This document shows, one piece after another, positions 1 through 64,000 of a stretch of DNA of 64,000 nucleotides. The translations under genes were made by a program, and so were the position numbers. Source of the stretch: Naegleria gruberi (Eukaryota); assembly GCA_000004985.1 (NCBI GenBank), contig GG738911.1; one strand, 5' to 3'. The notes beneath the pieces are model-generated. The model was not told the DNA's origin and searched no databases. It saw nothing but the letters and a program-made list of their open reading frames with translations. How positions within the stretch are numbered: position 1 is the stretch's first letter; the number at the start of each line of letters is the position of its first letter.

Positions 1-1953
1 AAATATGTGCATCTAGAGGAATTTCTGAATTAGAAACCATTCGAAGACGAATCATTTTCATCACCACTCCCTTATTCATCAATAAATCCTCAGAAATATT
101 TGAGGCAAGCAAATTAACATTTTCAGGAAATCTTTCCAAATACTGCAAGATGAATGGAATGGAAGAGAGTAATTCTCTGGAAGATTTAGAGATGGCTCTT
201 GGATCGTAGGAACAGGCAGCTAAAACCATTTCTGGACTGTTTCTGATATCAATGTGGAAATATTCGAAAATACCACCGATTGTTTTCAGTTTCTCCATGG
301 CATATTCCTTGTTATTTCTCTTGGAATCTGAAAGATAATTAATGATATGATAATAATCCGAATCAATTAATTTCAATAATTTGTGTTCAAATTCTGAATC
401 ATGGGAGCAAAGGTTTCTAATAATTTTGGGTGGAAACAATTTGATATTATCCACATCATTTTCAATTGCAAACTTTGCCCATTCTTCATTATTAATGATG
501 AAATCTGGTAATGCTCCACTAATCCCATGCTTGACCAGAAGATTCTTCATCATTTCCAAACTAATCTTATTGTGAGAACATGCATAGATAAACCAATTCT
601 TATAATCCACAGCTGCCTTCTCAATAAACATGTTATCATTCGAAATCTCATTAACTAGCTCAATATTATCAGGATTTACAATTCTGGTCGATGTTACAAA
701 AATCTGAAAAATTACGTCTTCATCTTCCAATAGCGGACTTTTACAATCTTTCATTCTATTGATCATATTTCCAATAACTGTTAATCCTGAACTCATGATT
801 GAATCGTCCTTTCTTAGCTCCTTTAGGGCATTCAAGATGAATTTCTTTTTTTGTAAATATTTTGAATGACAGAATTGTAAAGTTTCGACAACATTTAAGG
901 AAAGGCATGATTCAATGAGAGACTCATGTTGTAATTGAAATTCATCACTCACAAATTGGAGAGCATTGGCATGTACTTTCAATGCTGTTTCACTTGAGCT
1001 TTCGAATATATTAATTGGCGTTTTTGGAACAAATTCTAATAATCTTCCATCATATTTTACCGCTTCATGAGCTAGCTCTATTCTCTTTCTAACATGTTCT
1101 GGTAAATACTGATAGCCAGTACCACCACTCTTTCTAAATAAATTCAATAAGAAAGCAGACGAATAGAATGGAAACACTGAATAATCCAAATCCTTCCTAA
1201 AACAATAGACAAGTGCCTTTGGATTTTGCATCACTGCACTAGCAATTAACTGTTGGTCCTTCATATAAGAAGCTGGTAGGAATCGAATAATTAATCCATC
1301 TTGCTTGACTCCATCCAACAAAGTTGAAGCATCAATGGACGAAGGTGAAATAAACTCTAACACGTCGCCATTTCTTGAGATTATCTCTTCAATTTTGATA
1401 ATATTCCTCCTCTTATATCCATAAAGAATTTCTCCCTCACTCGTAAAGTATAAAATTAATTTGGGTTGTAAAATGATAAACTCATTTCTATACGAAACTG
1501 CTTGTTTTTCATTGAGTGATTTTTTCTGAATGAGCTCTTCAATGAGATTTCTCAATGCTATAAATTGATCAGGTGATTGATCTCTGAAATTTTTACAAGC
1601 ACTTTTTACAACATTTTCATTGGATTTCCATTTTTGGAGTTTGTGCAATTCACCTGGATTTTCTTCAACATATTTACACATGAGAATTTCATCTGTTTCG
1701 AATTGTGGAAACTTGCTTTGAATTTCTGAAAGCTTTTTGCCTTGTTCGATCATTTCAATAATCGCCAATCGTTGTGGATTTCCATGGTTTAGTTTTATTT
1801 CGGGAGCTTTCTTATTGTAATCTTTTTCTAAAAAGTGTTTTTGAAATAATTCTTTCCATGAAGATGCTAATGGTGATGAAGATTTCATCCCGATCGAGTA
1901 GAACCGTTTGCTTCCATTCAAACAAAGAATTGTAGCTTGATTTCCAATAAGTG
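1..1953 (-). CDS. DUF4116-like repeat protein (partial). The start codon is in the window at 1953..1951; the 3' end runs past the window edge.
   Basis: My own reverse-strand translation gives an uninterrupted frame from the ATG at 1953 to position 1. The ORF track does not list it because it is edge-truncated. It contains repeats such as 'LLDGVKQDGLIIRFLPASYMKDQQLIASAVMQNPKALVY', 'AHEAVKYDGRLLEFVPK' and 'AMEKLKTIGGIFEYFHIDIRNSPEMVLAACSYDPRAI', which match the repeat unit in genes 33287..34489 and 53259..55115. Translated by eye, so internal errors are possible. Confidence 0.55.
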
Positions 1954-2146
1954 ATCGGAACATTTTTTTGTGAAATGAAAATTCAATCAATTTTGCAAAA
2001 TTTCATAAGAAACTTTCAATCAATTTCATTAGAAGGTTACAATCTAATAGTTTTTCTATTCTATTATATTTAAATCCTTGTAAAATTGTCCAAAATTAGT
2101 CAATATAATTATTGTAAATATTATTCGAAAGTTTAAATTAAAAAAA
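1954..2146. promoter_or_regulatory. 193-bp AT-rich bidirectional promoter between the DUF4116 gene (minus) and the F-box gene (plus).
   Basis: Divergent start codons at 1953 (minus) and 2147 (plus). No ORF lies in this interval and it is very AT-rich. Confidence 0.4.
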
Positions 2147-3727
2147 ATGGCAATTCAAAGTAACAAGAAGAGAAAACACGAACCATCATCACAGCCTTCC
2201 GATAACGATGATGAAAAAATGTCAAACGATCCAAATTTCGAATCAGTTTTATTTGATGAAATGACACAAGTCAATTGTCAATTAATTTCATTGGCCAATA
2301 AGGTGAAACAAGTCGATTATCACTATTTCTTGAATAATAGTGGTATGATTGATGAATTTATTGGAAATATTCACGAGTTTTTAAAACAGGTAGATATTCA
2401 CAGAAAGCAAGTTTCGTTCACTCGGTTGAGTGCCGATAGTTTGTCTCATATTTTTCAATTCTTGGATACTACAACTCTGAAGAATCATTGTGGTTTGGTT
2501 TCTAAATTGTGGAATCAATCAGTAGAAGGATTGAAAGTGAGAGTGAGACCTCTCAATGTTGATAATTTATTGAATAGTTCATTAATTAAGAAAGTTTCCA
2601 GTTTGAAATTGGTTAATCCTACTGCTAATACCTTTAAATCAATTGCAAAGAGTAGAAATTTGGTCAATTTGCAAACATTGGATTTATCTGACCACAAGTT
2701 ATCAAAAACTGCTATTGGACATGTGAAGAAATTTCAAGTGCCAAATTTAACAGAATTGAAATTGTGTAAAATGAAAAAATTTACAGAAAAAGAAGTTGCA
2801 AAGGAATTGTTTCATAGCAAGTTCATGTCAAATATTAAGAAATTGTATTTATCACATTCCTTTGAAGGTTCTTCAAAGAGTTTTATTGAATCAATTTCAG
2901 AATCCAAATACATGAATCAAATCACTCATTTGAACATTAATAATACATATATCGACAAATATAACAAGGATACTGGAATTGATAAATTCTTGAAAGATAA
3001 AATCAATTTAGAACATTTGGAAATGGAATTTTATCGATTGAGTGTTCATCCCAATTTATTGACAAGTGGAAATTATAAGAATCTCACATATCTTAACATA
3101 TCTAATTGTTTTGTTTCAAATCAAGAATTTGTAGATTTGATTCTTTCTCCCAATTTACCTAAACTTACCACACTCAAGGCCAAGCGTTTAAACAATTTTT
3201 ACTGGTCTAATGCACAACCGACCCAAGCAGTTGAATTTCCTCCAAATAGGCAAAGTTCACTAACTGAATTAGATTTGGGAGATTTAACACTTCCTAAACT
3301 CTTCGATCATTGTCCGAAACTAAAGAAATTAAGTTTTAGTGATTTTGATGATGATGATAACAATAAGGAAATCCTCAACATGATGAAATCTCCAAACTTA
3401 TCAAATTTGGAATATTTGGATATTAACCATTGGAAGGGAATGTCAGAGAATCTGTTCACCAATCCAATCTATTCTAATTTAAAGGAATTATATTTAACAC
3501 CTATTCACCAGGTTGAACCATTAGATGTGAATTTAGTATCAAATTGTACAAATTTGGTCAATTTGGCAAAATTGTGTATTAAGTCTGCACATATTTTAAC
3601 CAATGATTGTTTAGAAGAATTCAATAAGAATCCAACCTTTGTCAAGTTGACAAATATTACTTTACCAACCAAGTTGGTAACTGGTTCAGATGACGATTAT
3701 TTAGATGAGGATGACGATTTCTTTTAG
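2147..3727 (+). CDS. F-box / leucine-rich-repeat-like protein with an acidic C-terminus.
   Basis: 526-aa intact ORF with an ATG start. F-box-like motif 'LSADSLSHIFQFLDTTTLKNHCGLVSKLWNQS', then repeated L-x-x-L-x-L/N-L segments (LRR-like). Poly-D/E tail. Confidence 0.65.
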   Translation: MAIQSNKKRKHEPSSQPSDNDDEKMSNDPNFESVLFDEMTQVNCQLISLANKVKQVDYHYFLNNSGMIDEFIGNIHEFLKQVDIHRKQVSFTRLSADSLSHIFQFLDTTTLKNHCGLVSKLWNQSVEGLKVRVRPLNVDNLLNSSLIKKVSSLKLVNPTANTFKSIAKSRNLVNLQTLDLSDHKLSKTAIGHVKKFQVPNLTELKLCKMKKFTEKEVAKELFHSKFMSNIKKLYLSHSFEGSSKSFIESISESKYMNQITHLNINNTYIDKYNKDTGIDKFLKDKINLEHLEMEFYRLSVHPNLLTSGNYKNLTYLNISNCFVSNQEFVDLILSPNLPKLTTLKAKRLNNFYWSNAQPTQAVEFPPNRQSSLTELDLGDLTLPKLFDHCPKLKKLSFSDFDDDDNNKEILNMMKSPNLSNLEYLDINHWKGMSENLFTNPIYSNLKELYLTPIHQVEPLDVNLVSNCTNLVNLAKLCIKSAHILTNDCLEEFNKNPTFVKLTNITLPTKLVTGSDDDYLDEDDDFF

Positions 3728-3805
3728 AAAACAAACTAAACTAAATCATATATAATGCCTTCAAACTTCTATTTATCTGTGGGTGAAAACTACTATGAAA
3801 ACTTA

Positions 3806-5245
3806 TTAGAATAACATATCTTTTGGTCTGGCTAAATCATGCTCTTCTTCATCCTCTTCAAAGTTACTCGCCATAGATTCTGATCTTCTTCTTGATACTC
3901 CATTGTGTGAGACATGTAACATGCTCTCTCCTTCACATTCATTATCATCACAGAAAATATCTGCCTCCATATCAGTTGGTAAGGAGCAATCGTGTGTTGT
4001 AATGTCCTCCTCAGCAATATCTGGAGGTGTATGAGGTGTGAAAGAAATGTGTCTGTAAAGAACTGGCATTGGATTGGATTTGGAAGAATCTAATAACTCT
4101 GGTGAAAATGCATTCAACAAGTCACCACTAGTTGTAGGACTGGAGACTTGAAGTGTTTCCAAATTATCAAATAATGAGATATTTTGATAAATACCTCTCA
4201 TATGTACAGTTAGATAAATGTTAAATTCGTCAACATTTGAAATGTAAGGGAATGTGCCACCCTTTTTGAGTAAGCATGATCTGATATTACTGTATGATGA
4301 TGGAAATTTCTGTTGTAGCTCCGTTCTTAGAGATGATGGATAAATAGAATTTTCATCGTCCATACTTTCAATAATAGTAATACATGAATTTTGTTGTGTT
4401 GATTTGATCACTAATTTTTCCAAAATGTCTTTCGTATTGACAATTCTCTCATCACTTAATAGAGATAATCTCGATGCCAATTGTTTTTGAGAAATCTTGT
4501 CAACGTTATCGAGCATGTACTCAATAGAGTACAAAATTTCGTCATTATTCATAAATTCTCTATCCTTAAAGTGTGTAAACATATCAAACACCTTTGTACT
4601 CAATAAAAACTTGGGAGCAAGAACGTAAAAATCGTTCAGTGGAGAATATTCACTAAATATTGTAGAATTTACAAAACCATTTACAAGTATCAAACTAGAA
4701 ACCTTTTCCACATATTCTGAAGCATAATTCAGAGCTAAAAAGGCTCCAAGACCACAACCACACAGATGAACACATTGTGACTTGCTCTTGGAATTACTAA
4801 TTGAAATAGGCTCGCTGAACCTCAATTGAGGAGAAATACTAAAAATATGATTTGATGAAGAATTGCTGACCAAGTTCACAAATTTGTCAAACTCCGGAAC
4901 AAACTCATCAATAGTAGTACAATGAGAAGGAATTTCCACACTGATGAAATGAAAATCCTTTCCCTCATCAAAAATCATTGAAAATTGATTGTAAAAATCA
5001 TGAGAAGAACCACAAAAATCATGCAAAATGATGAGTGGTGGTACATTACTATCCTGATAACATTGTCTGTAGGACCAGTTCTTTCCATCAATTTTTACAT
5101 TGATGACAGGACACCTTTTTTGAAAACGTTCAAAAGTATCCTTTTGTTTTTTAAACTCGATAGGATCCACCCTGACAGGTTGTTGTTGTTGTTTCGGTGG
5201 TGAACTTAACGTGCTAACCATCAATTTCCTAGCAATAGCATTCAT
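3806..5245 (-). CDS. Maspardin (SPG21/ACP33)-like alpha/beta-hydrolase-fold protein with an acidic C-terminal extension.
   Basis: 479-aa ORF. It aligns by eye to human maspardin over the core ('PLIILHDFCGSSHDFYNQ...', 'VHLCGCGLGAFLALNYASEYVEKVSSLILVNGF...STIF', 'LASRLSLL', 'LKKGGTFPYISNVDEFNIYLTVHM' versus human 'VHLFGASLGGFLAQ...LILCNSF...TSIF', 'LASRLTL', '[24 protein letters not shown]'). The nucleophile-elbow Ser is replaced (GASLG -> GCGLG). Confidence 0.65.
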   Translation of the reverse strand: MNAIARKLMVSTLSSPPKQQQQPVRVDPIEFKKQKDTFERFQKRCPVINVKIDGKNWSYRQCYQDSNVPPLIILHDFCGSSHDFYNQFSMIFDEGKDFHFISVEIPSHCTTIDEFVPEFDKFVNLVSNSSSNHIFSISPQLRFSEPISISNSKSKSQCVHLCGCGLGAFLALNYASEYVEKVSSLILVNGFVNSTIFSEYSPLNDFYVLAPKFLLSTKVFDMFTHFKDREFMNNDEILYSIEYMLDNVDKISQKQLASRLSLLSDERIVNTKDILEKLVIKSTQQNSCITIIESMDDENSIYPSSLRTELQQKFPSSYSNIRSCLLKKGGTFPYISNVDEFNIYLTVHMRGIYQNISLFDNLETLQVSSPTTSGDLLNAFSPELLDSSKSNPMPVLYRHISFTPHTPPDIAEEDITTHDCSLPTDMEADIFCDDNECEGESMLHVSHNGVSRRRSESMASNFEEDEEEHDLARPKDMLF

Positions 5246-5887
5246 ATTTACAATATATATTAAATTAAACTATTATTAACAAATAAATTATTATTATACA
5301 CTCTCTAGAGATTAAATAATACAATTGAAGAGAATCGCAACTCTATCCTCTTACTCGGTGCAGCACGAAAATCTTTGCAAATTGGAAAAAGGCTTTTAAT
5401 GCTGCTGGCTTTTTTTTAAACGACTACCAATCCTTTTCTAAATCGGAGAACGGAATTGGTATTGATGATTTTAATAATCTCACCAATTCCGAAGGAGTGA
5501 ATTGATTATTCTTCTCCAATCTCCAGCAAAGAAAGTATGATTGAGAGGAATTGAAAAGATGATCTAGATAACATTTGGATGACGAAAATTTGATTTTTGT
5601 TCAATGCCTAACAGTGAGAACCATTACAGAAGAAGAGAGATAAGAAAGGTTCGGTGTGGTTTTTATTAAGGAAGACAATTTGTCAATAGGTATAATTTGG
5701 AGGATTTGTAAATTTGCAACTGTTGAGAGATGATGATGAGGTTTTTTTATTATTAAGAAAAAATCTGTAAATCCCTACATGAGTCATTTCAAATTTTTGG
5801 AGGGAAAACTGTAAATAACATTTAGATAATAGTAATAATAACGGAAAAGAACTACATTCATATAGAACATCTAGGAATTTAGAGCAA

Positions 5888-6343
5888 ATGGAATCAAGGA
5901 AATTTGAATTAAAATCTAATTATTTAGATCTTACTTCGGAATTGTTACAAGATTTATTTAATTTATACACCAATGATAATCAGATATTTACCTATGTTTT
6001 TAAACGAGAGGAATTGGAGAAGGAGAGTACTCCATTGGAGAGGAAGGTTTCATACAGAGTTACCATCTCAAACCCAACCAAACAAAATCCCATTCCGAGT
6101 ATTGTATATTATATTAGAGTGATTTTCAGAGCTCCCTCATCCAAAGTATTGAAACACCTTGAAACATTACCATTCGTTCAACATGTTCAATTCTTTGTCG
6201 AGCACCGAAAGGAACCCTTTGAATTGGCCCTCAATATTGAGGAAGGTTTAATGAGCACCCCTAGAGAAACCATCAAGCAGGAATTTGATTTCATTGCCCT
6301 CATTAATCAATTCATGGGCAGAGAAATAAATCCCAAAATGTAA
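5888..6343 (+). CDS. Hypothetical 151-aa protein; no family recognised.
   Basis: Intact ATG-initiated ORF flanked by AT-rich intergenic DNA; no recognisable motifs. Confidence 0.35.
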   Translation: MESRKFELKSNYLDLTSELLQDLFNLYTNDNQIFTYVFKREELEKESTPLERKVSYRVTISNPTKQNPIPSIVYYIRVIFRAPSSKVLKHLETLPFVQHVQFFVEHRKEPFELALNIEEGLMSTPRETIKQEFDFIALINQFMGREINPKM

Positions 6344-6751
6344 AACCTCTCAATTCCTTATAACAATTCCTTTGAATTCTCTTACTCACATTTCTCAATC
6401 CTTCTTCTTAATTGTTGTGTTTTCAAATTCTTATTCCCTTCAATCCAATTTTAAGCCTTCGAAAAATTAGTTTTAAAAATAATAAAATAAATCTTCCCAT
6501 AATTTCATAAAAATTTTCATTCTCAACAATACAACAGCCAACAACAATACATTTGTATTCACTGATGATTCAATATCTGATCTGCTACTGAAAACCATAT
6601 TTGTTGCAAACTTATATCCAACACTTTGTCTGATTAATAACGATGCTTCTCTAGATTGAGAATATCACATTCAAATAAGATTCTTTAATTTTTTGCCATT
6701 CCGATGATTGAAGATGAAGCAACAATTAATTAATTAATTTTAATTAAAAAA

Positions 6752-7735
6752 ATGATTAAAAAGAGAACCGCAAAGAATGTGTCGTTGAGAGCAAAGGAAG
6801 ATGCATCGACAATACAGCCTGCAGCCACTGCTGCTTCATCATTGAATAGTGTAGAATCATCGGATCAGAATAATCAACAAGAGGAACAAACTAATGAAAA
6901 TACAACATCAGCATCAATAACAACTGGTGAACCAGAACAAATAACATCATCGGAAAGGCTGGAGGAGGATGGAGACAATATTAATGAAACACTGGAGAAG
7001 ACAATTTTAAAACAAAAGCTGAGAAGTAGACCAAAAGGAATGCAAGCAAACTTAAAAACTGGTGATTTGTTCGATTTGGACAAGATTAAAAACAGTTCAG
7101 TGCAAAGAAAAAAGGAAAAGCTGAATATTCTGCAAGGAGGTACTCAAGGAGGTCTGGTTGATAGAAATAGTGGAGATTGGATTGCAATGAAATTAGCAAA
7201 TATGGAAAAGGCAAAGATTATGGGTTCAACATCACAATTAGCTATGGATATGGCTTTCACAGAAGCCGAATTATCAGAGCAGGACAAGAGATTATTCGAA
7301 TTTATTAAAGAACGTATGAAGGAACAAGGATATTCATACGATCAAATTGTAAATAATGATGACGAGGATGAAGGAATTGAAAAAGCAAAGAAAAAGATTT
7401 CTGTAGATATTAACGAGCTATTGGAGAAGGAAAAGAATCTCTATAAATTACCAGATGAATTAAAAGTGGAAAAGATTGATATTTCGAGTTTAACAAGACG
7501 AAAGGATAATGCCAACAAGGAAGCAAAACCTTTAACAGAGGAGGAACGACAAAAACTCTTGAGTGGTGCCATTCTAGAAGTTCCACTTTCAACAGCAGCA
7601 AAGGTGGAAAACATTAGAGAAACCAATGAGAAAGTGAAAGAATTGGAAGACAATAACAAGAGAAAATATCACCAAACTGCCTCTGATGAATATGTCTTTA
7701 CACAATACAAGAAGAAGTATGCCCATAAAAGATGA
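6752..7735 (+). CDS. Charged coiled-coil protein, probably of the HCA59 / C9orf78 (TLS1) family.
   Basis: 327-aa Lys/Glu-rich ORF. The C-terminal 'KRKYHQTASDEYVFTQYKKKYAHKR' resembles the human C9orf78 C-terminus 'KATDDYHYEKFKKMNRRY'. Central 'KTGDLFDLDKIK...' resembles the family core. From memory only. Confidence 0.4.
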   Translation: MIKKRTAKNVSLRAKEDASTIQPAATAASSLNSVESSDQNNQQEEQTNENTTSASITTGEPEQITSSERLEEDGDNINETLEKTILKQKLRSRPKGMQANLKTGDLFDLDKIKNSSVQRKKEKLNILQGGTQGGLVDRNSGDWIAMKLANMEKAKIMGSTSQLAMDMAFTEAELSEQDKRLFEFIKERMKEQGYSYDQIVNNDDEDEGIEKAKKKISVDINELLEKEKNLYKLPDELKVEKIDISSLTRRKDNANKEAKPLTEEERQKLLSGAILEVPLSTAAKVENIRETNEKVKELEDNNKRKYHQTASDEYVFTQYKKKYAHKR

Positions 7736-7830
7736 TTCATTTGTCTTACATTTGCAGAGATTGTTGCATTGTTTAATCCAATTTAGAATAAGATCCAGTA
7801 ACATGATCTTTATTGAAAAATTTGATTTAA

Positions 7831-8733
7831 CTATTTATAAATTAGAATTTCTTTTGTTCCCGAATTACACAAGAACAATTCTCCATTCTTATCATTAATT
7901 ACAATACCGTACGGAGATGATAAACTTTCCAGTTCTGTCACTGTCTTCAATATATTGAATTGTCTATCTAATATGTATATTTTACCATTGGCATCAGTGA
8001 GATAGATCAATCTCGTCTTTTTTTCATACCACACACTGAAGCATCTATTTGGGGTGGTGTTTTCCAAGGTTTTGATCTTTTCCCATGTCGCAGAGTTTTC
8101 ATTGAATTTCATAATGTGTAACTGATCTACTCCACAAACAATCATTTCCTCTTCTGGAGTGAAAACCAAATCAACCAATTGTCTATCAAGATCTATTTGA
8201 ATATCATCGCGTAATTTTCCTGTCTTTGAGTCATAAACAAACATTTTCTGTGCATAATCAATTACATAAATTTCAGTTTTGAAACATTTTACACCCCAAA
8301 TATGTTGAAATTTCATTTCAGCTTTCCAAATAGGTTCTCCCACTTCCTTATTCTTTATCATTTCAGTAAAATTATACTTGAACAGCTCATTAGTTGAACT
8401 AGAAATAATCAAATTCAATTGACCAGAAAATTCTCTCTCCAAATCCAAACTATAAATCCCATCATCAAAAGGAATATGTAATAATCTTTCATGAGTGATC
8501 AAATCGTAAACAATAACAGAATTCGCACCTGCAATTAAATAATTCAACTCCTGACAAATTACCAAATTATAAATACTTGAATCATCAGGTTCGGAAAGAT
8601 TTTTAATTTTTGTAAAATTCTGAGAAAATTCAATGGAGACAGGTGAGCATAATTTCTTTTTGAATTTTGCTAATAAATTGGTGGGAATGTGTGGTTGTAG
8701 ATCGATGAGAGTGATGACAGCTTGATCATCCAT
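7831..8733 (-). CDS. Hypothetical 300-aa protein, probably a beta-propeller (NHL/WD-like) fold.
   Basis: Intact ORF with ATG. Repeated beta-strand-like segments ('IYVIDYAQKMFVYDSKTGKL', 'IYLTDANGKIYILD', 'LFLCNSGTKEILIYK'). No catalytic motifs. Confidence 0.35.
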   Translation of the reverse strand: MDDQAVITLIDLQPHIPTNLLAKFKKKLCSPVSIEFSQNFTKIKNLSEPDDSSIYNLVICQELNYLIAGANSVIVYDLITHERLLHIPFDDGIYSLDLEREFSGQLNLIISSSTNELFKYNFTEMIKNKEVGEPIWKAEMKFQHIWGVKCFKTEIYVIDYAQKMFVYDSKTGKLRDDIQIDLDRQLVDLVFTPEEEMIVCGVDQLHIMKFNENSATWEKIKTLENTTPNRCFSVWYEKKTRLIYLTDANGKIYILDRQFNILKTVTELESLSSPYGIVINDKNGELFLCNSGTKEILIYK

Positions 8734-9118
8734 TTTTTTTTAGGTTATTAAAATTGTTCATTTTGAACTTTACAAATATTGTAAAGTCTGTGCAATGTTC
8801 TCCAAGGTCCTCATAATGCTTGGTACAAATGACTACAAATACCATGCACAATTTCCTTTTAAATAAATTGTCCAACAACAACTTGCAGCGCCTTAGTAAA
8901 AATTTGTCGCACACTTTTCACACACTTAAAAACAATTTCAAAAAAAACCCAAAATAGCTATGAAAATGCACCAAGAGATTGCCAACAAGTGGTTTGTTTC
9001 TTTTTTAACGGAATATTCATGATTTTTAACAACCGCTCTCTCTGAGAAGGGACCAAGTGTTAGCAGAGTGTGAAAATTTGCTCAATGAACGAGAATTCAT
9101 CATTCATTCCACTGATGA

Positions 9119-9720
9119 GTGATTGAGGTGAGTTCTCTTGCTGATGCGAAGGGAACAATCATTAAAGGAAGAGGCGTGTTGTGTGATTGTAAACCTGAAG
9201 AGGTGTTGCATCTCTTCTTATCGGTCACTGATGAGGAAAGAGCAAGGTACGATAGGGCAACTAAAACTATTGCAGTTTTGGAAGAGTTTGAGAAGGATGG
9301 AAGGAAGTATAGAATTAATCAATATATTCTCAATTCTCCAGGTAGGTATTGAGTAGTTTCGTATTATTATTGAATGACTGGCCAATTGTAGCATTCTTGA
9401 TTGCTGAAAGAGATTTCATTTATGTAGAGCATGTGAAAAGAGAGGGAAATGTGACAATTCTCCTTACAACGTCCATTGATGGAATGTTTCCAGAAGATAA
9501 AATTCCACAACTTGATGGAACTGTCAGAGGCACCAATTATTTCAATTATCTCAAATTGACTCAACTTGATAATGGTGATTTGGAATATATTACTCTATCA
9601 CAAGGTAATCCAAATGGCTTTATTCCACTAGCCATTTCCAATGCATTTGTTTATGAGAGACCAAAATTAATGGTCACAGCAGGAGAACAGGTTTTGAAAA
9701 AGAAATGTAAACTTGAATAA
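9119..9720 (+). CDS. START (StAR-related lipid-transfer / Bet v1-like) domain protein. Two exons in the window, join(9119..9341, 9392..9720); a 5' exon carrying the ATG is probably missing from this model.
   Basis: START hallmarks: 'KPEEVLHLFLSVTDEERARYD', 'ERDFIYVEHVKREGNVTILLTTSIDG', 'GTVRGTNYFNYLKL', 'GNPNGFIPLAISNAFV'. Intron 9342..9391 (50 nt, GTAGGT...TGTAG) is in phase 1 and joins the two track ORFs (…ILNSP-A-FLIAERDF…). The first track ORF starts at GTG with no in-frame ATG, so a small upstream exon is likely. Confidence 0.6.
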
Positions 9721-9813
9721 ATCCAAGAAAATCACCATGATATTGAGTCTATTTCATTCCAAGAATAACTCCAATAGGATTACTTATTTGCTGCTGAATA
9801 TTCCATAATCAAA

Positions 9814-11208
9814 TCAAAGGATTGTACCCAACTTGGATTTCACATCCAATGACTGACAATTTTTAAGAACTGTTTCAAAGAATTGTGCATTATCTGGAAT
9901 GTGATTGCACCACTCGGGAAGCTGAGTGTAAAACTCGTAGCACTTCTCACCGTGGAAAGAATAATAAAAGGCGTGAAGATGAATTAAAAACTCTCCATCC
10001 TTTGGCTCCTCTTTTGAGAATCGTTCCCATTGCATTTGCATCATTTCTTTTGCACATTGAGTTTCGTCTTGCTCGTTTCGTTTCATAATTTCCCATTTTT
10101 CTGGCCAAGGATTTTCCCAATTTTCTCCCTTATCAACCAATTCAAATCCAACATCGTTAATAATTGGATATCCCATCACTCTTAAATGTTCTCTGATTTG
10201 ATGTGTTCTGCCTGTTATTGGTATAGCAATTACAATACTCCTCGATGATGCAGGGTCGTAATAGATTCTTTTCACAAGTGTATAGGCCGTGTCTGTATTC
10301 TTTGGATCTGTGCTGTCCGAGCCGTTTTCACTCGAATCAGCTCTCCAAATAAAAGTCCAATCATTTTGCTTGTAGACCATTTTGTTTTTCACATGAATAA
10401 ATCCTTCCTTATCCTTGTGGAATGATTGACCATTTAGTAAGACATGCTCTCCGCTCATATTTTCTGTTTCAGGAAATTCTCCATAAACCTGGGCCAAATA
10501 GCACTTCCTTACATTGCCCTCCTTCATAGTGTCTTGATAAGATTTGGCCAAAGCAGCATTCCAAGTATGAATAAGTACGCCACTCGTTACCTTATCCAAT
10601 CTATGAATTAAAAACAATTTCCTTCCCAAGGCACTTTCCAATAAATAATGTAAACTATTCTTTACAAATCTTCCAGCTGGATGAACTGGAATTGAAGATG
10701 GTTTATCAATTACCAAAAACTCATCATCATGATACAAAACTCGAATAAACTCTCTATAGAGAACTGGCTTTTCATTCTTCCAATCTACCGTAACAATCTG
10801 ATCATTTGATCTTAATTTATATTCCAACACTGAAACTGAAGTCGGTTTCTGAGTGGTGAGTGTAATAATTCCCTTCTCAATCATTTCCTTACTCACTTGT
10901 TCTGGCATTTTGAATTCGGAGGACAAAACTTCCATTGTCGTCTTTTTAAACCATCTCGTTCTAACATTGGTTCGATGATTGGTTTTATGCGGTTTAACGA
11001 ATTGATAAATCCCTCCAAATAATTCAAATTCACTCCTCAAATCCAATTCAATATCATCCAAAGCCTTTCCATGAGAAAATTCATTATCATCGGATAATTT
11101 TAGAATAATTTTGTAATTAATTTTAGGCTTTTGTATTATCGGCTGATGATGTTCATCATTATTTTCTTCCTGTGTTGGTGAAGAGATGACATTTTGGTCT
11201 TGCAGCAT
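9814..11208 (-). CDS. RluA-family pseudouridine synthase (RPUSD2-like).
   Basis: Catalytic motif 'LIHRLDKVTSGVLI' (the HRLD aspartate of RluA/TruD-type synthases), plus 'VIDKPSSIPVHPAGRF'. The track ORF starts at TTG (11220); the first ATG is at 11208. Confidence 0.7.
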   Translation of the reverse strand: MLQDQNVISSPTQEENNDEHHQPIIQKPKINYKIILKLSDDNEFSHGKALDDIELDLRSEFELFGGIYQFVKPHKTNHRTNVRTRWFKKTTMEVLSSEFKMPEQVSKEMIEKGIITLTTQKPTSVSVLEYKLRSNDQIVTVDWKNEKPVLYREFIRVLYHDDEFLVIDKPSSIPVHPAGRFVKNSLHYLLESALGRKLFLIHRLDKVTSGVLIHTWNAALAKSYQDTMKEGNVRKCYLAQVYGEFPETENMSGEHVLLNGQSFHKDKEGFIHVKNKMVYKQNDWTFIWRADSSENGSDSTDPKNTDTAYTLVKRIYYDPASSRSIVIAIPITGRTHQIREHLRVMGYPIINDVGFELVDKGENWENPWPEKWEIMKRNEQDETQCAKEMMQMQWERFSKEEPKDGEFLIHLHAFYYSFHGEKCYEFYTQLPEWCNHIPDNAQFFETVLKNCQSLDVKSKLGTIL

Positions 11209-11287
11209 TTTTTTTAACAATTTTTAAATTAAATATTTTTTAAATACTTTAAATTTTTTTGTAATATTTATTTACAATTTTTAAATA

Positions 11288-12874
11288 TTATTTATCTGAT
11301 TGCTGATCCACATTGACAGCATCATGTTCTCCCTCCTCATCATCACTCGTATCAATATCACTTGTTGTTTCCTGAATTTGCAATGAGAATGGTAACCAAC
11401 CTCCACTCGTACTCAATATGGTGGTGTGAATTGGTGGTGGTGGATTATCCACATGTCCATCGCCGCTTCCATTCGTAACTGCTTGTTGCATATCTGTGAG
11501 TTGATTTGCAGTTTCTGTATTCGAATGTATCGATCCTCCATGAATACTTGAAGTGGTGCTCTCAGTATCACTATTGGCATCACCACCAATGGGTTGTAGG
11601 AGTTGTCTTCTACAGAATGGACAAGTGAAAGATCCAGATCTCATCCATTGACTGATGCAAGTAAGGTGGAATATGTGTCCACATTCTAATTTTCTGCAAT
11701 CTTTCAATTCTTGGTGTGAAAAGTTTTCATGACAAATGGAACACAATTCCTGATGTGTTATTTCCTCGTGGATTGGTATTGGGAAATGATCTTTGAGAAG
11801 GAGTGTAATTTTCTTGTATTCTAAAAGTCTCTTTGCTTGAATTCTGAATTCATTGAAAGAGTTGTTAATAAGGGCAAAGAGGAGAACGTCAATTACAGCA
11901 AATTGCAATCCATTATTATACCAAACATGCATATAATGAGCAATTGCAATTAAGAGCAATAGAATTTCCAATACGAATTGAGTGACATAAATAGTTTCCG
12001 TATTGAAAATCAACGTCAAAAGCTTCTTTGCGAATGAAGATGGTTTTTGTTGGTTATTATTTGAATCCTTATTGATCAGATCGAAAATTTCACAAACAAA
12101 ACCTCCATACTTGGCAAAAAGTCTTGCATTCTCCAATAATAGGGTGACATTCTCATAAATAAATAGTAAATAATATGAATAGTCATTATTATAAAATCCA
12201 ATCACATAAACTGTTGCGAATAGAATCATTGCCAAGTCCACAAAGAATATAATCGAAAGTAAAATAATCAAATCCAAATGTTTCTCCTTTTGTGGATTCA
12301 AAACATCCTCCATCATTGCACTGGTCCTCACTCTACAAATAATATTAAACGTTTTCAAAATTCCAATAATTGACAACCAAACAATCCATATAATAATCTC
12401 ATTCAAATAATTAATATTTGTAAAATGATTCAGAATATAAAACACGAATAAGGTGTTAATTGTTACATAGGGAATTAATCCATTCGAAAATGCATCCTTC
12501 TCTTTCTGAGTAATATTCCCCAAAAATCTATGCAACACATATCTGCATCCATAATAGAGAGCCAAAAAGACAGTATGCAAATGCACCAACACTCCCAACT
12601 TGTTGTGCAAAATCAAATATTCATAATAATTAAAAAACTCCTCAAATAAATAAGAAAGAAATCCCTGATCTGAATCCTTATTAGTAATTGGTGAATGTAA
12701 TCTCATATTCTCTCCTCCAAACATTTGATCGCTTATTGAAGATTCCACAGATTGTTGACTTGCCAATAATTTCTGTTCGGGCACAACCACATATCGATAA
12801 TATATAAAAACTGATACAGTTAATGTGATTGAAATTAATCTCCAACTCGGAGATGTCAGTGTTCTATGAAGCAT
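11288..12874 (-). CDS. Polytopic membrane RING-H2 E3 ubiquitin ligase (Hrd1/TRC8-like architecture).
   Basis: 528 aa. Multiple hydrophobic helices in the N-terminal two thirds. C-terminal RING-H2 'CSICHENFSHQELKDCRKLECGHIFHLTCISQWMRSGSFTCPFCR' (C3H2C3 spacing). Confidence 0.65.
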   Translation of the reverse strand: MLHRTLTSPSWRLISITLTVSVFIYYRYVVVPEQKLLASQQSVESSISDQMFGGENMRLHSPITNKDSDQGFLSYLFEEFFNYYEYLILHNKLGVLVHLHTVFLALYYGCRYVLHRFLGNITQKEKDAFSNGLIPYVTINTLFVFYILNHFTNINYLNEIIIWIVWLSIIGILKTFNIICRVRTSAMMEDVLNPQKEKHLDLIILLSIIFFVDLAMILFATVYVIGFYNNDYSYYLLFIYENVTLLLENARLFAKYGGFVCEIFDLINKDSNNNQQKPSSFAKKLLTLIFNTETIYVTQFVLEILLLLIAIAHYMHVWYNNGLQFAVIDVLLFALINNSFNEFRIQAKRLLEYKKITLLLKDHFPIPIHEEITHQELCSICHENFSHQELKDCRKLECGHIFHLTCISQWMRSGSFTCPFCRRQLLQPIGGDANSDTESTTSSIHGGSIHSNTETANQLTDMQQAVTNGSGDGHVDNPPPPIHTTILSTSGGWLPFSLQIQETTSDIDTSDDEEGEHDAVNVDQQSDK

Positions 12875-13452
12875 CTTCTATTAATCCAATAAATTTTAAT
12901 TGTTTTCTCTCCTCAAAGTGCTCCAACAGTACTACAATCCAATACAATCCAATGTACACGTATGATGCAATTTACAACTCTCTCTCGGAGTGGTATATTA
13001 TCTGGGAATATATTTGGGTTTGTTTTTTTTGATTCGGAAATTAAAAAGCAAGAGCTGCAAATCCTCACCCAAGTCAAGATGAAAGAAGAGGAAGTAATAA
13101 TTATACAACCCCTGTAAAGTTTGTTCGGATGGAAAATGTTTAATCACGCACAGAAAGTTTTGCAAGGAATCAAAATTTTGTCTGCGGACTTGATAGATCC
13201 GATGATGAATTACTTGCCCTCAAAAGTAAATATGTTGTTGTTGGTGATGCTGAACACGTGTTGCTTGCAGATTGAATGATTGATACACACGTGGCTGCAA
13301 TGGGGATTATCAAGGTATTTTTTTAGCGGAAACTTGGGAGAAACTTTGCATTTCTTTTATAATGGCTCTATTAGTCATTTTGTCTGGTGTCGTTGATCCA
13401 ACGATTATTAAGCTATTTTGAATTCATACAATGGAAGTTTGATTTCAATTTA

Positions 13453-14639
13453 TTACAACACCATGGCTTTTAGTTTATTCTCAAGACTTTGAGTCTTTAT
13501 GTTTTGATCTAATTGAGCTGATTTTTCAGTTTGAGAACGAATCTTGACGAGTTGATTTATCCAATTGTTATATTGTTGCCATTCAGATGCACTTGTTGGT
13601 GTATGTGTGCAATGCTTGGAAATGAATGGGTGTTCCAATAAATCAGAAACAGTGGCTCTTTGTTTTGGATCCTTTTGAAGGCAGAGAGCAATAAAATCAC
13701 AAACATCCTTTGAGTAGCCCATGTTTGTAGAGATGGATGGTGGTTCCTTCGTCTTGATTGTATTCAATAATTCCCAGAAAACTCCAATAGCTTCATCTTG
13801 TTCATCTCTGAATGGGAATTTACCTGTGACAGATTCCAAAACAATAATACCCAAAGCCCAGATATCACTAGCAAATGAATACTTTTTTCCTTCCAATCTT
13901 TCTGGACTGTTTACAATGTTAGAATATCAATAAAGAATTTCTAAAACTTACCTCATATAGGTAACAGTTCCAACAAATGATCCACATTCTGCACCTGTAT
14001 TATCAAGCTCAGCACTGACTCCAAAATCTGAAATCTTAAATTGTCCCTTAGTATTAAAAAGAATATTACCTGGCTTTAAATCTCTGTGTACCAAGTGACG
14101 TTCCTTGTGCAAGTACTTCAATCCCAAACATACTTGTTGTATAATTCTGGCCAAGAATTTCTCTTGAATTGGTCCTTGAACAGTCTTTATAATATCACTC
14201 AATGATCCTCCTTCCATGTACTCTAAAGCAATTTGAATATTTCCTTCCTGATAGAATGCACCGAAAAACCCAATCTTTTAGTTATTAATAATAAAATTGT
14301 TATTGAAATTCAGTATGGATGAAAACCTACCAGAAATTCTGATGAAGCGGTATACAGAGTTTGTAATTCGTTAATAATTGTCTTTCTCTTTTGATCATCA
14401 AAAACAGAAATGTATTTCAAAGCAAGGAACTGTCCCGATGCTTTATGAGAAACCAAATAAACATTGCCTGATGATCCCTTTCCGAGCATATGCAAAGTTT
14501 CCAAATCATTCAAAGACATATTCTTCCAACTCATATTAATTTTAAATTCTCCCTTAGTAAAACTACCCGATTGCGTAATATCGTAATCTCTTCTTGGAGC
14601 TTCACTCTCCGTATTCATATTCAACCTTAATCCTCGCAT
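13453..14639 (-). CDS. MAP kinase kinase (MEK/STE7 family), three exons: join(14639..14331, 14274..13952, 13906..13453) on the minus strand.
   Basis: Kinase subdomains 'LGKGSSGNVYLVSHKASGQFLALK', 'HRDLKPGNILF', 'DFGVS', 'GTVTYMSPER' (after splicing), 'SDIWALG'. Introns 14275..14330 (56 nt, GTAGGT..AAAAG) and 13907..13951 (45 nt, GTAAGT..AACAG). The spliced CDS is 1086 nt = 362 codons and restores the MEK-typical 'IGFFGAFY' and 'YMSPERLEGKKY' junctions. Confidence 0.8.
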
Positions 14640-15140
14640 TTTTTTTCTTCTTGTAAATTAATATGTGATGAATTGTTGTACAATAACTGTAGTTTTTTAA
14701 ATTCTTCAATTGGTGATGATTGTTGTTAACGTTGAAGTTAGGAGAGTTGGAAGTTCCCTCCTTTTTTATATTAAACGTATCTCTTTTTGCTATTGTATGA
14801 TAATATTTGTTGTGACGATTTATTGGTAACGGATTGAACTTTTAAAGTAATGAGATTCATTGTATTGTTCATCTTAATGCCAATTGATGGTGATATTAGA
14901 AGTGAAGGTGAGGAAATACAATTGATTCTTTACTTCCTTGTTAATCAATGTTGAAGCCATAACTCAATAGTTGGTCCAAAAATAATGATTATTTGTTTTT
15001 TCCTTCTTTTATCTAATTTTCATCTTTGGAATCTCCTTATCCACACTAATAACTTCTTCTTATCAGCCCCTCATCAACAAAACCAACTTCATATCATCAC
15101 ATCAATTAATTTATAAATAATTAATATATAATATAAAAAA
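14640..15140. promoter_or_regulatory. Divergent intergenic/promoter region between the MEK gene (minus) and the GDP-fucose synthase gene (plus).
   Basis: Start codons at 14639 (minus) and 15141 (plus); a 501-bp ORF-free AT-rich interval. Confidence 0.35.
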
Positions 15141-16156
15141 ATGAGTACACCGTCATCTACTATCAGCGAATTACTTGCTCAACCTCTCGTTCTCACCGAT
15201 CAGGATGTTGTTTTAGTAACAGGAGGAACCGGTCTCTTTGGTAAAGCCGTTGACCATGTTGTTAAACAAGATAATTTGCCAGGAAGTTGGGTTTCTTGGG
15301 ATCAAAGGATGGTGATTTACGTGATTTGAGTGCTTGTAAAGCACTTTTTGAAAAGTACAAACCAACCTATGTTTTACATTTGGCTGCTTTTGTCGGAGGT
15401 CTTTTCAAGAATATGAATTTTAAAGTCAGTTTCTGGCTCGACAATGTGAATATGAATAATAATATTCTCTCATGTTGTTATGAATATGGAGTTAAAAAGA
15501 CCATCTCATGTTTATCTACTTGTGTCTTTCCAGACAAGATTGAATATCCAATTACTGAAGATAAACTCCATGAAGGTCCACCACACTTTTCCAATAATGC
15601 CTATGCCTATGCCAAGAGAATGTTGGACATGTTGAGTGTTTGGTATAATGAACAAGCTGTTCGTGAAGGAAAGGAAAGCAGATTCTCAAGTGTTATCCCA
15701 ACCAATCTCTATGGACCACACGATAATTTCAATGTTGAAAATGGTCACGTTTTGCCAGGTTTAATGCACAAGTGTTACAAGGCCCAAAAGGAAGGTTCCG
15801 ATTTTATTGTTTATGGTTCTGGTAAGCCATTGAGACAATTCTTATTTTCACATGATGCTGCTCGTATGTTATTGTGGACCATGTTGAATTATCAATCACA
15901 AGAACCAATCATGTTGTGTGTGAGTGAGGAAGATGAAAAGAGTATTGGACAAGTTGCTCAAAGTATCAAGGATGCTTTCAATTTTTCTGGAAATATGATT
16001 TTCGATACATCAAAGGCTGATGGTCAATTTAAGAAGACTGCCAGTAATGCCAAGATGTTACGTTTGAATCCAACCTTTAAATACACTCCATTTGATGAAG
16101 CCATCAAGACAACTGTACAATGGTTCTTGGATAATTATGAAACTGCTAGAAAATAA
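15141..16156 (+). CDS. GDP-L-fucose synthase (GDP-4-keto-6-deoxy-D-mannose 3,5-epimerase/4-reductase; FX/TSTA3/GER1 family), with an apparent 1-nt frameshift near 15292-15294.
   Basis: Near-collinear with human FX: 'VLVTGGTGLFGKAV', 'YVLHLAAFVGGLFKN', 'SCLSTCVFPDKIEYPITE', 'NNAYAYAKRMLD', 'VIPTNLYGPHDNFNVENGHVLPGLMHK', 'SKADGQFKKTASNAKM', 'FTPFDEAIKTTVQWFLDNYETARK'. Two overlapping track ORFs (15141..15329 and 15287..16156) switch frame inside a TTT run exactly where the alignment (…PG-SWV|FLGSKDGDL…) continues. Confidence 0.8.
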
Positions 16157-16343
16157 AGAGTTCAGTAAATTTTGAATCATTCACAAGATAACAAGCAAGT
16201 GGCAATGAATCAGAAAATGAAAGAAGTGAAATGTTTGCGCCATCGAAACATCACATGTCATCCACTCATCAAATAAAAAAAAATCATCACCTAGGTTAAA
16301 GAAGTGATACACTTACACAACATCATCATCACAAACAACAACA

Positions 16344-19300
16344 ATGAAGGAAAGAATAATATCAAGACTTCACTTGGAACAATTCATCCAAGACGAAGTT
16401 TTATTCTATTCGATAGTTTTATTCGAAAAACAAGTTTATTATATTTGTGTCTGTGCTCACTTCATCTATTTATTTAAAGAATCCTTCACTAATTTACCAA
16501 TTCCAATTCTATTAGAACAAATTGAATGTATTGAAGTCTACACAGACCATGTATCCAAGTTTAGTATAGTAATTTCTGATAAAAATCAACTAAATCAAAA
16601 AGAAAAGACACTTCAACATTTAGTTTTAGAAGCCTCCAACAGGACACAACTCATCAAGGAATTACAAATTCACTACAAAACCAACAAGGTCCTAAAAAAG
16701 TGGCACTTTGATGGTCAATCAAATTATGACTTGAAAATTGTAAACAAAACTCTCATTCCGAAAAGCAATACTTCAAATATGGAAGTTGGAGAGGGTATTA
16801 TTAATAATCCATTTCAAAGTTTAAAACTCGACCGTTCTCACATTATTAATTTACAATCAAAAATTTTGAAAAAGTTTCCACTCACAGAAAAGAAGGCACG
16901 TGTTGAAAAATTATTTAATGGATATTGGTTTATTATAAATGATAATAATCTGGTGAGAAAACCAATTCCTTCATTGGGTGAATATAAGAGTAAACCCTAT
17001 TATGAAGTTGTTTATGAAAAGAAAAAAGAGGATCAAACTCTATTGGCTGATAAATTGGTTGTAAAGATTATTCCAATAAGAAATTCAAATGCTCCTAGAA
17101 CAAATATTAGAACTTTTGCACAAAAGATGATTTCCAATAACATGCTATCATCATGTTCAGATTTTGACATTATTCAGGATGAAGAATTTGCAAAGGAACG
17201 TTCCATTTACAAGTTTGATAAGACCATTACAGAGGCCTATCAAATCAAATCAAAATATTATTACTTCCCTAATGTATTTTCCAATAACAGCAAGAAACAA
17301 AAGAATAATTCAGTACCTGAAAATGGATTGACCTATTTGGAAAAAATTGAATTGCTTTCATTGAGTGATCCAAATGCATCAATTATTCCACATTATAGAA
17401 TCAAGCATGTCATTGTTTGTAGAAGGAGATTTATTCCTCCATATGCCACTCACTATCAAGATATTGTTTTTGAATATGACTATGCTGAACAGGATACACA
17501 AGAAAAGAATGAGATGCAAACAGAATTTTTGAATTTGTGTGCACAATCATTGAATCCTCTCCCTCAATGTTTCTTGTATGATCAATTGACTATTAGAACC
17601 AAGTTGGAGTCATTATCTTGTGATGAAGATTTTTATTATTGGGTAAATTTAAAGTTTGGATTGAAACCTGAATTATATCCTCTCAAGTGGAGTCAGGAAG
17701 TTACAGAGGAAACTCGTGTCGAGTCATTTGTTAAATCAGTTTCCAATATTATTGATATCATTGTCAATTCGGCTGAACATCAAGTTTCTGATCCATTTGC
17801 TATTGAACATGATATTGTCTATAATGTTGACAGTCCTGATACTGTAAAAACTCCATCCATTCAACATATCATTCAATGGAGAACAAAAGTTTCATTCTAT
17901 TTGGGTTATTATATTGATGAGGTTGAAACTTCCAGTTTTGAAAAGATTATCAAATCACTTCTCATTCTCAAACAAAAAGGTGAAATTTCCGATAAGAAGC
18001 TTCTCCAATATAGACGTACACTCATTCTCATTTTGGATTACTTCCTTCATTTGAGAATTGTCAATAGAGAATATGATTTTGAAAAGACAATTGATGAGAA
18101 AATTGAGGAAATTGAGCAAAAAACTGATGAAATGCACTATAGCTACTTTGATATGAATCAAATGAACTTGGCTGTTCAAAATCAAATGAATGCCACATCC
18201 GCATCCGGCTCCTCAAATCCTGGTGGTTTGACTCAATTCAATGATGATGTACTCTATGATGAAACTGTGGAAAAACATGTTCAACAACTCAAGAATAACC
18301 AACTTTCCAAACAATTACAATTGATCATGTACAGACAAATGTTGATTGGTGGAAAGAATCATTTGGAAAATGGAGGAAGTGCCTCCTCAATGGCTTCCAA
18401 TCACACCAGTAGAACTGTATGCAACATGAATGCAAACATCTTCCTCAAATTGATGAAGTTGAATTATTTCATTGGTGTTTTGGGCATGACCCCTCTCTCG
18501 TAAGTATTTTTAACCCGTTTGAATGTTACTAATAATTTCCAGATTTGTAAAATTACTCTCAAATGCTATCCACATTAGCTCCATGTATCATTATGAGACC
18601 ATTTATGAAATTTGTTATGAAATTTCACAATGGTTGAACAAATGCAGTCAAACATCAAAGGTTTCTGCTACATCCACATCTGCTTCATCTACTAACAATG
18701 ATGATACTGACTCTACATGCAGCACAGATGAAGACACTCCAGAGTCGAGAGGTGTTTTAATCCAAATTAGAGATACATTATGTTCCTACACTCCATTCCT
18801 TCACAGTTTATGTTCCTTGCTCCAATATGATGATGATGGATTATTGGCCATTGTTGCCAACATTTTGGAAAAATTGACATACTTTTCAGAGAATGTTAGA
18901 AAGTGGTTTACATCCAATGATTATTTGCAATTCCTTGTTGATCATATTGAAGCATTCAACTCTAGAACACAACCAAACTTGGCCTCTTCATTCTTGAGAA
19001 TATTGAGAAATTGTTGCAATACTACTGATAAGAGATCAGTCATAACTAAGGATGGTGAAATTGTTCCACTAGTTGTTAGACACATCCTTCCAAACATACT
19101 CACATCTCTAGTGGCTGAATCTATTTCACTCTCTCAACATACAGATGAGCATGTCAAGCTTCCATTCGAGAGTCCACATCGTGAAGATTTGTTAAAATCA
19201 GCATTGGATGCATTATTAATTATTGTTCAATCATCATCAGATAATGAAATTGGAGGTGAAGATGAAGATGAGTTGATGAGTGAATTGATTGTGAATGAAA

Positions 19301-20100
19301 CATCCATCCATACATTAATAGAATTATTGGGACATGTTGTACGTCGCATGATGAGTCAACAAAACACCAACATGCATGTGAAAATCCCATCTTATTTCAC
19401 AACATTATTGAGCATTCTCCTATCCCTCTCATCACATGAGTACTTTAGAGGAGTGGCCATCTCTATAGTATTGAGCACATCAAGTGGAAGTGTGATTAGA
19501 GGTCTCTCTCGAGGAATTGCCAATAGCCACACATTAATTACTCTCCTTGTTCAAATTGTGAATATTGTCCAGCCAATGATTGGACATTCACCACTCAGCA
19601 TTACTAATGGATCACATACTCCTCTAAGATTGAGAAGAGATGCCCTTACCAGCACTCCAACCACTCCACATGCATCTGGTTCTCCAACCACACCAAATAA
19701 TGGTACAACAAATTCCCATACTACAACCACTCCTCTAAATGGCAACATTCAAGCAAATGAAAACATGGTACAGATTAGGTTCATCCTAACACTCGTACTC
19801 AGTACATTACTCATGCTGTCATCCAATTCAAAGGCACTTCAAGAGATGAAGGAGAACATGTTGGAATTGCTCATCAAGGAAGTGGAAGGTAAAACATCTC
19901 AACTCATTTTACCAAATGAAAGTGAAGACAACTTGACCAGTACTCCATCTACCTCTCATAACATCAAGGTCATTACATCAGTATTGAGTCATCTTCAGAA
20001 CAGATTAAAGAGTGGACCAGCTGGTGGTCGTAGTCAAACCATGCCACCTTCATCTCCATCCAATACCATGAACTCATTCCTCAGAAGAAAACTCCTCTAA
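16344..20100 (+). CDS. Large conserved-looking protein of unknown function (about 1237 aa), two exons: join(16344..18499, 18543..20100).
   Basis: Two long track ORFs separated by a canonical 43-nt intron (18500..18542, GTAAGT…TACTAAT…CAG) whose removal keeps the frame (…GMTPL-S-FVKLLSNAIHISS…). The C-terminal half is Ser/Thr-rich; the N-terminal half is globular. No family recognised. Confidence 0.6.
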
Positions 20101-21093
20101 GCTACTACTAGTCTTCTCCGCCACCATTAACATACACATGTGTAAGGATGTGTATGTAGGAATGAATGTCTTGAATTCACACATTTATGAATGTAAATGT
20201 GCTCATGTGGATTTTTTTGGTGTGTGTGTTAAAAAATTATTTTGAATCAAGACCAGACCTGATGGTGGTGAGTTGGTGAACTAGGCAGTTTATGCGAAGG
20301 GTCACAAGTAAATAAAATCCTTATTAGTGTCAATTACGATCCGAATTCAAAGTCCTTATTTGAATTCCACATAAGGCTTGAATCCGCTTTAATAGTCCAC
20401 CGATTAAGGAAAATAAATAACCATGCTTATTGCTGAATGAGCAAAATTGATTGAAGGTTGGCAAGATGCAACAATATTTGAAGGTGTGAAAGACCAAAAG
20501 AGAATGTTCATTATTGCTTTCAGGATCTACTCGTAAATTTCACAATGTTAAAGAGCTTGATGAACCCTATTTCTAGGTTGTATTGTAGTATACAATATGC
20601 CTGTATCATTCAATTGGGGCTTATAGTATTCATTACAAACAACAAAGCCTGTGGAGTCAACCAATCTGCAGAATTTGTTAAGAAATAACAATCTTGAAGA
20701 TGAATGAAAATTGAAGAAATTGGATGGAAGTATTGAAAAACAAATTGTGCTCTTGCTATTTCTGCGAAAAGAAGGAATTGTCTATCCAGATTCAAATTTT
20801 GACTTTGTTTTCTCTTGTTTCTATTTCTAATTCTCTGCCCGACCTTCCTTCTCGAAAGCGCCAAGATTCCAATTGACCATTTTATGATTGAAACAAACAT
20901 ATGGAATGGAATGTTCCTACCCAATTAGTATCCCATCAACTCAAAATTCTCTTCCATTTCCCATCAAAACTTGTCGTTATTATGTATATTAAAGAATCAT
21001 TGTCATCCTCTCTCTTTTAAAGTTTTCGGCACCACAATTTTTTTCAGATTTAAAAAAAATACGAAAAACTCAAAATTTGTTGTGGATGGAAAA

Positions 21094-22820
21094 ATGTTCA
21101 ACGATAACAATAACAATCATTTGGAGTCGTCATCGTTTGAGGCTGCTGCTGTAGAGTTTTCTCCTAGTCTAGGATTTCCACCCTCTCTGTTGTCATTACT
21201 CTCATCATCGATGAGTAATCCGATGGCTGAGGAGGATGTTTTGCAATTATTTGCCCAATCAGAGGATGTTACTTCAGAGACAACATCTTCGGAGGAAAAT
21301 TTTGGACAAAGCTATGAAGAAAAACCAGAGGAAAAGGATGAGGATTTACATCCAATTGCCTGTATAAGATGTAGAAAGATGCATAAATTTTGTAGTATGT
21401 ATTTTGCATCTATTAATCATCTTTAACATGTTATGATGTTAATCATCTTACTAATTCTGATATTTAATTATTAGGCCGTCACAAAACTGGTTGTGAAAGA
21501 TGTAAAGCCAAAGGAATTGTTTGTGAATTTAGAGAATCAAAGAGAGTGAGAGGTTCTTCTGATAATTTGGAAGATAAAAAGAGAAAGAAACCTAATTCAC
21601 CATCTGAAACAGAATCTGGACAAAGTGATGAGTCTGAACTCTTTGTTGCACCAGATGCCTCATTAACAAAATCATTTCCAAAGCACTTTTCAAAACCATT
21701 AGCTATCAATTGTTATTATTGGATGATTTGTGACATTAATGTTATTGTGGAAAAGAAGGAAATGGAAAAGTACATTCTTCACAACTTTGGAACTGATACT
21801 ATCACCAAGAAGGAAATGGAAGCATTCTTCTATAGTGCCAAAGCTCTAGTGGAACAATTTGTTGGATTGTGTGATATTGCTGAAGAGTCTGCTCAAAAAT
21901 CAAAGAAAAAGTTGGCTCTTCTCATTGACCAAGAACCAACTCACCTCATTGCTAGTACCTACTATAATCTGGCACTTTATGAGATTGGAACTGGAAGGAA
22001 AATATCTAGTTATTATCTTCATTGTGCCAAGTTTAGATATATGAATAAGACAGCATTGGAAGTTTCGAATATGAATGATTGTGAAATCATGTTACAAAGG
22101 TCTATTGGATTCCTTGAGCATTTGGTTATTGATGAGCAGGATGTCACTCAGATGACTAAGAGTTTCCCAGCATTATTTCAACATGCTTCTGGTCAATCTC
22201 TACCTGATTCTATTGCCCTTTCACTACAAGAGGAGGTGACACAAGAAAATTGTTTCAATTTCATCAAGTTAGGAGAAGAAATGGCAAAACTAATCATTAC
22301 CTCCACCAAGAATAGAGCTTGCAAACAAAAGACTGAAAAACAAATGGTAACCTACGACAAGGCACTGAACTTTTTACAAAATATCTTCTGTTATGGAGTT
22401 CGTATCGGTATTCTTGTAAAGGCAAGATGCAATATCAACATGATTGAAGAATCGAGTCTCAAAATTACCTACCTCACTATGAATGAGTTCTTTGGAGTTG
22501 CCTCTGTATTCATGATTCCATTCTTTGCTTTGGCAGCAAGAGTTCACTTGCAAATAGTGAAATCCATAGAGGATGGTACGAGAAATAATTTTGAAATGGG
22601 TATTGGACCAGATGACAAGCCTGTTCAAATTGATTACTATGACATTTTAGCAAAGGATTACAGAGCATTGAATGTGTTGGGACGTAGATTTAAAAGAATT
22701 CAAGTTTGTAACCAAAAACTCCTCTCTACCATTGCAGAAATTCTCAACAATAGAAACAAGAATGATGCCAATGTTTCCAATCATTTACAGGAATTTTTAG
22801 ACTCAACTGTGTGGAAATAA
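21094..22820 (+). CDS. Zn(II)2Cys6 binuclear-cluster (GAL4-type) transcription-factor-like protein, two exons: join(21094..21394, 21475..22820).
   Basis: 'CIRCRKMHKFC-S-RHKTGCERCKAKGIVC' gives C-x2-C-x6-C-x6-C-x2-C-x6-C once the 80-nt intron 21395..21474 (GTATGT…TACTAAT…TAG, phase 1) is removed. The upstream part of the track ORF starts at TTG (20971); the first ATG is at 21094. Confidence 0.6.
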
Positions 22821-24251
22821 TATATGAGCATTCATAGAGGAAGAGTAATTGGATCAATAATGATCAATAGTTCATAGCAAGATAGTATCATTGAACACGC
22901 ACACAGTGTTATTATTATAACACACCAGACTGAGTCTTAATAAACGTACCTTAATGTGAGCTTGAAATTACGACATTCCTTTACTCGAATTGGATAGGAC
23001 CTTTCCTGATATGATAAAAATTTTTATCTCTTGGACCTAGGCCTTAATAAGTACCCATAATCTATTCGCAGATTTTCTATTAACTGGGTCAGTTAGAATG
23101 CAACAATCATCAAGATGTATTTTTCTTCTCCTTAATAGGTAAATCAACGAGGAATCTTCTTCCTCAATCAGCAACCAAAATTATCAAAAACAAACAAGAC
23201 ACTCTTTTAACATTCAATCCAACAATCATTCCTCATAGTTTTCTAGTTTCTTTCTTATTATGAAGCGTATTAAACCGCATTAATATGTTAAATTCCAAAG
23301 CTCTAATAAGGTATTGCAAAGCTCCACTTGTTTACTTCCATACCAGTAAGGAATGAGCTAAATTGCAGACCTTAAACAACGAGCAATTGATCAACTCAAT
23401 GAGTGCGTGGGCGATACCATAAATCTTCTAAATAAGCAAAAGCTGTAAAGAACCGTAGCTTCTTTCTCTTAATTCAGAATCCTGTTGCTTTACATATCAG
23501 GCTTTGACAGATTGTGATGGTTGATACCTTACATTCAACACAAACAACAAGGCACAAACAATTCATATTGTTGTGTATTATTGGTAAACATAGTATGGGC
23601 CACAACACCTATCCAGGACAATTTGAAAAAAACACCCAAGACTAATAGATAAAAGCATCATCTTCATCATTGAGGAGGAGTAATTCATTTCCCTGCTGTG
23701 CGTCATATCAAAATTCATCAAAGAAGTTTGTGCTACTCAAGTGTGAAAAGCAGTTCTTGCCCAATTGAGACTCTATCATCAAATATCTACCCCAAAATTT
23801 AAAAAGCATTCTAGAGGTATCACTAGCCTTATTCATATAATTAATAGCTTCAATTGGTCCACCATTTAAGCGATATTGGCTTGTCTCATTCCTATATGAT
23901 TGTGTGCCTCTTCTCAATTACTACAACTTCAGATCACCATCAACATCATCATTCAATATAATTACAAGTCTTTACTGTAGTACAGTACACGCACACACAA
24001 GTTCTTGTTTCTATTCAAAATTTGCTTTCTCTTCCAAATCAACCCAACCTTACCAACAACAACAAGAGCAAAACTGTCTTGAGAGAAATTAATTGATAAT
24101 TCCCTTGCTGAAAAAAATATCCCCTCATCCTCCTCACTCTCCCAATCCAACGAAAAAAATTGTTGGGCGCCAAAATTTGAAAGCCTTTTCATTCATATTT
24201 GACCAACAAACGGCAAGTCTACAATTTCCATATTTATAATCAAATCCATAA

Positions 24252-27200
24252 ATGAACAGTCAGCAGATCCAAAAACCACAACCAATAAGGACCATCAACA
24301 ACAACAATAACACAAACAGCTCCACCAAAGGAGGGAGCTCTTTAAAATTTGTGGTTCCAAACAACCAGAACAACACTTCAACTATTGAGAACCAGTCCAC
24401 TAACAACATTTCTTCTGAAATACAGGGCTGCAGAAGTGGTGTGAATGGACATGGATGCAGAATGAACAATCCACCGTCCTCCCCTTCATCGTATGTTTCT
24501 TATGATACCAAAACACCATCATCATGTACGGTACATGTAACGTACTTGAATGCAACCTCTCCTTCATCACCCAATAACACAAATAACACATGTGTTGCAA
24601 CTACAACAACAATACAGAATACGAATGCTTCTAATGGCAGCACCGAATCATCATTTAAAAGATTCCCAATTTCTCAATCTCCCTCCGTTATTGATCCTGC
24701 AGTCACCATGCAAGATCACTATTTCCATACGACAATCAAGACTGAAAATGCACAATTTAAGAATAAGTGTCCTTCTGTTTCCCCTAATAATACTACACCT
24801 TCCACTACTCCAAATTCTTATTCTAATACCTTTCAAGATTCTTCTGTAAATCCCCCAAATGACAGCAAGCCAATAGCGACCAGTCAACTATCACATCCTT
24901 ACAATACCTCATACCATAATAATAGTAACCAATCCAGTCTTAACTCTCCATTTGAAACAACAACCCATGTTGAGTATCCGACCATGCAACATTTACCAAC
25001 CTTGTGTTCTATTAACCCTACACAAACAACACCAATATCAAGCAATTCCCAACAAGCACAAACAACACAGTCCTCTCATCTTCACGTTAATCATCAACAA
25101 CAAACACAACAAAAACAAATACCACCCAATAGTTATGCAGCACGCCTATTTTCCATGAATAACAATAATATTCATCATCATCATCAACATCATCACTCAA
25201 CAACAATTAATCCGAATAATATTATTAACAATAGTCAAAGTTCTCCGAATAGTAGTAGTGGTGGTGGTCAACTAATCACTTCAATGAATAATAATTCAAA
25301 TATAACCATGAATAGTCATCATCAACAACAACAACCACAAATAATGAAGAGTGATTTGGGAATGAATAATAACACATGTGGTAATTCATCGAATAATAAT
25401 AGTACGACTGCTTCCATGTCATCTTTACCCACTCCCCAACCCATTCCTATAATGAATAACAACAAGGGAACAACAACAATTAATCATCAACATGATAATT
25501 CCATGTTGCCAAGTCCTATAATGATGACAACCAGTTCCTTTCCTCAGTACAATTCCATGCCGATGAATGTAGTGGCAAATAATTCTACACACCAAATAAT
25601 CACAACAACTGTTAGTGCTACTACATGTGGAGAACGGCATGGTGATAACTCGCCCACAACATGTGGTCACCATGTACAATTATCATCATTATCCAATATT
25701 AATCCATCCAATTCCTCCTCTTCACTGTCATCGAGTATTTCCAGTGGCCATGTGAAAAGTAATACTACACCAAACAATATATTAGAATCCACCCCTTCCT
25801 CACATCAACAACAACAGCAGCAACATGATGGATACAGTAGCACCACAAGTAGCAGTAGCATGTCATTGAAAGCATGCTCTTCGTCGTCAATTCAACAACA
25901 AAATGATGACTTGTCAATTTCCAGCCAACAACCAGAAAGAAAAAAGAAGCGAGTCAACCCACCTCCACCAATAATGAATAGTACAACCGGTCACCATCTG
26001 CCTCCATTTATTCCCATTCAACCACATCCTTCTCTCACACCAACCCATAGAAATCCTCCATCTCCAAACATGCATTCACAGTACCAACAGTTTGCAAAGA
26101 TTGTTCCTTTTGGTGGCATGTCTCAAATGCCAAATGTCGTTGGTCAACCACAACCACCTCCACATGGCATGCCAGTTCCTTTCTATCATAGCTTCACACC
26201 ATTTCCAACACCGATCACACCAACAGGAATTCCTCCAAGAATGTCAAATAGTAATATCATGAATGCAACACCATCTCCAACAACTCCAGTTCCTCTTGCT
26301 TCCTCTCCACAAGGAGATGCAATTTCCTCATCGTCCAGTAATTCAGATGACAGTTCAAGTAATACTCCAACCAATAGCCAACAGCAAAGTGCATCAGCTT
26401 TTCCTACCTCTACTCCTTCTTCACACTACTCGTATGAGATTGTCATTCCAGGAGATTCATGCTCCACAATTATTAAATTGAATGTTGGGTTAACTCTTGA
26501 TAAATTTCATGATATCAGAATGAAAAAGACAATATTTGAAGCTTTCATTGAAAATCAGAAAACTGTCAATGATGGAAGGTCTGGAATTTCAAATGAAACT
26601 CAAAAGATTAGTACTTGGAGGTTGAAACAAGTAGAAATTATTAAGAATATTTGCTTTTTCAGATTTAAATTGTTGGATGATGGAAAACCAGAATCTCCCA
26701 CTGTTGAATTGGACAAAAATGGTTATGAAATTAATGGAAATGCTTTGGCAAAAGTTTGTGAAAGTGGTCCAAGTAGATTGGCTTTTTCACTCGATTCCTA
26801 TGGTAAAAGAGTTTCCAAGAGATTACACAAAGAAAAGCTCGTCACTTGTCCATTTTTGATCACGTTGACAAATGGTACAAAAGATTTTGTAAAGTGTGTT
26901 TGTGTCCATTTGTGTATTAATAAGAGACAAAAGAAAACAGTAATCACTAGAGCAGATTTTGACACGTTACTGCGAGATAAGAGTTATATGGTTTCTCTCA
27001 TTTCTATATACGCAAGTTCAACAAAGAAAAAACCACTTGACGAGGAGTCATTGTCTTCTGATGAGGATGAACAACCACTCAAAATATTAAAAAGGGATCC
27101 CTCTGGCAGTGCTCACACAGAGTTGAGACTTAAACATGGACCTGGCTATATGGTTTCAATTAATAATGTTACCTTGAGATATCCATTTGCAGGTGTTGAT

Positions 27201-27431
27201 CCAGGACCTGTGGATAATTGGAGAGTTAGTTTAAAAGGTTCAGAGGGTGAGATTGATTGTCAAGTTTTAAGTGTTTCTACAGTTGAGTCCGAGAGCAGTT
27301 CATCATTCTCTACTGTTTCCATTTTCTTTGAGCTACCAATAATATCTACTAAGGTGTCAGTTCTGGTAGTCAAGTATAAGAATATTGAACAATCTTCAAA
27401 TGCTGCATTTTACATGATTGACGATAAATAA
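24252..27431 (+). CDS. 1059-aa low-complexity (Asn/Gln/Ser/Thr/His/Pro-rich) protein with a C-terminal globular domain of about 330 aa; function unknown (possibly a nuclear regulator).
   Basis: One uninterrupted ORF. Homopolymeric runs (poly-N, poly-Q, HHHHQHHH). The C-terminal region (about 26430..27431) has ordinary composition and Cys/aromatic residues, suggesting a folded domain. Confidence 0.5.
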   Translation: MNSQQIQKPQPIRTINNNNNTNSSTKGGSSLKFVVPNNQNNTSTIENQSTNNISSEIQGCRSGVNGHGCRMNNPPSSPSSYVSYDTKTPSSCTVHVTYLNATSPSSPNNTNNTCVATTTTIQNTNASNGSTESSFKRFPISQSPSVIDPAVTMQDHYFHTTIKTENAQFKNKCPSVSPNNTTPSTTPNSYSNTFQDSSVNPPNDSKPIATSQLSHPYNTSYHNNSNQSSLNSPFETTTHVEYPTMQHLPTLCSINPTQTTPISSNSQQAQTTQSSHLHVNHQQQTQQKQIPPNSYAARLFSMNNNNIHHHHQHHHSTTINPNNIINNSQSSPNSSSGGGQLITSMNNNSNITMNSHHQQQQPQIMKSDLGMNNNTCGNSSNNNSTTASMSSLPTPQPIPIMNNNKGTTTINHQHDNSMLPSPIMMTTSSFPQYNSMPMNVVANNSTHQIITTTVSATTCGERHGDNSPTTCGHHVQLSSLSNINPSNSSSSLSSSISSGHVKSNTTPNNILESTPSSHQQQQQQHDGYSSTTSSSSMSLKACSSSSIQQQNDDLSISSQQPERKKKRVNPPPPIMNSTTGHHLPPFIPIQPHPSLTPTHRNPPSPNMHSQYQQFAKIVPFGGMSQMPNVVGQPQPPPHGMPVPFYHSFTPFPTPITPTGIPPRMSNSNIMNATPSPTTPVPLASSPQGDAISSSSSNSDDSSSNTPTNSQQQSASAFPTSTPSSHYSYEIVIPGDSCSTIIKLNVGLTLDKFHDIRMKKTIFEAFIENQKTVNDGRSGISNETQKISTWRLKQVEIIKNICFFRFKLLDDGKPESPTVELDKNGYEINGNALAKVCESGPSRLAFSLDSYGKRVSKRLHKEKLVTCPFLITLTNGTKDFVKCVCVHLCINKRQKKTVITRADFDTLLRDKSYMVSLISIYASSTKKKPLDEESLSSDEDEQPLKILKRDPSGSAHTELRLKHGPGYMVSINNVTLRYPFAGVDPGPVDNWRVSLKGSEGEIDCQVLSVSTVESESSSSFSTVSIFFELPIISTKVSVLVVKYKNIEQSSNAAFYMIDDK

Positions 27432-27580
27432 ATAGTGAGAAAAAGACAATTAAATTGATGTAATGACTTCATTTTCTGTTGTAAACGCACAACAGAAAAA
27501 CTGAATTAGGAATTCTAATAGCTTAATTGTCTTTTCAAGAATTAATCAAAATCATGATCATCATCCACTGATGATCATAT

Positions 27581-29128
27581 TTATTTAGTTTTCAGTTTTG
27601 CTTTTGGATTAAAGAAAAAACTATCAGCAGAATTTCCAACATCATACTTGACTCCTGGATCGTTTTCTAAATCTTCACATGATCTATATCTGTGAAATGA
27701 AGGACTTCTCAGTGCTTTTCGTTTCTTACTCTCAAGGGAAGGACTCTCAAAAAAGTTAATATCATTCATTACTTCATCCTCTTGACTTGTTGGAGATTTA
27801 TCAAATGAGGATGAAGAAGAATGAATATTCAAATCTTGTAAACTATTATCATCAAATAAATCAGATGAATCTTCACACATTCCCAGCGTAAAATCATTGA
27901 ATATTTGACTCTTTGTTGATCTTGGTGGAGGTGGCCTCATTAAAGAAAATCCATTCATAAATTCATCATCAGAATTATCACTCTCTAGGATTGTTGGACC
28001 AACAATGGTCGTAGATTTTGATGAGCTTATTGGTGTAATGTGATTAAAGTTAGCTTTGATCGTGGAAGGAAGTTTAAAACTCTTTACAGTGGAGGGACAG
28101 TTATTATTTGATTGATTGAGAGAAAGTGGCGTGGAAGGAGAAGGTGTCTCTAAAAACATTGAGGCAATACTAAAGTGTGAATCGTCAAGGTTTTCATCCA
28201 ATTGTTCTTGTTGTGTTGTAACATCAAAGGCACATTCAAACAGGTTTTTGTACACTGAGGAAGAACCTCTTCTTCCAAGTTTCTTTGTTGGGTTGTGTTT
28301 TTTAGGAGCACTTGGTGGAGGTTTCTCACCCTCTTCATCAGAATCATTCATGAAAATGTTCATATTATGATCGCTCTTACGTGTTGGTGATCTATCAGCT
28401 GTGGTAACATTTCTCAATTGATTTTCCTTAGTATATAATTGAGGTGTTGAAAAATTGAAACTCTTATTAGATAGAGCACTACCTAGACGATTTGCATGAT
28501 AACTGCTTCCATTGCTACTAATACTACTTAAACCAGCAGAGGAAGAGATTGATTGATTGGAGGAAGGTACAAAATTATTAATACGGGAAATATCAGGTGT
28601 GAATGGTGTGGAATACAGAGTTGGAGATACAGATTGCAAATTGGATGAAACTGGTCGAATGGGCGTTGAGCTAAATGCTAATCCATTCTGTTGTACCAAT
28701 TGTGGAGGTGATGGAGTAAATATCGAGTGATGATTACTTCTTCTTCTTGAAGATTGATTCGACTTGATTACACTGCTTATTTCAGTTGGTTTTTTAAAGG
28801 AAAATTCCAAGTGTTGAAAAGCAGATGAATTACTATGACAACTCTGTTCGCTGCTTGGAGTGGAATGCCAATGTAGAGGTGGACTATGTGATGATGATTC
28901 TAAAGAGGAGGGTGGAGAGGATGTACAAGGAGATCCCATCGTAAAGTTTGAAAAGGGAGAAAATATATGTGATTCAAAGGCTTGTTGGTGATTTTGTTGG
29001 GAGGAGGGTGTTTGTGGAAGTTTATAGGGATTATGTTGTTGAATCATTATAGAGGAGGAGGATGATGTTGTGTTGTTGCTGGTACCACCAACAAATGGCG
29101 AGGATGATGTTGATGGTGGTGGTAACAT
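27581..29128 (-). CDS. Ser-rich low-complexity protein (515 aa), function unknown.
   Basis: Intact ORF with ATG; S/P/N-rich; no motifs recognised. Confidence 0.4.
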   Translation of the reverse strand: MLPPPSTSSSPFVGGTSNNTTSSSSSIMIQQHNPYKLPQTPSSQQNHQQAFESHIFSPFSNFTMGSPCTSSPPSSLESSSHSPPLHWHSTPSSEQSCHSNSSAFQHLEFSFKKPTEISSVIKSNQSSRRRSNHHSIFTPSPPQLVQQNGLAFSSTPIRPVSSNLQSVSPTLYSTPFTPDISRINNFVPSSNQSISSSAGLSSISSNGSSYHANRLGSALSNKSFNFSTPQLYTKENQLRNVTTADRSPTRKSDHNMNIFMNDSDEEGEKPPPSAPKKHNPTKKLGRRGSSSVYKNLFECAFDVTTQQEQLDENLDDSHFSIASMFLETPSPSTPLSLNQSNNNCPSTVKSFKLPSTIKANFNHITPISSSKSTTIVGPTILESDNSDDEFMNGFSLMRPPPPRSTKSQIFNDFTLGMCEDSSDLFDDNSLQDLNIHSSSSSFDKSPTSQEDEVMNDINFFESPSLESKKRKALRSPSFHRYRSCEDLENDPGVKYDVGNSADSFFFNPKAKLKTK

Positions 29129-29232
29129 TTTTTTTTATTTTAAATTTGTGAATTTAACGACTGTTTGGCGCGTTTGATTTTGGCGGGAATATTTTTCTTT
29201 GCTTAACTAATACCATTATTTATGATAATTCT

Positions 29233-31053
29233 TTAAACTTCTTCATCTTCCAAGAGGGATGAGGAGGATGCATTGGAATGATTGTTAGAATTGAAGAGAA
29301 TCAAATCCTTGATGGCCTCCTCTTGAGAATTGTATGAATATTTGGTGGAATTATCATTTTCCAATAAGCCAACATGGAATGTGATTGCTTCCCTTACAGT
29401 TTCAATCTTCTTGAGTAGTGGTTTCATGTAGCCAATAAATACCTCCAACAGCACGGATGCAACCTCAGAATCTTGTGTTTCCAATGGTGGTACTGTTTCA
29501 CTATTTGATTTCTTCTTTTCCAATAAACCTCTACACTTGAGAATGGCATTGAGAAAGTAGGATGTCTTTTCATTCTTACAAACCTCCTTAGCAATATTAA
29601 CAAAGAGAATGTTGGTATTTTTCTCTTCTGAATCCTTCATGGCCATCTCAATCTTCTTGACCAAGCTCATCATGTAGTCGATTGTCCTGTTCAAGTGATA
29701 GAGAACCTTATCGTTGAATTCCTCTAATCTGGCTTTGTGATCGAGAGAATGCACGTGTGGAAGGACATCATCTAGTTTGTTATCGAAAATCATGAACCAA
29801 ATTCTGCCTTCTCTCATCGATTCGGTAATTAACATTTCATTGGTCTTGTGAATGTTCAAATACCAATCAGATTTGATTTTGTACATGTACCCATTTGATA
29901 AAACCATGACATATCCTTCATGACCCTTCTCATCCTCTATTGCTTTCTTAATTCCTTTCATATCTGTTTGTGAGATGATTTCTGGATTTTCACAAGATTT
30001 GACACATTCAATTCCATACCCTTTACAAGAACTTTTCATTTCTTCGTACGGAATGAATGATCCCAAAATTGTATGTCTCAAGGCGAGCAATGAAATGAAT
30101 GGCTTATTTCCGTAATTTACAACAACTCTGTGATCAGGTGAAAAATATTCGAATAGTGGTGTGTAACCTCTATTCATCCACTCGACACAAAATTTCACTA
30201 ATTGGGCGTATGATCCCTTATCTTTCAATTGATCCTCCAATGAATGCATTCCAAAATCAATTACAAACGGTATGTCTCTAGTTGATTCACATTCTCTTCC
30301 ATCCTTGACAGATTCAATTGCAAAGAGTGGAAGCTTGGATTCGTGTAATTTCTTTCTCTTCTCATGATATTCCCTGTTGATCTCATCTTGTTCTGAAACA
30401 TCACTCGATTGCCCCTTTACAAGATTCAATTTTTCCAATTCATATACAAATTCCTCAATGGATTGAGAGTGATCATTCTGATAGTCCAACTTGGTTCTAA
30501 ACCTCAATCTGAAATGTTTCTTCTCTCCAGAATCATCCTTCAAAAATTCAATGATAGGAGTGCACAAACTACCATCCAATTTTTCCAATAATGTGAAAGG
30601 TCTCTCCTTTCCAGTTTTCTTTTTCAATTCACTGATCAATTTTTCAATAATTTTAAAATTGGTTTCTTCCTTTTCATCCACATTGAAGAATTTTGGCATG
30701 GAACGACCAACAATTCTCCTACTTTCTCTATCAAAGCACAGTCCACGAATTTCTCTTCTCAACAACCTTCTTTCAATTTCCTCATAGGAATCCAAATTAA
30801 TATTCAACTGTTTTGTATTCTCATCAATGAGATGAGGAATGAAGGGGAAACTATCACTTGACACCACTTTATAACTCACAAATGTAAAGTCATTATTCGA
30901 TTGAATGACAAATCCCCTTGTTGTTCCGATATTTTCAATCACTTGATCCAAGGTTTCTATTCTTGGATAGATGAGTGGTTCACTGGCAGAAAAAGGAGCC
31001 TCTCTCTTCATATCAGTGTTGGTGTGGGTAATTGCAGTATTAAATGCTGACAT
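29233..31053 (-). CDS. ATP-dependent RNA ligase (Rnl)-like nucleotidyltransferase (606 aa).
   Basis: Covalent nucleotidyltransferase motifs in the correct order: motif I 'LEKLDGSLC' (KxDG adenylation lysine), motif IV 'HEGYVMV', motif V 'MYKIKSDWY' (K-x-K). No P-loop kinase or 2H phosphoesterase modules seen downstream. Confidence 0.6.
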   Translation of the reverse strand: MSAFNTAITHTNTDMKREAPFSASEPLIYPRIETLDQVIENIGTTRGFVIQSNNDFTFVSYKVVSSDSFPFIPHLIDENTKQLNINLDSYEEIERRLLRREIRGLCFDRESRRIVGRSMPKFFNVDEKEETNFKIIEKLISELKKKTGKERPFTLLEKLDGSLCTPIIEFLKDDSGEKKHFRLRFRTKLDYQNDHSQSIEEFVYELEKLNLVKGQSSDVSEQDEINREYHEKRKKLHESKLPLFAIESVKDGRECESTRDIPFVIDFGMHSLEDQLKDKGSYAQLVKFCVEWMNRGYTPLFEYFSPDHRVVVNYGNKPFISLLALRHTILGSFIPYEEMKSSCKGYGIECVKSCENPEIISQTDMKGIKKAIEDEKGHEGYVMVLSNGYMYKIKSDWYLNIHKTNEMLITESMREGRIWFMIFDNKLDDVLPHVHSLDHKARLEEFNDKVLYHLNRTIDYMMSLVKKIEMAMKDSEEKNTNILFVNIAKEVCKNEKTSYFLNAILKCRGLLEKKKSNSETVPPLETQDSEVASVLLEVFIGYMKPLLKKIETVREAITFHVGLLENDNSTKYSYNSQEEAIKDLILFNSNNHSNASSSSLLEDEEV

Positions 31054-31106
31054 TTTTTTTAAAGTTCACTCTTGAATTTGCACTGACTACTGTAATTTTA
31101 TTTCAT

Positions 31107-33107
31107 CTAAAATTGCGTATTGTAATCTTCTGGATAATCATGTCCTGGTGGAATGTTTTTGCTATCATCGTCCTGGGATTTAAAGAGGAGAGTGTGGCTC
31201 TTTACATTACTTGCAATTGCTTTACATTCTTGATAGAAGAAAATGGAATGGAGCATGTGAAAATGAAAATAGAGATCTACCTCTTTGGTTGGCATTACTC
31301 GTCGATTTTCTTGGAGGAATTGAATGTAAGTACTCTTTTGGCCGATATCTGCCTGTGAAAGCTGGAATATATGCTCATCAAGGAATAATTCCAAATACTT
31401 GACTTGCTCTTTCACATCTTTGACTTGAGCCATTTCTTCTGAAAGACTATTATAGAAGAAGAGCTTGGGATTAAATGGATGGTGTGTTGGCAAGGCAATA
31501 CCATTTCCTTCTGAAGATAGTAAATGTAAATAGTCAATTTCAAGATCTTTTGGAAATTCACATGAGCTGAAATTGGCATGTTGATTCAAATTATTTCTAT
31601 TTTCAAGTATTTTTGTAAAATTCAAAGGAATTAAATCAGAGGGGCAATTACTGTAGTAATCATCCAATAGAATAAAGTGAAGTCCAATTAAAACATCATC
31701 TGGTGCAAAATCAAAACACTTGTGCTTTGATTCATTCAAGAAATGTTTCGCCTTTTCCATCATCTTTTCAAAATACCACACCTGATCTGGATCTTGGGAT
31801 AATATTAATAGTGAGTCATTCAATTTTTTTGTAATATCCTTTAAAAATTGAAGATAAAGAGGCAATCCTTTTTCAAAATTAATGGAAGAGCTCAGGAATG
31901 GTGAATAAATTATTGATTTAAAGAATGAACCCTCACTCTTCTCAAAAGGAATGCTGTTTGTTACATTTGCATAGGATGTCGTTTTTGAAATTGTTATAAT
32001 CTTTTTTCGTTTCTGTTCAATAAAACTCAACACTGTTTCGTTTTCTATCAACATTGCTGGATCAAGAATGAATAAAGTTTCTCCCGTTTTCTTGAAAGAT
32101 GATGCAGCTTGATACATTTCATACTTGTAATATTCAAGAAAAATCATTCCACTCAACAGATAAAATTCAATACACGATTCAGTTTGATGTATCATCATTA
32201 AATATTTCACATCTTTCGAATCTAAAATGATATTATTCTTTTTGAAAAAGTGAATCATTCTTCCTCCAAATATTTGACTGCCACCTTCTTGGTTGTAAAT
32301 AATTAGTTCATGAAATTGAGGAGAAACTGAGGCAACAACATTAATCAACTCGACACTATCTATAAATTCAAATATACTACACAACACATTCTCAACCTCA
32401 CATAAAATTTGAAATGGATTCGTCTTCTTTTTCGATTTGAAAAACGAAAAGAAATTAAATAATTTCGTTCGTTTTTTCCATGGCCTCATACTTCTGCGCC
32501 TTCCCTTCACGTTATTTACCAACATGGAAGGCAAACTAGTAGAAATAAATCGTTCCAAACAAGCCAATTTAAGTGCCTCATTATTATTTCCATATCCATA
32601 ACTTCCAACACCAACAATCATTCCATCAAAATTAAAAGCCACCTTTCCACAATTAAAATCCACAACTATTGATCGTCTACACAACTCCAAATTATCAATC
32701 ATTGCATTGCCATCCTCATCATAACTATAATTCACAAATTGATTAAGTGGATCAAATCTCAAGTCATCATCAGAATCTGATACTTTACATCGATTCGGAA
32801 CAAACCAACCATTAATTTCCTCCTCACCAATCCAAACAATAAACATTCTCCTAATTTTCAATGCATATTTCCCTTTCAATAGCAAATGATTGGAGAGAGA
32901 AATTCTCTCCGATCTGTAACCATAGTGATAGACAGTCAATTCATTATTAATTTGCTCGATGGATGATTTTTGAGAATTAATTTGATGAATATTGTTATCA
33001 TCATTGGTCAATCCAAGGATAATGGCAAGGACCTCGATTATGCTCTCCCTGGAAATTGTATTGAGTGCTGTGGATCCGTAATCAAAGCTTCCACCACGAC
33101 AAGGCAT
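31107..33107 (-). CDS. F-box-like protein (666 aa) with an N-terminal domain of unknown function.
   Basis: Internal F-box-like segment 'FQILCEVENVLCSIFEFIDSVELINVVASVSPQFHELI'. Otherwise unrecognised. Divergently paired with the DUF4116 gene at 33287. Confidence 0.5.
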   Translation of the reverse strand: MPCRGGSFDYGSTALNTISRESIIEVLAIILGLTNDDNNIHQINSQKSSIEQINNELTVYHYGYRSERISLSNHLLLKGKYALKIRRMFIVWIGEEEINGWFVPNRCKVSDSDDDLRFDPLNQFVNYSYDEDGNAMIDNLELCRRSIVVDFNCGKVAFNFDGMIVGVGSYGYGNNNEALKLACLERFISTSLPSMLVNNVKGRRRSMRPWKKRTKLFNFFSFFKSKKKTNPFQILCEVENVLCSIFEFIDSVELINVVASVSPQFHELIIYNQEGGSQIFGGRMIHFFKKNNIILDSKDVKYLMMIHQTESCIEFYLLSGMIFLEYYKYEMYQAASSFKKTGETLFILDPAMLIENETVLSFIEQKRKKIITISKTTSYANVTNSIPFEKSEGSFFKSIIYSPFLSSSINFEKGLPLYLQFLKDITKKLNDSLLILSQDPDQVWYFEKMMEKAKHFLNESKHKCFDFAPDDVLIGLHFILLDDYYSNCPSDLIPLNFTKILENRNNLNQHANFSSCEFPKDLEIDYLHLLSSEGNGIALPTHHPFNPKLFFYNSLSEEMAQVKDVKEQVKYLELFLDEHIFQLSQADIGQKSTYIQFLQENRRVMPTKEVDLYFHFHMLHSIFFYQECKAIASNVKSHTLLFKSQDDDSKNIPPGHDYPEDYNTQF

Positions 33108-33286
33108 TTTTTTTTAGTAAAGTTCTGTTTACAATAAAATTAGTATCTTTAATATTTAATATAGCCTTTTTGTAAACTTTACAATAAAGATTATTGATTG
33201 TTATTGGATGCACTTTTCAAATTGCAACTAGAATTATTTACAAGTTCCAAGTTCATTTGGTCAACTAAAGAAAATACCAAAAAAAA
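33108..33286. promoter_or_regulatory. 179-bp bidirectional promoter between the F-box-like gene (minus) and the DUF4116 gene (plus).
   Basis: Start codons at 33107 (minus) and 33287 (plus); AT-rich and ORF-free. Confidence 0.4.
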
Positions 33287-34489
33287 ATGCAAACACTTCT
33301 CTTAGATCAATCATTTCAATCCAATTTACTCTCCACTAAAATCAGAGACATTCCTCACCATTTAAAATACCAAACAATCATAGCTCCGATCGTCTCCGGA
33401 GGTTCCGAACATTTAAAGGAAACCATTAAATTTCTCGATACAAGACGAGATTGGTTTACAATTCTCAAATTTATGAATGAACACAATTCGGGTCATAATC
33501 CATTCAGCAATGTTTCCATCAGTTCATTGGGATTTAAATATTCACTAAGTAGCCGCCATGAATTATTTGAAATTTACATCAATTTGGGAAAGGAATTGAA
33601 ATTTGATTCAAATTTTATATTTCAAATAGTTGGAATTAGTCCTGGATTTATTTATAATAATTCTAATGAAGTTATTAGAAATGATAGAGAAGTTGTGTTG
33701 AGATCTGTTAAGGGAGTTGGTTCTATGCTTAGTATTGCTTCTGATAGATTGAAAGATGACAGAGAAATAGTTATGGCAGCTGTCAAGCAAGATGGTGGAA
33801 GTTTAAGATATGCAAATGATAGATTTAAGAGTGATAGAGAACTTGTCCTGTCAGCAGTCAAATCAAGTGGTCATGCTCTTCAATCCGTTCATGAATCATT
33901 AAGGAATGATAGGGAAATTGTAGAGTTGGCAATTTCACATTGTTGGTCATTTCTAGGGAGTGCAGGCGAGGAAATGAAAAACGACAGAGAAATTGTAATG
34001 AAGGCCGTAATGAGAAATGAACAAGGAAGTGCCTTTCAATATGCTAGCAGAGAATTGAAACTAGATAAGAAGTTTGTTTTGGAGGTTGTCAGAAAAAGTA
34101 AGGGATTTGCACTTGAATATGCTCTTGAAGAATTAATTAAGGATAGGGAATTTCTTGTTGAAATATTGGAAATTCCTGAAAGATCTTCCACGGCTATATA
34201 TTCTATAGCGAGATTTATTAAGGATGATAGAGATTTGATATTACTAACTGCTAAATATGATGGATTTATAATCAAATATATTAATGAGGAGTTTAAGAAG
34301 GATAAGGAGATTGTATTTGAAGCTGTCAGTCAAAATATCAATGTTTTTCAACATATTGACAAGTCATTAAGGGATGACAAGGAATTTGTGTTGAGATTGG
34401 CAAGGAAAAATTCAAAGATTATTCAATTTTTGACCAAATCAATGAAGAAAGATCATGAATTTATGTCTCAAATCAATAAATTGAAATAG
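33287..34489 (+). CDS. DUF4116-like repeat protein (400 aa).
   Basis: At least eight tandem 36-38-aa repeats of the type 'NDREVVLRSVKGVGSMLSIASDRLKDDREIVMAAVKQDGGSLRYANDRFKSDRELVLSAVKSSGHALQSVHESLRNDREIVELAIS…'. Confidence 0.65.
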   Translation: MQTLLLDQSFQSNLLSTKIRDIPHHLKYQTIIAPIVSGGSEHLKETIKFLDTRRDWFTILKFMNEHNSGHNPFSNVSISSLGFKYSLSSRHELFEIYINLGKELKFDSNFIFQIVGISPGFIYNNSNEVIRNDREVVLRSVKGVGSMLSIASDRLKDDREIVMAAVKQDGGSLRYANDRFKSDRELVLSAVKSSGHALQSVHESLRNDREIVELAISHCWSFLGSAGEEMKNDREIVMKAVMRNEQGSAFQYASRELKLDKKFVLEVVRKSKGFALEYALEELIKDREFLVEILEIPERSSTAIYSIARFIKDDRDLILLTAKYDGFIIKYINEEFKKDKEIVFEAVSQNINVFQHIDKSLRDDKEFVLRLARKNSKIIQFLTKSMKKDHEFMSQINKLK

Positions 34490-34513
34490 ATTGATTAGTA
34501 AACTTGGTCAAAA

Positions 34514-34586
34514 CAGATACAAGAGGAATCGAACCTCTGACCTGCAGATTTGGAGTCTACTGCTCTCCCTGCTGAGCTACACATCT
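34514..34586 (-). tRNA. tRNA-Trp (anticodon CCA), 73 nt.
   Basis: Cloverleaf folded by hand: D-arm GCTC/AGCAGGGA/GAGC; anticodon stem GTAGA/TCTGC with loop CTCCAAA (U33, CCA, A37); T-arm AGAGG/TTCGATT/CCTCT. A TTTT Pol III terminator follows immediately (plus 34510..34513). The acceptor stem has three consecutive G-U pairs (5-68, 6-67, 7-66), hence reduced confidence. Confidence 0.6.
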
Positions 34587-34759
34587 GTTAATTTGAAATT
34601 TAAAATATTTGAGTGTATGACAAAACTGGAAATCCATAGTAAATTTCAAAGTGCATCAAATTTTATTGTGTGACAGAACACAGTAGGGTGTTCTATCGAA
34701 TATTTGTAAATAAATTAAGTTTCTTAGGTTTCCATTAGGTGGTTAGAAGAGTAATATCT

Positions 34760-35806
34760 TTAAATATTTGCTGAAATACTACCATGATTGATTTCTTCAA
34801 AGGTGATACCTTCATTCTTCAAATATTCCAAAACGGCTGGCTTAATCTTTGGTCCCTTTTCATCAGAGTGATTACCTGCACCATAAATAATGGTCAACTT
34901 TGGTTGTTTTTCACCTCTCAATTTTTCAATTCTCTTCTTCAAAAAGTCCATAGCATTGTCAACATATTGACCATGCAAATCAATTTCCAAATCACCCTTA
35001 TCCTTATTCAAATGTTCAAACATTGTGTTGGCAGATTCTTGTTGATACTTCTTCATCAATTCTTGATGTTGTTTTCCTTCTTCAGACAATTGCTTAGAGA
35101 GACCACCATCACCACTTTCGTAGGCCTTCTTGGCTCTTTCGAAACAATCGGACATCAATTTAGATTCTTCGGAAATCTTCTTTTCCAATTCCTTGAACAT
35201 TTTCATAGCATCGGTATCATGTTCAACAAATTGATTTTCCTTGGCATCGAATTCCCAACCGTACTTCTTCAATTCGGCCATAATACGATCATAACAGGCC
35301 TTTGGATTGGCTGATTGTTCAATGGTAATATGCTTGGAATCATCATCAGAGTCTTTAACATTAATTCTTGATGAAGTTTCCTCTTGTAATTGCTTGATGG
35401 TTGAACCCTTTGGACCAATAATAAACTTGGCAATAACAGCAGGCTTGAGAACGAATGAATTAGTAGCTTCATCAAAGTTAGAGGCAGCAACAGATGGAGT
35501 AGTGGTAGTAGCCTTTGGTGGTTCGGCCACAGCCTTCTTCTCCTCAACTACAACATCAGTAGTCTTGATTGGTTCGGCTGGTTTGGTTACTTCTGGCTTT
35601 TTAGTTGGTTCTTCAACAATGGCAGGTTGTTCGGAAGCCTTAGTTGTAGTAGTGGCAGCAGCAGTTGTTGATGTACTTGTGGAAGTAGTGGCAGCAGTTG
35701 TTGTTGCTGGTTCCTTCTTGGTTTCTTCCAATCTCTTGTTATTATTCTTCGACTTGTTGTTGGTGGAGGATGAAGATTCCTTTTGTCCTGAAAAACAATT
35801 GCCCAT
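34760..35806 (-). CDS. KH-domain + Smr-domain protein with an N-terminal myristoylation/palmitoylation motif (N4BP2-like C-terminal module).
   Basis: N-terminus 'MGNCFSG' (Gly2 plus Cys). KH 'KFIIGPKGSTIKQLQEETSSRINV'. C-terminal Smr 'LEIDLHGQYVDNAMDFLKKRIEKL…LTIIYGAGNHSDEKGPKIKPAVLEYL'. Thr/Ala-rich linker. Confidence 0.65.
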   Translation of the reverse strand: MGNCFSGQKESSSSTNNKSKNNNKRLEETKKEPATTTAATTSTSTSTTAAATTTTKASEQPAIVEEPTKKPEVTKPAEPIKTTDVVVEEKKAVAEPPKATTTTPSVAASNFDEATNSFVLKPAVIAKFIIGPKGSTIKQLQEETSSRINVKDSDDDSKHITIEQSANPKACYDRIMAELKKYGWEFDAKENQFVEHDTDAMKMFKELEKKISEESKLMSDCFERAKKAYESGDGGLSKQLSEEGKQHQELMKKYQQESANTMFEHLNKDKGDLEIDLHGQYVDNAMDFLKKRIEKLRGEKQPKLTIIYGAGNHSDEKGPKIKPAVLEYLKNEGITFEEINHGSISANI

Positions 35807-36832
35807 TTCTTCTTATTAATGTTTTGAGTTTTGAGTTTTTTTTCAAACAAATTTTGAATGGATTTTTTTTAAAGTCGCGATCTTGATCCCAAATTGTCTT
35901 GTGCCAAACTCAAAGAATAATTTGGATGACACATGTCAACTTGAATTAGCTAGAAAAAAAACGATAATTGATAAATTGATAATAGGAGCAGTAAGACGGC
36001 CAATAACAGATGATGCTATCAAAAGTTTTCGACTCAACGGATAGGATGACAATGGGCAATCCTCATTGTAAAAAAACTTCAAGTATTCGTTGATGATGAT
36101 GATATTTATTCTCATCACAACATCTGGGCTGTAAAATTATTTACTTGTGTGGAAATTAATTGACGAGCAAAATTTGTTGGAAAGAATTAGATTAATGGTT
36201 CAACTCATTTCGGAGATTCATCAATTTATTATTTTCTAATTATTTACTTAGTGGTTCATGAAATTTTAAATTGTAGTCACGAGATGGAAACATTTGGAAA
36301 GGCAATTGCAAACAACAAGTACTGCATTGTTGGATCCACATGGTTATATATGGCCATTAAATAAGTCTCTCTTGTTCTTAATTTCCTCATCACCATATAT
36401 ATGTTTCATTGAATCCAAAGTCTTTTTATCTCAGTACATCCAACTGCACATCAATCTTCAAAAAAACAAAGATCCCATTTAGCCACAATCTCTGAGTGCC
36501 AAGTGTCATCTCCATATAGAGATGTTAACAACCGGAAAAGCTCAAAAACCGTATCTGGCCAATTTTATGTTTTTACTTTTAGATATAAGTTGCGCACGCA
36601 AAAGTGTTTTTGCCTTAATACCTTTGGCGCCAAGTCAGCACTGCACTTTTTTATGGAGAGTTTTTGCAAGCGTAAATTTATATATTATACTTTCAGAAAA
36701 AAAACCTGAACCACCGACGAGGAGGAAAATAGCCAACAACATAAGCCTCTCATTATTATATTATTATTATAATTATTATTACTTTGAAGTCTACATTTTA
36801 TACTTTGGTATTTCAAATTTGATAGTTTAAAA

Positions 36833-39800
36833 ATGGCGCCAACAGCATCTGTGATTGGTGGAAGCAGTGCCATCATGTCTGAGTCAAATTCAACCTCGGA
36901 TAGTGGAAATAACTCAGATATGTCCAATACAATAGTACAACTGAAAAATAGGATTAGAGATGAGAGTTTTCACTTTTTATTTTCAATGCAGAGAAATGAA
37001 CGAATTAAGGGTAACAAGACATTCTCTTTCCTTTTGATATTTTATATTATATTCTTTTGGAGTTATATTTGGGCACCAGTGTTGAGCCCAACAGATTTTA
37101 ATTTTGGATTGTGGGGATCATGGATATTGACTGTGATTAATTATCCAACAACATATTCGCTGGATTTGATACCCTATGTTGGAGTGATAGTTTTGTCAGC
37201 ATTTAGTATGCTCTTAATAGTATCTTATTTTGTTATTTTTATAGTTAGTATTAGGGCTGTTAAGACCTCATCACAGTACGTGAAAAAGATTAAGAAATTC
37301 CTTAATTACTCATCGATGGCCATGCTATTGTTGGCCATTCCGATGGCTTTCATACTAACGAGTTTTGTGGATTGCGACCATGGCTATGGGCGGTCAAACT
37401 TACTAAGAGAAACAATCACGCTCTCTACTAATACTAACTCTCACTATGAAAACTTTCTATATCAGAATGGTGTAAAGAGTTCCAATTCTTCTATCAATCT
37501 AAATTCCTCACCTTCATCAACATTAACACTCAATAGATTTCCAGCTGAATCCATTGTGTGTTACACTCTTGGAAATACCATACTTGTAGCAGTGACACTT
37601 ACTTTCTATTTGATTTTAATATTCTTGACCGTCCTTTCTTCCACACTGATACCGAACTCTCATCCACTTAGCTATGCTCCAATGATTGTTGACAATCCTA
37701 TCTTTCTTCCATTATTTTTCGTTCTTCATTTGTTTGGTATTTTGATTCACTTTCTCATTCCACCTCATTTTTCCTTTATTAGATCAATAGTGCATGTGCT
37801 ATTTTCATTGGTGGGAATATGGTTTGTAAAGAGTAAGGTACCAATGATGAGGCGATTCGAGAATTCCATTGTTTCAGCTGTAGCCTTTGGTAAATTGGGA
37901 TCTTCTATTGGAGGAATTGTTTGTTCTTTAGCCAATAATTTACACGGTAATGAGTTAGGTGTTGGTCTTACTGGAATGACTATTGTACTAGTTTTAGTAT
38001 TTGCCTTGATTGGATATGTTACAATGGAGATTTATACGAGATATGTTATCAAGACGATAAAATCAAGATATTTAACTTTATTGGGAGAGGGTAGCTTGGA
38101 GAGAGAAGCTGGTGGCATTTTCCAACAATTGGAAGAACAAGAGAATGTTGAATTATTGGATTTGTATGGAAAGTTTGTAATGATGAGTAATGCTAAATCA
38201 TTCAGACTTTACAGAAAGGAAATTGTAACCAGTACAGATTTACAAGAGCTCATTGGATTTATCAGAGGCATTTCAACACAAAAAACTGTACAACATGTGA
38301 ATTTGTTGCTGACATCAGCAAGTTTGGTTGCTTATTTCATTCCAGACGAATCAAACTCGACTGTTTTTGCCAATGCCCTAATCAAGAGAGCCGTAAAGCA
38401 ACATCCAAGTACCTATTTCAAATACAAGATTGGCCAGAAAGCAAAGGAAGTTGAAGTTTATGCTTCGGAACAACTTCGAGGTGCAAAGAATATGATTGAA
38501 CTTAAATCAATTTTGAGAAATATTGAAAAACAAACTACAGAGCTTACCTCTCTTCATAGACACTACTTTAAAGAACTAATGCAAGGTATGTTATTGGTAT
38601 ATTTAATAATTACTAAATTACTTCTTAAAGAAATGATAAATTACAAAAAGGTAGAACAAATTCTTCATAGAGCAGCCGTTTTAACAGGGAGCTTGGATAG
38701 TATCTTTGATAATATTTTAAGATTATATTATAATGACAAAACTGTTTTAAGAACATATGCTTCATATATGGAGTCTTTTAAATTCAATAGAGAAATAGCT
38801 CAAGAATATTATGGTGAAGCAATGATGCTGGAAGATGAAGAGTCTCAGGCAGTTAGAAAGCCACCAACCTATATCACAGCTTTGAAAAAGAGATCTAATA
38901 CTGTAACTTCATTATCAGAATCAATTGTTGATACTGATAATTCGAGAAGAAAGATGTTAAACTCGGTAGCTTTCAATAACATTGTAAACGAGCTCAGCGA
39001 ACCATCTGTGGCTAGTATTGAAAACTTTGAGGGTATAGAAAATCAAAACGAAGCTAAAAGAGAGCTGGTTTACAGAACAGCATTAGAAAGTCACGGTTCT
39101 AGAGCCATGCCATTGATATTTTTCAGTGTGTTTATCCTTTTTTCGCTTGCTTTGATAGCTGTCGGTTTGGGTGTTGGTTATTCTTTCAGTTTAGCTGTCA
39201 CTGAAAATGTGGTAAATGTTATTGATGCATGTTCTCCAATAGCTTCCCTTACCAATCTTATTATTACCTTGAGAGGATTCCAGGCAACTCAAAATTTGTT
39301 GGATATGGGTGTTACTTTGCAACCAACATTAACCAATAGAATTTATTCTGATATGACAAATACCAAATCTACTGTTAAAACTTTGGCTCAACTCTTGACA
39401 AATTTACAACAAAAAGCATATGACGCCAAGTTAACAGAATTGGTTTATTCTAGATATCATGAATATTATTATACTATTCTAATACCTTTGGCTTCAAATA
39501 GGTCAAGTATCTCAGAAAAGTTTTATTTCGCTACTACAGAACAGAATGTTACCATAACAGATATTAACAATGTTCTGCTCAAAATTACTACTCAATTATT
39601 GACAGCATCGAAAGAGGATTTGATGAAAACAGTGTCCAGTTATGAGTACATGTATCTCTACAGAAATCAAGAAAAAATCACAAGAGCTTATTCTGATTTT
39701 TGTAAAATATTCATGATTTCAGCCAAAGATGATGCAGTAACAATTAACACAATATTTACATATTACATTTCCTTTTCATTGAGTGTATATATAGTCTTTG

Positions 39801-42116
39801 GATTTATTTTCTTAATAATTCAATATAGATATTTATCTGGTGTTAAGAAACAAATCAAACTAATGCAAGAAAATGTATCCAAGAATGAAATTGGTAAATT
39901 ATTCCATGATTTGGGAAAGAAAGTAAGCGATGATACTCATTTGAGGGCTTCCAGGAATGCTTTATTGACACCAAAAAACTTGTTTTCTTTGTTTGGATTT
40001 TTAACCATTGTAATTGTTTCAATTTGTTGTGGTATTTACTTGAGTGAAACTTTAGGAAATTCTACATACAGTTTTGAATCATACGTTACCATGGAAGATG
40101 GTTTTGATGCCATGTCATACTTACAGCATACCACATTTGCAATTTCAGAGGTATTTATTCATGCTGTGAATGCAAAGTTCAATGTCAGTGAGAGCAGTTA
40201 TGCTCTTCTTGGGAATAGTGATATTGAACTAATGGCCACTGGATTTACAACTACTGTGAAATCATTGAGATACTATTGGAATTTATGTATGTATGGATCG
40301 GCTGTAAAGGCCTATGAAACCCTTGTTGTGGGAATGTTTACTGAAACAGATGACATGATAAGAGGAGAGGTTAATTGTGATATCGAGGCTTCTTTAAAGA
40401 CTTTTGAAAAAATCAAATCCTCTGGAAATTCTACAACTTATTGTAAAATGGGTGTTGACTACATGGTACAAGATATTATTCTAAAATGTTCTAATTTGAA
40501 AGAGGATATCAAGACCTTACCGCAACTGAGCAATTTCAAATCTACTAGCTTGAATTTTTTCAATGAGTTTTATAGTATTGCCTATCTTACCAATGCAGTG
40601 TCTATGAAATTGATAGATTTCTCAAATGTTTTTGCTGTTAAATCCGCCACTCCAAGAACAGAACAAATGATTTCTTTAGCGATTATTGCCTTGATTTTGA
40701 GTTCCACCTTTTTCGGTATAATGTACTATTCTATTGATACCTATTGGAAAGATTCTCATATTGCAAGATCATTATTTAACTATCTTTCAATTGATACATT
40801 GGAATCCAATGAAATAATTAAGAATTACGTTCTCTATCACACCACAAATGATGGTATTAAGAGAAAGAAGAAGAGCACTGAAGAATCCAAAGTGAATGCC
40901 ATTTTGAATGCTGCAGTTGATGGAGTTGTTGTTTGTGATGCTCAATTCTGGGTAAAGAGTTTCAACCCAGCTGCTTCCAGAATGTTTGGAGCTCAACAAG
41001 AAGAGTTTGTGAATAAGCCAATCTATTGTTTGATGACTCCTTGGTTCCATGACGATGTTCGTAAATTCCTGAATGCTTCCAAGAACAATACTAGTCTCAA
41101 TGACGCCAAATCAGCATCATTTGAAGTGGATTGTGTCAGAACAAATCTTTCAACATTCTCAGCAAGAATTAACCTTTTCATTACCGTTTTTGATAAGAAA
41201 CCAATTGTTACATGTTTCATTAAGGATATTACTTCAGAGAAGAAGCACAACTCACTTCTTCAAGAAGAAAGAAAGCACTCTGAAGATCTCTTGCTTAACA
41301 TTTTACCAAGTGCTGTTGCCACAAAATTGAAAGGAGGAGCCAGCTTGATTGCTGAGAAATTCCCAGATGTAACATGTTTCTTCTCTGATATGGTTGGATT
41401 TACGGCATTATCTTCTAAAATGGGTCCTAATGACCTAGTTCAAATGTTGAATACTATTGTTATTGGATTTGATGATTTAATGGATGTTTATCACCTTGAA
41501 AAGATTAAAACTATTGGTGATGCCTATTTCTGTGCAGGGTATGTTGTTTATATTAATTAATATATACTAATAATTATTCAGAGGTCTTCATGATTTGAAT
41601 GCCCAATCTGATCACCCTGAGAGAACTTTGAGATTTGCTATTGATACATTTGGAGTTATTAGAAATTATAACTTGAAATTTAGAAGAAACAATTTGAAGG
41701 AACAAATTAACATTAGAATTGGTATTAATACTGGGCCAGTTGTTGCTGGTGTCATTGGACGTAAGAAGTTTGCCTACGATTTGTGGGGTGACTCTATTAA
41801 TACAGCCTCTAGAATGGAATCAAATTCCAAGCCAGGAAGAATTCAAGTTTCCAGATCTACTTATGAAAGAGTTTTTGATTTAGGACTTGTTTTTGAGGAA
41901 AGAAAAATTGAAGTGAAAGGAAAGGGAATGTGTCAAACCTATTTGTTGGATGCTAAGCACCATACATCTGCTATAATTACAGAAGAGGATGTAAAAAACT
42001 CTGCTGATAAAGAAACCAAATCTGAGATTGCTGCACACACCGCTCCAATTGATAATCACGAATTGGAGATTGAGTTAGTACCAAAAACACCAAAAGGTGA
42101 AGTTGAAAATCAATAA
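36833..42116 (+). CDS. Polytopic membrane PAS-domain class III nucleotidyl cyclase (adenylyl-cyclase-type specificity residues), 1746 aa, two exons: join(36833..41538, 41582..42116).
   Basis: Cyclase catalytic core 'FPDVTCFFSDMVGFTALSS…KIKTIGDAYFCAG|GLHD…RIGINTGPVVAGVIGRKKFAYDLWGDSINTASRMES', split by a 43-nt intron (41539..41581, GTATGT…TACTAAT…CAG, phase 2). Upstream PAS-like 'ILNAAVDGVVVCDAQFWVKSFNPAASRMFGAQQEEFVNKPIYCLMTP'. Many hydrophobic helices in the N-terminal 1300 aa. The Lys (KIKTIGD) and Asp (YDLWG) at substrate-specifying positions predict ATP. Confidence 0.75.
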
Positions 42117-42293
42117 ATTATTAGGATTTTATTTCTATTAGAATTAAAATACTAACCAATTGAAGAACAACCACTCTCATCATCGAATTTAACATTTACA
42201 ATTTCAAAATTGATTAATGATTTTTATTAAATTGTGTCACCTCAAATTGCTTTAGTCTTTTTATGTCCTCTGCATCAAAATGAAATGCTTCGT

Positions 42294-43766
42294 CTACTTT
42301 TCTCTTCTNNNNNNNNNNNNNNNNNNNNNNNNNNNNNNNNNNNNNNNNNNNNNNNNNNNNNNNNNNNNNNNNNNNNNNNNNNNNNNNNNNNNNNNNNNNN
42401 NNNNNNNNNNNNNNNNNNNNNNNNNNNNNNNNNNNNNNNNNNNNNNNNNNNNNNNNNNNNNNNNNNNNNNNNNNNNNNNNNNNNNNNNNNNNNNNNNNNN
42501 NNNNNNNNNNNNNNNNNNNNNNNNNNNNNNNNNNNNNNNNNNNNNNNNNNNNNNNNNNNNNNNNNNNNNNNNNNNNNNNNNNNNNNNNNNNNNNNNNNNN
42601 NNNNNNNNNNNNNNNNNNNNNNNNNNNNNNNNNNNNNNNNNNNNNNNNNNNNNNNNNNNNNNNNNNNNNNNNNNNNNNNNNNNNNNNNNNNNNNNNNNNN
42701 NNNNNNNNNNNNNNNNNNNNNNNNNNNNNNNNNNNNNNNNNNNNNNNNNNNNNNNNNNNNNNNNNNNNNNNNNNNNNNATTGATAGAGGGATTCTTTGGT
42801 AATGTTCACATTTGTTTGAGGCGAATTGGATTGATTAGGAATATTATTAACATGTGATGTAAAATCTCCCAAAGGAACTTGTTTTTGTTGGAATAATTGT
42901 TGTGGATTATTTTGAGGGGATTGGTTGTAAACCATTTGATTCTGGTTCACCTTAAAGTTATCCATGTTCATTTGTTGAGATGGTTTTTGTGGAGAGAATG
43001 TTCCTTGATTGAAGAATTGAGTGTCTGGAGAATGTGAATGTTGCATCGAACCATTGGGTATGTTCTTGTCCATTGTTGCAGATTGGTAATTGGTATTATT
43101 TTGGCCATTACCGTTGGTGCTATTGTTAAGCATCATGTTCATGTTATTTCCATTAGATGGAACTTTTTGATTCATTTGATTCATCACTTGTGTTTGATTC
43201 ATTCTTGTCGGAGATGCCATCATTTGATTAAAGTTCTGTTGTTGTGGTTGCTTTTGGAGGAATGTATTATTTGGATTGTTATTACTGGTGTTTGCATTAG
43301 ATCCTCCTCCATTATTTAAAGAGGTAGTAGGTAAGGTATTATGGAAATCAAAGGATTGATATTGTTGTTGCGGAGTTAACTCATCATTATATGATTGGAA
43401 GAGTCTATCATTTTCTAAATTAACCTTATTCGAGACCGAGGCATGGATCATTTGTTGTTGATGAATGTTATTCATCATGTTTTGGGAAGCCTTTTGGTAG
43501 TGGTTTTGAGGAGAGTGGAGATTATTCATTACGTTGTTAGAATTACTCGTATAGTTGTTGGTGTTATTCATGTTCGATAAATGGAGATTGTTATTAATAT
43601 TGTTATTTGTATTATTATTGTTTTGGAGGTGATGATGATAGGAGGATGAAGAACCTTGTTGATGTTGTTGTTGAGACGTGTTATTGTTCGAGGAGGAGCT
43701 ACTAAGGGATAATTGAGGTGGTAGTTTTAAGAGTGGATTATGATGACCTTGTTCCATCGAAGACAT
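42294..43766 (-). CDS. Gln/Asn-rich low-complexity protein, interrupted by the assembly gap (42309..42778).
   Basis: ORF with an ATG at 43766. Poly-N/Q/H composition. 470 N's fall inside the reading frame, so length and frame across the gap are unknowable. Confidence 0.35.
   Translation of the reverse strand: MSSMEQGHHNPLLKLPPQLSLSSSSSNNNTSQQQHQQGSSSSYHHHLQNNNNTNNNINNNLHLSNMNNTNNYTSNSNNVMNNLHSPQNHYQKASQNMMNNIHQQQMIHASVSNKVNLENDRLFQSYNDELTPQQQYQSFDFHNTLPTTSLNNGGGSNANTSNNNPNNTFLQKQPQQQNFNQMMASPTRMNQTQVMNQMNQKVPSNGNNMNMMLNNSTNGNGQNNTNYQSATMDKNIPNGSMQHSHSPDTQFFNQGTFSPQKPSQQMNMDNFKVNQNQMVYNQSPQNNPQQLFQQKQVPLGDFTSHVNNIPNQSNSPQTNVNITKESLYQXXXXXXXXXXXXXXXXXXXXXXXXXXXXXXXXXXXXXXXXXXXXXXXXXXXXXXXXXXXXXXXXXXXXXXXXXXXXXXXXXXXXXXXXXXXXXXXXXXXXXXXXXXXXXXXXXXXXXXXXXXXXXXXXXXXXXXXXXXXXXXXXXXXXXXXXXXXXXRREK
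42309..42778. other. Assembly gap (470 N).
   Basis: A run of n characters in the sequence. Confidence 1.
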
Positions 43767-45131
43767 TTTATTTGAAAAAGGAGAGAAACTTGCAATTTCC
43801 TTGTGAGAGTTTATTATCTTTTAAAAGAGGCTGTTGGACCTCTGGCGAGTTTTAATGTGTTTTGGGGGATTTAAGCAAACTCTGAATAGAAATTTTTGGT
43901 CCTAAACATTGTATAAGGAACTCTCTTAGTGAAGATACTTTTTTAGCCAGGTACGTGCCTATAATAGACAGTTTCTTCACCCAAAAGGAGGCTTAAGTAC
44001 ATTGTTTACCGCTTGTATTCGGCGAAAACAAAGGAACGATTTTGCTCACATTGATAAAAACAAACTCCTTGCCTTATTGATCAACATTTCAGCAAATAAA
44101 TTTAAGAAGGTTCTATTAAGTATTTAAAGAAGGTTCTTTATTTCAATATCAATATTTTCATTCATGAGCATTTAACAACCTTCCTCCGTTCTTCTCCAAT
44201 GATTATGAGGAGAAATAAATGCATCATATCTCTATTTACAACAACGACCTTTTAGGATGACCTTAATTAGCAAGCTTAATAACAAACTAATGCAAAAAGT
44301 TCATCAATAGGTCGCCGTTGATCATAGTCTAAGCGTAAACTAACTCATATCATGTGTGTTAATCAGTTTTTGATTACATGAAGGCTCAGGAAAGTGAAAC
44401 ATAAACGTGGCCTTAATTGGAAGCTGTACAATTGATAGATTATAAAGCACGTCATTTCTCCTTTGTTAATATCACCAAATGCATTCTCACAATATTCAAT
44501 TTGAAAAACAACTCAATCTTCCGCTTCTCATCACCACCAACATATTATCAAGTAACCTTACACTTATCATATTGAGACAACTCTACCTTGATGAATTAAC
44601 AATTATTCAAAGATTCGGCAGACAAGGATACCAAATGGGGAAAGTCATGCGAATTTGCCGAACCTGAAAAAAGCGCGCTGGTCCAACACGTTGTGGTTTT
44701 TGTTTGGTGCTAAGAGGGTGGGGCCACACAGAAGGACAGAGATGCCGCACTCTTTTCACTCATTTGGCATTGTGTGTACATAAAACAATTAAATTATTTA
44801 CAACAATGTGCTTCTCAGCTGCTGGTAGTAGTACAGTGCTCGCCTTTGTTTAGATGCAGAATTTTCCTTTGAGAAAAAAATCACCACAACAAGACAAGGA
44901 AAAGCACCACTCTCTTTCCTTAGAATAATTTTGATTAACTAACCAAATAGTAGTAACAATTCTCGGTTATATTGAACAAGATAACAACAACATCATCAAT
45001 AGCACACTTTGTAAAATAGGCTCTTGATCTCTAATATTCTCCATCATTCTCTCTATTAATAGCTTTAGTAATATTACTTCTCAAGGAGGAGAGAAAGAAA
45101 TCAAAATCGAGTATATATACATTGAAAAAAC

Positions 45132-46328
45132 ATGAGACAATATCCTCTTGTTTGTGGCAACGTTAAATGCAAAACGAGTCAAACACCATTGTGGCGTAAA
45201 GGTTGGACCACAAAGGAAGGTAAACCAGTCATGTTATGTAATGCCTGTGGTTGTAAGTTATTATATACCAACGAATTGTCATCCTAATTATTACCCAAAT
45301 ATGATGACATGAAAAATTAAATATTTTCATTGAACCAACCGAACAGTGCACTACAAGTATGTATTCAATCAATTTTAATTTACTGATCATCTATTATCAT
45401 CATCAATAGGAAGGGACACTTTTGCATATATTGCAATCAAATTTACAAGGAAAGTGATGCTGATGATAAAGAAGAACCATGGATTGGATGTGATAGTTGT
45501 CATCGTTGGGTTCATCAAAATTGTGAGCGTCAGAATGGATTTGAAATTAAACCAAATGGTTATCTGTGTCCTTGTTGCAGAAATCAACCAAGTAATGGAT
45601 CGGTACCTTCAAACATTCCAGCTGCTGCATTAACTGCTGCTGCTAACAAACATTATGAACCAATTCTTATGAAACCAGGTGCAGGATCCAGTAATAGTAA
45701 GGAAAATAAGAAGAGAAGAAGAAAACCAACTCTTGAAACAAATTCAAAGAAGGTTAAACAAGAAATGAAACAACAATTAACAATTGATATTAACAATTCA
45801 AAATCTAATAGTAATCAAACATTATCTAGCCAAAATACTTCAAACCGATTATGTACACCAACAAGTGCTTTGAGTCTTTCTCCATCAACAACATTGGGAC
45901 TCCCTAAAGCACCACAACCTTCTACAAGTACTTGTTATTTTGATAATCCAAAACAATTATATGATGTTGATTCCTATTATAAAGAGAATGAATCACAGTG
46001 CATTTCACCATCAACCAATTCAAAACTTTCCATGAGTAGTGATGACGAATATTCATATGAGAGCAATACTGAAGAGGAAGAAGAGGATGAATATGAATCC
46101 GACAATTCTCCACAAGCCTCCTTCATTTGTGGCGAAGATTTCATAGATAATCAACAAGAGTTTATCATTTGGGATCCTCTCAAAGATAAGAAGAGTTCTG
46201 TTGGAGTTTCTTTCGAGCAAGTTGAAAACCTAATTAACAAGAACTTTGGTTATTCAACCTTGTTCACAAGAAAGATTCAATCACTCTCTGCAATTTGTGC
46301 TTACGAATTGTCCAATTTTGATAACTAA
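45132..46328 (+). CDS. GATA-type zinc-finger + PHD-finger protein. Best model has three exons: join(45132..45252, 45347..45356, 45410..46328), 349 aa.
   Basis: Exon 1 encodes 'CGNVKCKTSQTPLWRKGWTTKEGKPVMLCNACG' (C-x2-C-x17-C-x2-C with the TPLWR signature). The downstream frame encodes a PHD finger 'FCIYCNQ…WIGCDSCHRWVHQNCE…YLCPCCRN' (C4HC3). Both donor choices after exon 1 leave it in phase 1, which is incompatible with direct joining to the PHD frame. A 10-nt micro-exon 'TGCACTACAA' (CAG acceptor at 45346, GTATGT donor at 45357) restores the frame and yields the canonical GATA continuation 'CNACGLHYKKGH'. Confidence 0.55.
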
Positions 46329-46480
46329 GTTGCTCTCTAGGATTTCTCAATCTTATTGAAAACAAATATTCGAGTGTTTTCAATAACTCAATTTTGATTA
46401 TTTCGGCAAATAAACAACAAAAATGTAAATAACCGATTCAGTTTTAATATGTTGTTTAAAAAGTTTATTAGTTAAATAAT

Positions 46481-48670
46481 TTAAAAGTCTTCGTCATTTC
46501 TTGACAAAACAACGTCAGTAATTTGAACTTCGTCGTCATCTTCTACACGATTAGCTGAAGAAGGTTTGGTAAAGTCACTCTTATCATTTGCATCCATTTC
46601 TTTAGCTGATGCACTCAGTTCAGGTTTTCTTTCTTCATTCTTGCCAGGCATTAAGAGGAATGACAGTGAGGCAAAATAGACATAAACAATTCCGTGTAAT
46701 AAGAGGAAAGTCAATGATTGAACATCAGTTCTGAAACCATTGCCAGCAATTGTTAAACCAATGAAACAGGCAGCAACAATGAAACTGAAACTACCAACAA
46801 CTCTAAATCTGGAAGAGTACTTGGCTTTGAGTTTACCAACAGCTCCCATAGCACGGAAAATATAATAAGCCAAATCAATACCCCACAAAACGAGGAAAAC
46901 AATATTAGCGGCAAGTAAATAGGCATAACCAGGAACTGATGAAATGTCAACTGAGGATGGATTGGCAACATTGTAAACTCTACTCCAAATCATCAAAATT
47001 AAGGTCAAAATGTAGCCAATACCAACAATGATAATCTTGGTCAAATAAAAGTTCATAAATGTTCTATCTTGTGGTGCCTTGAATACAGAGTGGAAGAAGA
47101 TCAAGAGATACAACAAGAATCCATAAACAAATGTTACTGAGAGAATAATGTCAACAACTGGGAAACCTTCCCAACCTGTCCACATCATGGCTGGATATAA
47201 TGGATCATGATACCAGAAGTGTAAGAACAACAAGACAACTAACCACTTTTGGGCAGTGTGCCAATTTCTCAATTGTTGTGACCAGAAAGTAACGACAAGG
47301 AAAGCAATCCAATGCAAAATTGACAAAACAGAGAAGGTCATTCTAAAGCCCAATTCGTACATGGAATATTGTGGATTGTTGGATTGCAAACTAGTCTCAA
47401 TAGCATTTTCTAATAAGCCTGAACGGTAAACATTTTCCAAATTCAAAATTGTAAGATTCATCTTGTAATTAGAATATCTAATAACTCTAGAGTGGAAGAG
47501 AGTAATTGCTGAACAACCACCAGATTGAAGAATAGACAAATATCCAGTTTGAGCACAAATCAATTCGTGAGTAGATACAGAATCATCAACATTGTTGACC
47601 ATTGTCCAATCTTCAGAATCAGAATTTCTACCATACATGTGAACTCGGACTTTAAGATCACTCTTTATGGCTGCTCCAAACAAGTCTTTCCCACCATTAA
47701 CAGGATTTAATTTCAGAATATATTTAAACTCCATAGCATAAATACTAATACTATCAAAGGTATCAATAATAGATCGTTTTCCTGTGAAAATTTCTTCCAT
47801 ATATGTTGGTGGTACGACAATTGTACCATTATCAGGTGTAGTACCATTGTTAGGGGCAGGATTGATTGGATCTGTAGAATTGGTTGTGGAATTACTAGTT
47901 CCATTCGTGATGATGGTATCATTACCAATAACAGTTCCATTATTGATAGTGTCATTACCAGAAGTGTAATTATTATTTGTGGTATTACTAATCACTGTAC
48001 TATTATCAATGATCGTATCATTACCAGAGGTGTAATTACCAGATGTATCATTACCATAGGTATAATTACCAGTTGTGGTATTACTAATAGTTGTGTTATC
48101 CACAATAGTATCATTACCACTGATAATTGTGGAATTATCTGTTGATGTGTTGTTGTTGTTCATAGTAGAATTATCTGATGTAGTAGTATTGGTACTGTTA
48201 TCTATGATGGTGTTATTAGAATAATCAGAAGTATTAGAATTAGTAGTACTATTATCAACAATGCTGCCATTATTAACTAGTGTACTATTATCACCACCAA
48301 CAACAATATCTGTCCCATTTGTAGTAGTAGAATTGCCTCCATCAGTAGTAGTGTCTGTGGTGGTACTATTTGTCGAATTATCTTCCACTATTGTATTTTC
48401 TATAGTTAATTCCAAAACTTCATCACGATCCTGTTCAGTAATAAATTTATAATCCTCTACAAGACTATTTGTGGTTGTAACAATGGTAGAACCATTACTA
48501 CTATGCCTCCTTGTTACCGTAACAGAGGCTTCTGGGCTCGCAAACAGAGAAATAATAACAAATAATCCTACAATCAGCAAGACGAGCACTAAAATCAAGA
48601 TGACACTCCATCGCGGAAGACAATCCAATACAAATTCATACCGCTTGGAACGATCTCGGCGAAGATTCAT
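46481..48670 (-). CDS. Type I membrane protein with a mucin-like Thr/Asn-rich ectodomain and a C-terminal 7-transmembrane domain, possibly of the Lung-7TM-receptor (GPR107/TMEM87-like) family.
   Basis: N-terminal signal/anchor 'WSVILILVLVLLIVGLFVIISLFA'. About 250 aa of N-x-T/S sequons. Seven hydrophobic helices in the last roughly 300 aa. The family assignment rests on topology only. Confidence 0.5.
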   Translation of the reverse strand: MNLRRDRSKRYEFVLDCLPRWSVILILVLVLLIVGLFVIISLFASPEASVTVTRRHSSNGSTIVTTTNSLVEDYKFITEQDRDEVLELTIENTIVEDNSTNSTTTDTTTDGGNSTTTNGTDIVVGGDNSTLVNNGSIVDNSTTNSNTSDYSNNTIIDNSTNTTTSDNSTMNNNNTSTDNSTIISGNDTIVDNTTISNTTTGNYTYGNDTSGNYTSGNDTIIDNSTVISNTTNNNYTSGNDTINNGTVIGNDTIITNGTSNSTTNSTDPINPAPNNGTTPDNGTIVVPPTYMEEIFTGKRSIIDTFDSISIYAMEFKYILKLNPVNGGKDLFGAAIKSDLKVRVHMYGRNSDSEDWTMVNNVDDSVSTHELICAQTGYLSILQSGGCSAITLFHSRVIRYSNYKMNLTILNLENVYRSGLLENAIETSLQSNNPQYSMYELGFRMTFSVLSILHWIAFLVVTFWSQQLRNWHTAQKWLVVLLFLHFWYHDPLYPAMMWTGWEGFPVVDIILSVTFVYGFLLYLLIFFHSVFKAPQDRTFMNFYLTKIIIVGIGYILTLILMIWSRVYNVANPSSVDISSVPGYAYLLAANIVFLVLWGIDLAYYIFRAMGAVGKLKAKYSSRFRVVGSFSFIVAACFIGLTIAGNGFRTDVQSLTFLLLHGIVYVYFASLSFLLMPGKNEERKPELSASAKEMDANDKSDFTKPSSANRVEDDDEVQITDVVLSRNDEDF

Positions 48671-48841
48671 TTTTTTTTTAATTTTAAATTTTCTGATTTT
48701 TTTTAATGGATGGCAAACAAAAATAGAATTGACAACTAAAAAGGAGGTGGATGTGTGAAATTGGATGTGAAACTGCTTTTATTGGATTTCTAATTTAATT
48801 GAAGAAAGTAAATGGAATGTAAGTTGAAAAATTGATTGTTT

Positions 48842-51115
48842 TTAAACAATATCATCTTCTTCATTCAAATCATCTTTGAATTTCGAATACTTTTTGAAGA
48901 AACGTTTCTTTTGTGGAATGACATGATCTAGTTCAATATCTGTATCATCAACAGGAGTATTTTCAGGTTCTGGTGTCTTATTCAAATTATCACTCGATTT
49001 GTGAGTTACATGTGAAGCTGAAATCTTGACATTTGAATTTTGATGCTTATTCATATTGTTGAGAATTGGATTCATCCATTCCATATCTTTAGGCAAGAAG
49101 AAGGAATTTTCTTGAATAAACACTTGTGAAATAATTTCAATAAAATCCTTCTTTGTAATCTTGACAAATGTCACATCCTTCACAATACGAACATCATAAT
49201 CTGGAATAAAGGTTTCTCTTGTAAGTGCTCTTTCTCCAATAAAACTCCAAGGTCCCATTTCAGAAGTGAATTTTTCCTCACAAAACACAGCTTCAAGTTT
49301 ACCACTGAATACAAGAGCAAAATAATCACATTCCTTATTCTTTTCAATGAGGAGTAATTCCTCATCAGAGGAGCTCTTCTTAACATCCACAACTGCACAT
49401 TTACCAAGGAGTCTGTGCAAATATTCTTCTGGTAATAGTCTGAAAGTGGCCATACTCTTCCACAAGTAGGAGCCAACAGCAACCACTTGTTTTGGAGTGA
49501 GTCTGTTGGTTCTTTCCAATTTTAGTAACAAACTGGTAGAATTTTGTGGTCTGTTAATCTTGGATTGATTGGTATTATCTACATAGATATCAGTTTCATC
49601 GACAATTTCGTCCTTAATAATTTCCTCAATGATATCTTCAAGAGATACAATACCAACAATAGCATAGTATGGATCACCACCAGTTTCAGATTCTCTTGGT
49701 TCTTGAACAATGGCAATGTGAGTTCTACCAGATTTGAAGGTCTTTAACATTTCATCACAGTAAGTGTCTGGGAAAACTTTGAGAACTTCTCTTCCGTAGA
49801 ATGTCAAAATTGTAGAAATTGGCACACATTCATCAGGGTTGACCAGAATCAAATCTTTCACATAGAGTAAACCAACAACATTATTCTTATCACCCTTGAA
49901 AACAGGAATACGAGAGTGACCAGCTTGCCAAATACTTGTCATTGTGTCCACATCAAGTTGGCTATCAAAATCCAACATGAAAACATTTTCAAATTTGGTC
50001 AAAATTTGACTAACAGGAATTCTAGCAAATTCCAAAGCACCACCCAAAATTTTAGCTTCATGTTCAGTCAAGTGGAAATTAGGATCATGAGCCTTTGAGT
50101 GAATATTAACCAATTCCTTCAATTCAGTTCTCTTATAGAGAGTGCCATGATCAGATCCAAGCATCCAATCCAAAAGTTTACTAATTGGATAAGCAATAAC
50201 AAAAGCAAGTCCAATCAAGAACCAAACCAACCAATATAAAGTACCACCAATAGCCATACCATATCTAGAAATGACAGATTGTGGAATAACCTCACCAAAT
50301 AACAAGACGAAAGTAATACCCAACAAGATGGCAGCCCACTCAGGAACGAGCTTGTCCAAGAAGAGAGGAAGACATTCCACACACAAAGCATTCCACAACA
50401 ACAAGGTAACTAACAACAAGTGATGTCTTTTCAGGATTGGAGCCAAACGAGCAGCATACTTTCTCTCCTTTTCAGTTCCAGTCGATTTGAGAATATCCAA
50501 TTGCATTGTATCAATGGAAAGTAAACCAAGTGTGAAACCAGACATTAAACCAGCACCCAAAATAAAGAACATACTCGCTCCAACATTAATGACAATATCA
50601 TACCAAGGCATATTCAAGATATTTGGTTCTTCTTCTTCTTCGTGGTGGGGAATTGGGGCAGATCCATTATTAGTGTGATTATAGTAATTGGCACAAACTG
50701 AAGGCCAATCAATGGTCATGTTATTACTATTAACAGCACTACTACTGCTGCTGCTAGCAAAAACATGACTAATTCTTCTTCTTGTTGGAACATAACCCTC
50801 AACAACAAACATTGAATGTTGTTCGTAAGAAAAAGTTGCCAAAACAACCAAAATTAAAAGAGCCAACAATAATACGAGTGAAAAACTCCTCTTTTTAATT
50901 GGTGGTGGTGATGGTGGTGGCGGACAATTAGGATTTTCCTTTCTGTTATGATCATCACTTTTACCATGATTGAGTAGTGGAAATGATAATGATAATAACA
51001 TTCTGGATAGTGTTATTACAGAAGGATGGTTGATTCCCTCCTTTTCACTATTCCCAAATTCATCCCTAATGAGCAGGGAAGCATTGTGAGTTGGTTTTTT
51101 GAAGGTTTGTATCAT
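48842..51115 (-). CDS. CNNM/ACDP-family (DUF21-CBS-cNMP-binding) putative divalent-metal (Mg2+) transporter.
   Basis: DUF21 membrane core 'MPWYDIVINVGASMFFILGAGLMSGFTLGLLSID…LLWNALCVECLP…FGEVIPQSV'. CBS pair ('TPEEYL…' region with 'VGIVSLEDIIEEII'). C-terminal cNMP-binding-like segment. The track ORF starts at TTG (51178); the first ATG is at 51115. Confidence 0.7.
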   Translation of the reverse strand: MIQTFKKPTHNASLLIRDEFGNSEKEGINHPSVITLSRMLLSLSFPLLNHGKSDDHNRKENPNCPPPPSPPPIKKRSFSLVLLLALLILVVLATFSYEQHSMFVVEGYVPTRRRISHVFASSSSSSAVNSNNMTIDWPSVCANYYNHTNNGSAPIPHHEEEEEPNILNMPWYDIVINVGASMFFILGAGLMSGFTLGLLSIDTMQLDILKSTGTEKERKYAARLAPILKRHHLLLVTLLLWNALCVECLPLFLDKLVPEWAAILLGITFVLLFGEVIPQSVISRYGMAIGGTLYWLVWFLIGLAFVIAYPISKLLDWMLGSDHGTLYKRTELKELVNIHSKAHDPNFHLTEHEAKILGGALEFARIPVSQILTKFENVFMLDFDSQLDVDTMTSIWQAGHSRIPVFKGDKNNVVGLLYVKDLILVNPDECVPISTILTFYGREVLKVFPDTYCDEMLKTFKSGRTHIAIVQEPRESETGGDPYYAIVGIVSLEDIIEEIIKDEIVDETDIYVDNTNQSKINRPQNSTSLLLKLERTNRLTPKQVVAVGSYLWKSMATFRLLPEEYLHRLLGKCAVVDVKKSSSDEELLLIEKNKECDYFALVFSGKLEAVFCEEKFTSEMGPWSFIGERALTRETFIPDYDVRIVKDVTFVKITKKDFIEIISQVFIQENSFFLPKDMEWMNPILNNMNKHQNSNVKISASHVTHKSSDNLNKTPEPENTPVDDTDIELDHVIPQKKRFFKKYSKFKDDLNEEDDIV

Positions 51116-51371
51116 GCAACAGGCGAGTAAACTTGTGTTCTTTGTGTTGATTGGTAGGCAACAAAAGTAAGCAGACAAGATGTTTTTTTTTTGTTTGTTG
51201 AATCTTTTCTAATATCCAAAGGATTCGTTTTTTGATATTCGAAATGTGAAGATGCAGTAAAATTAATATCTATTTCGTTCCTTGATTGTGAATGACCGAT
51301 TTCGGTAACCTCGCAAGATTTTTACAAAATTTTCAAGATTTTTCTCTCTTCTTCTTGAAAAATTATTGAAC

Positions 51372-53213
51372 TCATTGAATTTCACATTTGGATGTTTTTT
51401 TGGTGGTAATAATTTCCTTGTCATTGGAATTTACATTTTCATTCTTGAAGGTTTGTTTCATTTCAGAGTGTCTTCCACTTGATAGAATGGAGAAGGGAGG
51501 AGTCCTTTCGAATAGAATATAACTTGGATAGCAATAGGTCATGTAAGGCTGATCTGGTTGATGGCTTGCTAGAATATAAAACGAAACATAAATCTTCTCA
51601 TTGGAAAGGAGAATAAATTTCACATTATTCAATCCACCTTCAAATTGGTTCTTATTTTGACAAATTTGTTCAGTAATAGATTGATGAATGGTTTCAGATC
51701 CAGTTTCGGATAAAACTGGAATAAGGTTTCCAGTTGCATTATATATCCTACTGATGTGAATGACACAGTTATGGAGTAGATACTCTTCTATCAAATTAGT
51801 TGATGAGCTACTCGATGAAATTTCTGCATATGAAAACCCTAAATATTTCAGATTAGTCAACTTTTTCAAAGAAATATTTTGGTAGGATGATAAAATAGAT
51901 AAATATTCCAAACTAATCATTTGCTCAATCGGTGATAGATCATCATTTTCACCAGGATAAATAGTTAACTTTCTCAATTGAAGTCCACTAAGAAGTGAAA
52001 TATCAAGAAAATGGATTGAGCGTGCTGTTGTAATGTTCAATTCTTCCAATTCTTTACACTGAAATTCAACATTTGATTGTAATTTGAAATCACACTTATC
52101 CAAAATCAAACTTTTCAATTTCCTAATTCTTGTAAAAAAATCAATTCCACTATTGAAAAAGCAACAAAAACATTTTACAAATTCCAAAGAGGGAAATGAG
52201 TTTGAGGCACCTTCTAAATTTCTCACTCGAAGCAATTCCAATCGTTTAAGGTGATCAAACTTGTTTCCCATTAAGAAATCCTTGTTCAAAAATTGGCAAC
52301 TAATTGGTGGTACTGTGGAATAGGTTCCAATTTTCAATTCCCTTAACGATGGATTCAACAATAGAGGATTAGGAAGTTGATTAATTTCCAATCTTGATAA
52401 GTTACTGATATAATCTAATTGTAATTGATTGACAATGGCTGTGCCCTCAAATCTGAGAAATAATTCTTGGCAATTTGAAGATACATTCCTAAAGAAATCA
52501 ACTAGAAAATTTGGATCCTTTTCAATTTCTTCCAATATTGTTGTTTCGATTGGAATTTCCAATATTAATTTTTGTAATTTCTTCATTTGAAGAATTAACT
52601 TTTCAATTCGTTTCACATGAGCGGATTTGATCTGGCTCTGACTTGATGAAGAGAAATGAGGAACATGGATAGAGAATTCGAATATCTTCAATTGTGTGAA
52701 TTTGGTTTGTTCCAATTCAGTCAAAATCAAATCCAAACTATTATGGAAAGTTGTGAAACCTATTGAAAGTGAGTGCAAATTATTGAAATTGGAAAGGAAT
52801 GAGGATTGTACTGGTATGGGACTATTTAATCCAAAGTAAACGGTCAATTTCAAATTCCACACTAAATTACATTTGCACCTTTCGAATATTTTTGTAATAA
52901 ATTCGAAAGGTTGAATTTCAAACATGTACAAATTAACTGAAATCGTCTCAATTTTTCCAATATTTTCCTCCATAAATTTACTTGAAGATTCAACTGTATT
53001 TTCATCACTTTTCATATCTCGTAGTAATAAATTCGCCTCTCGTATCCAAAAAAAATTCGAATAATTCTTGTGAAAATTAACTTGTTCGAAAGTAATGTAA
53101 TTCTTCACAAATGATAGAAATTTACAAGTTAATCGTAGATTAGACCTTGTATCCCGATCACTGTATCCAAGTATGAGAATGAACATTTCTTTGGGAAGTG
53201 ATAGTAGAGACAT
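51372..53213 (-). CDS. F-box / LRR-like protein (613 aa).
   Basis: N-terminal F-box 'LSLPKEMFILILGYSDRDTRSNLRLTCKFLSFV', then many L-x-x-L-x-L repeats. Divergently paired with the DUF4116 gene at 53259. Confidence 0.6.
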   Translation of the reverse strand: MSLLSLPKEMFILILGYSDRDTRSNLRLTCKFLSFVKNYITFEQVNFHKNYSNFFWIREANLLLRDMKSDENTVESSSKFMEENIGKIETISVNLYMFEIQPFEFITKIFERCKCNLVWNLKLTVYFGLNSPIPVQSSFLSNFNNLHSLSIGFTTFHNSLDLILTELEQTKFTQLKIFEFSIHVPHFSSSSQSQIKSAHVKRIEKLILQMKKLQKLILEIPIETTILEEIEKDPNFLVDFFRNVSSNCQELFLRFEGTAIVNQLQLDYISNLSRLEINQLPNPLLLNPSLRELKIGTYSTVPPISCQFLNKDFLMGNKFDHLKRLELLRVRNLEGASNSFPSLEFVKCFCCFFNSGIDFFTRIRKLKSLILDKCDFKLQSNVEFQCKELEELNITTARSIHFLDISLLSGLQLRKLTIYPGENDDLSPIEQMISLEYLSILSSYQNISLKKLTNLKYLGFSYAEISSSSSSTNLIEEYLLHNCVIHISRIYNATGNLIPVLSETGSETIHQSITEQICQNKNQFEGGLNNVKFILLSNEKIYVSFYILASHQPDQPYMTYCYPSYILFERTPPFSILSSGRHSEMKQTFKNENVNSNDKEIITTKKTSKCEIQ

Positions 53214-53258
53214 TTTTTTCTATTAGAAACTTTACAATTAAACTAATCTCTAAAAAAA
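53214..53258. promoter_or_regulatory. 45-bp bidirectional core promoter between the F-box gene (minus) and the DUF4116 gene (plus).
   Basis: Start codons at 53213 (minus) and 53259 (plus), separated only by 'ttttttctattagaaactttacaattaaactaatctctaaaaaaa'. Confidence 0.45.
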
Positions 53259-55115
53259 ATGCAAATGGATAAAACTGAGTCTATTCACTTGGATCTAACA
53301 ATCGGATCCAATTTACTCATACAAAAATATCATCGAGAGAAGAAACTAATTCGTTTCATCACACAACATTCCACAATTTATTCGAAACTTGTGCCTGATG
53401 ATCTTCCTTTAATCATACAAATCCTCCGAACCAGTGAAGCCTTTCCCGATTTATTTGTTGGTAGATTTAAAGGGAGTGGTATGTTTCGTATATCAACTCC
53501 CAACTTTCCAATACCAGATCAATGGATGAAACACAGACAAGTAGCTCTCTTTCTAGCTAAAAAAGGATTGTTATTTCAACAGGAAACTTTGAATTACGAA
53601 CCCTATCTAACAGATAAAGAAATCATGATGGAGGCATGCTCAAACAACTCTCATTATCTTTCGAATTTTCCACTTGGAACAGATGGAGAATTTATGCGAA
53701 AGTTATGTAAACTGAATGGAACCATGTTGGGCTATGCCAGTAAAGAATTGAAGAAGGATAAGGAATTGGTATTGGAGGCAGTTCGTTCAACACCTGAAGC
53801 TTTCCATTTTTGTGATGAGTCGTTCAATAAGGATAATACAGTTGTATACGAAGCTGCCAAACATGCATCATTTAATATAACCAAAATTGATGGAGAAATG
53901 TTCAATAGGAGGAAGTTTGTTTTGGCACTGATGGAATATCGTCCTGAAATATTTATTCACCTTCCATATGAACTCAAAACAGATCCTAAAGTGTTAAATT
54001 TGGCGCCTTGCAAGAATTTGAAAGTTTTGAGCTTGGTGCCACCTTCCTATCAGAAAGATAGAGATTTTGTGTTGAAATGTGTGAGAAATAATGGTTTGGA
54101 TTTAGAGTTTGCCCATCCATCACTGAGAAAGGACAGGGAAGTTGTTATGGAAGCTGTCAAACAAAATGGACTGGCTCTAGAATTTTCATCTGAAATGTTA
54201 AGAAATCAAGATAGAGAAATAGTTTATGAGGCTGTTAAAAGTAATGGAAATGCAATAGAATTCACTAGTGATCAATTCAAAAGGGATTTAGAACTAGCTC
54301 GGATGGCAGTTATGAAAAACCATGAATCTTTTATGCTTGTGGACAGTTCAATCAAGCAAGATAAGAAACTGATTCAAAGCTTTTTGGAAGAAACTGGTTA
54401 CTACTATTATATTGCATCAAATGAATTGAAAACTTCACTTCATGATACCATTAGAGGGGATAGAGATTTACTGGGATTGGCAATTTTAAAAGACGAAACA
54501 TTACTTGAAGAGCCATTGCCAGATTTTGTGGACGAAGAATTCATGTTAAATGCAGTGAGAAATGGCTTTAGTTTGGACTGTGTTCCTCAGAAATTCAAAC
54601 AAAACGAAGAGATTATTCTCGAATCGATCAGACATGCGAGCATTAATTTCAAATATGTCGATTCTTCTCTAGCTTCCAATAGAGATTTTGTTCTAAAGTG
54701 TGTGAAAGCAAGTGGTTTTGTACTTTTTTACACTGATGAAAAATTCAGAATGGATAGGGAAATAATATTGGAAACATTGAAAGCAACAACTTCAGGATCA
54801 ATTTCATTGGACTGGAGTGAATCTCATCCTTTTAATTCAGATAGAGAAATTTTATTGGAATGTGTGAGAGGAAGTGGTGATCTTCCCTCTCAAGCAGATT
54901 CGAATATTATGAATGACCCTGAATTTATTGTGGAATGTGTAAAAATTGGAAAGGATAGAAACAAAGATATTACCGACTATTTGGAGAAAGTAAGAAATAC
55001 CATATTGAGTAATGAGAGTTTATTCTTGAAACTGGTCAAAATTAATCCCAAAATTGTCGAATCCTTAAATTTAGATTTAGATTTCCTCACCTTGGCTTTC
55101 AACTCTTTAACATGA
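53259..55115 (+). CDS. DUF4116-like repeat protein (618 aa).
   Basis: At least ten tandem repeats, e.g. 'LKKDKELVLEAVRSTPEAFHFCDESFNKDNTVVYEAAKHAS', 'LRKDREVVMEAVKQNGLALEFSSEMLRNQDREIVYEAVKSNGNAIEFTSDQFKRDLELARMAVMKNHESF'. Confidence 0.65.
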   Translation: MQMDKTESIHLDLTIGSNLLIQKYHREKKLIRFITQHSTIYSKLVPDDLPLIIQILRTSEAFPDLFVGRFKGSGMFRISTPNFPIPDQWMKHRQVALFLAKKGLLFQQETLNYEPYLTDKEIMMEACSNNSHYLSNFPLGTDGEFMRKLCKLNGTMLGYASKELKKDKELVLEAVRSTPEAFHFCDESFNKDNTVVYEAAKHASFNITKIDGEMFNRRKFVLALMEYRPEIFIHLPYELKTDPKVLNLAPCKNLKVLSLVPPSYQKDRDFVLKCVRNNGLDLEFAHPSLRKDREVVMEAVKQNGLALEFSSEMLRNQDREIVYEAVKSNGNAIEFTSDQFKRDLELARMAVMKNHESFMLVDSSIKQDKKLIQSFLEETGYYYYIASNELKTSLHDTIRGDRDLLGLAILKDETLLEEPLPDFVDEEFMLNAVRNGFSLDCVPQKFKQNEEIILESIRHASINFKYVDSSLASNRDFVLKCVKASGFVLFYTDEKFRMDREIILETLKATTSGSISLDWSESHPFNSDREILLECVRGSGDLPSQADSNIMNDPEFIVECVKIGKDRNKDITDYLEKVRNTILSNESLFLKLVKINPKIVESLNLDLDFLTLAFNSLT

Positions 55116-55208
55116 TGCATATCAAACACTTTTATTTTCACAAACTCTTGCTGCATGTGTTAAAGTTTTGTAAACCAAAAAGTTTTAATTTTTAAAATTA
55201 AAAAAAAA

Positions 55209-57068
55209 ATGTTGCCAACCTACGCTTCGGAACGGCCAAACCAAGACCTCCACACACGAAGGAATGCACCATTAACAAATTCAATCAATAATTCATCATC
55301 ACGAACGACCGATATGGAAAATCCATCATCTTTGAATTTTCCAACAATTTCTCATCAATTCACATTTAAACAAAAAGTTTTACGAATTGTAAAATTGTTT
55401 GTGTTGATTATTGTGGCAATTGTTGTGTTGCATGTGATGATGCACTATTTGGAGTTTAAATTCTTTAATAATTCGACACATAGAAAGGAACAAATACGAA
55501 TCTATGAGCAAATTACGAATCTATTGACTAATCCGGACCAAACCAAGGAAGGTTCATATGGATGGTATAGAAAACAACTGGATAAGAAGAATCAACTAGG
55601 AAATACACTATTTAAAGATCCAATAATGACTAAATTGGGGTTTCAAGAGACACACACAACGAGTGCTGAATTATTTCCATATTTCAGAACTATTAACACA
55701 ACTGAAGAGTGTAGGAATCAACATTCTTGTAGATTTTATGCAGACAAGACAGCAGGAGAGTTCTTGAAAGAGGGAGTGGAATTGGATGCAGTTTTGCAAC
55801 ATTGTCAATATAAGGATCCATACTTTTTAAATTCTGAAAGTGATGAAGCAAAAATTGTGAATGAATTTCAGTTTAATGTTGTGAATTCGAATATGAATTT
55901 GAGGAGGGAGAAATTGGTTGGAGATGAAGAGGCACTTTTACATCACTCTCATCAGTTGGATAATTTATTTGGTGAAAAGATTTGGAGAGGAATGAGAAGA
56001 TTGTCAATTATCATGTGTAGTGAGGCTCGTGTTCATGAACTCGTTGGTGGAATTACACAACATGCAGATAGCTATTGGTCAAAGCAAAGATTTGCACGTT
56101 CCACAGCCGACATTTCCATTTGCTTCCTTTCCACATGTTCTGTTTGGATCAATTACCATTATCAGGATATGAGTCTTTCCAAGTCAAAGGAATTTGGAAC
56201 TAAACCATTCAAAAAAAATAAGGGAATTTGTGCTTTTATTTCAAATTGTGATCAAGCTGGTTGCACTGATTTGAAACAAAGATTTGAACTCTTGAATACA
56301 CTCTCAAAATACATTCCAGTGAGACAATATGGTAGATGTGGAAAGAATGCACAAGAAGGACCAGGTGGTAAAACATTTGAAATTGAAAATAATTGTCGAT
56401 TCTATTATGCAGCTGAAAATTCAATTGCCAAAGATTATGTTACTGAGAAATTCTTTGAAGGATTGAGAGCTCTCGAGCACGGATCGAAAGTATTAATGCT
56501 CTACAGAGGTGCTCCAAATTTGAGACAAGATTGGGGTATTCCAAAGAGTCTCTACTTGGATCATAATGATTTTGAATCTGTGGATGCATTGGGTCAATAT
56601 TTGAAGAAATTGAATGATGATGATAATGCCTTTGAAGAACGGTTCAGTAAAATTACAATGCAAGAAAGAAAGAAGGTTGATAAGGCACTTGCAGCATTCA
56701 ATCCACGTCTTGGATCAAACATTCCATGTAGAATTTGCAGTGTAATTGGAGAAATGAAATTGGCACGTTATTTACTCTTCAAAATTGGATTAAAGACAAG
56801 TAGAGCTAAGGTCAACCTGAACGAGTGGAATGAATTTAAATCTAAATTCAATCTTTCAGAGGAAAGAGTGAAAATATTGGACGATATTTATCATACTGCC
56901 TATGGAATCTTCCAATCTGCAAACAATAAGGAAAATAGATTTAATTTGGGATGGGATTTCGGGAGGAAGGATGAAGTACAGCACACAGAGGGAGAGGGGG
57001 TTGGTTCTGGTGACAGAAAATTCTCTGGTCTTGTGGTTAAGCGAAATAATAAACGAAAATTACTCTAA
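55209..57068 (+). CDS. Alpha-(1,3)-fucosyltransferase (glycosyltransferase family 10), type II membrane topology.
   Basis: Short N-terminus plus anchor 'VLRIVKLFVLIIVAIVVLHVMM'. GT10 motifs 'ICAFISNC', 'NCRFYYAAENSIAKDYVTEKFFEGL'. Confidence 0.75.
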   Translation: MLPTYASERPNQDLHTRRNAPLTNSINNSSSRTTDMENPSSLNFPTISHQFTFKQKVLRIVKLFVLIIVAIVVLHVMMHYLEFKFFNNSTHRKEQIRIYEQITNLLTNPDQTKEGSYGWYRKQLDKKNQLGNTLFKDPIMTKLGFQETHTTSAELFPYFRTINTTEECRNQHSCRFYADKTAGEFLKEGVELDAVLQHCQYKDPYFLNSESDEAKIVNEFQFNVVNSNMNLRREKLVGDEEALLHHSHQLDNLFGEKIWRGMRRLSIIMCSEARVHELVGGITQHADSYWSKQRFARSTADISICFLSTCSVWINYHYQDMSLSKSKEFGTKPFKKNKGICAFISNCDQAGCTDLKQRFELLNTLSKYIPVRQYGRCGKNAQEGPGGKTFEIENNCRFYYAAENSIAKDYVTEKFFEGLRALEHGSKVLMLYRGAPNLRQDWGIPKSLYLDHNDFESVDALGQYLKKLNDDDNAFEERFSKITMQERKKVDKALAAFNPRLGSNIPCRICSVIGEMKLARYLLFKIGLKTSRAKVNLNEWNEFKSKFNLSEERVKILDDIYHTAYGIFQSANNKENRFNLGWDFGRKDEVQHTEGEGVGSGDRKFSGLVVKRNNKRKLL

Positions 57069-57179
57069 CAAATAAATTGTCCCTATCATGTTCAATGTAA
57101 CAATTTAAAAAGTTATTGACAACAATTTTTCACAGCAATAACTGGAAATTGTAATCAACAAAAAATCATAGAAAAAAAA

Positions 57180-57866
57180 ATGTCTCAAAGCAATAACACC
57201 ACCAATTACGCCTCTCCAATCATTGCCAATCTTCCACGAGGCTGGATTAATTTCGAAGGCTCCATTCCCAATAGAACTCCACTCCACTCCTATGGCATGT
57301 ATGAAAATTATGATCATTCCGAGTTGCCAGCCTTTCCTCAAGATACCAACTATAATGAATCATTGGTAAAGTGTGGGGCCATCAGTACTACCACCCCGAA
57401 TAATAATAATCTTACTCAATTGGTTGATCCAAATATTCCGAATGTTTTGAAACAATTATTTAGTGATCAAAGTTTCTTTGGCAGTAAGAATGGAGTTTGT
57501 CATTATTGGTTGAGAGATATGATTGGGCCATTGGATGTCTATTTGCCAAATAATCAATTTGTTTTGTATCCTTTCTATCATGATCAACAATCGTGTATGA
57601 CTTGGTTTGCATTGTGTGATTTGACAGTTACTGATCCAACTAAAATTGGAAGTACTGAAAAACCATGTGTTGTTTCTGGGTTGAGTGGTGAAGATATTGA
57701 GGCAGATGAAGATTTCTTTCCAAATGTTTTGAGATTGACAAGTTTTGTGTTAGTTGCTGATACCATTGAAGAGTTTGTGTGGAGAGAAGGAATTGAGGCT
57801 GAAATCAGCAATCCGAATGGAAATTTGAGTACTGAAGCTCAAAATTATCTTCAAGAATATCAATAA
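57180..57866 (+). CDS. Hypothetical 228-aa protein.
   Basis: Intact ATG ORF; no motifs recognised. Confidence 0.35.
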   Translation: MSQSNNTTNYASPIIANLPRGWINFEGSIPNRTPLHSYGMYENYDHSELPAFPQDTNYNESLVKCGAISTTTPNNNNLTQLVDPNIPNVLKQLFSDQSFFGSKNGVCHYWLRDMIGPLDVYLPNNQFVLYPFYHDQQSCMTWFALCDLTVTDPTKIGSTEKPCVVSGLSGEDIEADEDFFPNVLRLTSFVLVADTIEEFVWREGIEAEISNPNGNLSTEAQNYLQEYQ

Positions 57867-57896
57867 ATTGGCTATTTCAAATAATTAGGAAATGAT

Positions 57897-58271
57897 TTAA
57901 CTTGTTTCCAGGCCTTTACTTGTTCTTGTTTTAATTTTGACAAGTTCAACATCTTCTCTCAAACTTTCTGATGCAAATTCTAAAAGTGTGCCTCTATGTT
58001 GTACAGCTATCAGTACAACCTCCTTATTGTTCTTAATGTTAATTGGTGCAAATTGTAGAGAGTCTGGATTTGCAGAGATGGCTCTCTTTGAGAATTTCAC
58101 ATTTCTTCTCAATAATTCTGATGCATTCTCATAGGATCCGACTTGTTTCCACAATTCTTCAATAATCATTTCATTTTCCATCAAGTCTTTCGATAGATAT
58201 TTAATGACAGATTCGCCATAAGTTTTGATTGCTAAACAGACTATTTCAATATATTTTAACCTCTTGATCAA
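57897..58271 (-). CDS. DUF4116-like repeat-containing ORF (fragment or short paralog); 5' end uncertain.
   Basis: 'NKEVVLIAVQHRGTLLEFASESLREDVELV' and 'FSKRAISANPDSLQFAPINIKNN' match the repeat unit. The track start is TTG; the first in-frame ATG is about 30 codons in. Confidence 0.4.
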   Translation of the reverse strand: MIKRLKYIEIVCLAIKTYGESVIKYLSKDLMENEMIIEELWKQVGSYENASELLRRNVKFSKRAISANPDSLQFAPINIKNNKEVVLIAVQHRGTLLEFASESLREDVELVKIKTRTSKGLETS

Positions 58272-58396
58272 CTGGTTTGTATAAAATCTTTCATAATTAC
58301 CATTTTTTTATGATTTCTGAAAAATGAATTTGACACGTTTGTGTTTCGTCCACTTTATTAATAGATTAGTTCTAAGAAATAATTTCAATGTAATCG

Positions 58397-59790
58397 TTAC
58401 CGTCTAGGAGGTGAGTCAGTATAGACTTCAGTGATCACACCAAAAACACAAATATTACCATTATCCCACATTAGAAACCTTCCAAATGGAGGATAAGAAT
58501 AAACCGTAGCAACATAGATTTGATTTTTTGGTTTCAGAAGAACGGTAGCATATTGACCTTTTCTGAGCTCCATTGGATTTTCATCTCTCTCATATCTTTT
58601 AATCGTATTGGAGGAGACATAAAAATCCTTGAATTTACAGCTGGTTTGTAGTGAGTGAATATTAAATGTGGGATTGTACCCTCTTCGAAATGGTGACTCT
58701 CTCAATACAGCAATATCTGCCTTGAAACTATGTACTTCTTTAGCATAATCATTATTAAAATCTGATAATACCATTCCAGGTTTAACGTTTGAAGGATTCA
58801 AACTTGTTTTCAATTGGATGGTTACCAATTGACCTGCTTTTGCTTCCCTGACAAGTTTTCTGCAAATTGCAATGGATTCAATTTTCATGGAGGGAGGAAA
58901 TTGTTTCTTGTGGGGAGTGAGTCTAATTTCTGTTTCCAATTTCAAAATTCCAGTTTCAATTTTTCCAAACACAACCAATGCACCTTTCAAATTAAAAACC
59001 TTTGAAATTGAAATTCGAAGTGGTAAATCGTACCTGTAGAGAGGTGCCTTTAGAGAATTGATAGCATCCAAAAGACAAGGTCTACCACCTTTATACCATT
59101 CCATTTTACTGCCACACGCTGGTTCCAAAATATTATCATCATTATGATTTCCCAATAATGATGACAAGGCAGAAATTGGAATTACTGTAGCATTTCCATT
59201 CTTATATCCATTGTTCTTGTATATTTTAGTGATTTCACTCTTAATTTCCATAAATCTTGTTTTAGAATAATCAACACTCTCCATCTTATTCACACAGAAA
59301 ATCAATTGAATTGATCCGAGACAATATGTGGCTCTAATCATTGTTGTAATATTTGGAATTCCAGCTTCAAAGGCTCCAATTTCAGCATCCAACACAACAA
59401 TTCCAATATTTGCTTGTGATATTCCTCTAAACATACTTTTCAAAAATGGATTCGCTTTTTATCATCATCATTACCACATATATTTAAATTAATCAAATTT
59501 TCCTAATTACCTGGAGCATCAATAATATTTAAATGAAAATGTTTAGTTTCGGCCATGCTGTAAACTAAATTCATTGTTCTTCCTCTCTTAATTTCATCCT
59601 TCGTTCTCGATAACACGCTTGCATAGTTTCGAATAGAATCAGACGAATCTAATTGCATGCCAGATTCTACTCGTTCCATGATTGAAGAATTGATAGTCCC
59701 GAGGGAGTGTAGTAATTGTACGGCCAATGTTGTTTTACCAGAATTAGCTTGACCAAGAATAATCACACTCAGTGTTGGCTTTTCAAGCAT
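58397..59790 (-). CDS. eEF1A-like translational-GTPase paralog with degenerate G motifs (probable pseudo-GTPase), two exons: join(59790..59511, 59454..58397).
   Basis: Collinear with eEF1A across all three domains. G1 'GQANSGKTT' (P-loop kept); 'IIDAPANPFLKSMFRGISQANIGIVVLDAEIGAFEAGI' versus eEF1A '[39 protein letters not shown]'; G4 'NKME'. The 56-nt intron 59455..59510 (GTAATT…AAAAAG, phase 1) is the only frame-compatible acceptor after the exon-1 donor. About 440 aa, no N-terminal extension. Confidence 0.7.
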
Positions 59791-60602
59791 TTTTTTTTGT
59801 TGTAAAGTTTATTGCACGTGCAATTTTGACATTGAAACATATATCTACCAACAGTTGTCATTATGAAAAAATAATGTATGTGAATAGAACCAATCAGGCG
59901 AAAAAAATCTTTTGACAAACCATGCAAAAAAAACTGTTCGCATAATTAAGCTCATAATGCTAAAAAATATCTTTGGACATATATATCCTTAGTTATAATC
60001 AATCAACAAGAACTTGGAAAAATATTGACAACAAGTAAGTCCATCCCGACTCGGTTGATTCTTGGAGAATGATTTAAATAGTAGTATTAATAGTAATTTT
60101 TGGAATTTAATTGTTCATCATGATTTGGAAATAATTTTATTATTTGGAAAAATTCAAGTTGGTACCAACCATCATCGGAACAACAACCAACCTGATCATC
60201 ATTGTTATTTACCATCATTATAATATTTGTGGAAATAAATCTGATAATAATAATATTTTAGTATAACATGAATGTTTTGTAAACTTGATAAAATGTTCTT
60301 TTTATAAACGAATAAAGATATTTGAGTAATGTGGAGAAAAACTGTCTTTATTTTGAATCTTGTGAATTTGAATTACCTAAAGATCTCAATAGTGAAAATT
60401 GGTATTTTAAAAGTGAATGGATAATTTTCATCTTTTTCACAATTTGAAAATAATTTCCAAAATTGGAAATTAGACAACTTGGGTGATTGAGTTTCATTTT
60501 CACAAATCATTGAATCTCAGCCATCCTCATGCCGAAACAGTATAAATTGGCTCATCAGACGAAACATTGACTTTCAAACAATCACAAAAAAAACAAAACA
60601 AA

Positions 60603-61733
60603 ATGTATTCGAATATCAAAACTATCCGAAACACCTTGAGCAACTTGTTGCTCCTCACTCTCCTTACATTGACTTTCATCAACTGTTCCTCAATGCAAAC
60701 CAATCTCTTTCCCTCCAATTCTAGAGCAATCAACGTTGCTGGTGGCACATCAGTGTCATCTGCCAATGAATTTCCACATATGGTCAGCATTCAATACTAC
60801 TCGAGCTCATCAGTTGCCACAGGAATCCACTTCTGTGCAGGAACCATCATATCCCCTCTCCACATTGTCACTGCTTCTCACTGTGATATTGGTGTCACTT
60901 TAGATAAATTGAGAATTATTGCTGGGAATTCGAATAATCAATGCACCGCTAGTTCAACATCATGCACGATTCGTACAGTTACCAAATTCACAAAGCATCC
61001 AAATTATGACAGTTCTACCATTAAGAATGATATTGCAATCATTGAATTGGATCAACCAATTCCATTGGACGGAGTTAGAGCAGTTGCCGCCAAAATTGAG
61101 AATTTGACATTGGATCAATTTCTTTCATCTAGTTCTAGCTCAATGGTAAATATTGCTGGTTGGGGAAGAACTACAACTCAATCAAGCGTTCAAGTGATTC
61201 AGAAGGCTATGGTTCCAATTTCGCCAGTTTCAGTTTGTAACGCCAAAAATTTGGGAGTTTCGTCTCCAAATCAAATATGTGCTGGTAATGGAAATGGTAT
61301 TGATACTTGTGGTGGTGATAGTGGTGGTCCACTTTTCAGAGTTATTGCTGCAGGAACTGTCAATAACAATTTACCAATCTTTGTCTTGACAGGTGTCGTT
61401 TCTTATGGACCTCCAGGATGTGGTGGATCAAATGTTGGTGCCTACACAAATGCAACTCAATATATCTCATTTATAAGAGAACAAGTTGGTTCCTCATATA
61501 CAGTTGAAAAGTACGGAGATAGTTCAAAGCCAATTATTACTCCAACTCCTGTGCCATCTCCTTCTCCAGTCGTTCCTGTTCCTTCTAATAATGGTAATAA
61601 TCAATCTTGTAAATGCAAGTGGTATTGTAAGAAGGTTAGACAAATGAGGGAAATGAGATTGAGAGGTGGAATGAATGTTGATGAGAGTCAATTTATGAAA
61701 TGGATAAAGTTAAATCCATTCAATAAAATGTAA
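60603..61733 (+). CDS. Secreted trypsin/chymotrypsin-family (S1) serine peptidase with a C-terminal Pro-rich/Cys-containing tail.
   Basis: Signal peptide 'MYSNIKTIRNTLSNLLLLTLLTLTF'. Catalytic triad contexts 'VTASHC' (His), 'NDIAIIELD' (Asp), 'GDSGGPL' (Ser). 'CAGN' and 'SYGPPGCG' are S1-typical. The track start 60567 is TTG; the ATG is at 60603. Confidence 0.75.
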   Translation: MYSNIKTIRNTLSNLLLLTLLTLTFINCSSMQTNLFPSNSRAINVAGGTSVSSANEFPHMVSIQYYSSSSVATGIHFCAGTIISPLHIVTASHCDIGVTLDKLRIIAGNSNNQCTASSTSCTIRTVTKFTKHPNYDSSTIKNDIAIIELDQPIPLDGVRAVAAKIENLTLDQFLSSSSSSMVNIAGWGRTTTQSSVQVIQKAMVPISPVSVCNAKNLGVSSPNQICAGNGNGIDTCGGDSGGPLFRVIAAGTVNNNLPIFVLTGVVSYGPPGCGGSNVGAYTNATQYISFIREQVGSSYTVEKYGDSSKPIITPTPVPSPSPVVPVPSNNGNNQSCKCKWYCKKVRQMREMRLRGGMNVDESQFMKWIKLNPFNKM

Positions 61734-61820
61734 ACAAGATTTACAGAAATAGTTCAATAAAATAGTAACAAACTTTAACAAAATCGCACCATTGAAAAAA
61801 TCGAAAAGAAGATAAAAAGA

Positions 61821-61907
61821 TCCGATTATACGGAATCGAACCGCCGACCACAGGATAACAGTTTTTCTTGCTACAGTCCCATGCTCTACCAGCTGAGCTA
61901 TCATCGG
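61821..61907 (-). tRNA. tRNA-Tyr (anticodon GTA) with a 14-nt intron one nucleotide 3' of the anticodon.
   Basis: 'CCGATGA TA GCTC AGCTGGTA GAGC A TGGGA CTGTAG[caagaaaaactgtt]A TCCTG TGGTC GGCGG TTCGATT CCGTA TAATCGG A', closely parallel to the metazoan tRNA-Tyr exon sequence. A T5 Pol III terminator follows (plus 61814..61818). One mismatch each in the acceptor and T stems lowers confidence. Confidence 0.55.
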
Positions 61908-62144
61908 TTATGATATTGTTATTTAATGGTACACAATTATAATATATAAATTATGTCGCAACTACATTTATCTCTTGAGCCATATGACTTTTCAAAATTT
62001 GGTGAATGTTCAAATATTGTAAAGAAGGGTATAAAGAGTATTTAGAGGGTTAACGGATTACACCACAATTCAGCGACCTTTAACACTCATTAATCCTAAA
62101 AAGAAAGAAAGACTCAGCGATTTACGAATCGAAACATAAAAAAA

Positions 62145-63500
62145 ATGCAAATTTCATCCAGCAGCGAACAATGCCTCACATTGTTGGCTGTACTTTTCTT
62201 ACCACTTTTCGTTTATTGCTCAGATTTCGGCAAAATCTACACTGTCTCCAAGTACAACAGTAAACAAGTATACGAAAATATATACGAAAGTTCAACATAT
62301 AACTATCAAGGTTTTCAATCACCCTCTGATTACTACAAGCTTCCTACTGGTATTCAAGTGAGTTTCCGATACCAATTCCAAAATATTGATGATGAAATTT
62401 CCTCATCAGATTCTTTTTCTTTCCAATTTCACAGAGAAACTAAACTAAAGTATTCCATTGACTTTCCACTCATCCAAAACGTTACCATTTTGAACGCAAC
62501 TGTCCTATTAAACGCTAGATTTGGTATTTTCAATGTTGACATTCCCAATCAACTAATTGCCAGAATTGGAGATTTGCACTTTACAAAATTAAATCAAACT
62601 TTGAAGGAAAAAAGTGAATTTGGTGAAGAAATTTCTTCAATTGATGAATTTTCATTGAATTTAAATCTTTCTCAGATATTTACTACCATTAATTCAACAA
62701 CAGTTGCCTTAATTTATAATTTGGGAGATACTGAGCCAAGAAATGTGAAATTTTCACAATGGACGAAACTTTCATGTCCTTCCTCTTATGAGCTAATTGA
62801 AGAAAAGTTGAGAAATTCGAAAGAGTTTACATCTCTTGGATTTGTAGAGGGACCAGTTTCGTATAATGATCCATCAATTCCAAAGTTTAAAATTGAAGAA
62901 ATGAACCAAGTTAGAGTGGAAGATATTCAAGATTCGTATAACAAAAGACCAGGTTTCGAATATACAATTTTGAAGAGCTACATGTTTTATCAAAGTAATA
63001 TCGAGTACGATAATCTATTATCTTCCTATATTAATTTCAACTTTGAATCCAATGGAAATTTCACAGATATTTATGGAAGAAATGTCATAATTGACTTGGC
63101 ATCAATGTCATGTGGAGCTCGTGTCAAATACGGATACAAATTCGGAGATGAGATTAAGGATTATTCATTTGAGGATAAAAGATCCAATGAATACGTTCAA
63201 TGTGATCACGGAACTTTCTTCAATAATTCCTTAATAGTTTTCTATGGGAAAGTTCTGAATGGACCATTACCACCTGTTCCTTATCCATCATTTTCTCCTT
63301 CTCCTTCTCCTCATCCACATTATTCGAAACAAATTGTTTCATCTTCTTCATCTAAAAATGGAAATAATCAATCTGTGATTATTGGTGTGAGTGTTGGCTT
63401 GGGATTATTTGCTTTTTGTGTTGTGATTTCAATCATTTCAATGGTGATTTGTATTGTGGTGAAAAGACGTCAGAAATATGCCTATCAATCCGTTCAATAA
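62145..63500 (+). CDS. Type I membrane glycoprotein (451 aa), function unknown.
   Basis: N-terminal signal 'LTLLAVLFLPLFVYCS'. Many N-x-S/T sites. A Pro/Ser-rich stalk 'PPVPYPSFSPSPSPHP'. A single C-terminal TM 'VIIGVSVGLGLFAFCVVISIISMVICIVV' with a short basic tail. Confidence 0.45.
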   Translation: MQISSSSEQCLTLLAVLFLPLFVYCSDFGKIYTVSKYNSKQVYENIYESSTYNYQGFQSPSDYYKLPTGIQVSFRYQFQNIDDEISSSDSFSFQFHRETKLKYSIDFPLIQNVTILNATVLLNARFGIFNVDIPNQLIARIGDLHFTKLNQTLKEKSEFGEEISSIDEFSLNLNLSQIFTTINSTTVALIYNLGDTEPRNVKFSQWTKLSCPSSYELIEEKLRNSKEFTSLGFVEGPVSYNDPSIPKFKIEEMNQVRVEDIQDSYNKRPGFEYTILKSYMFYQSNIEYDNLLSSYINFNFESNGNFTDIYGRNVIIDLASMSCGARVKYGYKFGDEIKDYSFEDKRSNEYVQCDHGTFFNNSLIVFYGKVLNGPLPPVPYPSFSPSPSPHPHYSKQIVSSSSSKNGNNQSVIIGVSVGLGLFAFCVVISIISMVICIVVKRRQKYAYQSVQ

Positions 63501-63724
63501 AATTTAACACGTTCAAATCTGTTTATTGTGATAAAATTATGGAACTATCGAATAATTTGTGTGTGAAAAAGGTTTTGTAAACAATTTAGAGTTTATTTTG
63601 GGTAAGTTTGACGGTTCTCCGCTTTTGCATTGACTTCTAACCGTTGGGGTAAATGGTCCTTTCGTTTACATGCAATTAATTGGCAATAGAAAACTGAAAC
63701 TTTGGTTGACACTTGTTAAAAAAA

Positions 63725-64000
63725 TGTCAAAAGTCAGCTTGCTTGTTTTTATCATTGTTTTCGCTTGTTTTGTTGGTTGCGTACAAGCTTCTATCCATCT
63801 AGTACCACAAGCAACCAAATCCACTCCAGCTAGTCAAAGTAAACTTGAAGAAACTAAACTAATCATCTTGCCTTCATGGACACAAATATTCGAAACTAGA
63901 CAAATCAATGGACAAACCATCTCACAATACGCCCAACAATATGTCAACTGGGCAGGTGTCATTGGAGGTTCCGTAGCTGGTCTTTTATTTTTAATTATCA
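63725..64000 (+). CDS. 5' part of an ORF encoding a signal-peptide-bearing protein (runs off the window end).
   Basis: ATG at 63725. 'MSKVSLLVFIIVFACFVGCVQA' is a signal peptide. The frame is open to position 64000. Not in the track because it is edge-truncated. Confidence 0.3.

Follow-up and report, generated by a model that had tools for sequence, protein, structure and literature searches.

Layout of the locus

The window, that is, the whole 64,000-nt stretch of DNA analyzed here, is gene-dense nuclear DNA of Naegleria gruberi. Three pairs of an F-box-type gene (F1, F2, and F3) and a DUF4116-repeat gene (D1, D2, and D3) were confirmed in it, each pair being on opposite strands and divergent, with ATG-to-ATG gaps of 183, 179, and 45 bp, respectively (Table 1). 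The head-to-head arrangement is that proposed in the first-pass annotation, which had placed the D1 start at 1953 and the first gap at 193 bp; these two values were corrected, as the D1 open frame spans 2002 down to 2 with its first ATG at 1963, and reading from 1953 runs into a stop after 11 codons. The F2 and D2 ORFs are identical to the public 666-aa and 400-aa models, which bear the consecutive UniProt/locus numbers D2VYM4/D2VYM5, and the public model of F3 comprises the last 404 aa only.

Table 1. Coordinates of the three divergent gene pairs, their spacers, and the additional DUF4116 ORF in the window.
Feature	Position	Strand	Evidence and remarks
D1, DUF4116-repeat gene	2..1963	-	PF13475 69.6 bits; N-terminal 654 codons in window, ORF runs off the left edge
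Pair 1 divergent spacer	1964..2146	.	183 bp, 18% GC; TTTACAA(T)-type promoter-proximal motifs
F1, putative F-box + LRR protein, 526 aa, D2VYL0 / XP_002670819	2147..3727	+	Pfam, own HMM, FBXL2, UniRef
F2, 666 aa, probable member of a heterolobosean F-box family, divergent F-box	31107..33107	-	Family search and HMM
Pair 2 divergent spacer	33108..33286	.	179 bp, 22% GC; four TTTACAA copies
D2, DUF4116-repeat protein, 400 aa, D2VYM5	33287..34489	+	PF13475 250.7 bits, 7 stretches; 100% identity to P0001
F3, 613-aa orphan LRR-type protein, weak F-box-like motif	51372..53213	-	Weak Pfam F-box matches, residues 3-32
Pair 3 divergent spacer	53214..53258	.	45 bp, 16% GC; contains AACTTTACAAT
D3, DUF4116-repeat protein, 618-codon ORF	53259..55115	+	PF13475 276.0 bits, 9 stretches
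D4, short DUF4116 ORF, no F-box gene partner	57897..58271	-	PF13475 94.8 bits

The pairs are spaced 27 kb and 17 kb apart, the intervals being filled with unrelated conserved genes, and so do not constitute a single tandem array. The DUF4116 genes are locally concentrated, with four in the window and, to the right at a distance of a few genes, a paralogue with 92% identity to D2. An EF1A-like GTPase ORF (58397..59443, minus strand) lies immediately upstream of the fourth of them, D4.

DUF4116 proteins and their predicted fold

The domain calls of the first-pass annotation were examined by HMM searches. All four DUF4116 calls, including that of the short ORF D4, were borne out with scores well above the curated PF13475 cutoff of 24.9 bits (Table 1), and a phmmer census of the window found no DUF4116 ORFs beyond D1–D4. 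Residues about 125–400 of D2 were confidently predicted to be an alpha-solenoid (AlphaFold2 mean pLDDT 84), whose best structural matches were HEAT/ARM proteins and designed helical repeats; the D2 model is all-helical, as the solenoids of ARM/HEAT repeat proteins are. DUF4116 was also modelled as an alpha-solenoid in an earlier trRosetta study (PMC8078820). If folded as modelled, the DUF4116 array would be a typical protein-binding scaffold.

Neither an F-box nor a BTB domain was found at E ≤ 1 at the N-termini of D1–D3 or of other N. gruberi DUF4116 proteins. DUF4116 is distributed among protists, bacteria, and metagenomes, and one high-scoring homologue (P0008) was set aside for the pairing question as it is bacterial. 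The literature on DUF4116/PF13475 is sparse and holds nothing on function, and nothing was found on these loci, nor anything relevant on Naegleria F-box proteins or bidirectional promoters. One preprint places PF13475 among "ubiquitination" domains, with the evidence not given.

F-box motifs of the partner proteins

The F-box calls mostly held as judged from the searches, while being weaker than the DUF4116 calls: the Pfam curated cutoffs are 20.5 bits for F-box (PF00646) and 24.3 bits for F-box-like (PF12937), and none of F1, F2, and F3 alone reached the curated F-box cutoff. F1 and F2 were largely supported by our own HMM or by family evidence, and F3 gave a weak match.

In F1, residues 92–131 scored 19.1 bits with F-box and 19.5 bits with F-box-like, and 26 bits (E = 4e-7) with a heterolobosean F-box HMM that was built without window sequences. 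Three LRR families (LRR_At5g56370, LRR_4, and LRR_R13L1) exceeded their Pfam cutoffs in F1, its best PDB match was FBXL2, and its UniRef name is "F-box domain-containing protein".

F2 itself had no Pfam match. The Pfam F-box was matched in 7 of the 14 members of the F2 family retrieved by a full HMMER search (best E = 1.8e-6), and the N. gruberi members P0127 and P0131 carry F-box protein names. When the members were aligned, the F-box position corresponded to residues about 235–282 of F2, which form the most conserved block of the family; F2 scored 48.6 bits with our own F-box HMM, which was trained on F2 paralogues. Thus F2 probably has a mid-protein F-box, followed by a conserved C-terminal domain that differs from those of F1 and F3, and has no LRR. 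Single-sequence and profile searches of the PDB with F2 returned nothing at E ≤ 10, and its AlphaFold2 model (mean pLDDT 34.5 from a 3-sequence alignment) was unusable.

In F3, residues 3–32 gave sub-cutoff scores of 14.8 bits with F-box and 14.4 bits with F-box-like (library E about 0.03), and internalin-like LRRs follow this N-terminal motif (PDB phmmer E = 9e-4). F3 was missed by our own heterolobosean F-box HMM, and it is an orphan, with no homologues found for profile building. LRRs C-terminal to the F-box are therefore present in F1, weakly indicated in F3, and absent from F2.

Pairing within the window and the divergent spacers

Among the 32 window genes, F-box signals were confined to the three partners of DUF4116 genes, as no such signal appeared in the other ORFs at E ≤ 1 (those without a Pfam match) or at E ≤ 0.01 (those with other Pfam domains). 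Divergent junctions account for 8 of the 31 junctions in the window. With the 32 genes and the 8 divergent junctions fixed and the labels shuffled, the probability of three pairs from three F-box and four DUF4116 genes was 9e-5, that of two pairs with two F-box genes accepted was 0.003, and that of one pair with a single F-box gene was 0.065. The F-box/DUF4116 pairing is non-random within the window, where the three pairs may be non-independent events as all of them lie in one 55-kb region. The argument that the three shortest divergent gaps are those between DUF4116 and F-box genes was not relied on, since several other gene starts are uncertain: the ORFs begin with TTG, so upstream exons are probable.

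Given spacers of 45–183 bp, a bidirectional promoter common to both genes of each pair is plausible. TTTACAAT/AACTTTACAA was common to all three spacers. This shared motif, TTTACAA(T), was rejected as a pair-specific regulatory motif and regarded as a generic promoter element, because it is 2–3 times over-represented window-wide and occurs upstream of many unrelated genes. In their short distance between starts, AT-rich spacers, and generic motif, the pairs resemble the bidirectional-promoter pairs of compact eukaryotic genomes, and they stand out by the recurrence of the same two families, not by geometry.

Relationships among the three pairs

It had been proposed that segmental duplication gave rise to the three pairs as paralogous copies of one module; the comparisons did not support this. 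F1, F2, and F3 showed no mutual similarity (pairwise BLASTP E > 1) and fall into two architectures, F-box with LRR (F1 and F3) vs. mid-protein F-box with another C-terminal domain (F2), which one duplication cannot explain. D1, D2, and D3 were only 24–27% identical to one another, and DUF4116 proteins from other scaffolds were at least as close to D2 and D3 as these two were to each other. The flanking genes also differed among the three pairs.

UniProt/GenBank accession order was used as a partial stand-in for gene positions in N. gruberi. D2 has close paralogues on the same scaffold (92% identity) and on another scaffold (76%), and a matching copy of F2 was found for neither of them. The best paralogue of F2 was 35% identical and located on a third scaffold, where it adjoins more F2-family genes; the F2-family genes D2VGC4-6 are in tandem. 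The only recent duplications detected were those among D2, P0002, and P0003, and F2 was not copied with them; the first ~12 residues of P0002 differ from those of D2. The three pairs are hence not recent copies of one another but anciently diverged or independently formed neighbourhoods.

DUF4116 genes at other heterolobosean loci

The pairing was not found to be conserved. A head-to-head F-box/DUF4116 pair was absent from the fetched loci L001, L002, L004, L005, L006, and L008, and no pairing was seen in seven DUF4116 gene contexts from N. fowleri (L002 and L004), N. lovaniensis (L005 and L006), and an N. gruberi-like contig (L008). In N. lovaniensis, the closest homologue of F2 has an ICAT-domain gene as its neighbour instead of a DUF4116 gene, and at L006 an F-box ORF lies two genes upstream of the DUF4116 gene. 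F-box ORFs numbered 4 in roughly 75 non-query genes of the fetched heterolobosean loci.

DUF4116 was found fused to adaptor domains in three proteins, namely N. fowleri P0102 (FDP41_006641; F-box 27.8 bits and DUF4116 246.7 bits), N. fowleri P0026 (FDP41_006030; BTB 33.1 bits and DUF4116 444 bits), and an 851-aa ORF of Willaertia magna (L010, 12387-14942; F-box 21.5 bits and DUF4116 56.6 bits). These fusions independently establish an evolutionary link between DUF4116 and the adaptor domains of cullin-RING ligases. The W. magna locus had been fetched via the F2 family, not via DUF4116. Its fusion gene lies tail-to-tail with an F2-family gene and head-to-head with an LRR gene, 2.4 kb beyond which is a further F-box gene (29.8 bits); the LRR gene beside the fusion gene was searched for one GT..AG intron of the expected length, so that its first exon could be checked for an F-box, and none was present. 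The link of F-box and DUF4116 in W. magna is thus looser than head-to-head pairing.

Comparison with known systems

In SCF (cullin-1) ubiquitin ligases, the substrate receptors are F-box proteins. F1 resembles the FBXL receptors (human FBXL2/SKP2 and the plant FBD/LRR At5g56370 family) in that LRRs follow an F-box-like motif, with LRR_At5g56370 above cutoff, and F3 shows the same layout with weaker scores. Unlike in those receptors, the F-box scores of F1 and F3 are under the Pfam curated cutoffs and Skp1 binding is only putative, and FBXL genes have not been described as having a recurrent divergent DUF4116 neighbour; no orthologues of the FBXL-like window proteins were found outside Heterolobosea.

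The heterolobosean F-box–DUF4116 and BTB–DUF4116 fusions combine the same domain families, with the DUF4116 array at the position of the target-binding repeats of the adaptor, whereas in the window each domain is encoded by a gene of its own, the two genes lying on opposite strands. The window pairs are not a simple split of such a fused gene, since no F-box or BTB N-terminus was detected in D1–D3, and LRRs are already present in F1 and F3.

Lineage-specific clusters of F-box genes are known in plants and nematodes. The W. magna locus and the tandem D2VGC4-6 genes are comparable to them in being fast-evolving and species-restricted, with variable C-terminal domains, whereas the F-box genes of the window are dispersed among conserved genes, each beside a gene of another family.

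Interpretation of the pairs

The recurrent pairs hint at, rather than prove, DUF4116 repeats working with cullin-type ubiquitin ligases. As the best explanation, which we hold tentatively and close to an even call, DUF4116 solenoids are used with cullin-RING adaptors, and the separate genes of a pair are co-expressed, the DUF4116 protein working with its F-box neighbour. The domain fusions suggest that the heterolobosean DUF4116 array may be a solenoid that binds proteins and operates together with cullin-RING ligase adaptors, where it would replace the LRR, WD40, or Kelch repeats of classical receptors. The geometry of the spacers suggests that the separate F-box and DUF4116 genes could fire from a common bidirectional promoter, which would make co-expression probable. 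More speculatively, the DUF4116 protein might be a co-adaptor, a regulator, or a dedicated substrate of the neighbouring F-box protein. A stricter form, in which the stand-alone DUF4116 protein is a dedicated partner (co-receptor, inhibitor, or obligate substrate) and each pair an operon-like two-gene SCF targeting module transcribed from a 45–183 bp bidirectional promoter, the split counterpart of the fused receptors, appears unlikely. Against the best explanation, F1 and F3 have no obvious need for a partner, since they have a target-binding LRR domain of their own, strict pairing is missing from the other DUF4116 gene contexts read, from D4, and from the N. lovaniensis homologue of F2, D2-type genes were duplicated without F2, the F-box match of F3 is weak, the spacer motif is generic, and the three pairs may be non-independent.

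The pairs might instead be a historical accident, with lineage-expanded, fast-evolving repeat families piling up in plastic heterolobosean regions and no dedicated partnership being involved; the F-box and BTB fusions would then mark DUF4116 merely as a generic interaction repeat. We consider this quite possible, if on balance doubtful. Head-to-head junctions make up about a quarter in a compact genome, as they do here (8/31), no pairing was seen in the other species or at the other DUF4116 genes sampled, D2 was duplicated without F2, F-box ORFs are frequent bystanders (4 in roughly 75 genes), bacteria have DUF4116 without an F-box partner, and the promoter motif is generic, all of which favour this reading. 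It would account less readily for the permutation probabilities of 9e-5 to 0.003 within the window, for the 27-kb and 17-kb intervals of unrelated conserved genes between the pairs, for two F-box architectures that are not explicable by one duplication, and for the renewed adjoining of F-box and DUF4116 genes in W. magna.

Improbable is the copying of one ancestral head-to-head unit three times: against the absence of detectable similarity among F1–F3 (E > 1), the distinct architecture of F2 and its own family with other members on other scaffolds, the 24–27% identity of D1–D3 with D2/D3 no closer than DUF4116 proteins elsewhere in the genome, the differing flanks, and the recent D2/P0002/P0003 copies without F2 (P0002 differing at its first ~12 residues), it can set the architecture common to F1 and F3, the real local copying of DUF4116 genes (the 92% D2 paralogue on the same scaffold), and a short common promoter, which would keep a pair joined during copying. 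More improbable still is that the F-box calls were over-read, F1 being the sole true F-box protein, F2 and F3 merely leucine-rich helices, and the pattern reduced to one pair. None of the three (0/3) reached the curated Pfam F-box cutoffs, F2 lacks a Pfam or PDB match, F3 is an orphan missed by our own F-box HMM, and a single F-box gene would leave a permutation probability of 0.065; but the F2 family has the Pfam F-box in 7/14 members on the aligned conserved block and two members named F-box, both F-box models weakly match F3, at its very N-terminal end and immediately ahead of LRR-like repeats, as in a classical FBXL protein, and the other window ORFs lack even a weak F-box match.

The fusions and the repeated adjacency to F-box genes in N. 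gruberi together suggest that cullin-RING ubiquitin ligases may use DUF4116 as a target-binding solenoid, which is a testable lead. If the dedicated-partner reading were true, DUF4116 would acquire its first function, that of the repeat by which cullin-RING ligases recognize targets. Should the members of the pairs be co-expressed and interact with each other, they would offer an uncommon case among eukaryotes of an E3 receptor and its partner held together by a common promoter; otherwise, two expanded gene families would simply be local neighbours.

Geometry and Setting of the Three Divergent Pairs

The ORF map of the window contained all three divergent F-box/DUF4116 pairs that the first-pass annotation had claimed. 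The 179-bp gap between F2 and D2 and the 45-bp gap between F3 and D3 were reproduced. In pair 1 the divergent arrangement held, but position 1953, taken as the D1 start, is no start codon; the D1 frame stays open between 2002 and the window edge, with the first ATG at 1963, so with F1 starting at 2147 the gap is 183 bp. All four DUF4116 ORFs scored 69.6–276 bits against the PF13475 profile (cutoff 24.9), bearing out the domain call. The F2 and D2 ORFs are public gene models with consecutive numbers (D2VYM4/D2VYM5, NAEGRDRAFT_74172/74173); D2 (400 aa) is 100% identical to an N. gruberi 'predicted protein' on a scaffold of 261,328 bp, and other window ORFs also matched public N. gruberi proteins exactly.

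The window has a GC content of ~33%, is ~80% covered by long ORFs and carries 32 genes, counted at ORF level, with a Pfam content ordinary for a free-living protist: a maspardin-like hydrolase, pseudouridine synthase, RING finger protein, kinase, epimerase, RNA ligase, KH-Smr protein, PAS/cyclase protein, Wntless-like protein, CNNM, GT10 fucosyltransferase, EF1A-like GTPase, and trypsin. Two strongly skewed ORFs without Pfam match, one of 1059 aa (GC skew -0.375) and one in a segment of GC 0.26 (skew +0.28), probably encode low-complexity proteins. The EF1A-like GTPase gene lies directly 5′ of a same-strand DUF4116 gene, and this order recurs in N. lovaniensis, the two GTPases being only 34% identical over 132 aa and hence of doubtful orthology.

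Coordinates of the pair genes and other features
Feature	Sequence	Position (strand)
F1, F-box-type gene, pair 1	window	2147..3727 (+)
D1, DUF4116 partner	window	2..1963 (-)
F2, F-box-type gene, pair 2	window	31107..33107 (-)
D2, DUF4116 partner	window	33287..34489 (+)
F3, candidate F-box-type gene, pair 3	window	51372..53213 (-)
F3 codons absent from public model	window	52587-53213 (-)
D3, DUF4116 partner	window	53259..55115 (+)
D4, fourth DUF4116 ORF	window	57897..58271 (-)
GTPase and DUF4116 genes	window	57897-59443 (-)
GTPase and DUF4116 genes	N. lovaniensis L005	8236-11629 (+)
Segment of skew -0.375	window	24001-26000
1059-aa ORF	window	24252-27431
Segment of skew +0.28	window	42001-44000
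ORF in that segment	window	42294-43766 (-)
TTTACAA(T)-type motif, example sites	window	5247-5254, 8769-8785, 11271-11278, 33128-33185, 53228-53238
Spacer with the motif	W. magna L010	14943-15085
Two ORFs, inverted repeats	W. magna L010	16357-17332 (+)
DUF4116 ORF cluster	N. fowleri L004	1480-14651

F-Box Evidence for F1, F2, and F3

The F-box calls held in part: none of the three proteins alone passed the Pfam curated cutoff, F1 coming near it, F2 being assigned through its family, and F3 tentatively. F1 scored 19.1 and 19.5 bits with two Pfam F-box models over the same residues, and 26 bits (E=4e-7, among 1,432 ORF segments) with a custom heterolobosean F-box HMM whose training set held no window sequence in that scoring. 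It also carries three LRR families above the Pfam cutoff, has FBXL2 as best PDB match, and is named F-box domain protein in UniRef.

F2 itself matched nothing in Pfam or PDB, and word-indexed searching gave just two homologues. Their profile, run in a full HMMER search, recovered a family with members in N. gruberi, N. lovaniensis, and Willaertia magna, and 7/14 of its aligned members matched the Pfam F-box (best E=1.8e-6). Because these matches coincide with the most conserved block of the family, where F2 reads VLCSIFEFIDSVELINVVASVSPQFHELIIY, F2 is classed by its family profile as a divergent F-box protein, and not an LRR protein; its C-terminal domain is unassigned. This heterolobosean family (F2, P0122, P0123, P0127-P0134) conserves a C-terminal domain lacking a Pfam model, with the motifs DDVLIGLHxxLLD and VDLxFHFHMLHP. 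A Met-Pro-Cys start occurs in half of the aligned members (7/14), and also in the LRR gene adjoining a W. magna fusion gene.

F3 was an orphan in the homologue search and went undetected by the custom HMM; weak F-box matches at residues 3-32 plus internalin-like LRRs give a layout that tentatively fits an FBXL-type protein. Its public model (XP_002670888, 404 aa) begins at Met210 of a 613-codon ORF. Since the 209 absent codons, which contain the F-box-like motif, form an open frame and are identical at 207/209 positions in P0126 (614 aa), which is encoded on a metagenome contig, the full ORF was taken as the gene, and the public model is probably truncated.

Association Within the Window

No F-box signal was found in any other window ORF, at E<=1 for ORFs without Pfam match and E<=0.01 for the remainder, the custom HMM being run on all. 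When labels were shuffled over the 32 fixed positions and orientations (8 divergent junctions), the probability of three divergent pairs was P = 9e-5; it was 0.003 for two pairs when two F genes were labelled, and 0.065 for a single pair. Therefore, chance does not account for the F-box/DUF4116 association within the window, provided that the pairs are independent events.

The three spacers have 16-22% GC and each contains TTTACAAT or AACTTTACAA. The TTTACAA(T)/AACTTTACAA motif, also present in a W. magna spacer, occurs 24 times in the window vs. 8.75 expected; its 7-mer core TTTACAA, with 75 copies, shows roughly two-fold enrichment outside ORFs and stands no more than about 150 bp upstream of numerous unrelated genes. 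The motif was thus rejected as pair-specific. From its distribution it resembles a promoter-proximal element of general use in Heterolobosea, and its sharing supports promoter function of the spacers, not pair-specific regulation.

Origin of the Pairs and DUF4116 Genes in Relatives

The proposal that the pairs are paralogous copies amplified by segmental duplication found no support. F1, F2, and F3 have two architectures and no pairwise BLASTP similarity (E>1); D1, D2, and D3 are 24-27% identical, a repeat-level similarity, with D2 and D3 no closer to each other than either is to DUF4116 proteins of other scaffolds; and the flanking genes differ. D2 has a 92% identical paralogue, P0002 (D2VYP4 / NAEGRDRAFT_74193), on the same scaffold, a few genes past the right window edge by accession order and, from the GenBank numbers, on the minus strand; it also has a second, 76% identical one on a different scaffold. 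The best F2 paralogue is only 35% identical and lies on a third scaffold, adjoining two more F2-family gene models (D2VGC4-6), so D2-type genes were duplicated without F2. The first ~12 residues of P0002 are unlike D2, which puts the breakpoint of the duplication at the gene's 5′ end.

Nor was the strict pairing seen in the loci sampled from N. fowleri, N. lovaniensis, W. magna, and an N. gruberi-like metagenome contig. The N. lovaniensis F2 homologue adjoins a gene with an ICAT domain rather than a DUF4116 gene, and no head-to-head F-box gene accompanies the DUF4116 genes of L002 and L004 (N. fowleri), L005 and L006 (N. lovaniensis), or L008 (the metagenome contig); D4 also lacks an F-box partner. 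Looser links were found. N. fowleri encodes fusions of DUF4116 with an F-box (P0102, 27.8 bits) and with a BTB domain (P0026, 33.1 bits), and its L004 cluster combines 4 or 5 DUF4116 ORFs, some fragmented, with a gene fusing BTB to DUF4116, a gene with BTB only, and a small ankyrin gene. Clustering of DUF4116 genes is thus seen in N. fowleri too, with BTB rather than F-box. In L006 an F-box ORF lies two genes upstream of the DUF4116 gene. The W. magna locus L010, retrieved via the F2 family, contains a fusion gene whose 851-aa product joins an F-box (21.5 bits) to DUF4116 (56.6 bits). This gene is tail-to-tail with the F2-family gene and head-to-head with an LRR gene weakly matching the same LRR family as F1; 2.4 kb farther along there is a clear F-box gene (29.8 bits). 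Two ORFs there are inverted repeats of N- and C-terminal parts of the adjacent fusion gene, a partial inverted duplicate that suggests recent rearrangement in the cluster.

Discussion

The reading that we tentatively prefer, at somewhat under even chances, is that in Heterolobosea DUF4116 arrays would serve as solenoids for protein binding, employed together with adaptor domains of cullin-RING ligases. On this view the three stand-alone DUF4116 genes paired here in N. gruberi would share bidirectional promoters with F-box genes, with co-expression predicted as probable and a direct, putative protein partnership as possible. The main rival, neutral proximity of two families that have both expanded, is a serious but less probable reading; the unpaired DUF4116 genes in relatives speak for it, the low permutation probabilities against it. 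Both other readings rank below it: duplication of pair units is unlikely, and over-called F-boxes, with scores below the Pfam cutoff on one side and the F2-family matches on the other, are slightly more improbable still.

F1 is similar to FBXL receptors, as F3 probably is too. F2 defines an F-box family of Heterolobosea whose C-terminal domain has no name. F-box receptors as families, and gene pairs in bidirectional arrangement, are kinds already known. Head-to-head F-box/DUF4116 pairing is not described in the searchable literature, and neither is any function of DUF4116. As the 'amplified, conserved module' did not hold up, the finding is less striking than first proposed; it is of moderate interest because it offers a functional lead on a DUF that can be tested.

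Follow-up and report, generated by a model that had tools for sequence, protein, structure and literature searches.

The ligase gene

The minus strand of a 64-kb stretch of Naegleria gruberi DNA (hereafter the window) carries, at 29233..31053, a complete single-exon open reading frame (ORF) for a predicted 606-aa RNA ligase, with the stop codon (29233-29235) counted in the ORF. The product is 100% identical to N. gruberi EFC38139.1 (XP_002670883.1, NAEGRDRAFT_81726, D2VYM3), so the host is a heterolobosean and not, as the first-pass annotation had implied, an amoebozoan. The GenBank model of EFC38139.1 comprises 592 aa and starts at Met15 (nt 31009-31011), another gene call from the same 90% cluster gives 607 aa, and residues 2-12 of the 606-aa product are disordered in the structure model. 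The 592-aa and 606-aa forms are both candidates for the native product. When the window was searched by tblastn with the ligase protein, only the gene itself was found and no second copy. The upstream neighbor is a 666-aa ORF lying 53 nt from the ligase ORF. A fusion of the two was rejected: the frames differ, and orthologs are stand-alone proteins with matching N termini.

Domain layout and motifs

The protein opens with an Rnl1-type N-terminal sub-domain (aa 28-130; 30664..30972, minus strand, as for all features below), which was delineated from alignments and is modeled with pLDDT values mostly above 85. Its residues R103, K121, and F122/F123 are invariant and correspond to T4 Arg54, Lys75, and Phe76/77; roles at the ATP site of T4 Rnl1 have been described for Arg54, Lys75, and Phe76 (PMC6379707). 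The first half of the nucleotidyltransferase core follows (aa 131-204; 30442..30663), lying within a Pfam stretch (aa 101-208) that covers profile positions 1 to 95. It contains motif I, KLDGS (K158-L-D160-G161-S, aa 158-162; nt 30568-30582), the only KxDG in the protein, whose K158 is the predicted AMP-accepting lysine, as well as motif Ia with K188, the equivalent of T4 Lys119. An insertion (aa 205-285; 30199..30441) separates this part from the second half of the core (aa 286-409; 29827..30198), which carries motif III (PLFE302YF; nt 30142-30159), motif IV (EGYVMV with E379-G380, aa 379-384; nt 29902-29919), and motif V (YKIKSDWY with K392, K394, and Y398, aa 391-398; nt 29860-29883). An all-helical C-terminal domain (C-domain; aa 410-590; 29284..29826) is recognized from helices in the AlphaFold2 (AF2) model, hhalign, and TIGR02308 alignments, and the protein ends in an acidic, low-complexity tail (aa 591-606; 29236..29283) that is disordered (pLDDT below 50 for aa 592-606) and not conserved.

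The first-pass annotation had placed the KLDGS, EGYVMV, and YKIKSDWY motifs in this order in a 606-aa ORF, and both their positions and, in alignments with T4 Rnl1, their assignment as motifs I, IV, and V are borne out. Its claim that no polynucleotide kinase P-loop or 2H cyclic phosphodiesterase (CPD) module is fused to the ligase also stands. A motif scan of the 606-aa protein detects no Walker A/P-loop and no conserved 2H HxT/S pair, and a Pfam scan finds no domain beyond PF09511. Two H-x-[ST] matches do occur, one of them, HES at aa 237, falling in the insertion helix and not being kept among orthologs. A hidden kinase or CPD module was therefore rejected, since the P-loop is absent and the HES of the insertion is helical and not conserved.

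Family assignment

The protein matches PF09511 (RNA_lig_T4_1) with an E value of 6e-27 and 95.4 bits against a gathering cutoff of 28.3 bits, the insertion dividing the match into two stretches, and phmmer with the ligase protein retrieves T4 Rnl1 chains in the PDB at E~2e-12. Compared by hhalign with a T4-like Rnl1, the eukaryote profile aligns to residues 53 to 352 of 374 with a probability of 99.7% (E=3e-26). Judged by sequence, the family match to Rnl1 is thus far beyond chance. The earlier reading as an ATP-dependent Rnl-type ligase is upheld and can be narrowed to a T4 Rnl1-like one; profile searches place the protein in the Rnl1 family and not among DNA ligases or capping enzymes, with the motif lysine column aligned, and among solved structures T4 Rnl1 comes closest. 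Against TIGR02308 (T4 RnlA) the protein scores 82.6 bits (E=2.8e-23). Because this is far under the equivalog cutoff of 242.25 bits, with a genuine T-even RnlA scoring 547.7 bits, the Naegleria ligase is by the NCBI criterion assigned to a distinct subfamily and not to the T4 RnlA equivalogs.

In an alignment of 119 sequences, the equivalents of T4 R54, K75, F77, K99, D101, G102, and E159, as well as those of E227, G228, K240, K242, Y246, D272, and D273, are invariant. K188, the counterpart of T4 K119, is kept in at least 90% of the rows and is invariant in smaller alignments. Part of this residue list goes back to the essential residues of T4 Rnl1 reportedly defined by Wang et al. in 2003.

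Motifs I (KxDG), III, IV, and V are collinear on a nucleotidyltransferase fold, as in covalent lysine nucleotidyltransferases. We do not observe in this protein the PF09414-type nucleotidyltransferase with Rnl2 as nearest structure that marks the Rnl2 family (T4 Rnl2, kinetoplastid REL1), nor the C-terminal OB domain with best profile and structure matches expected of a DNA ligase or mRNA capping enzyme. It also does not show the Rnl5 layout of NgrRnl and DraRnl, with an appended N-terminal domain and without a C-terminal domain; NgrRnl shares with it the organism, the superfamily, and, as predicted, the three-step chemistry. Fungal and plant Trl1 (Rnl6; PDB 6N0T, 9QW7, and 8RBJ) has a KxNG motif I, a fused P-loop GTP-dependent kinase (KIN) and 2H CPD, and a distinct C-domain that binds 2'-PO4, all of which are absent from the Naegleria ligase.

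With T4 Rnl1 (RnlA, gp63; PDB 2C5U, 5TT6, and 9DO4), the prototype of the Rnl1 family, the Naegleria ligase has in common the adenylyltransferase and N-terminal sub-domain, the active-site residue set with a KxDG motif I, a probably homologous helical C-domain (aligned to residue ~352 of 374), and a stand-alone architecture that would need a separate healing enzyme. The two differ in length (606 aa versus 374 aa) and are ~23-25% identical; the Naegleria protein alone has a structured insertion of ~80 aa that separates motif Ia from motif III and a C-domain outside PF20819, and is the product of a eukaryotic nuclear gene in a paralog family scoring under the TIGR02308 equivalog cutoff. The bacterial and phage ligases of ~400 aa annotated as "T4 RnlA family" (e.g., from a Legionella MAG [L008], Hyphomicrobium [L012], and phage DSS3_MAL1) are co-linear with it over the whole length at 26-38% identity (38% in best-matching segments) and lack the insertion.

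An insertion in the catalytic domain

The insertion of ~80 aa splits the RNA_lig_T4_1 domain in the interval between motifs Ia and III. Its parts are an acidic variable linker, then the conserved helix formed by aa 219-240 (REYHEKRKKLHESKLPLF), and a pair of short strands, and the block is modeled by AF2 with high confidence (pLDDT 81-97). No Pfam family matches aa 205-285. We observe the insertion in Naegleria and Willaertia orthologs and in the P0146/P0149 paralog lineage; the query, N. gruberi EFC38820.1, and Willaertia P0146 share it; it is shorter in Acrasis, much shorter in N. gruberi EFC42678.1 than in the query, and absent from the alignments in T4 Rnl1, in bacterial and phage homologs, and in Balamuthia. 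On these alignments it is a lineage-specific insertion positioned within the catalytic domain, and it looks to be previously undescribed.

A divergent and enlarged C-domain

At ~180 aa, the C-domain is ~60 aa longer than that of T4 Rnl1 (~120 aa), with an additional loop near aa 505-530. Its D428-D429 pair is invariant and corresponds to T4 Asp272-Asp273, and TIGR02308 alignments of orthologs and relatives run to profile positions 357-368 of 373. PF20819 (T4_Rnl1_C) gives no match at E<=1 in the query or in any of 14 eukaryote-clade members, and homology of the C-domain is therefore argued through bacterial and phage intermediates. When used alone, the C-domain has no significant match in the PDB (phmmer) and a weak one to the T4-like C-domain (P=0.0099), and it matches the bacterial and phage C-domains by hhalign at P=2.6e-12. 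These in turn match the T4-like C-domain at P=6e-5, several of them matching PF20819 directly. By this chain of sequence comparisons, the C-domain probably corresponds to that of T4 Rnl1 in a divergent and enlarged form. Loss of the C-domain deprives T4 Rnl1 of its tRNA specificity and leaves catalysis intact. Specificity for the tRNA anticodon loop has been assigned to the Rnl1 C-domain (PMC6379707). Because PF20819 is unmatched and the direct C-domain match is weak, this tRNA specificity cannot be transferred with confidence from T4 Rnl1 to the Naegleria ligase.

Proposed function

We consider it probable, at roughly 80%, that the gene specifies a free-standing member of the T4 Rnl1 family, one of several heterolobosean paralogs, that is catalytically competent and joins RNA at the expense of ATP. 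Most likely it would seal RNA breaks with 3'-OH/5'-PO4 ends once other enzymes have healed them. The analysis shows to which family the protein belongs, its fold, its domain layout, the conservation of its active site, and its phylogenetic spread, from which enzymatic activity, end chemistry, substrate, and any role of the insertion are inferred. In the first step, Lys158 would attack ATP to yield ligase-AMP, aided by R103 and K121 at the ATP gamma-phosphate, F122/F123 at the adenine, E302 and E379 at the metal, and K392 and K394 of motif V. The AMP would then be passed to the RNA 5'-PO4 to form AppRNA, which the RNA 3'-OH would attack in the third step, sealing the break. With end-healing modules missing from the ligase, a separately encoded kinase and phosphatase would have to act first on any break that leaves 2',3'-cyclic-PO4 and 5'-OH ends. 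Phage and bacterial relatives often adjoin small P-loop kinases (zeta-toxin-like or AAA_33), showing that an Rnl1-type ligase normally works with separate healing enzymes, whereas no such kinase lies beside the ligase in the Naegleria window, and Pfam scans of 28 ORFs detect neither healing enzymes nor another ligase gene in these 64 kb. Because the C-domain appears to be a homolog of the T4 Rnl1 domain that confers tRNA specificity, the most likely substrates are structured RNAs, tRNAs for example, with a broken loop; the ligase would then serve in RNA repair and not in canonical tRNA splicing.

A more tentative proposal, which we regard as possible yet rather doubtful, is that the insertion-bearing, long-C-domain form of Naegleria and Willaertia is a functionally distinct Rnl1 subfamily with substrates other than tRNA anticodon loops. 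The ~80-aa module and the enlarged C-domain would then redirect the ligase to specific broken mRNAs or rRNAs or to a protein partner, e.g., a separate healing enzyme. If true, the radiation of stand-alone heterolobosean Rnl1 paralogs would reflect an RNA-repair system that has diversified in eukaryotes, e.g., to counter ribotoxins of bacterial prey or viruses.

It is improbable that the protein is instead a Trl1-type (Rnl6) ligase of tRNA splicing or the unfolded protein response (UPR) with its healing domains split off, joining 3'-OH,2'-PO4 and 5'-PO4 exon ends on the model of the separate sealing enzyme of Branchiostoma. T4 Rnl1 is clearly the better match in both sequence and structure, motif I reads KLDG and not the KxNG of Trl1, and the C-domain links to bacterial and phage Rnl1-type ligases and not to the C-domain that defines Rnl6. 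In addition, two RtcB ligases of N. gruberi are available for tRNA splicing (PMC4408790).

A ligase-derived scaffold, RNA-binding protein, or non-RNA adenylyltransferase, in which the insertion and enlarged C-domain serve a new function, would fit the large structured insertion in the catalytic domain, the divergent C-domain, the TIGR02308 score well under the equivalog threshold, and the second, noncatalytic role of T4 Rnl1 in tail-fiber attachment (phage annotations), but such a pseudo-enzyme is very unlikely because all 15 checked catalytic and nucleotide-binding positions are conserved in the orthologs and paralogs examined (in at least 90% of rows for the K188 column).

Relatives and origin

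Orthologs and paralogs of the ligase were found in N. lovaniensis, N. fowleri, Willaertia, and Acrasis and group together in neighbor-joining (NJ) trees, and by sequence the ligase falls with the stand-alone Rnl1 paralogs of Naegleria, Willaertia, and Acrasis into one heterolobosean family. N. gruberi EFC38820.1 and EFC42678.1 and the Willaertia and Acrasis "T4 RNA ligase" paralogs are 37-44% identical to the query and share its family, architecture, and catalytic residues, with the EFC38820.1 gene model lacking the N-terminal sub-domain, possibly through misannotation. Further named eukaryotes came from an exhaustive representative search; a second profile search against a set of 5.8 billion proteins added none. 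Eukaryotes including Balamuthia formed a group with an NJ bootstrap of 46/50 in a first sample, and their monophyly was dropped when a larger NJ sample did not uphold it.

Bacteria and phages account for the overwhelming part of the family, with 1385 matching phage records and 24 bacterial loci, including the Legionella MAG; its distribution among eukaryotes is patchy, and giant viruses of protists encode related ligases. These observations would favor a recent horizontal gain from a bacterium, phage, or giant virus, an origin that the first-pass annotation had left open, or an assembly contamination, in either case without an integrated cellular role. We judge this to be most improbable. The N. 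gruberi scaffold that carries the gene is 261 kb long, the GC content of the gene is like that of its surroundings, its neighbors in the window are typical eukaryotic genes (DUF4116, KH-Smr, PAS-cyclase, F-box/LRR, Wntless-like, and CNNM), and its heterolobosean orthologs and multiple paralogs cluster together. Among bacteria, phages, and viruses, the best relatives reach only 20-38% identity, the maximum of ~38% applying only to the best-matching segment. A recent giant-virus origin was rejected, as the best matches in BFVD are phage ligases and giant-virus matches are at most 17% identical. Any horizontal transfer must be older than the diversification of Heterolobosea.

Significance

Unciuleac and Shuman (2015; PMC4408790) described 13 ATP-dependent RNA ligases and two RtcB proteins in N. 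gruberi, and the premise that free-standing ligases of this kind are uncommon in eukaryotic nuclear genomes thus fails for this organism. EFC38139.1 (XP_002670883.1) is named there among seven Rnl1-family ligases, which also include EFC38820.1 and EFC42678.1, and this list is the sole mention of EFC38139.1 that we found in the literature. The existence and family assignment of the protein are thus already published, and its Pfam annotation is already in public databases, which limits the discovery value. New here are only descriptive elements: the insertion, the divergence of the C-domain, and the paralog family across Naegleria, Willaertia, and Acrasis. The RNA ligase set of Naegleria, with 13 classic ligases and two RtcB (PMC4408790), is the richest known among eukaryotes, and NgrRnl is its only characterized member. 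The gene is a well-defined and probably active candidate for studying the role of a phage-type Rnl1 in eukaryotes and the way in which substrate specificity may be re-tuned when the catalytic domain gains an insertion and the C-domain is enlarged.

An Rnl1-type RNA ligase in Naegleria gruberi

The ORF at 29233..31053 (minus strand) encodes a 606-aa protein in which the nucleotidyltransferase motifs reported by the first-pass annotation are all recovered, at their positions and in order: motif I (KLDGS, aa 158-162), motif IV (EGYVMV, aa 379-384), and motif V (YKIKSDWY, aa 391-398). It shares 100% identity with a "predicted protein" of 592 aa from a 261-kb scaffold of N. gruberi (EFC38139.1/XP_002670883.1/NAEGRDRAFT_81726/UniProt D2VYM3), a heterolobosean (Discoba) and not an amoebozoan, as had been assumed. 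The start codon is provisional, since the 592-aa GenBank model begins at Met15 of the ORF, a second gene call in the protein's 90% cluster has 607 aa, and residues 2-12 are modeled as disordered. The first ATG is separated by 53 nt (31054-31106) from the stop of a same-strand upstream ORF of 666 aa (31107-33107), which lies in a different frame and has no Pfam match; this leaves either a very compact promoter region or use of the Met15 start further down.

The protein matches Pfam PF09511 (RNA_lig_T4_1; E=6e-27, 95.4 bits against a gathering score of 28.3 bits), NCBIfam TIGR02308 (T4 RnlA; E=2.8e-23), and the three T4 RNA ligase 1 PDB sequences (E~2e-12), at the sequence level a family match far beyond chance. 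Its TIGR02308 score of 82.6 bits is well below the 242-bit equivalog cutoff; it therefore represents a subfamily of its own and is no functional equivalent of T4 RnlA. With a 119-sequence alignment as input, AlphaFold2 gives a confident model (mean pLDDT, 87.1; pTM, 0.75) that displays an Rnl1-type fold. In structure comparison it scores 23.4 against T4 Rnl1 (268 aligned residues, 25% identity), 17.3-18.0 against Trl1-LIG (Rnl6), 13-14 against Rnl3, 10.6 against NgrRnl (Rnl5), 9.3-9.8 against Rnl2/REL1, 8.1 or less against DNA ligases, and 6.1 against the capping enzyme, and the Foldseek ranking is identical (T4 Rnl1, E=2.6e-15; Trl1-LIG, 1.6e-7). The Rnl-type class initially proposed thus holds, and since T4 Rnl1 comes first in both comparisons, with DNA ligases and the capping enzyme lowest, placement in either of these two families, the alternative raised at the outset, is not borne out.

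The active site is complete. Using as reference a T-even RnlA of T4 Rnl1 length, with numbering offset by one residue, we map T4 Arg54 to R103, Lys75 to K121, Phe76/77 to F122/F123, Lys99 to K158, Asp101 to D160, Gly102 to G161, Lys119 to K188, Glu159 to E302, Glu227 to E379, Gly228 to G380, Lys240 to K392, Lys242 to K394, Tyr246 to Y398, and Asp272/273 to D428/D429. These residues are kept in the heterolobosean paralogues and are invariant in the 119 homologues, except for K188, which is found in at least 90% of the rows of that alignment and is invariant in smaller ones. Motif I reads KxDG in both the Naegleria ligase and T4 Rnl1, in contrast to KxNG in Trl1. Essential residues of T4 Rnl1 beyond Arg54, Lys75, and Phe76 were reportedly defined by Wang et al. 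in 2003. The roles of these three have been confirmed (PMC6379707).

Insertion and C-terminal domain

The Pfam domain is matched in two stretches, split by an insertion that follows motif Ia (K188), precedes motif III (E302), and occupies approximately aa 205-285. It comprises an acidic and variable linker, a conserved helix (aa 219-240; consensus YHEkRKklHEskLPiF), and two short strands, with pLDDT values of 81-97 across the block. In our alignments the insertion is shorter in Acrasis and absent from Balamuthia, bacterial and phage homologues, and T4. It is common to the Naegleria and Willaertia orthologues and to a second paralogue lineage (EFC38820.1 and the Willaertia paralogue P0146), and it therefore arose before a duplication in the common ancestor of Naegleria and Willaertia.

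RNA ligases are assigned to families according to which domains accompany the nucleotidyltransferase core (PMC6379707), and here the C-domain (aa 410-590) is all helical in the model. Evidence on its identity is mixed. Pfam T4_Rnl1_C (PF20819) gave no match at E<=1 to the query or 14 members of the eukaryote clade, a phmmer search of the PDB with the C-domain alone returned no significant matches, and its alignment to the T4-like C-domain is weak (P=0.0099). On the other side, the full-length profile aligns continuously to T4-like Rnl1 (residues 53 to 352 of 374; 99.7% probability, E=3e-26), and for the orthologues from Willaertia and N. lovaniensis, and for closer relatives, the TIGR02308 alignment runs on to positions 357-368 of the 373 in that profile. 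With the sequences independently re-aligned, the profile of the eukaryote C-domain matches that of the homologues of ~400 aa from bacteria and phages (P=2.6e-12, 119 columns), which in turn matches the T4-like C-domain (P=6e-5); bacterial members, e.g., from a Legionella MAG and Hyphomicrobium, match PF20819 above threshold. We conclude that aa 410-590 probably form a divergent, enlarged Rnl1-type C-domain, one that lacks a direct PF20819 match.

Relatives and origin

Searched exhaustively with phmmer, a set of 1.84 billion representatives yields 2892 clusters at E<=1e-3 but only 26 at E<=1e-30. The named close relatives are all heterolobosean, and the protein is conserved across a eukaryotic lineage. 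They comprise N. lovaniensis, N. fowleri, three proteins each from Willaertia magna and Acrasis kona (the latter annotated "T4 RNA ligase"), and two more paralogues from N. gruberi itself, EFC38820.1 and EFC42678.1, which also appear in a list published in 2015. The EFC38820.1 gene model is without the Rnl1 N-terminal subdomain carrying the R54/K75 equivalents, probably owing to truncated annotation. One metagenomic relative adjoins RhoGEF and LRR genes and is thus eukaryotic, and a 1297-aa multidomain protein from an MMETSP transcript carries an Rnl1-like domain at residues 292-647. Copies in Balamuthia (Amoebozoa) are more distant.

In neighbor-joining trees with simple Kimura distances, the query and its orthologues are sister to the EFC38820/P0146 lineage, with the Acrasis group and then EFC42678 further out. 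A first sample gave a 12-sequence eukaryote clade in 46/50 bootstraps; Balamuthia leaves this clade in a larger sample, and we therefore do not claim a single eukaryotic origin. As for the viral or horizontal origin considered earlier, contamination or recent transfer is ruled out by the identity to bacterial, phage, and giant-virus relatives, at most ~38% in the best-matching segments only. An ancient acquisition from the extensive bacterial/phage pool, with later duplication within Heterolobosea, would fit the data.

End-healing modules

The architecture is stand-alone. KxDG occurs once in the 606 aa, a search for a Walker A motif found none, and of two H-x-[ST] matches, the one examined, HES at aa 237, lies in the insertion helix and is not conserved among orthologues, leaving no conserved 2H HxT pair; the earlier reading that a fused kinase P-loop or 2H module is lacking agrees with this. 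Pfam scans of 28 ORFs in the 64-kb window revealed no polynucleotide kinase, phosphatase, or 2H phosphoesterase, and tblastn with the protein detected no second ligase copy there.

Related ligase genes adjoin a zeta-toxin-like P-loop kinase in phage DSS3_MAL1 and AAA_33 kinases in a phage-like contig and the Legionella MAG. Positions 2121-4934 of the latter locus (L008) hold a cytidine/dCMP deaminase, an unknown 132-aa ORF, Rnl1 with T4_Rnl1_C, and the AAA_33 kinase, an arrangement that resembles a heal-and-seal cassette, in a bacterial genus associated with amoebae. An Aquimarina sediminis locus (L020, 2119-4266) encodes a 715-aa protein in which an AbiEii toxin-type nucleotidyltransferase domain at the N terminus is joined to a ligase domain of the Rnl1 type, and this fusion may merit a separate look.

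Genes in the rest of the window

Outside the ligase gene the window consists of nuclear DNA of an ordinary eukaryotic kind, with a GC content of 26-38% (mostly 30-38%) in 2-kb bins. Its products are F-box/LRR, alpha/beta-hydrolase, Hep_59, pseudouridine synthase (RluA type, 9814-11220, minus strand; PF00849, E=3.7e-22), RING, epimerase, DUF4116, KH-DUF1771-Smr, PAS-cyclase, Wntless-like, CNNM, fucosyltransferase, eEF1A-like GTPase, and trypsin proteins. The 348-aa KH-DUF1771-Smr ORF (34760-35806, minus strand) has an N4BP2/Cue2-like RNA endonuclease architecture, and 3.7 kb separate it from the ligase gene, a closeness that is probably coincidental in a eukaryotic genome. DUF4116 repeats make up nearly all of the proteins from 33287-34489 (plus strand; 7 matched stretches, E=4.5e-76) and 53259-55115 (plus strand; 9 matched stretches, E=5.5e-84).

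A large PAS-domain adenylate/guanylate cyclase is divided over plus-strand ORFs 36833-41560, which ends with cyclase profile positions 3-65, and 41595-42116, with positions 71-182; the interruption near 41560-41595 is probably due to a frameshift or a very short intron. The G-domain match of the eEF1A/HBS1-like GTPase (58397-59443, minus strand) does not begin until profile position 84, and this ORF therefore lacks an upstream exon. A 1059-aa low-complexity ORF rich in S/T/N/Q/P/H (24252-27431, plus strand), which has no Pfam match, coincides with the most pronounced GC skew of the whole window (-0.375 at 24001-26000). At 42001-44000 GC falls to 0.259 with a skew of +0.28, and a 490-aa minus-strand ORF (42294-43766), also with no Pfam match, is overlapped by plus-strand ORFs.

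Predicted function and published knowledge

We put the probability that the protein is an active Rnl1-family RNA ligase at roughly 80%. It would form Lys158-AMP as the first intermediate of classic three-step ligation and AppRNA as the second, and would then join RNA 3'-OH and 5'-PO4 ends. The T4 Rnl1 C-domain gives specificity for broken tRNA anticodon loops (PMC6379707), and by homology the likeliest substrates would be broken loops of structured RNAs. Substrate assignment is the weakest step, given the divergent C-domain and the insertion, and a role specifically in tRNA or stem-loop repair is a tentative suggestion that may well prove wrong.

A full-text literature search with four gene identifiers returned PMC4408790 alone, in which Unciuleac and Shuman (2015) list "seven different Rnl1 family members" (EFC42678.1, EFC38327.1, EFC38820.1, EFC38271.1, EFC38139.1, EFC37058.1, and EFC41136.1). 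The supposed rarity of stand-alone Rnl enzymes therefore fails for N. gruberi, and because EFC38139.1 is the gene studied here, both its Rnl1 family assignment and the richness of Naegleria in stand-alone RNA ligases are already published. What we add is descriptive: a residue map, a structured insertion, a divergent and enlarged C-domain, and a heterolobosean paralogue family.

Follow-up and report, generated by a model that had tools for sequence, protein, structure and literature searches.

Gene model at the locus

The window analysed here is a 64,000-nt stretch of the genome of Naegleria gruberi NEG-M. Between positions 45132 and 46328 it carries what is very likely, on the evidence of its sequence and conservation, a three-exon protein-coding gene, the middle exon of which would be a constitutive coding micro-exon of only 10 nt. 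The predicted spliced coding sequence is 1050 nt in length and encodes 349 amino acids, with a junction that reads CNACG-LHYK-KGHFC. The exons and introns are as follows.

45132-45252, + strand: exon 1 (121 nt), comprising the start codon, residues 1-40 (MRQYPLVCGNVKCKTSQTPLWRKGWTTKEGKPVMLCNACG) and the first base (T) of the Leu41 codon
45253-45346, + strand: intron 1 (94 nt), phase 1, GTAAGT...aacAG
45325-45335, + strand: intron-1 motif TTTCATTGAAC, conserved in an alignment of four Naegleria-like species
45347-45356, + strand: micro-exon (10 nt, TGCACTACAA), with cAG (45344-45346) before it and GTATGT (45357) after it
45357-45409, + strand: intron 2 (53 nt), phase 2, GTATGT...caatAG, with a branch-like TACTGAT at 45381-45387
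45410-46328, + strand: exon 3 (919 nt including the TAA stop at 46326-46328), comprising the last base of Lys44 and residues 45-349

Exon 1 opens with an ATG at 45132, two codons from an in-frame TGA on its 5' side, and the MRQ... start is common to all orthologues. Its product, MRQYPL...LCNACG followed by a single T (phase 1), contains the zinc knuckle and strands of a GATA-type finger, and the exon ends at a GTAAGT donor at 45253. The micro-exon codes for bases 2-3 of Leu41, for His42 and Tyr43, and for bases 1-2 of Lys44, residues that make up the C-terminal half of the helix in the GATA finger; AlphaFold2 modelling of the Willaertia orthologue puts a helix at residues 37-44. The micro-exon is bounded by a canonical AG 3' splice site and a GT 5' splice site, as it is in four other species. 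When it is included, the reading frame stays open for 349 aa and contains CNACGLHYKKGH, which agrees fully with the family consensus. Homologues match exon 3 through to the C terminus. The preliminary description of this DNA had proposed the phase 1 end of the GATA exon, the CAG and GTATGT flanks, the TACTGAT motif and the final acceptor, and all of its coordinates and motifs were correct on re-examination. An Rfam scan of positions 43500-46800 gave no match, and no open reading frame longer than 66 aa was found on the opposite strand.

Conservation of the micro-exon

Two Naegleria-like species, N. lovaniensis and Willaertia magna, four further species in all, have a 10-nt exon at exactly this position. 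The acceptor, exon and donor in each are as follows.

Naegleria sp., run SRR15442690: tAG, TACATTATAA, GTAAGT
N. lovaniensis: tAG, TACATTACAA, GTAGGT
SRR636569 species: cAG, TGCATTACAA, GTAAGT
W. magna: cAG, TACATTACAA, GTAAGT

The differences in the micro-exon among the five species are synonymous only, with three variable sites that each fall in a third-codon position. Exon 1 of the SRR636569 species ends in C, and the resulting CTG codon still encodes Leu. Mean pairwise identity across the five species is 0.86 for the micro-exon, compared with 0.50 and 0.36 in the two intron interiors, and the flanking introns range from 38 to 189 nt and are poorly alignable, while the exon is constant at 10 nt. 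In the other four species the counterparts of intron 1 measure 90–189 nt, and those of intron 2 measure 38–178 nt. Intron 2 of the SRR15442690 species would be just 38 nt, which is very short and was counted against the micro-exon model.

Across the junction all homologues read ...LCNACGLHYKKGH[F/Y/S]C... (CNACG-LHYK-KGH). The family alignment shows no variation at C36, N37, A38, C39, G40, or K45, and conservation at L41, H42, and H47 is 90% or higher. The preliminary description had noted that the 10-nt exon creates CNACG-LHYK-KGH and had named orthologous genes as a check; both the homologue sequences and the matching 10-nt exons of the four other species agree with it. The deposited W. magna coding sequence (ABK040_015109) includes the micro-exon. 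PMC11702301, which describes a BRAKER2/RNA-seq annotation, gives BioProject numbers only and does not link that annotation to the W. magna assembly (GCA_041937235.1). The peptide CNACGLHY[KR]KGH is encoded as one uninterrupted stretch in Acrasis kona and a metagenomic relative, both without introns there, and in an N. lovaniensis paralogue, indicating that the peptide is ancestral and that each of the two introns is specific to a lineage. When metagenome and metatranscriptome contigs were scanned with a degenerate spliced-junction pattern, two matches were returned, both non-Naegleria members of the family.

Splice solutions and proposed splicing

Enumeration of the in-frame GT-AG solutions in N. 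gruberi gave 10 with a single intron and 66 with two introns, and the combination 45253/45346/45357/45409 is the only 1 of the 76 that gives the family consensus. Because single-intron in-frame joins exist, the micro-exon is chosen by homology and is not forced by the reading frame alone; the earlier claim that the PHD frame can be entered only in phase 2 or phase 0, making a micro-exon a requirement, was thus too strong. The 64-kb window contains a single instance of AG-TRCAYTAYAA-GT, compared with 0.02 expected from shuffled sequences, and each related genomic locus has exactly one, at the homologous place.

In the proposed splicing, the two short introns (94 and 53 nt) would lie 10 nt apart, between the last cysteine pair of the GATA finger and the first cysteine of the PHD finger. 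Removal of both would give T-TGCACTACAA-G..., restoring the frame and forming the Leu-His-Tyr-Lys at the end of the GATA-finger helix. As both introns are short and have consensus donors (GTAAGT and GTATGT), intron definition is the most likely mode of recognition; exon definition would not be sterically feasible on 10 nt. Each intron would be removed on its own, probably sequentially. We infer the splicing itself and the order of intron removal from the sequence anatomy and its conservation. The motif in intron 1 has the form TTTC[A/G]TTGAAC across species and may function in splicing, either as the branch site or as another kind of element; TTTCATTGAAC has 1 match in the 64-kb window compared with 0.30 expected, and at least one match was obtained in 27 of 100 shuffles, so its occurrence is not improbable alone.

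A single intron from the donor AAG/GTTATT at 45257 to the acceptor at 45409 would give CNACG-CK-KGHFC and leave the 10-mer as intron sequence. This join keeps the frame and uses canonical GT-AG dinucleotides, and its GT is present in every species, being the +5/+6 GT of GTAAGT. It would however remove L41-H42-Y43, residues that the whole family conserves, its intronless and transcript-derived members included, and it cannot account for the exact-length, synonymous-only conservation of AG-N10-GT within diverged introns. The GTTATT donor is moreover far from the GTAAGT and GTATGT of the other sites, and the join is not the one in the W. magna model. As the explanation of the locus it is highly improbable, but it may occur as a minor isoform alongside the micro-exon form. 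Still slighter is the chance of a 14-nt exon in place of the 10-nt one, using a donor GTATTC at 45361 and an acceptor at 45413. The preliminary description offered this alternative (LHYKYGH), and it is indeed open and in frame in N. gruberi, giving CNACG-LHYKY-GHFC, but it places Y where K45 is invariant, its donor is poor compared with the overlapping GTATGT, and the equivalent in the SRR15442690 species (TACATTATAAGTAA) reads TTA CAT TAT AAG TAA and ends in a stop, indicating that this solution is not conserved.

A real micro-exon could also be alternative, with regulated inclusion and with skipping as an off-switch that produces a truncated 40-aa peptide or a target of NMD. Joining exon 1 straight to exon 3 gives an immediate stop (T+GA or T+AA) in four of the five species, TAA in the SRR15442690 species, and the TTTC[A/G]TTGAAC conserved in intron 1 could be a regulatory element; the plant micro-exon catalogue (PMC8831610) reports detained introns more often beside micro-exons than beside other exons. 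On the other hand, the stop is nearly automatic from the conserved T and [A/G]A context of the Leu and Lys codons, it does not arise in the SRR636569 species, which has CAA there, and the strong consensus splice sites favor constitutive use. Regulated skipping is accordingly an unlikely reading, albeit a more plausible one than either of the two alternative joins. The preliminary description had also named separate GATA-only and PHD-only transcripts as a scenario that would speak against the micro-exon. Prokaryote-style ORF callers did yield PHD-only ORFs (P0001 and P0002) on unspliced contigs, as expected of a GATA-only mini-gene next to a PHD-only gene with an internal ATG as its start, but these ORFs begin within intron sequence and P0001 reads TGA as W. 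In all homologues that lack introns or are derived from transcripts, a single ORF encodes both domains, three residues apart, which contradicts that scenario, and the two domains match the VAL PHD-L domain of plants as a single unit, leaving two genes with a very small probability. The constitutive 10-nt exon is the reading followed below.

Domain composition of the predicted protein

The product is predicted to be a 349-aa nuclear protein that combines a GATA-like + PHD cassette of ~100 residues, a basic motif, a disordered low-complexity middle and a two-helix C terminus. Downstream of the GATA finger the features are as follows.

45423-45578, + strand: PHD-type C4HC3 finger, residues 49-100 (C49, C52, C71, C74, H79, C82, C97, C100)
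45708-45728, + strand: basic motif KKRRRKP, residues 144-150, conserved in the family (KKRR in the consensus)
46158-46310, + strand: conserved C-terminal region (EFIIWDP...SFEQVENL...SLSAICAYEL), two predicted helices, SLWAxCE consensus

The GATA domain (Pfam PF00320) is recognized at residues 12-46 with 41.1 bits against a gathering cut-off of 26.8 (E 1.4e-10). The spacing of its ligands, C8-x4-C13-x22-C36-x2-C39, departs from the canonical C-x2-C-x17-20-C-x2-C, and C8, N10, and C13 are invariant in 19–21 family members. The PHD domain (PF00628) scores 21.2 bits (E 3e-4), below the gathering cut-off of 24; many PHD fingers in the PDB match it by sequence and by fold, and all eight C4HC3 ligand columns are invariant in the family alignment. 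KKRRRKP is a probable nuclear localization signal. The conserved C-terminal region matched no known family in Pfam, and in the AlphaFold2 model of the Willaertia orthologue it contains helices at residues 360-371 and 375-396 with pLDDT values of 67–79.

Biochemical function we infer from domain similarity. By analogy the protein is most likely a chromatin-associated regulator, the cassette of which would bind DNA and/or a histone tail or partner protein in the manner of the related plant VAL1/VAL2 PHD-L domain. DNA binding by the GATA finger is uncertain, given its atypical spacing and its lack of a basic tail.

Annotation of the gene

A large protein search returned no N. gruberi protein for the micro-exon gene, which is suggestive of a missing gene model and is not proof of one. 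A further homology search gave 8 candidates with no Naegleria among them, and no record was found for the ORF at 42297-43766 when existing N. gruberi annotation was sought. The N. lovaniensis orthologue is mis-modelled, being fused into a 1384-aa RCC1 model; the large protein search also missed this model, despite its recorded Pfam GATA match. The literature searched contained no description of micro-exons in Naegleria and nothing relevant on a Naegleria GATA+PHD protein.

The micro-exon is an annotation catch and not a new kind of biology. It provides a corrected gene model for a predicted chromatin or transcription regulator of N. gruberi and a clean five-species case of a 10-nt exon retained between very short introns, and it shows that gene finding in heteroloboseans needs micro-exon-aware methods.

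Comparison with known systems

Ultra-short coding micro-exons are also known in animals and fungi. In plants, those of 15 nt or less have been catalogued (Yu et al. 2022, PMC8831610). Like the catalogued examples, the Naegleria exon is internal and coding, is far below the size handled by aligners and gene finders, lies between canonical splice sites and supplies part of a conserved protein motif; species share its position and its length although the flanking introns have diverged, and it is easily missed or mis-modelled. It differs from them in its heterolobosean host and in the very short flanking introns (38–189 nt), for which intron definition is expected.

The combination of GATA and PHD fingers, described in the preliminary description as uncommon, proved to be a recurrent conserved cassette resembling the VAL PHD-L domain. 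A search with the Willaertia orthologue as query found this cassette of ~100 residues in 423 cluster representatives at E ≤ 1e-3, and it is widespread in protists, including Discoba, Amoebozoa, and Rhizaria. The T-x-LWR and CNACGL-Y-K signatures of the canonical GATA factors (GATA1-6, AreA; PF00320) are shared with the Naegleria protein, and its best PDB sequence matches are GATA3 and GATA1. In contrast to these factors, the Naegleria finger has C-x4-C instead of C-x2-C, a loop of 22 residues instead of 17–18, and no basic tail, with the PHD beginning three residues past KK.

In the ADD domain (ATRX-DNMT3-DNMT3L) a GATA-like C4 finger lies directly before a PHD finger, and together with a C-terminal helix the two pack into a single globular, histone-tail-reading module. 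The order of the fingers is common to the ADD domain and the Naegleria cassette, the ATRX ADD structure (3qln) was a weak Foldseek match (rank 35, E 0.048, probability 0.69), and the ADD domain gave no sequence match to the cassette. The best PHD-only sequence match is PHD3 of MLL1 (KMT2A), with E values of 7e-6 for the single sequence and 3e-7 for the profile. MLL1 PHD3 and the Naegleria PHD have G-x-F-C-x-x-C-x-x-x-Y...D-D...C-x-x-C-x-R-W-V-H-x-x-C-E in common, but MLL1 PHD3 is a lone finger within a very different protein. This resemblance is probably the reason why the A. kona orthologue is named "histone-lysine N-methyltransferase"; no SET domain was found in it with Pfam.

In Arabidopsis the PHD-L domain of VAL1 and VAL2 is a key element of Polycomb silencing. 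The nearest solved structure to the cassette is this PHD-like (PHD-L) domain of Arabidopsis VAL1/VAL2 (HSI2/HSL1; PDB IDs 5yug, 5yuh, and 5z28), and the similarity extends over the whole domain length by sequence as well as by fold. The B3, CW, and EAR domains of VAL1/VAL2 are absent from the Naegleria protein, which retains the TPLWR and CNACGLxYK signatures of canonical GATA fingers that the plant proteins have lost. Its C4HC3 PHD is complete and carries a 9-residue insertion relative to VAL2. The Pfam family PF25813 (zf_VAL1_N) gave no match at E ≤ 1 for the N. gruberi protein, whereas the VAL2 fragment itself scores 84 bits, and the literature searched contained nothing combining GATA-like, PHD and VAL1. 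A wider interpretation, in which the cassette would retain the GATA-like ancestral state of the plant PHD-L, making PHD-L an ancient pan-eukaryotic DNA/chromatin reader, and the micro-exon in its helix a skipping on/off switch of Naegleria and Willaertia, is speculative and rather improbable as a whole. That the VAL PHD-L is the closest solved structure to a widespread protist cassette suggests an origin for the "plant-specific" PHD-L domain.

Gene structure and surroundings

The GATA-finger and PHD-finger gene lies on the plus strand of an AT-rich window (about 33% G+C). Exact matches of three long ORFs to N. gruberi reference proteins (EFC38075/XP_002670819, EFC38133, and EFC38138), all of them from one 261,328-bp scaffold, identify the strain as NEG-M. 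The coordinates and motifs reported for it in the preliminary description were all found exactly where they had been placed, and are as follows, together with the neighboring genes.

Features of the locus
42294-43766, minus strand, upstream neighbor, Q/N-rich ORF spanning an assembly gap
45132, plus strand, start codon ATG, preceded two codons earlier by an in-frame TGA
45252, plus strand, end of exon 1, ...LCNACG plus one extra T, then GTAAGT
45347-45356, plus strand, micro-exon TGCACTACAA, with cAG before and GTATGT after
45381-45387, plus strand, TACTGAT, branch-like motif of intron 2
ends 45409, plus strand, final acceptor caatAG
from 45410, plus strand, exon 3 open frame, with TAA at 46326-46328
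46481-48670, minus strand, other neighbor, Wntless-like (PF06664) membrane-protein gene, continuous 729-aa ORF

Joining the three exons yields a CDS of 1050 nt, whose 349-aa product reads CNACG-LHYK-KGHFC across the junction. The gap inside the Q/N-rich ORF is a 470-base N-run (42309-42778), which accounts for the low G+C of 42001-44000. The Wntless-like neighbor matched its N. gruberi reference protein, P0050, with 100% identity in the protein search, but P0050 has 587 aa compared with the 729-aa ORF here; its model looks questionable, apparently having spliced out an in-frame N/T/S-rich low-complexity stretch as an intron. An Rfam scan of 43500-46800 gave no family match, and the strand opposite the GATA and PHD gene carries no ORF longer than 66 aa.

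Conservation of the micro-exon

Orthologous genes in related species, proposed earlier as a check, were compared at the level of genomic DNA from Willaertia magna (two near-identical contigs), N. lovaniensis, a Naegleria species from run SRR15442690, and a relative from run SRR636569. A 10-nt exon is found at the same place in all four relatives, flanked by diverged introns. Its sequence is TACATTACAA in two of them and TACATTATAA and TGCATTACAA in the others, with AG directly before and GTAAGT or GTAGGT directly after, and each of the three variable positions is a third-codon position. Exon 1 of the SRR636569 species ends in C rather than T, and the split codon, CTG, still encodes leucine. 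Lengths differ among species for intron 1 (90-189 nt) and intron 2 (38-178 nt; 38 nt, with AG at its end, in the SRR15442690 species), whereas the micro-exon is always exactly 10 nt; its identity is 86%, compared with 36-50% for the intron interiors by forced alignment. The pattern AG-TRCAYTAYAA-GT, expected 0.02 times per shuffled 64-kb window, occurs a single time in the window and a single time in each of the related loci, the position being homologous throughout. In the deposited W. magna CDS, the LHYKK peptide is obtainable only by using the micro-exon. The preliminary proposal of a 10-nt exon at 45347-45356 giving CNACG-LHYK-KGH is thus supported by strong comparative evidence at the sequence level. 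A 2025 W. magna genome was annotated with BRAKER2 and RNA-seq (PMC11702301), although this may not be the accession used here. A degenerate pattern for the spliced junction had two matches among JGI metagenome contigs, both in other family members and neither from Naegleria.

The two W. magna loci (JBEGDK010000136 and 077) are near-identical whole-locus copies with the same neighboring genes, differing by an intron-2 indel (178 versus 137 nt), and could represent haplotigs or a duplication of recent origin. The W. magna gene is further interrupted within the Trp21 codon by an intron that has no counterpart in Naegleria.

Searching 5.8 billion proteins yielded 26 homologues, among them the full-length W. 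magna ABK040_015109 (49% identity) and a protein of Acrasis kona, and later look-ups added transcriptome proteins of Pharyngomonas kirbyi and Gocevia fonbrunei. No N. gruberi protein for this gene was among the 26 in this word-indexed, non-exhaustive search, which likewise missed the N. lovaniensis model; a further homology search yielded just 8 candidates, none from Naegleria. Every homologue carries the junction peptide ...LCNACGLHYKKGH[F/Y/S]C..., and in alignments of 19-21 members Cys-36, Asn-37, Ala-38, Cys-39, Gly-40, and Lys-45 are invariant and Leu-41, His-42, and His-47 are conserved at 90% or more. The peptide is encoded contiguously in A. kona, where the single intron is positioned elsewhere, in the intronless metagenomic relative P0009, and in the N. 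lovaniensis paralogue P0070, where the single intron is near a W codon, indicating that the peptide is ancestral. Two introns separated by 10 nt are a feature common to the Naegleria-Willaertia lineage.

Alternative splicing solutions

The micro-exon had been put forward as the only way into the PHD frame, which overstates the constraint. When every GT...AG combination leading from the ATG to the known C terminus without a stop was enumerated for N. gruberi, with a minimum intron length of 30 nt, 10 single-intron and 66 two-intron in-frame solutions emerged, so the choice between them must rest on comparison. The most plausible competitor is a single intron using the donor at 45257 (GTTATT, the second GT inside GTAAGT) and the acceptor at 45409, which produces CNACG-CK-KGHFC. 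This join is possible in every species, but trivially so, since the phase changes by the same amount with +4 nt as with +10 nt, and the family consensus is reproduced only by the 45253/45346/45357/45409 solution. The 14-nt exon suggested earlier as an alternative was rejected, as it changes the invariant Lys-45 to Tyr and creates a stop in the SRR15442690 species. Two separate transcripts were also rejected, as both domains lie in one ORF in all intronless and transcript-derived homologues.

The "PHD-only" database proteins P0001 and P0002 are prokaryote-style ORF calls starting inside intron 2. P0001 comes from an unspliced, 99%-identical environmental metagenome contig (ERR1078381) and is a spurious entry in public collections, its ORF having been called through intron 2 with TGA read as tryptophan.

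Splicing and annotation of the micro-exon

A 10-nt exon would be too small to hold upstream 3' and downstream 5' splice-site factors simultaneously. Together with the short introns (94 and 53 nt) and consensus donors, this favors intron definition as the natural explanation, in which excision of the two introns would be independent and probably sequential. Branch-like motifs precede both acceptors, TACTGAT in intron 2 and TTGAAC-type motifs in intron 1. An 11-nt element of intron 1, TTTC[A/G]TTGAAC (45325-45335), is conserved in four Naegleria-like species (the other three in intron 1 of loci L005, L008, and L009). The distance from this element to the acceptor AG downstream is 10 nt in N. gruberi and ~40-46 nt in the others. 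Its single match in the 64-kb window, compared with 0.30 expected by chance, is not improbable alone; the element is a candidate for a branch site, or for a splicing element serving the micro-exon. If the micro-exon were skipped (the 45252/45410 junction and its orthologues), the new codon would be a stop, T+GA or T+AA, in all of the five species but one, the exception being the SRR636569 species, where it is CAA. On/off regulation of the gene by skipping would fit this pattern but is given low weight, since the stop is an almost automatic outcome of the Leu/Lys codon context.

The deposited annotation of N. lovaniensis joins the orthologue (PYSW02000007.1, 7678-12639, minus strand) to the RCC1-repeat gene upstream of it in a single model of 1384 aa. 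This is probably a mis-fusion to which the difficult intron and micro-exon structure gave rise, and it shows that pipelines struggle with the locus. Micro-exons of such small size, and their misannotation, are well known, the plant work of PMC8831610 being one example. The present case serves to correct an annotation and adds a neat example from a little-studied lineage; the resemblance to the VAL PHD-like (PHD-L) domain is a secondary lead.

The GATA-like and PHD cassette

The GATA finger scores 41.1 bits in Pfam (cut-off 26.8) and the PHD finger 21.2 bits, just below its cut-off of 24. The micro-exon codes for the C-terminal half of the finger's α-helix, and residues 37-44 are helical in the AlphaFold2 model of the Willaertia orthologue, whose N-terminal 105 residues are 93% identical to those of N. 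gruberi (block-mean pLDDT 84-95). The finger has an atypical spacing, C-x4-C-x22-C-x2-C, with Cys-8, Asn-10, and Cys-13 invariant. The C4HC3 PHD starts three residues past KK, and in contrast to classical GATA factors there is no room for their basic tail. The domain combination had been called uncommon; however, when 1.84 billion cluster representatives were screened exhaustively with HMMER, 423 proteins reached E≤1e-3 and 95 reached E≤1e-10. Most of them span the whole cassette, indicating a recurrent conserved module rather than an unusual fusion. Members include the N. lovaniensis paralogue, and the cassette also occurs in Amoebozoa (Planoprotostelium fungivorum P0101/P0131) and Rhizaria (Amorphochlora amoebiformis P0110, which has zf-CW and ARID domains besides the cassette).

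The ADD domain of ATRX is the textbook GATA-like and PHD module; it was matched weakly (Foldseek rank 35). The best PHD-only match was MLL1 PHD3. The A. kona orthologue (JAOPGA020000780.1) is named "histone-lysine N-methyltransferase," although Pfam shows only GATA and PHD; the name is misleading and probably comes from likeness to the MLL PHD3 finger.

The plant PHD-L domain is needed for dimerization and H3K27me3-linked silencing and is a reported reader of H3K27me2/3 (PMC7383879; PMC5934628). This analogy makes a chromatin-associated regulator in the nucleus the most likely role of the Naegleria protein, a reading supported by a conserved KKRRRKP motif, a disordered middle region, and a conserved two-helix C terminus with no assigned function. 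Along its entire length of ~100 residues, the cassette matches the crystallized PHD-L domains of Arabidopsis VAL2 and VAL1 (E 2e-6 by phmmer; E 1e-7 with the family profile, covering positions 5-105), sharing the C-x4-C and W-[RK]-K-G-W signatures, and the top five Foldseek PDB matches are all VAL PHD-L. The protein does not match Pfam zf_VAL1_N and is therefore not filed as a VAL-family member. The cassette nevertheless resembles the VAL PHD-L domain, and the two may have a common origin; the combination of cassette and zf-CW in the Amorphochlora protein recalls the PHD-L...CW architecture of plant VAL1.
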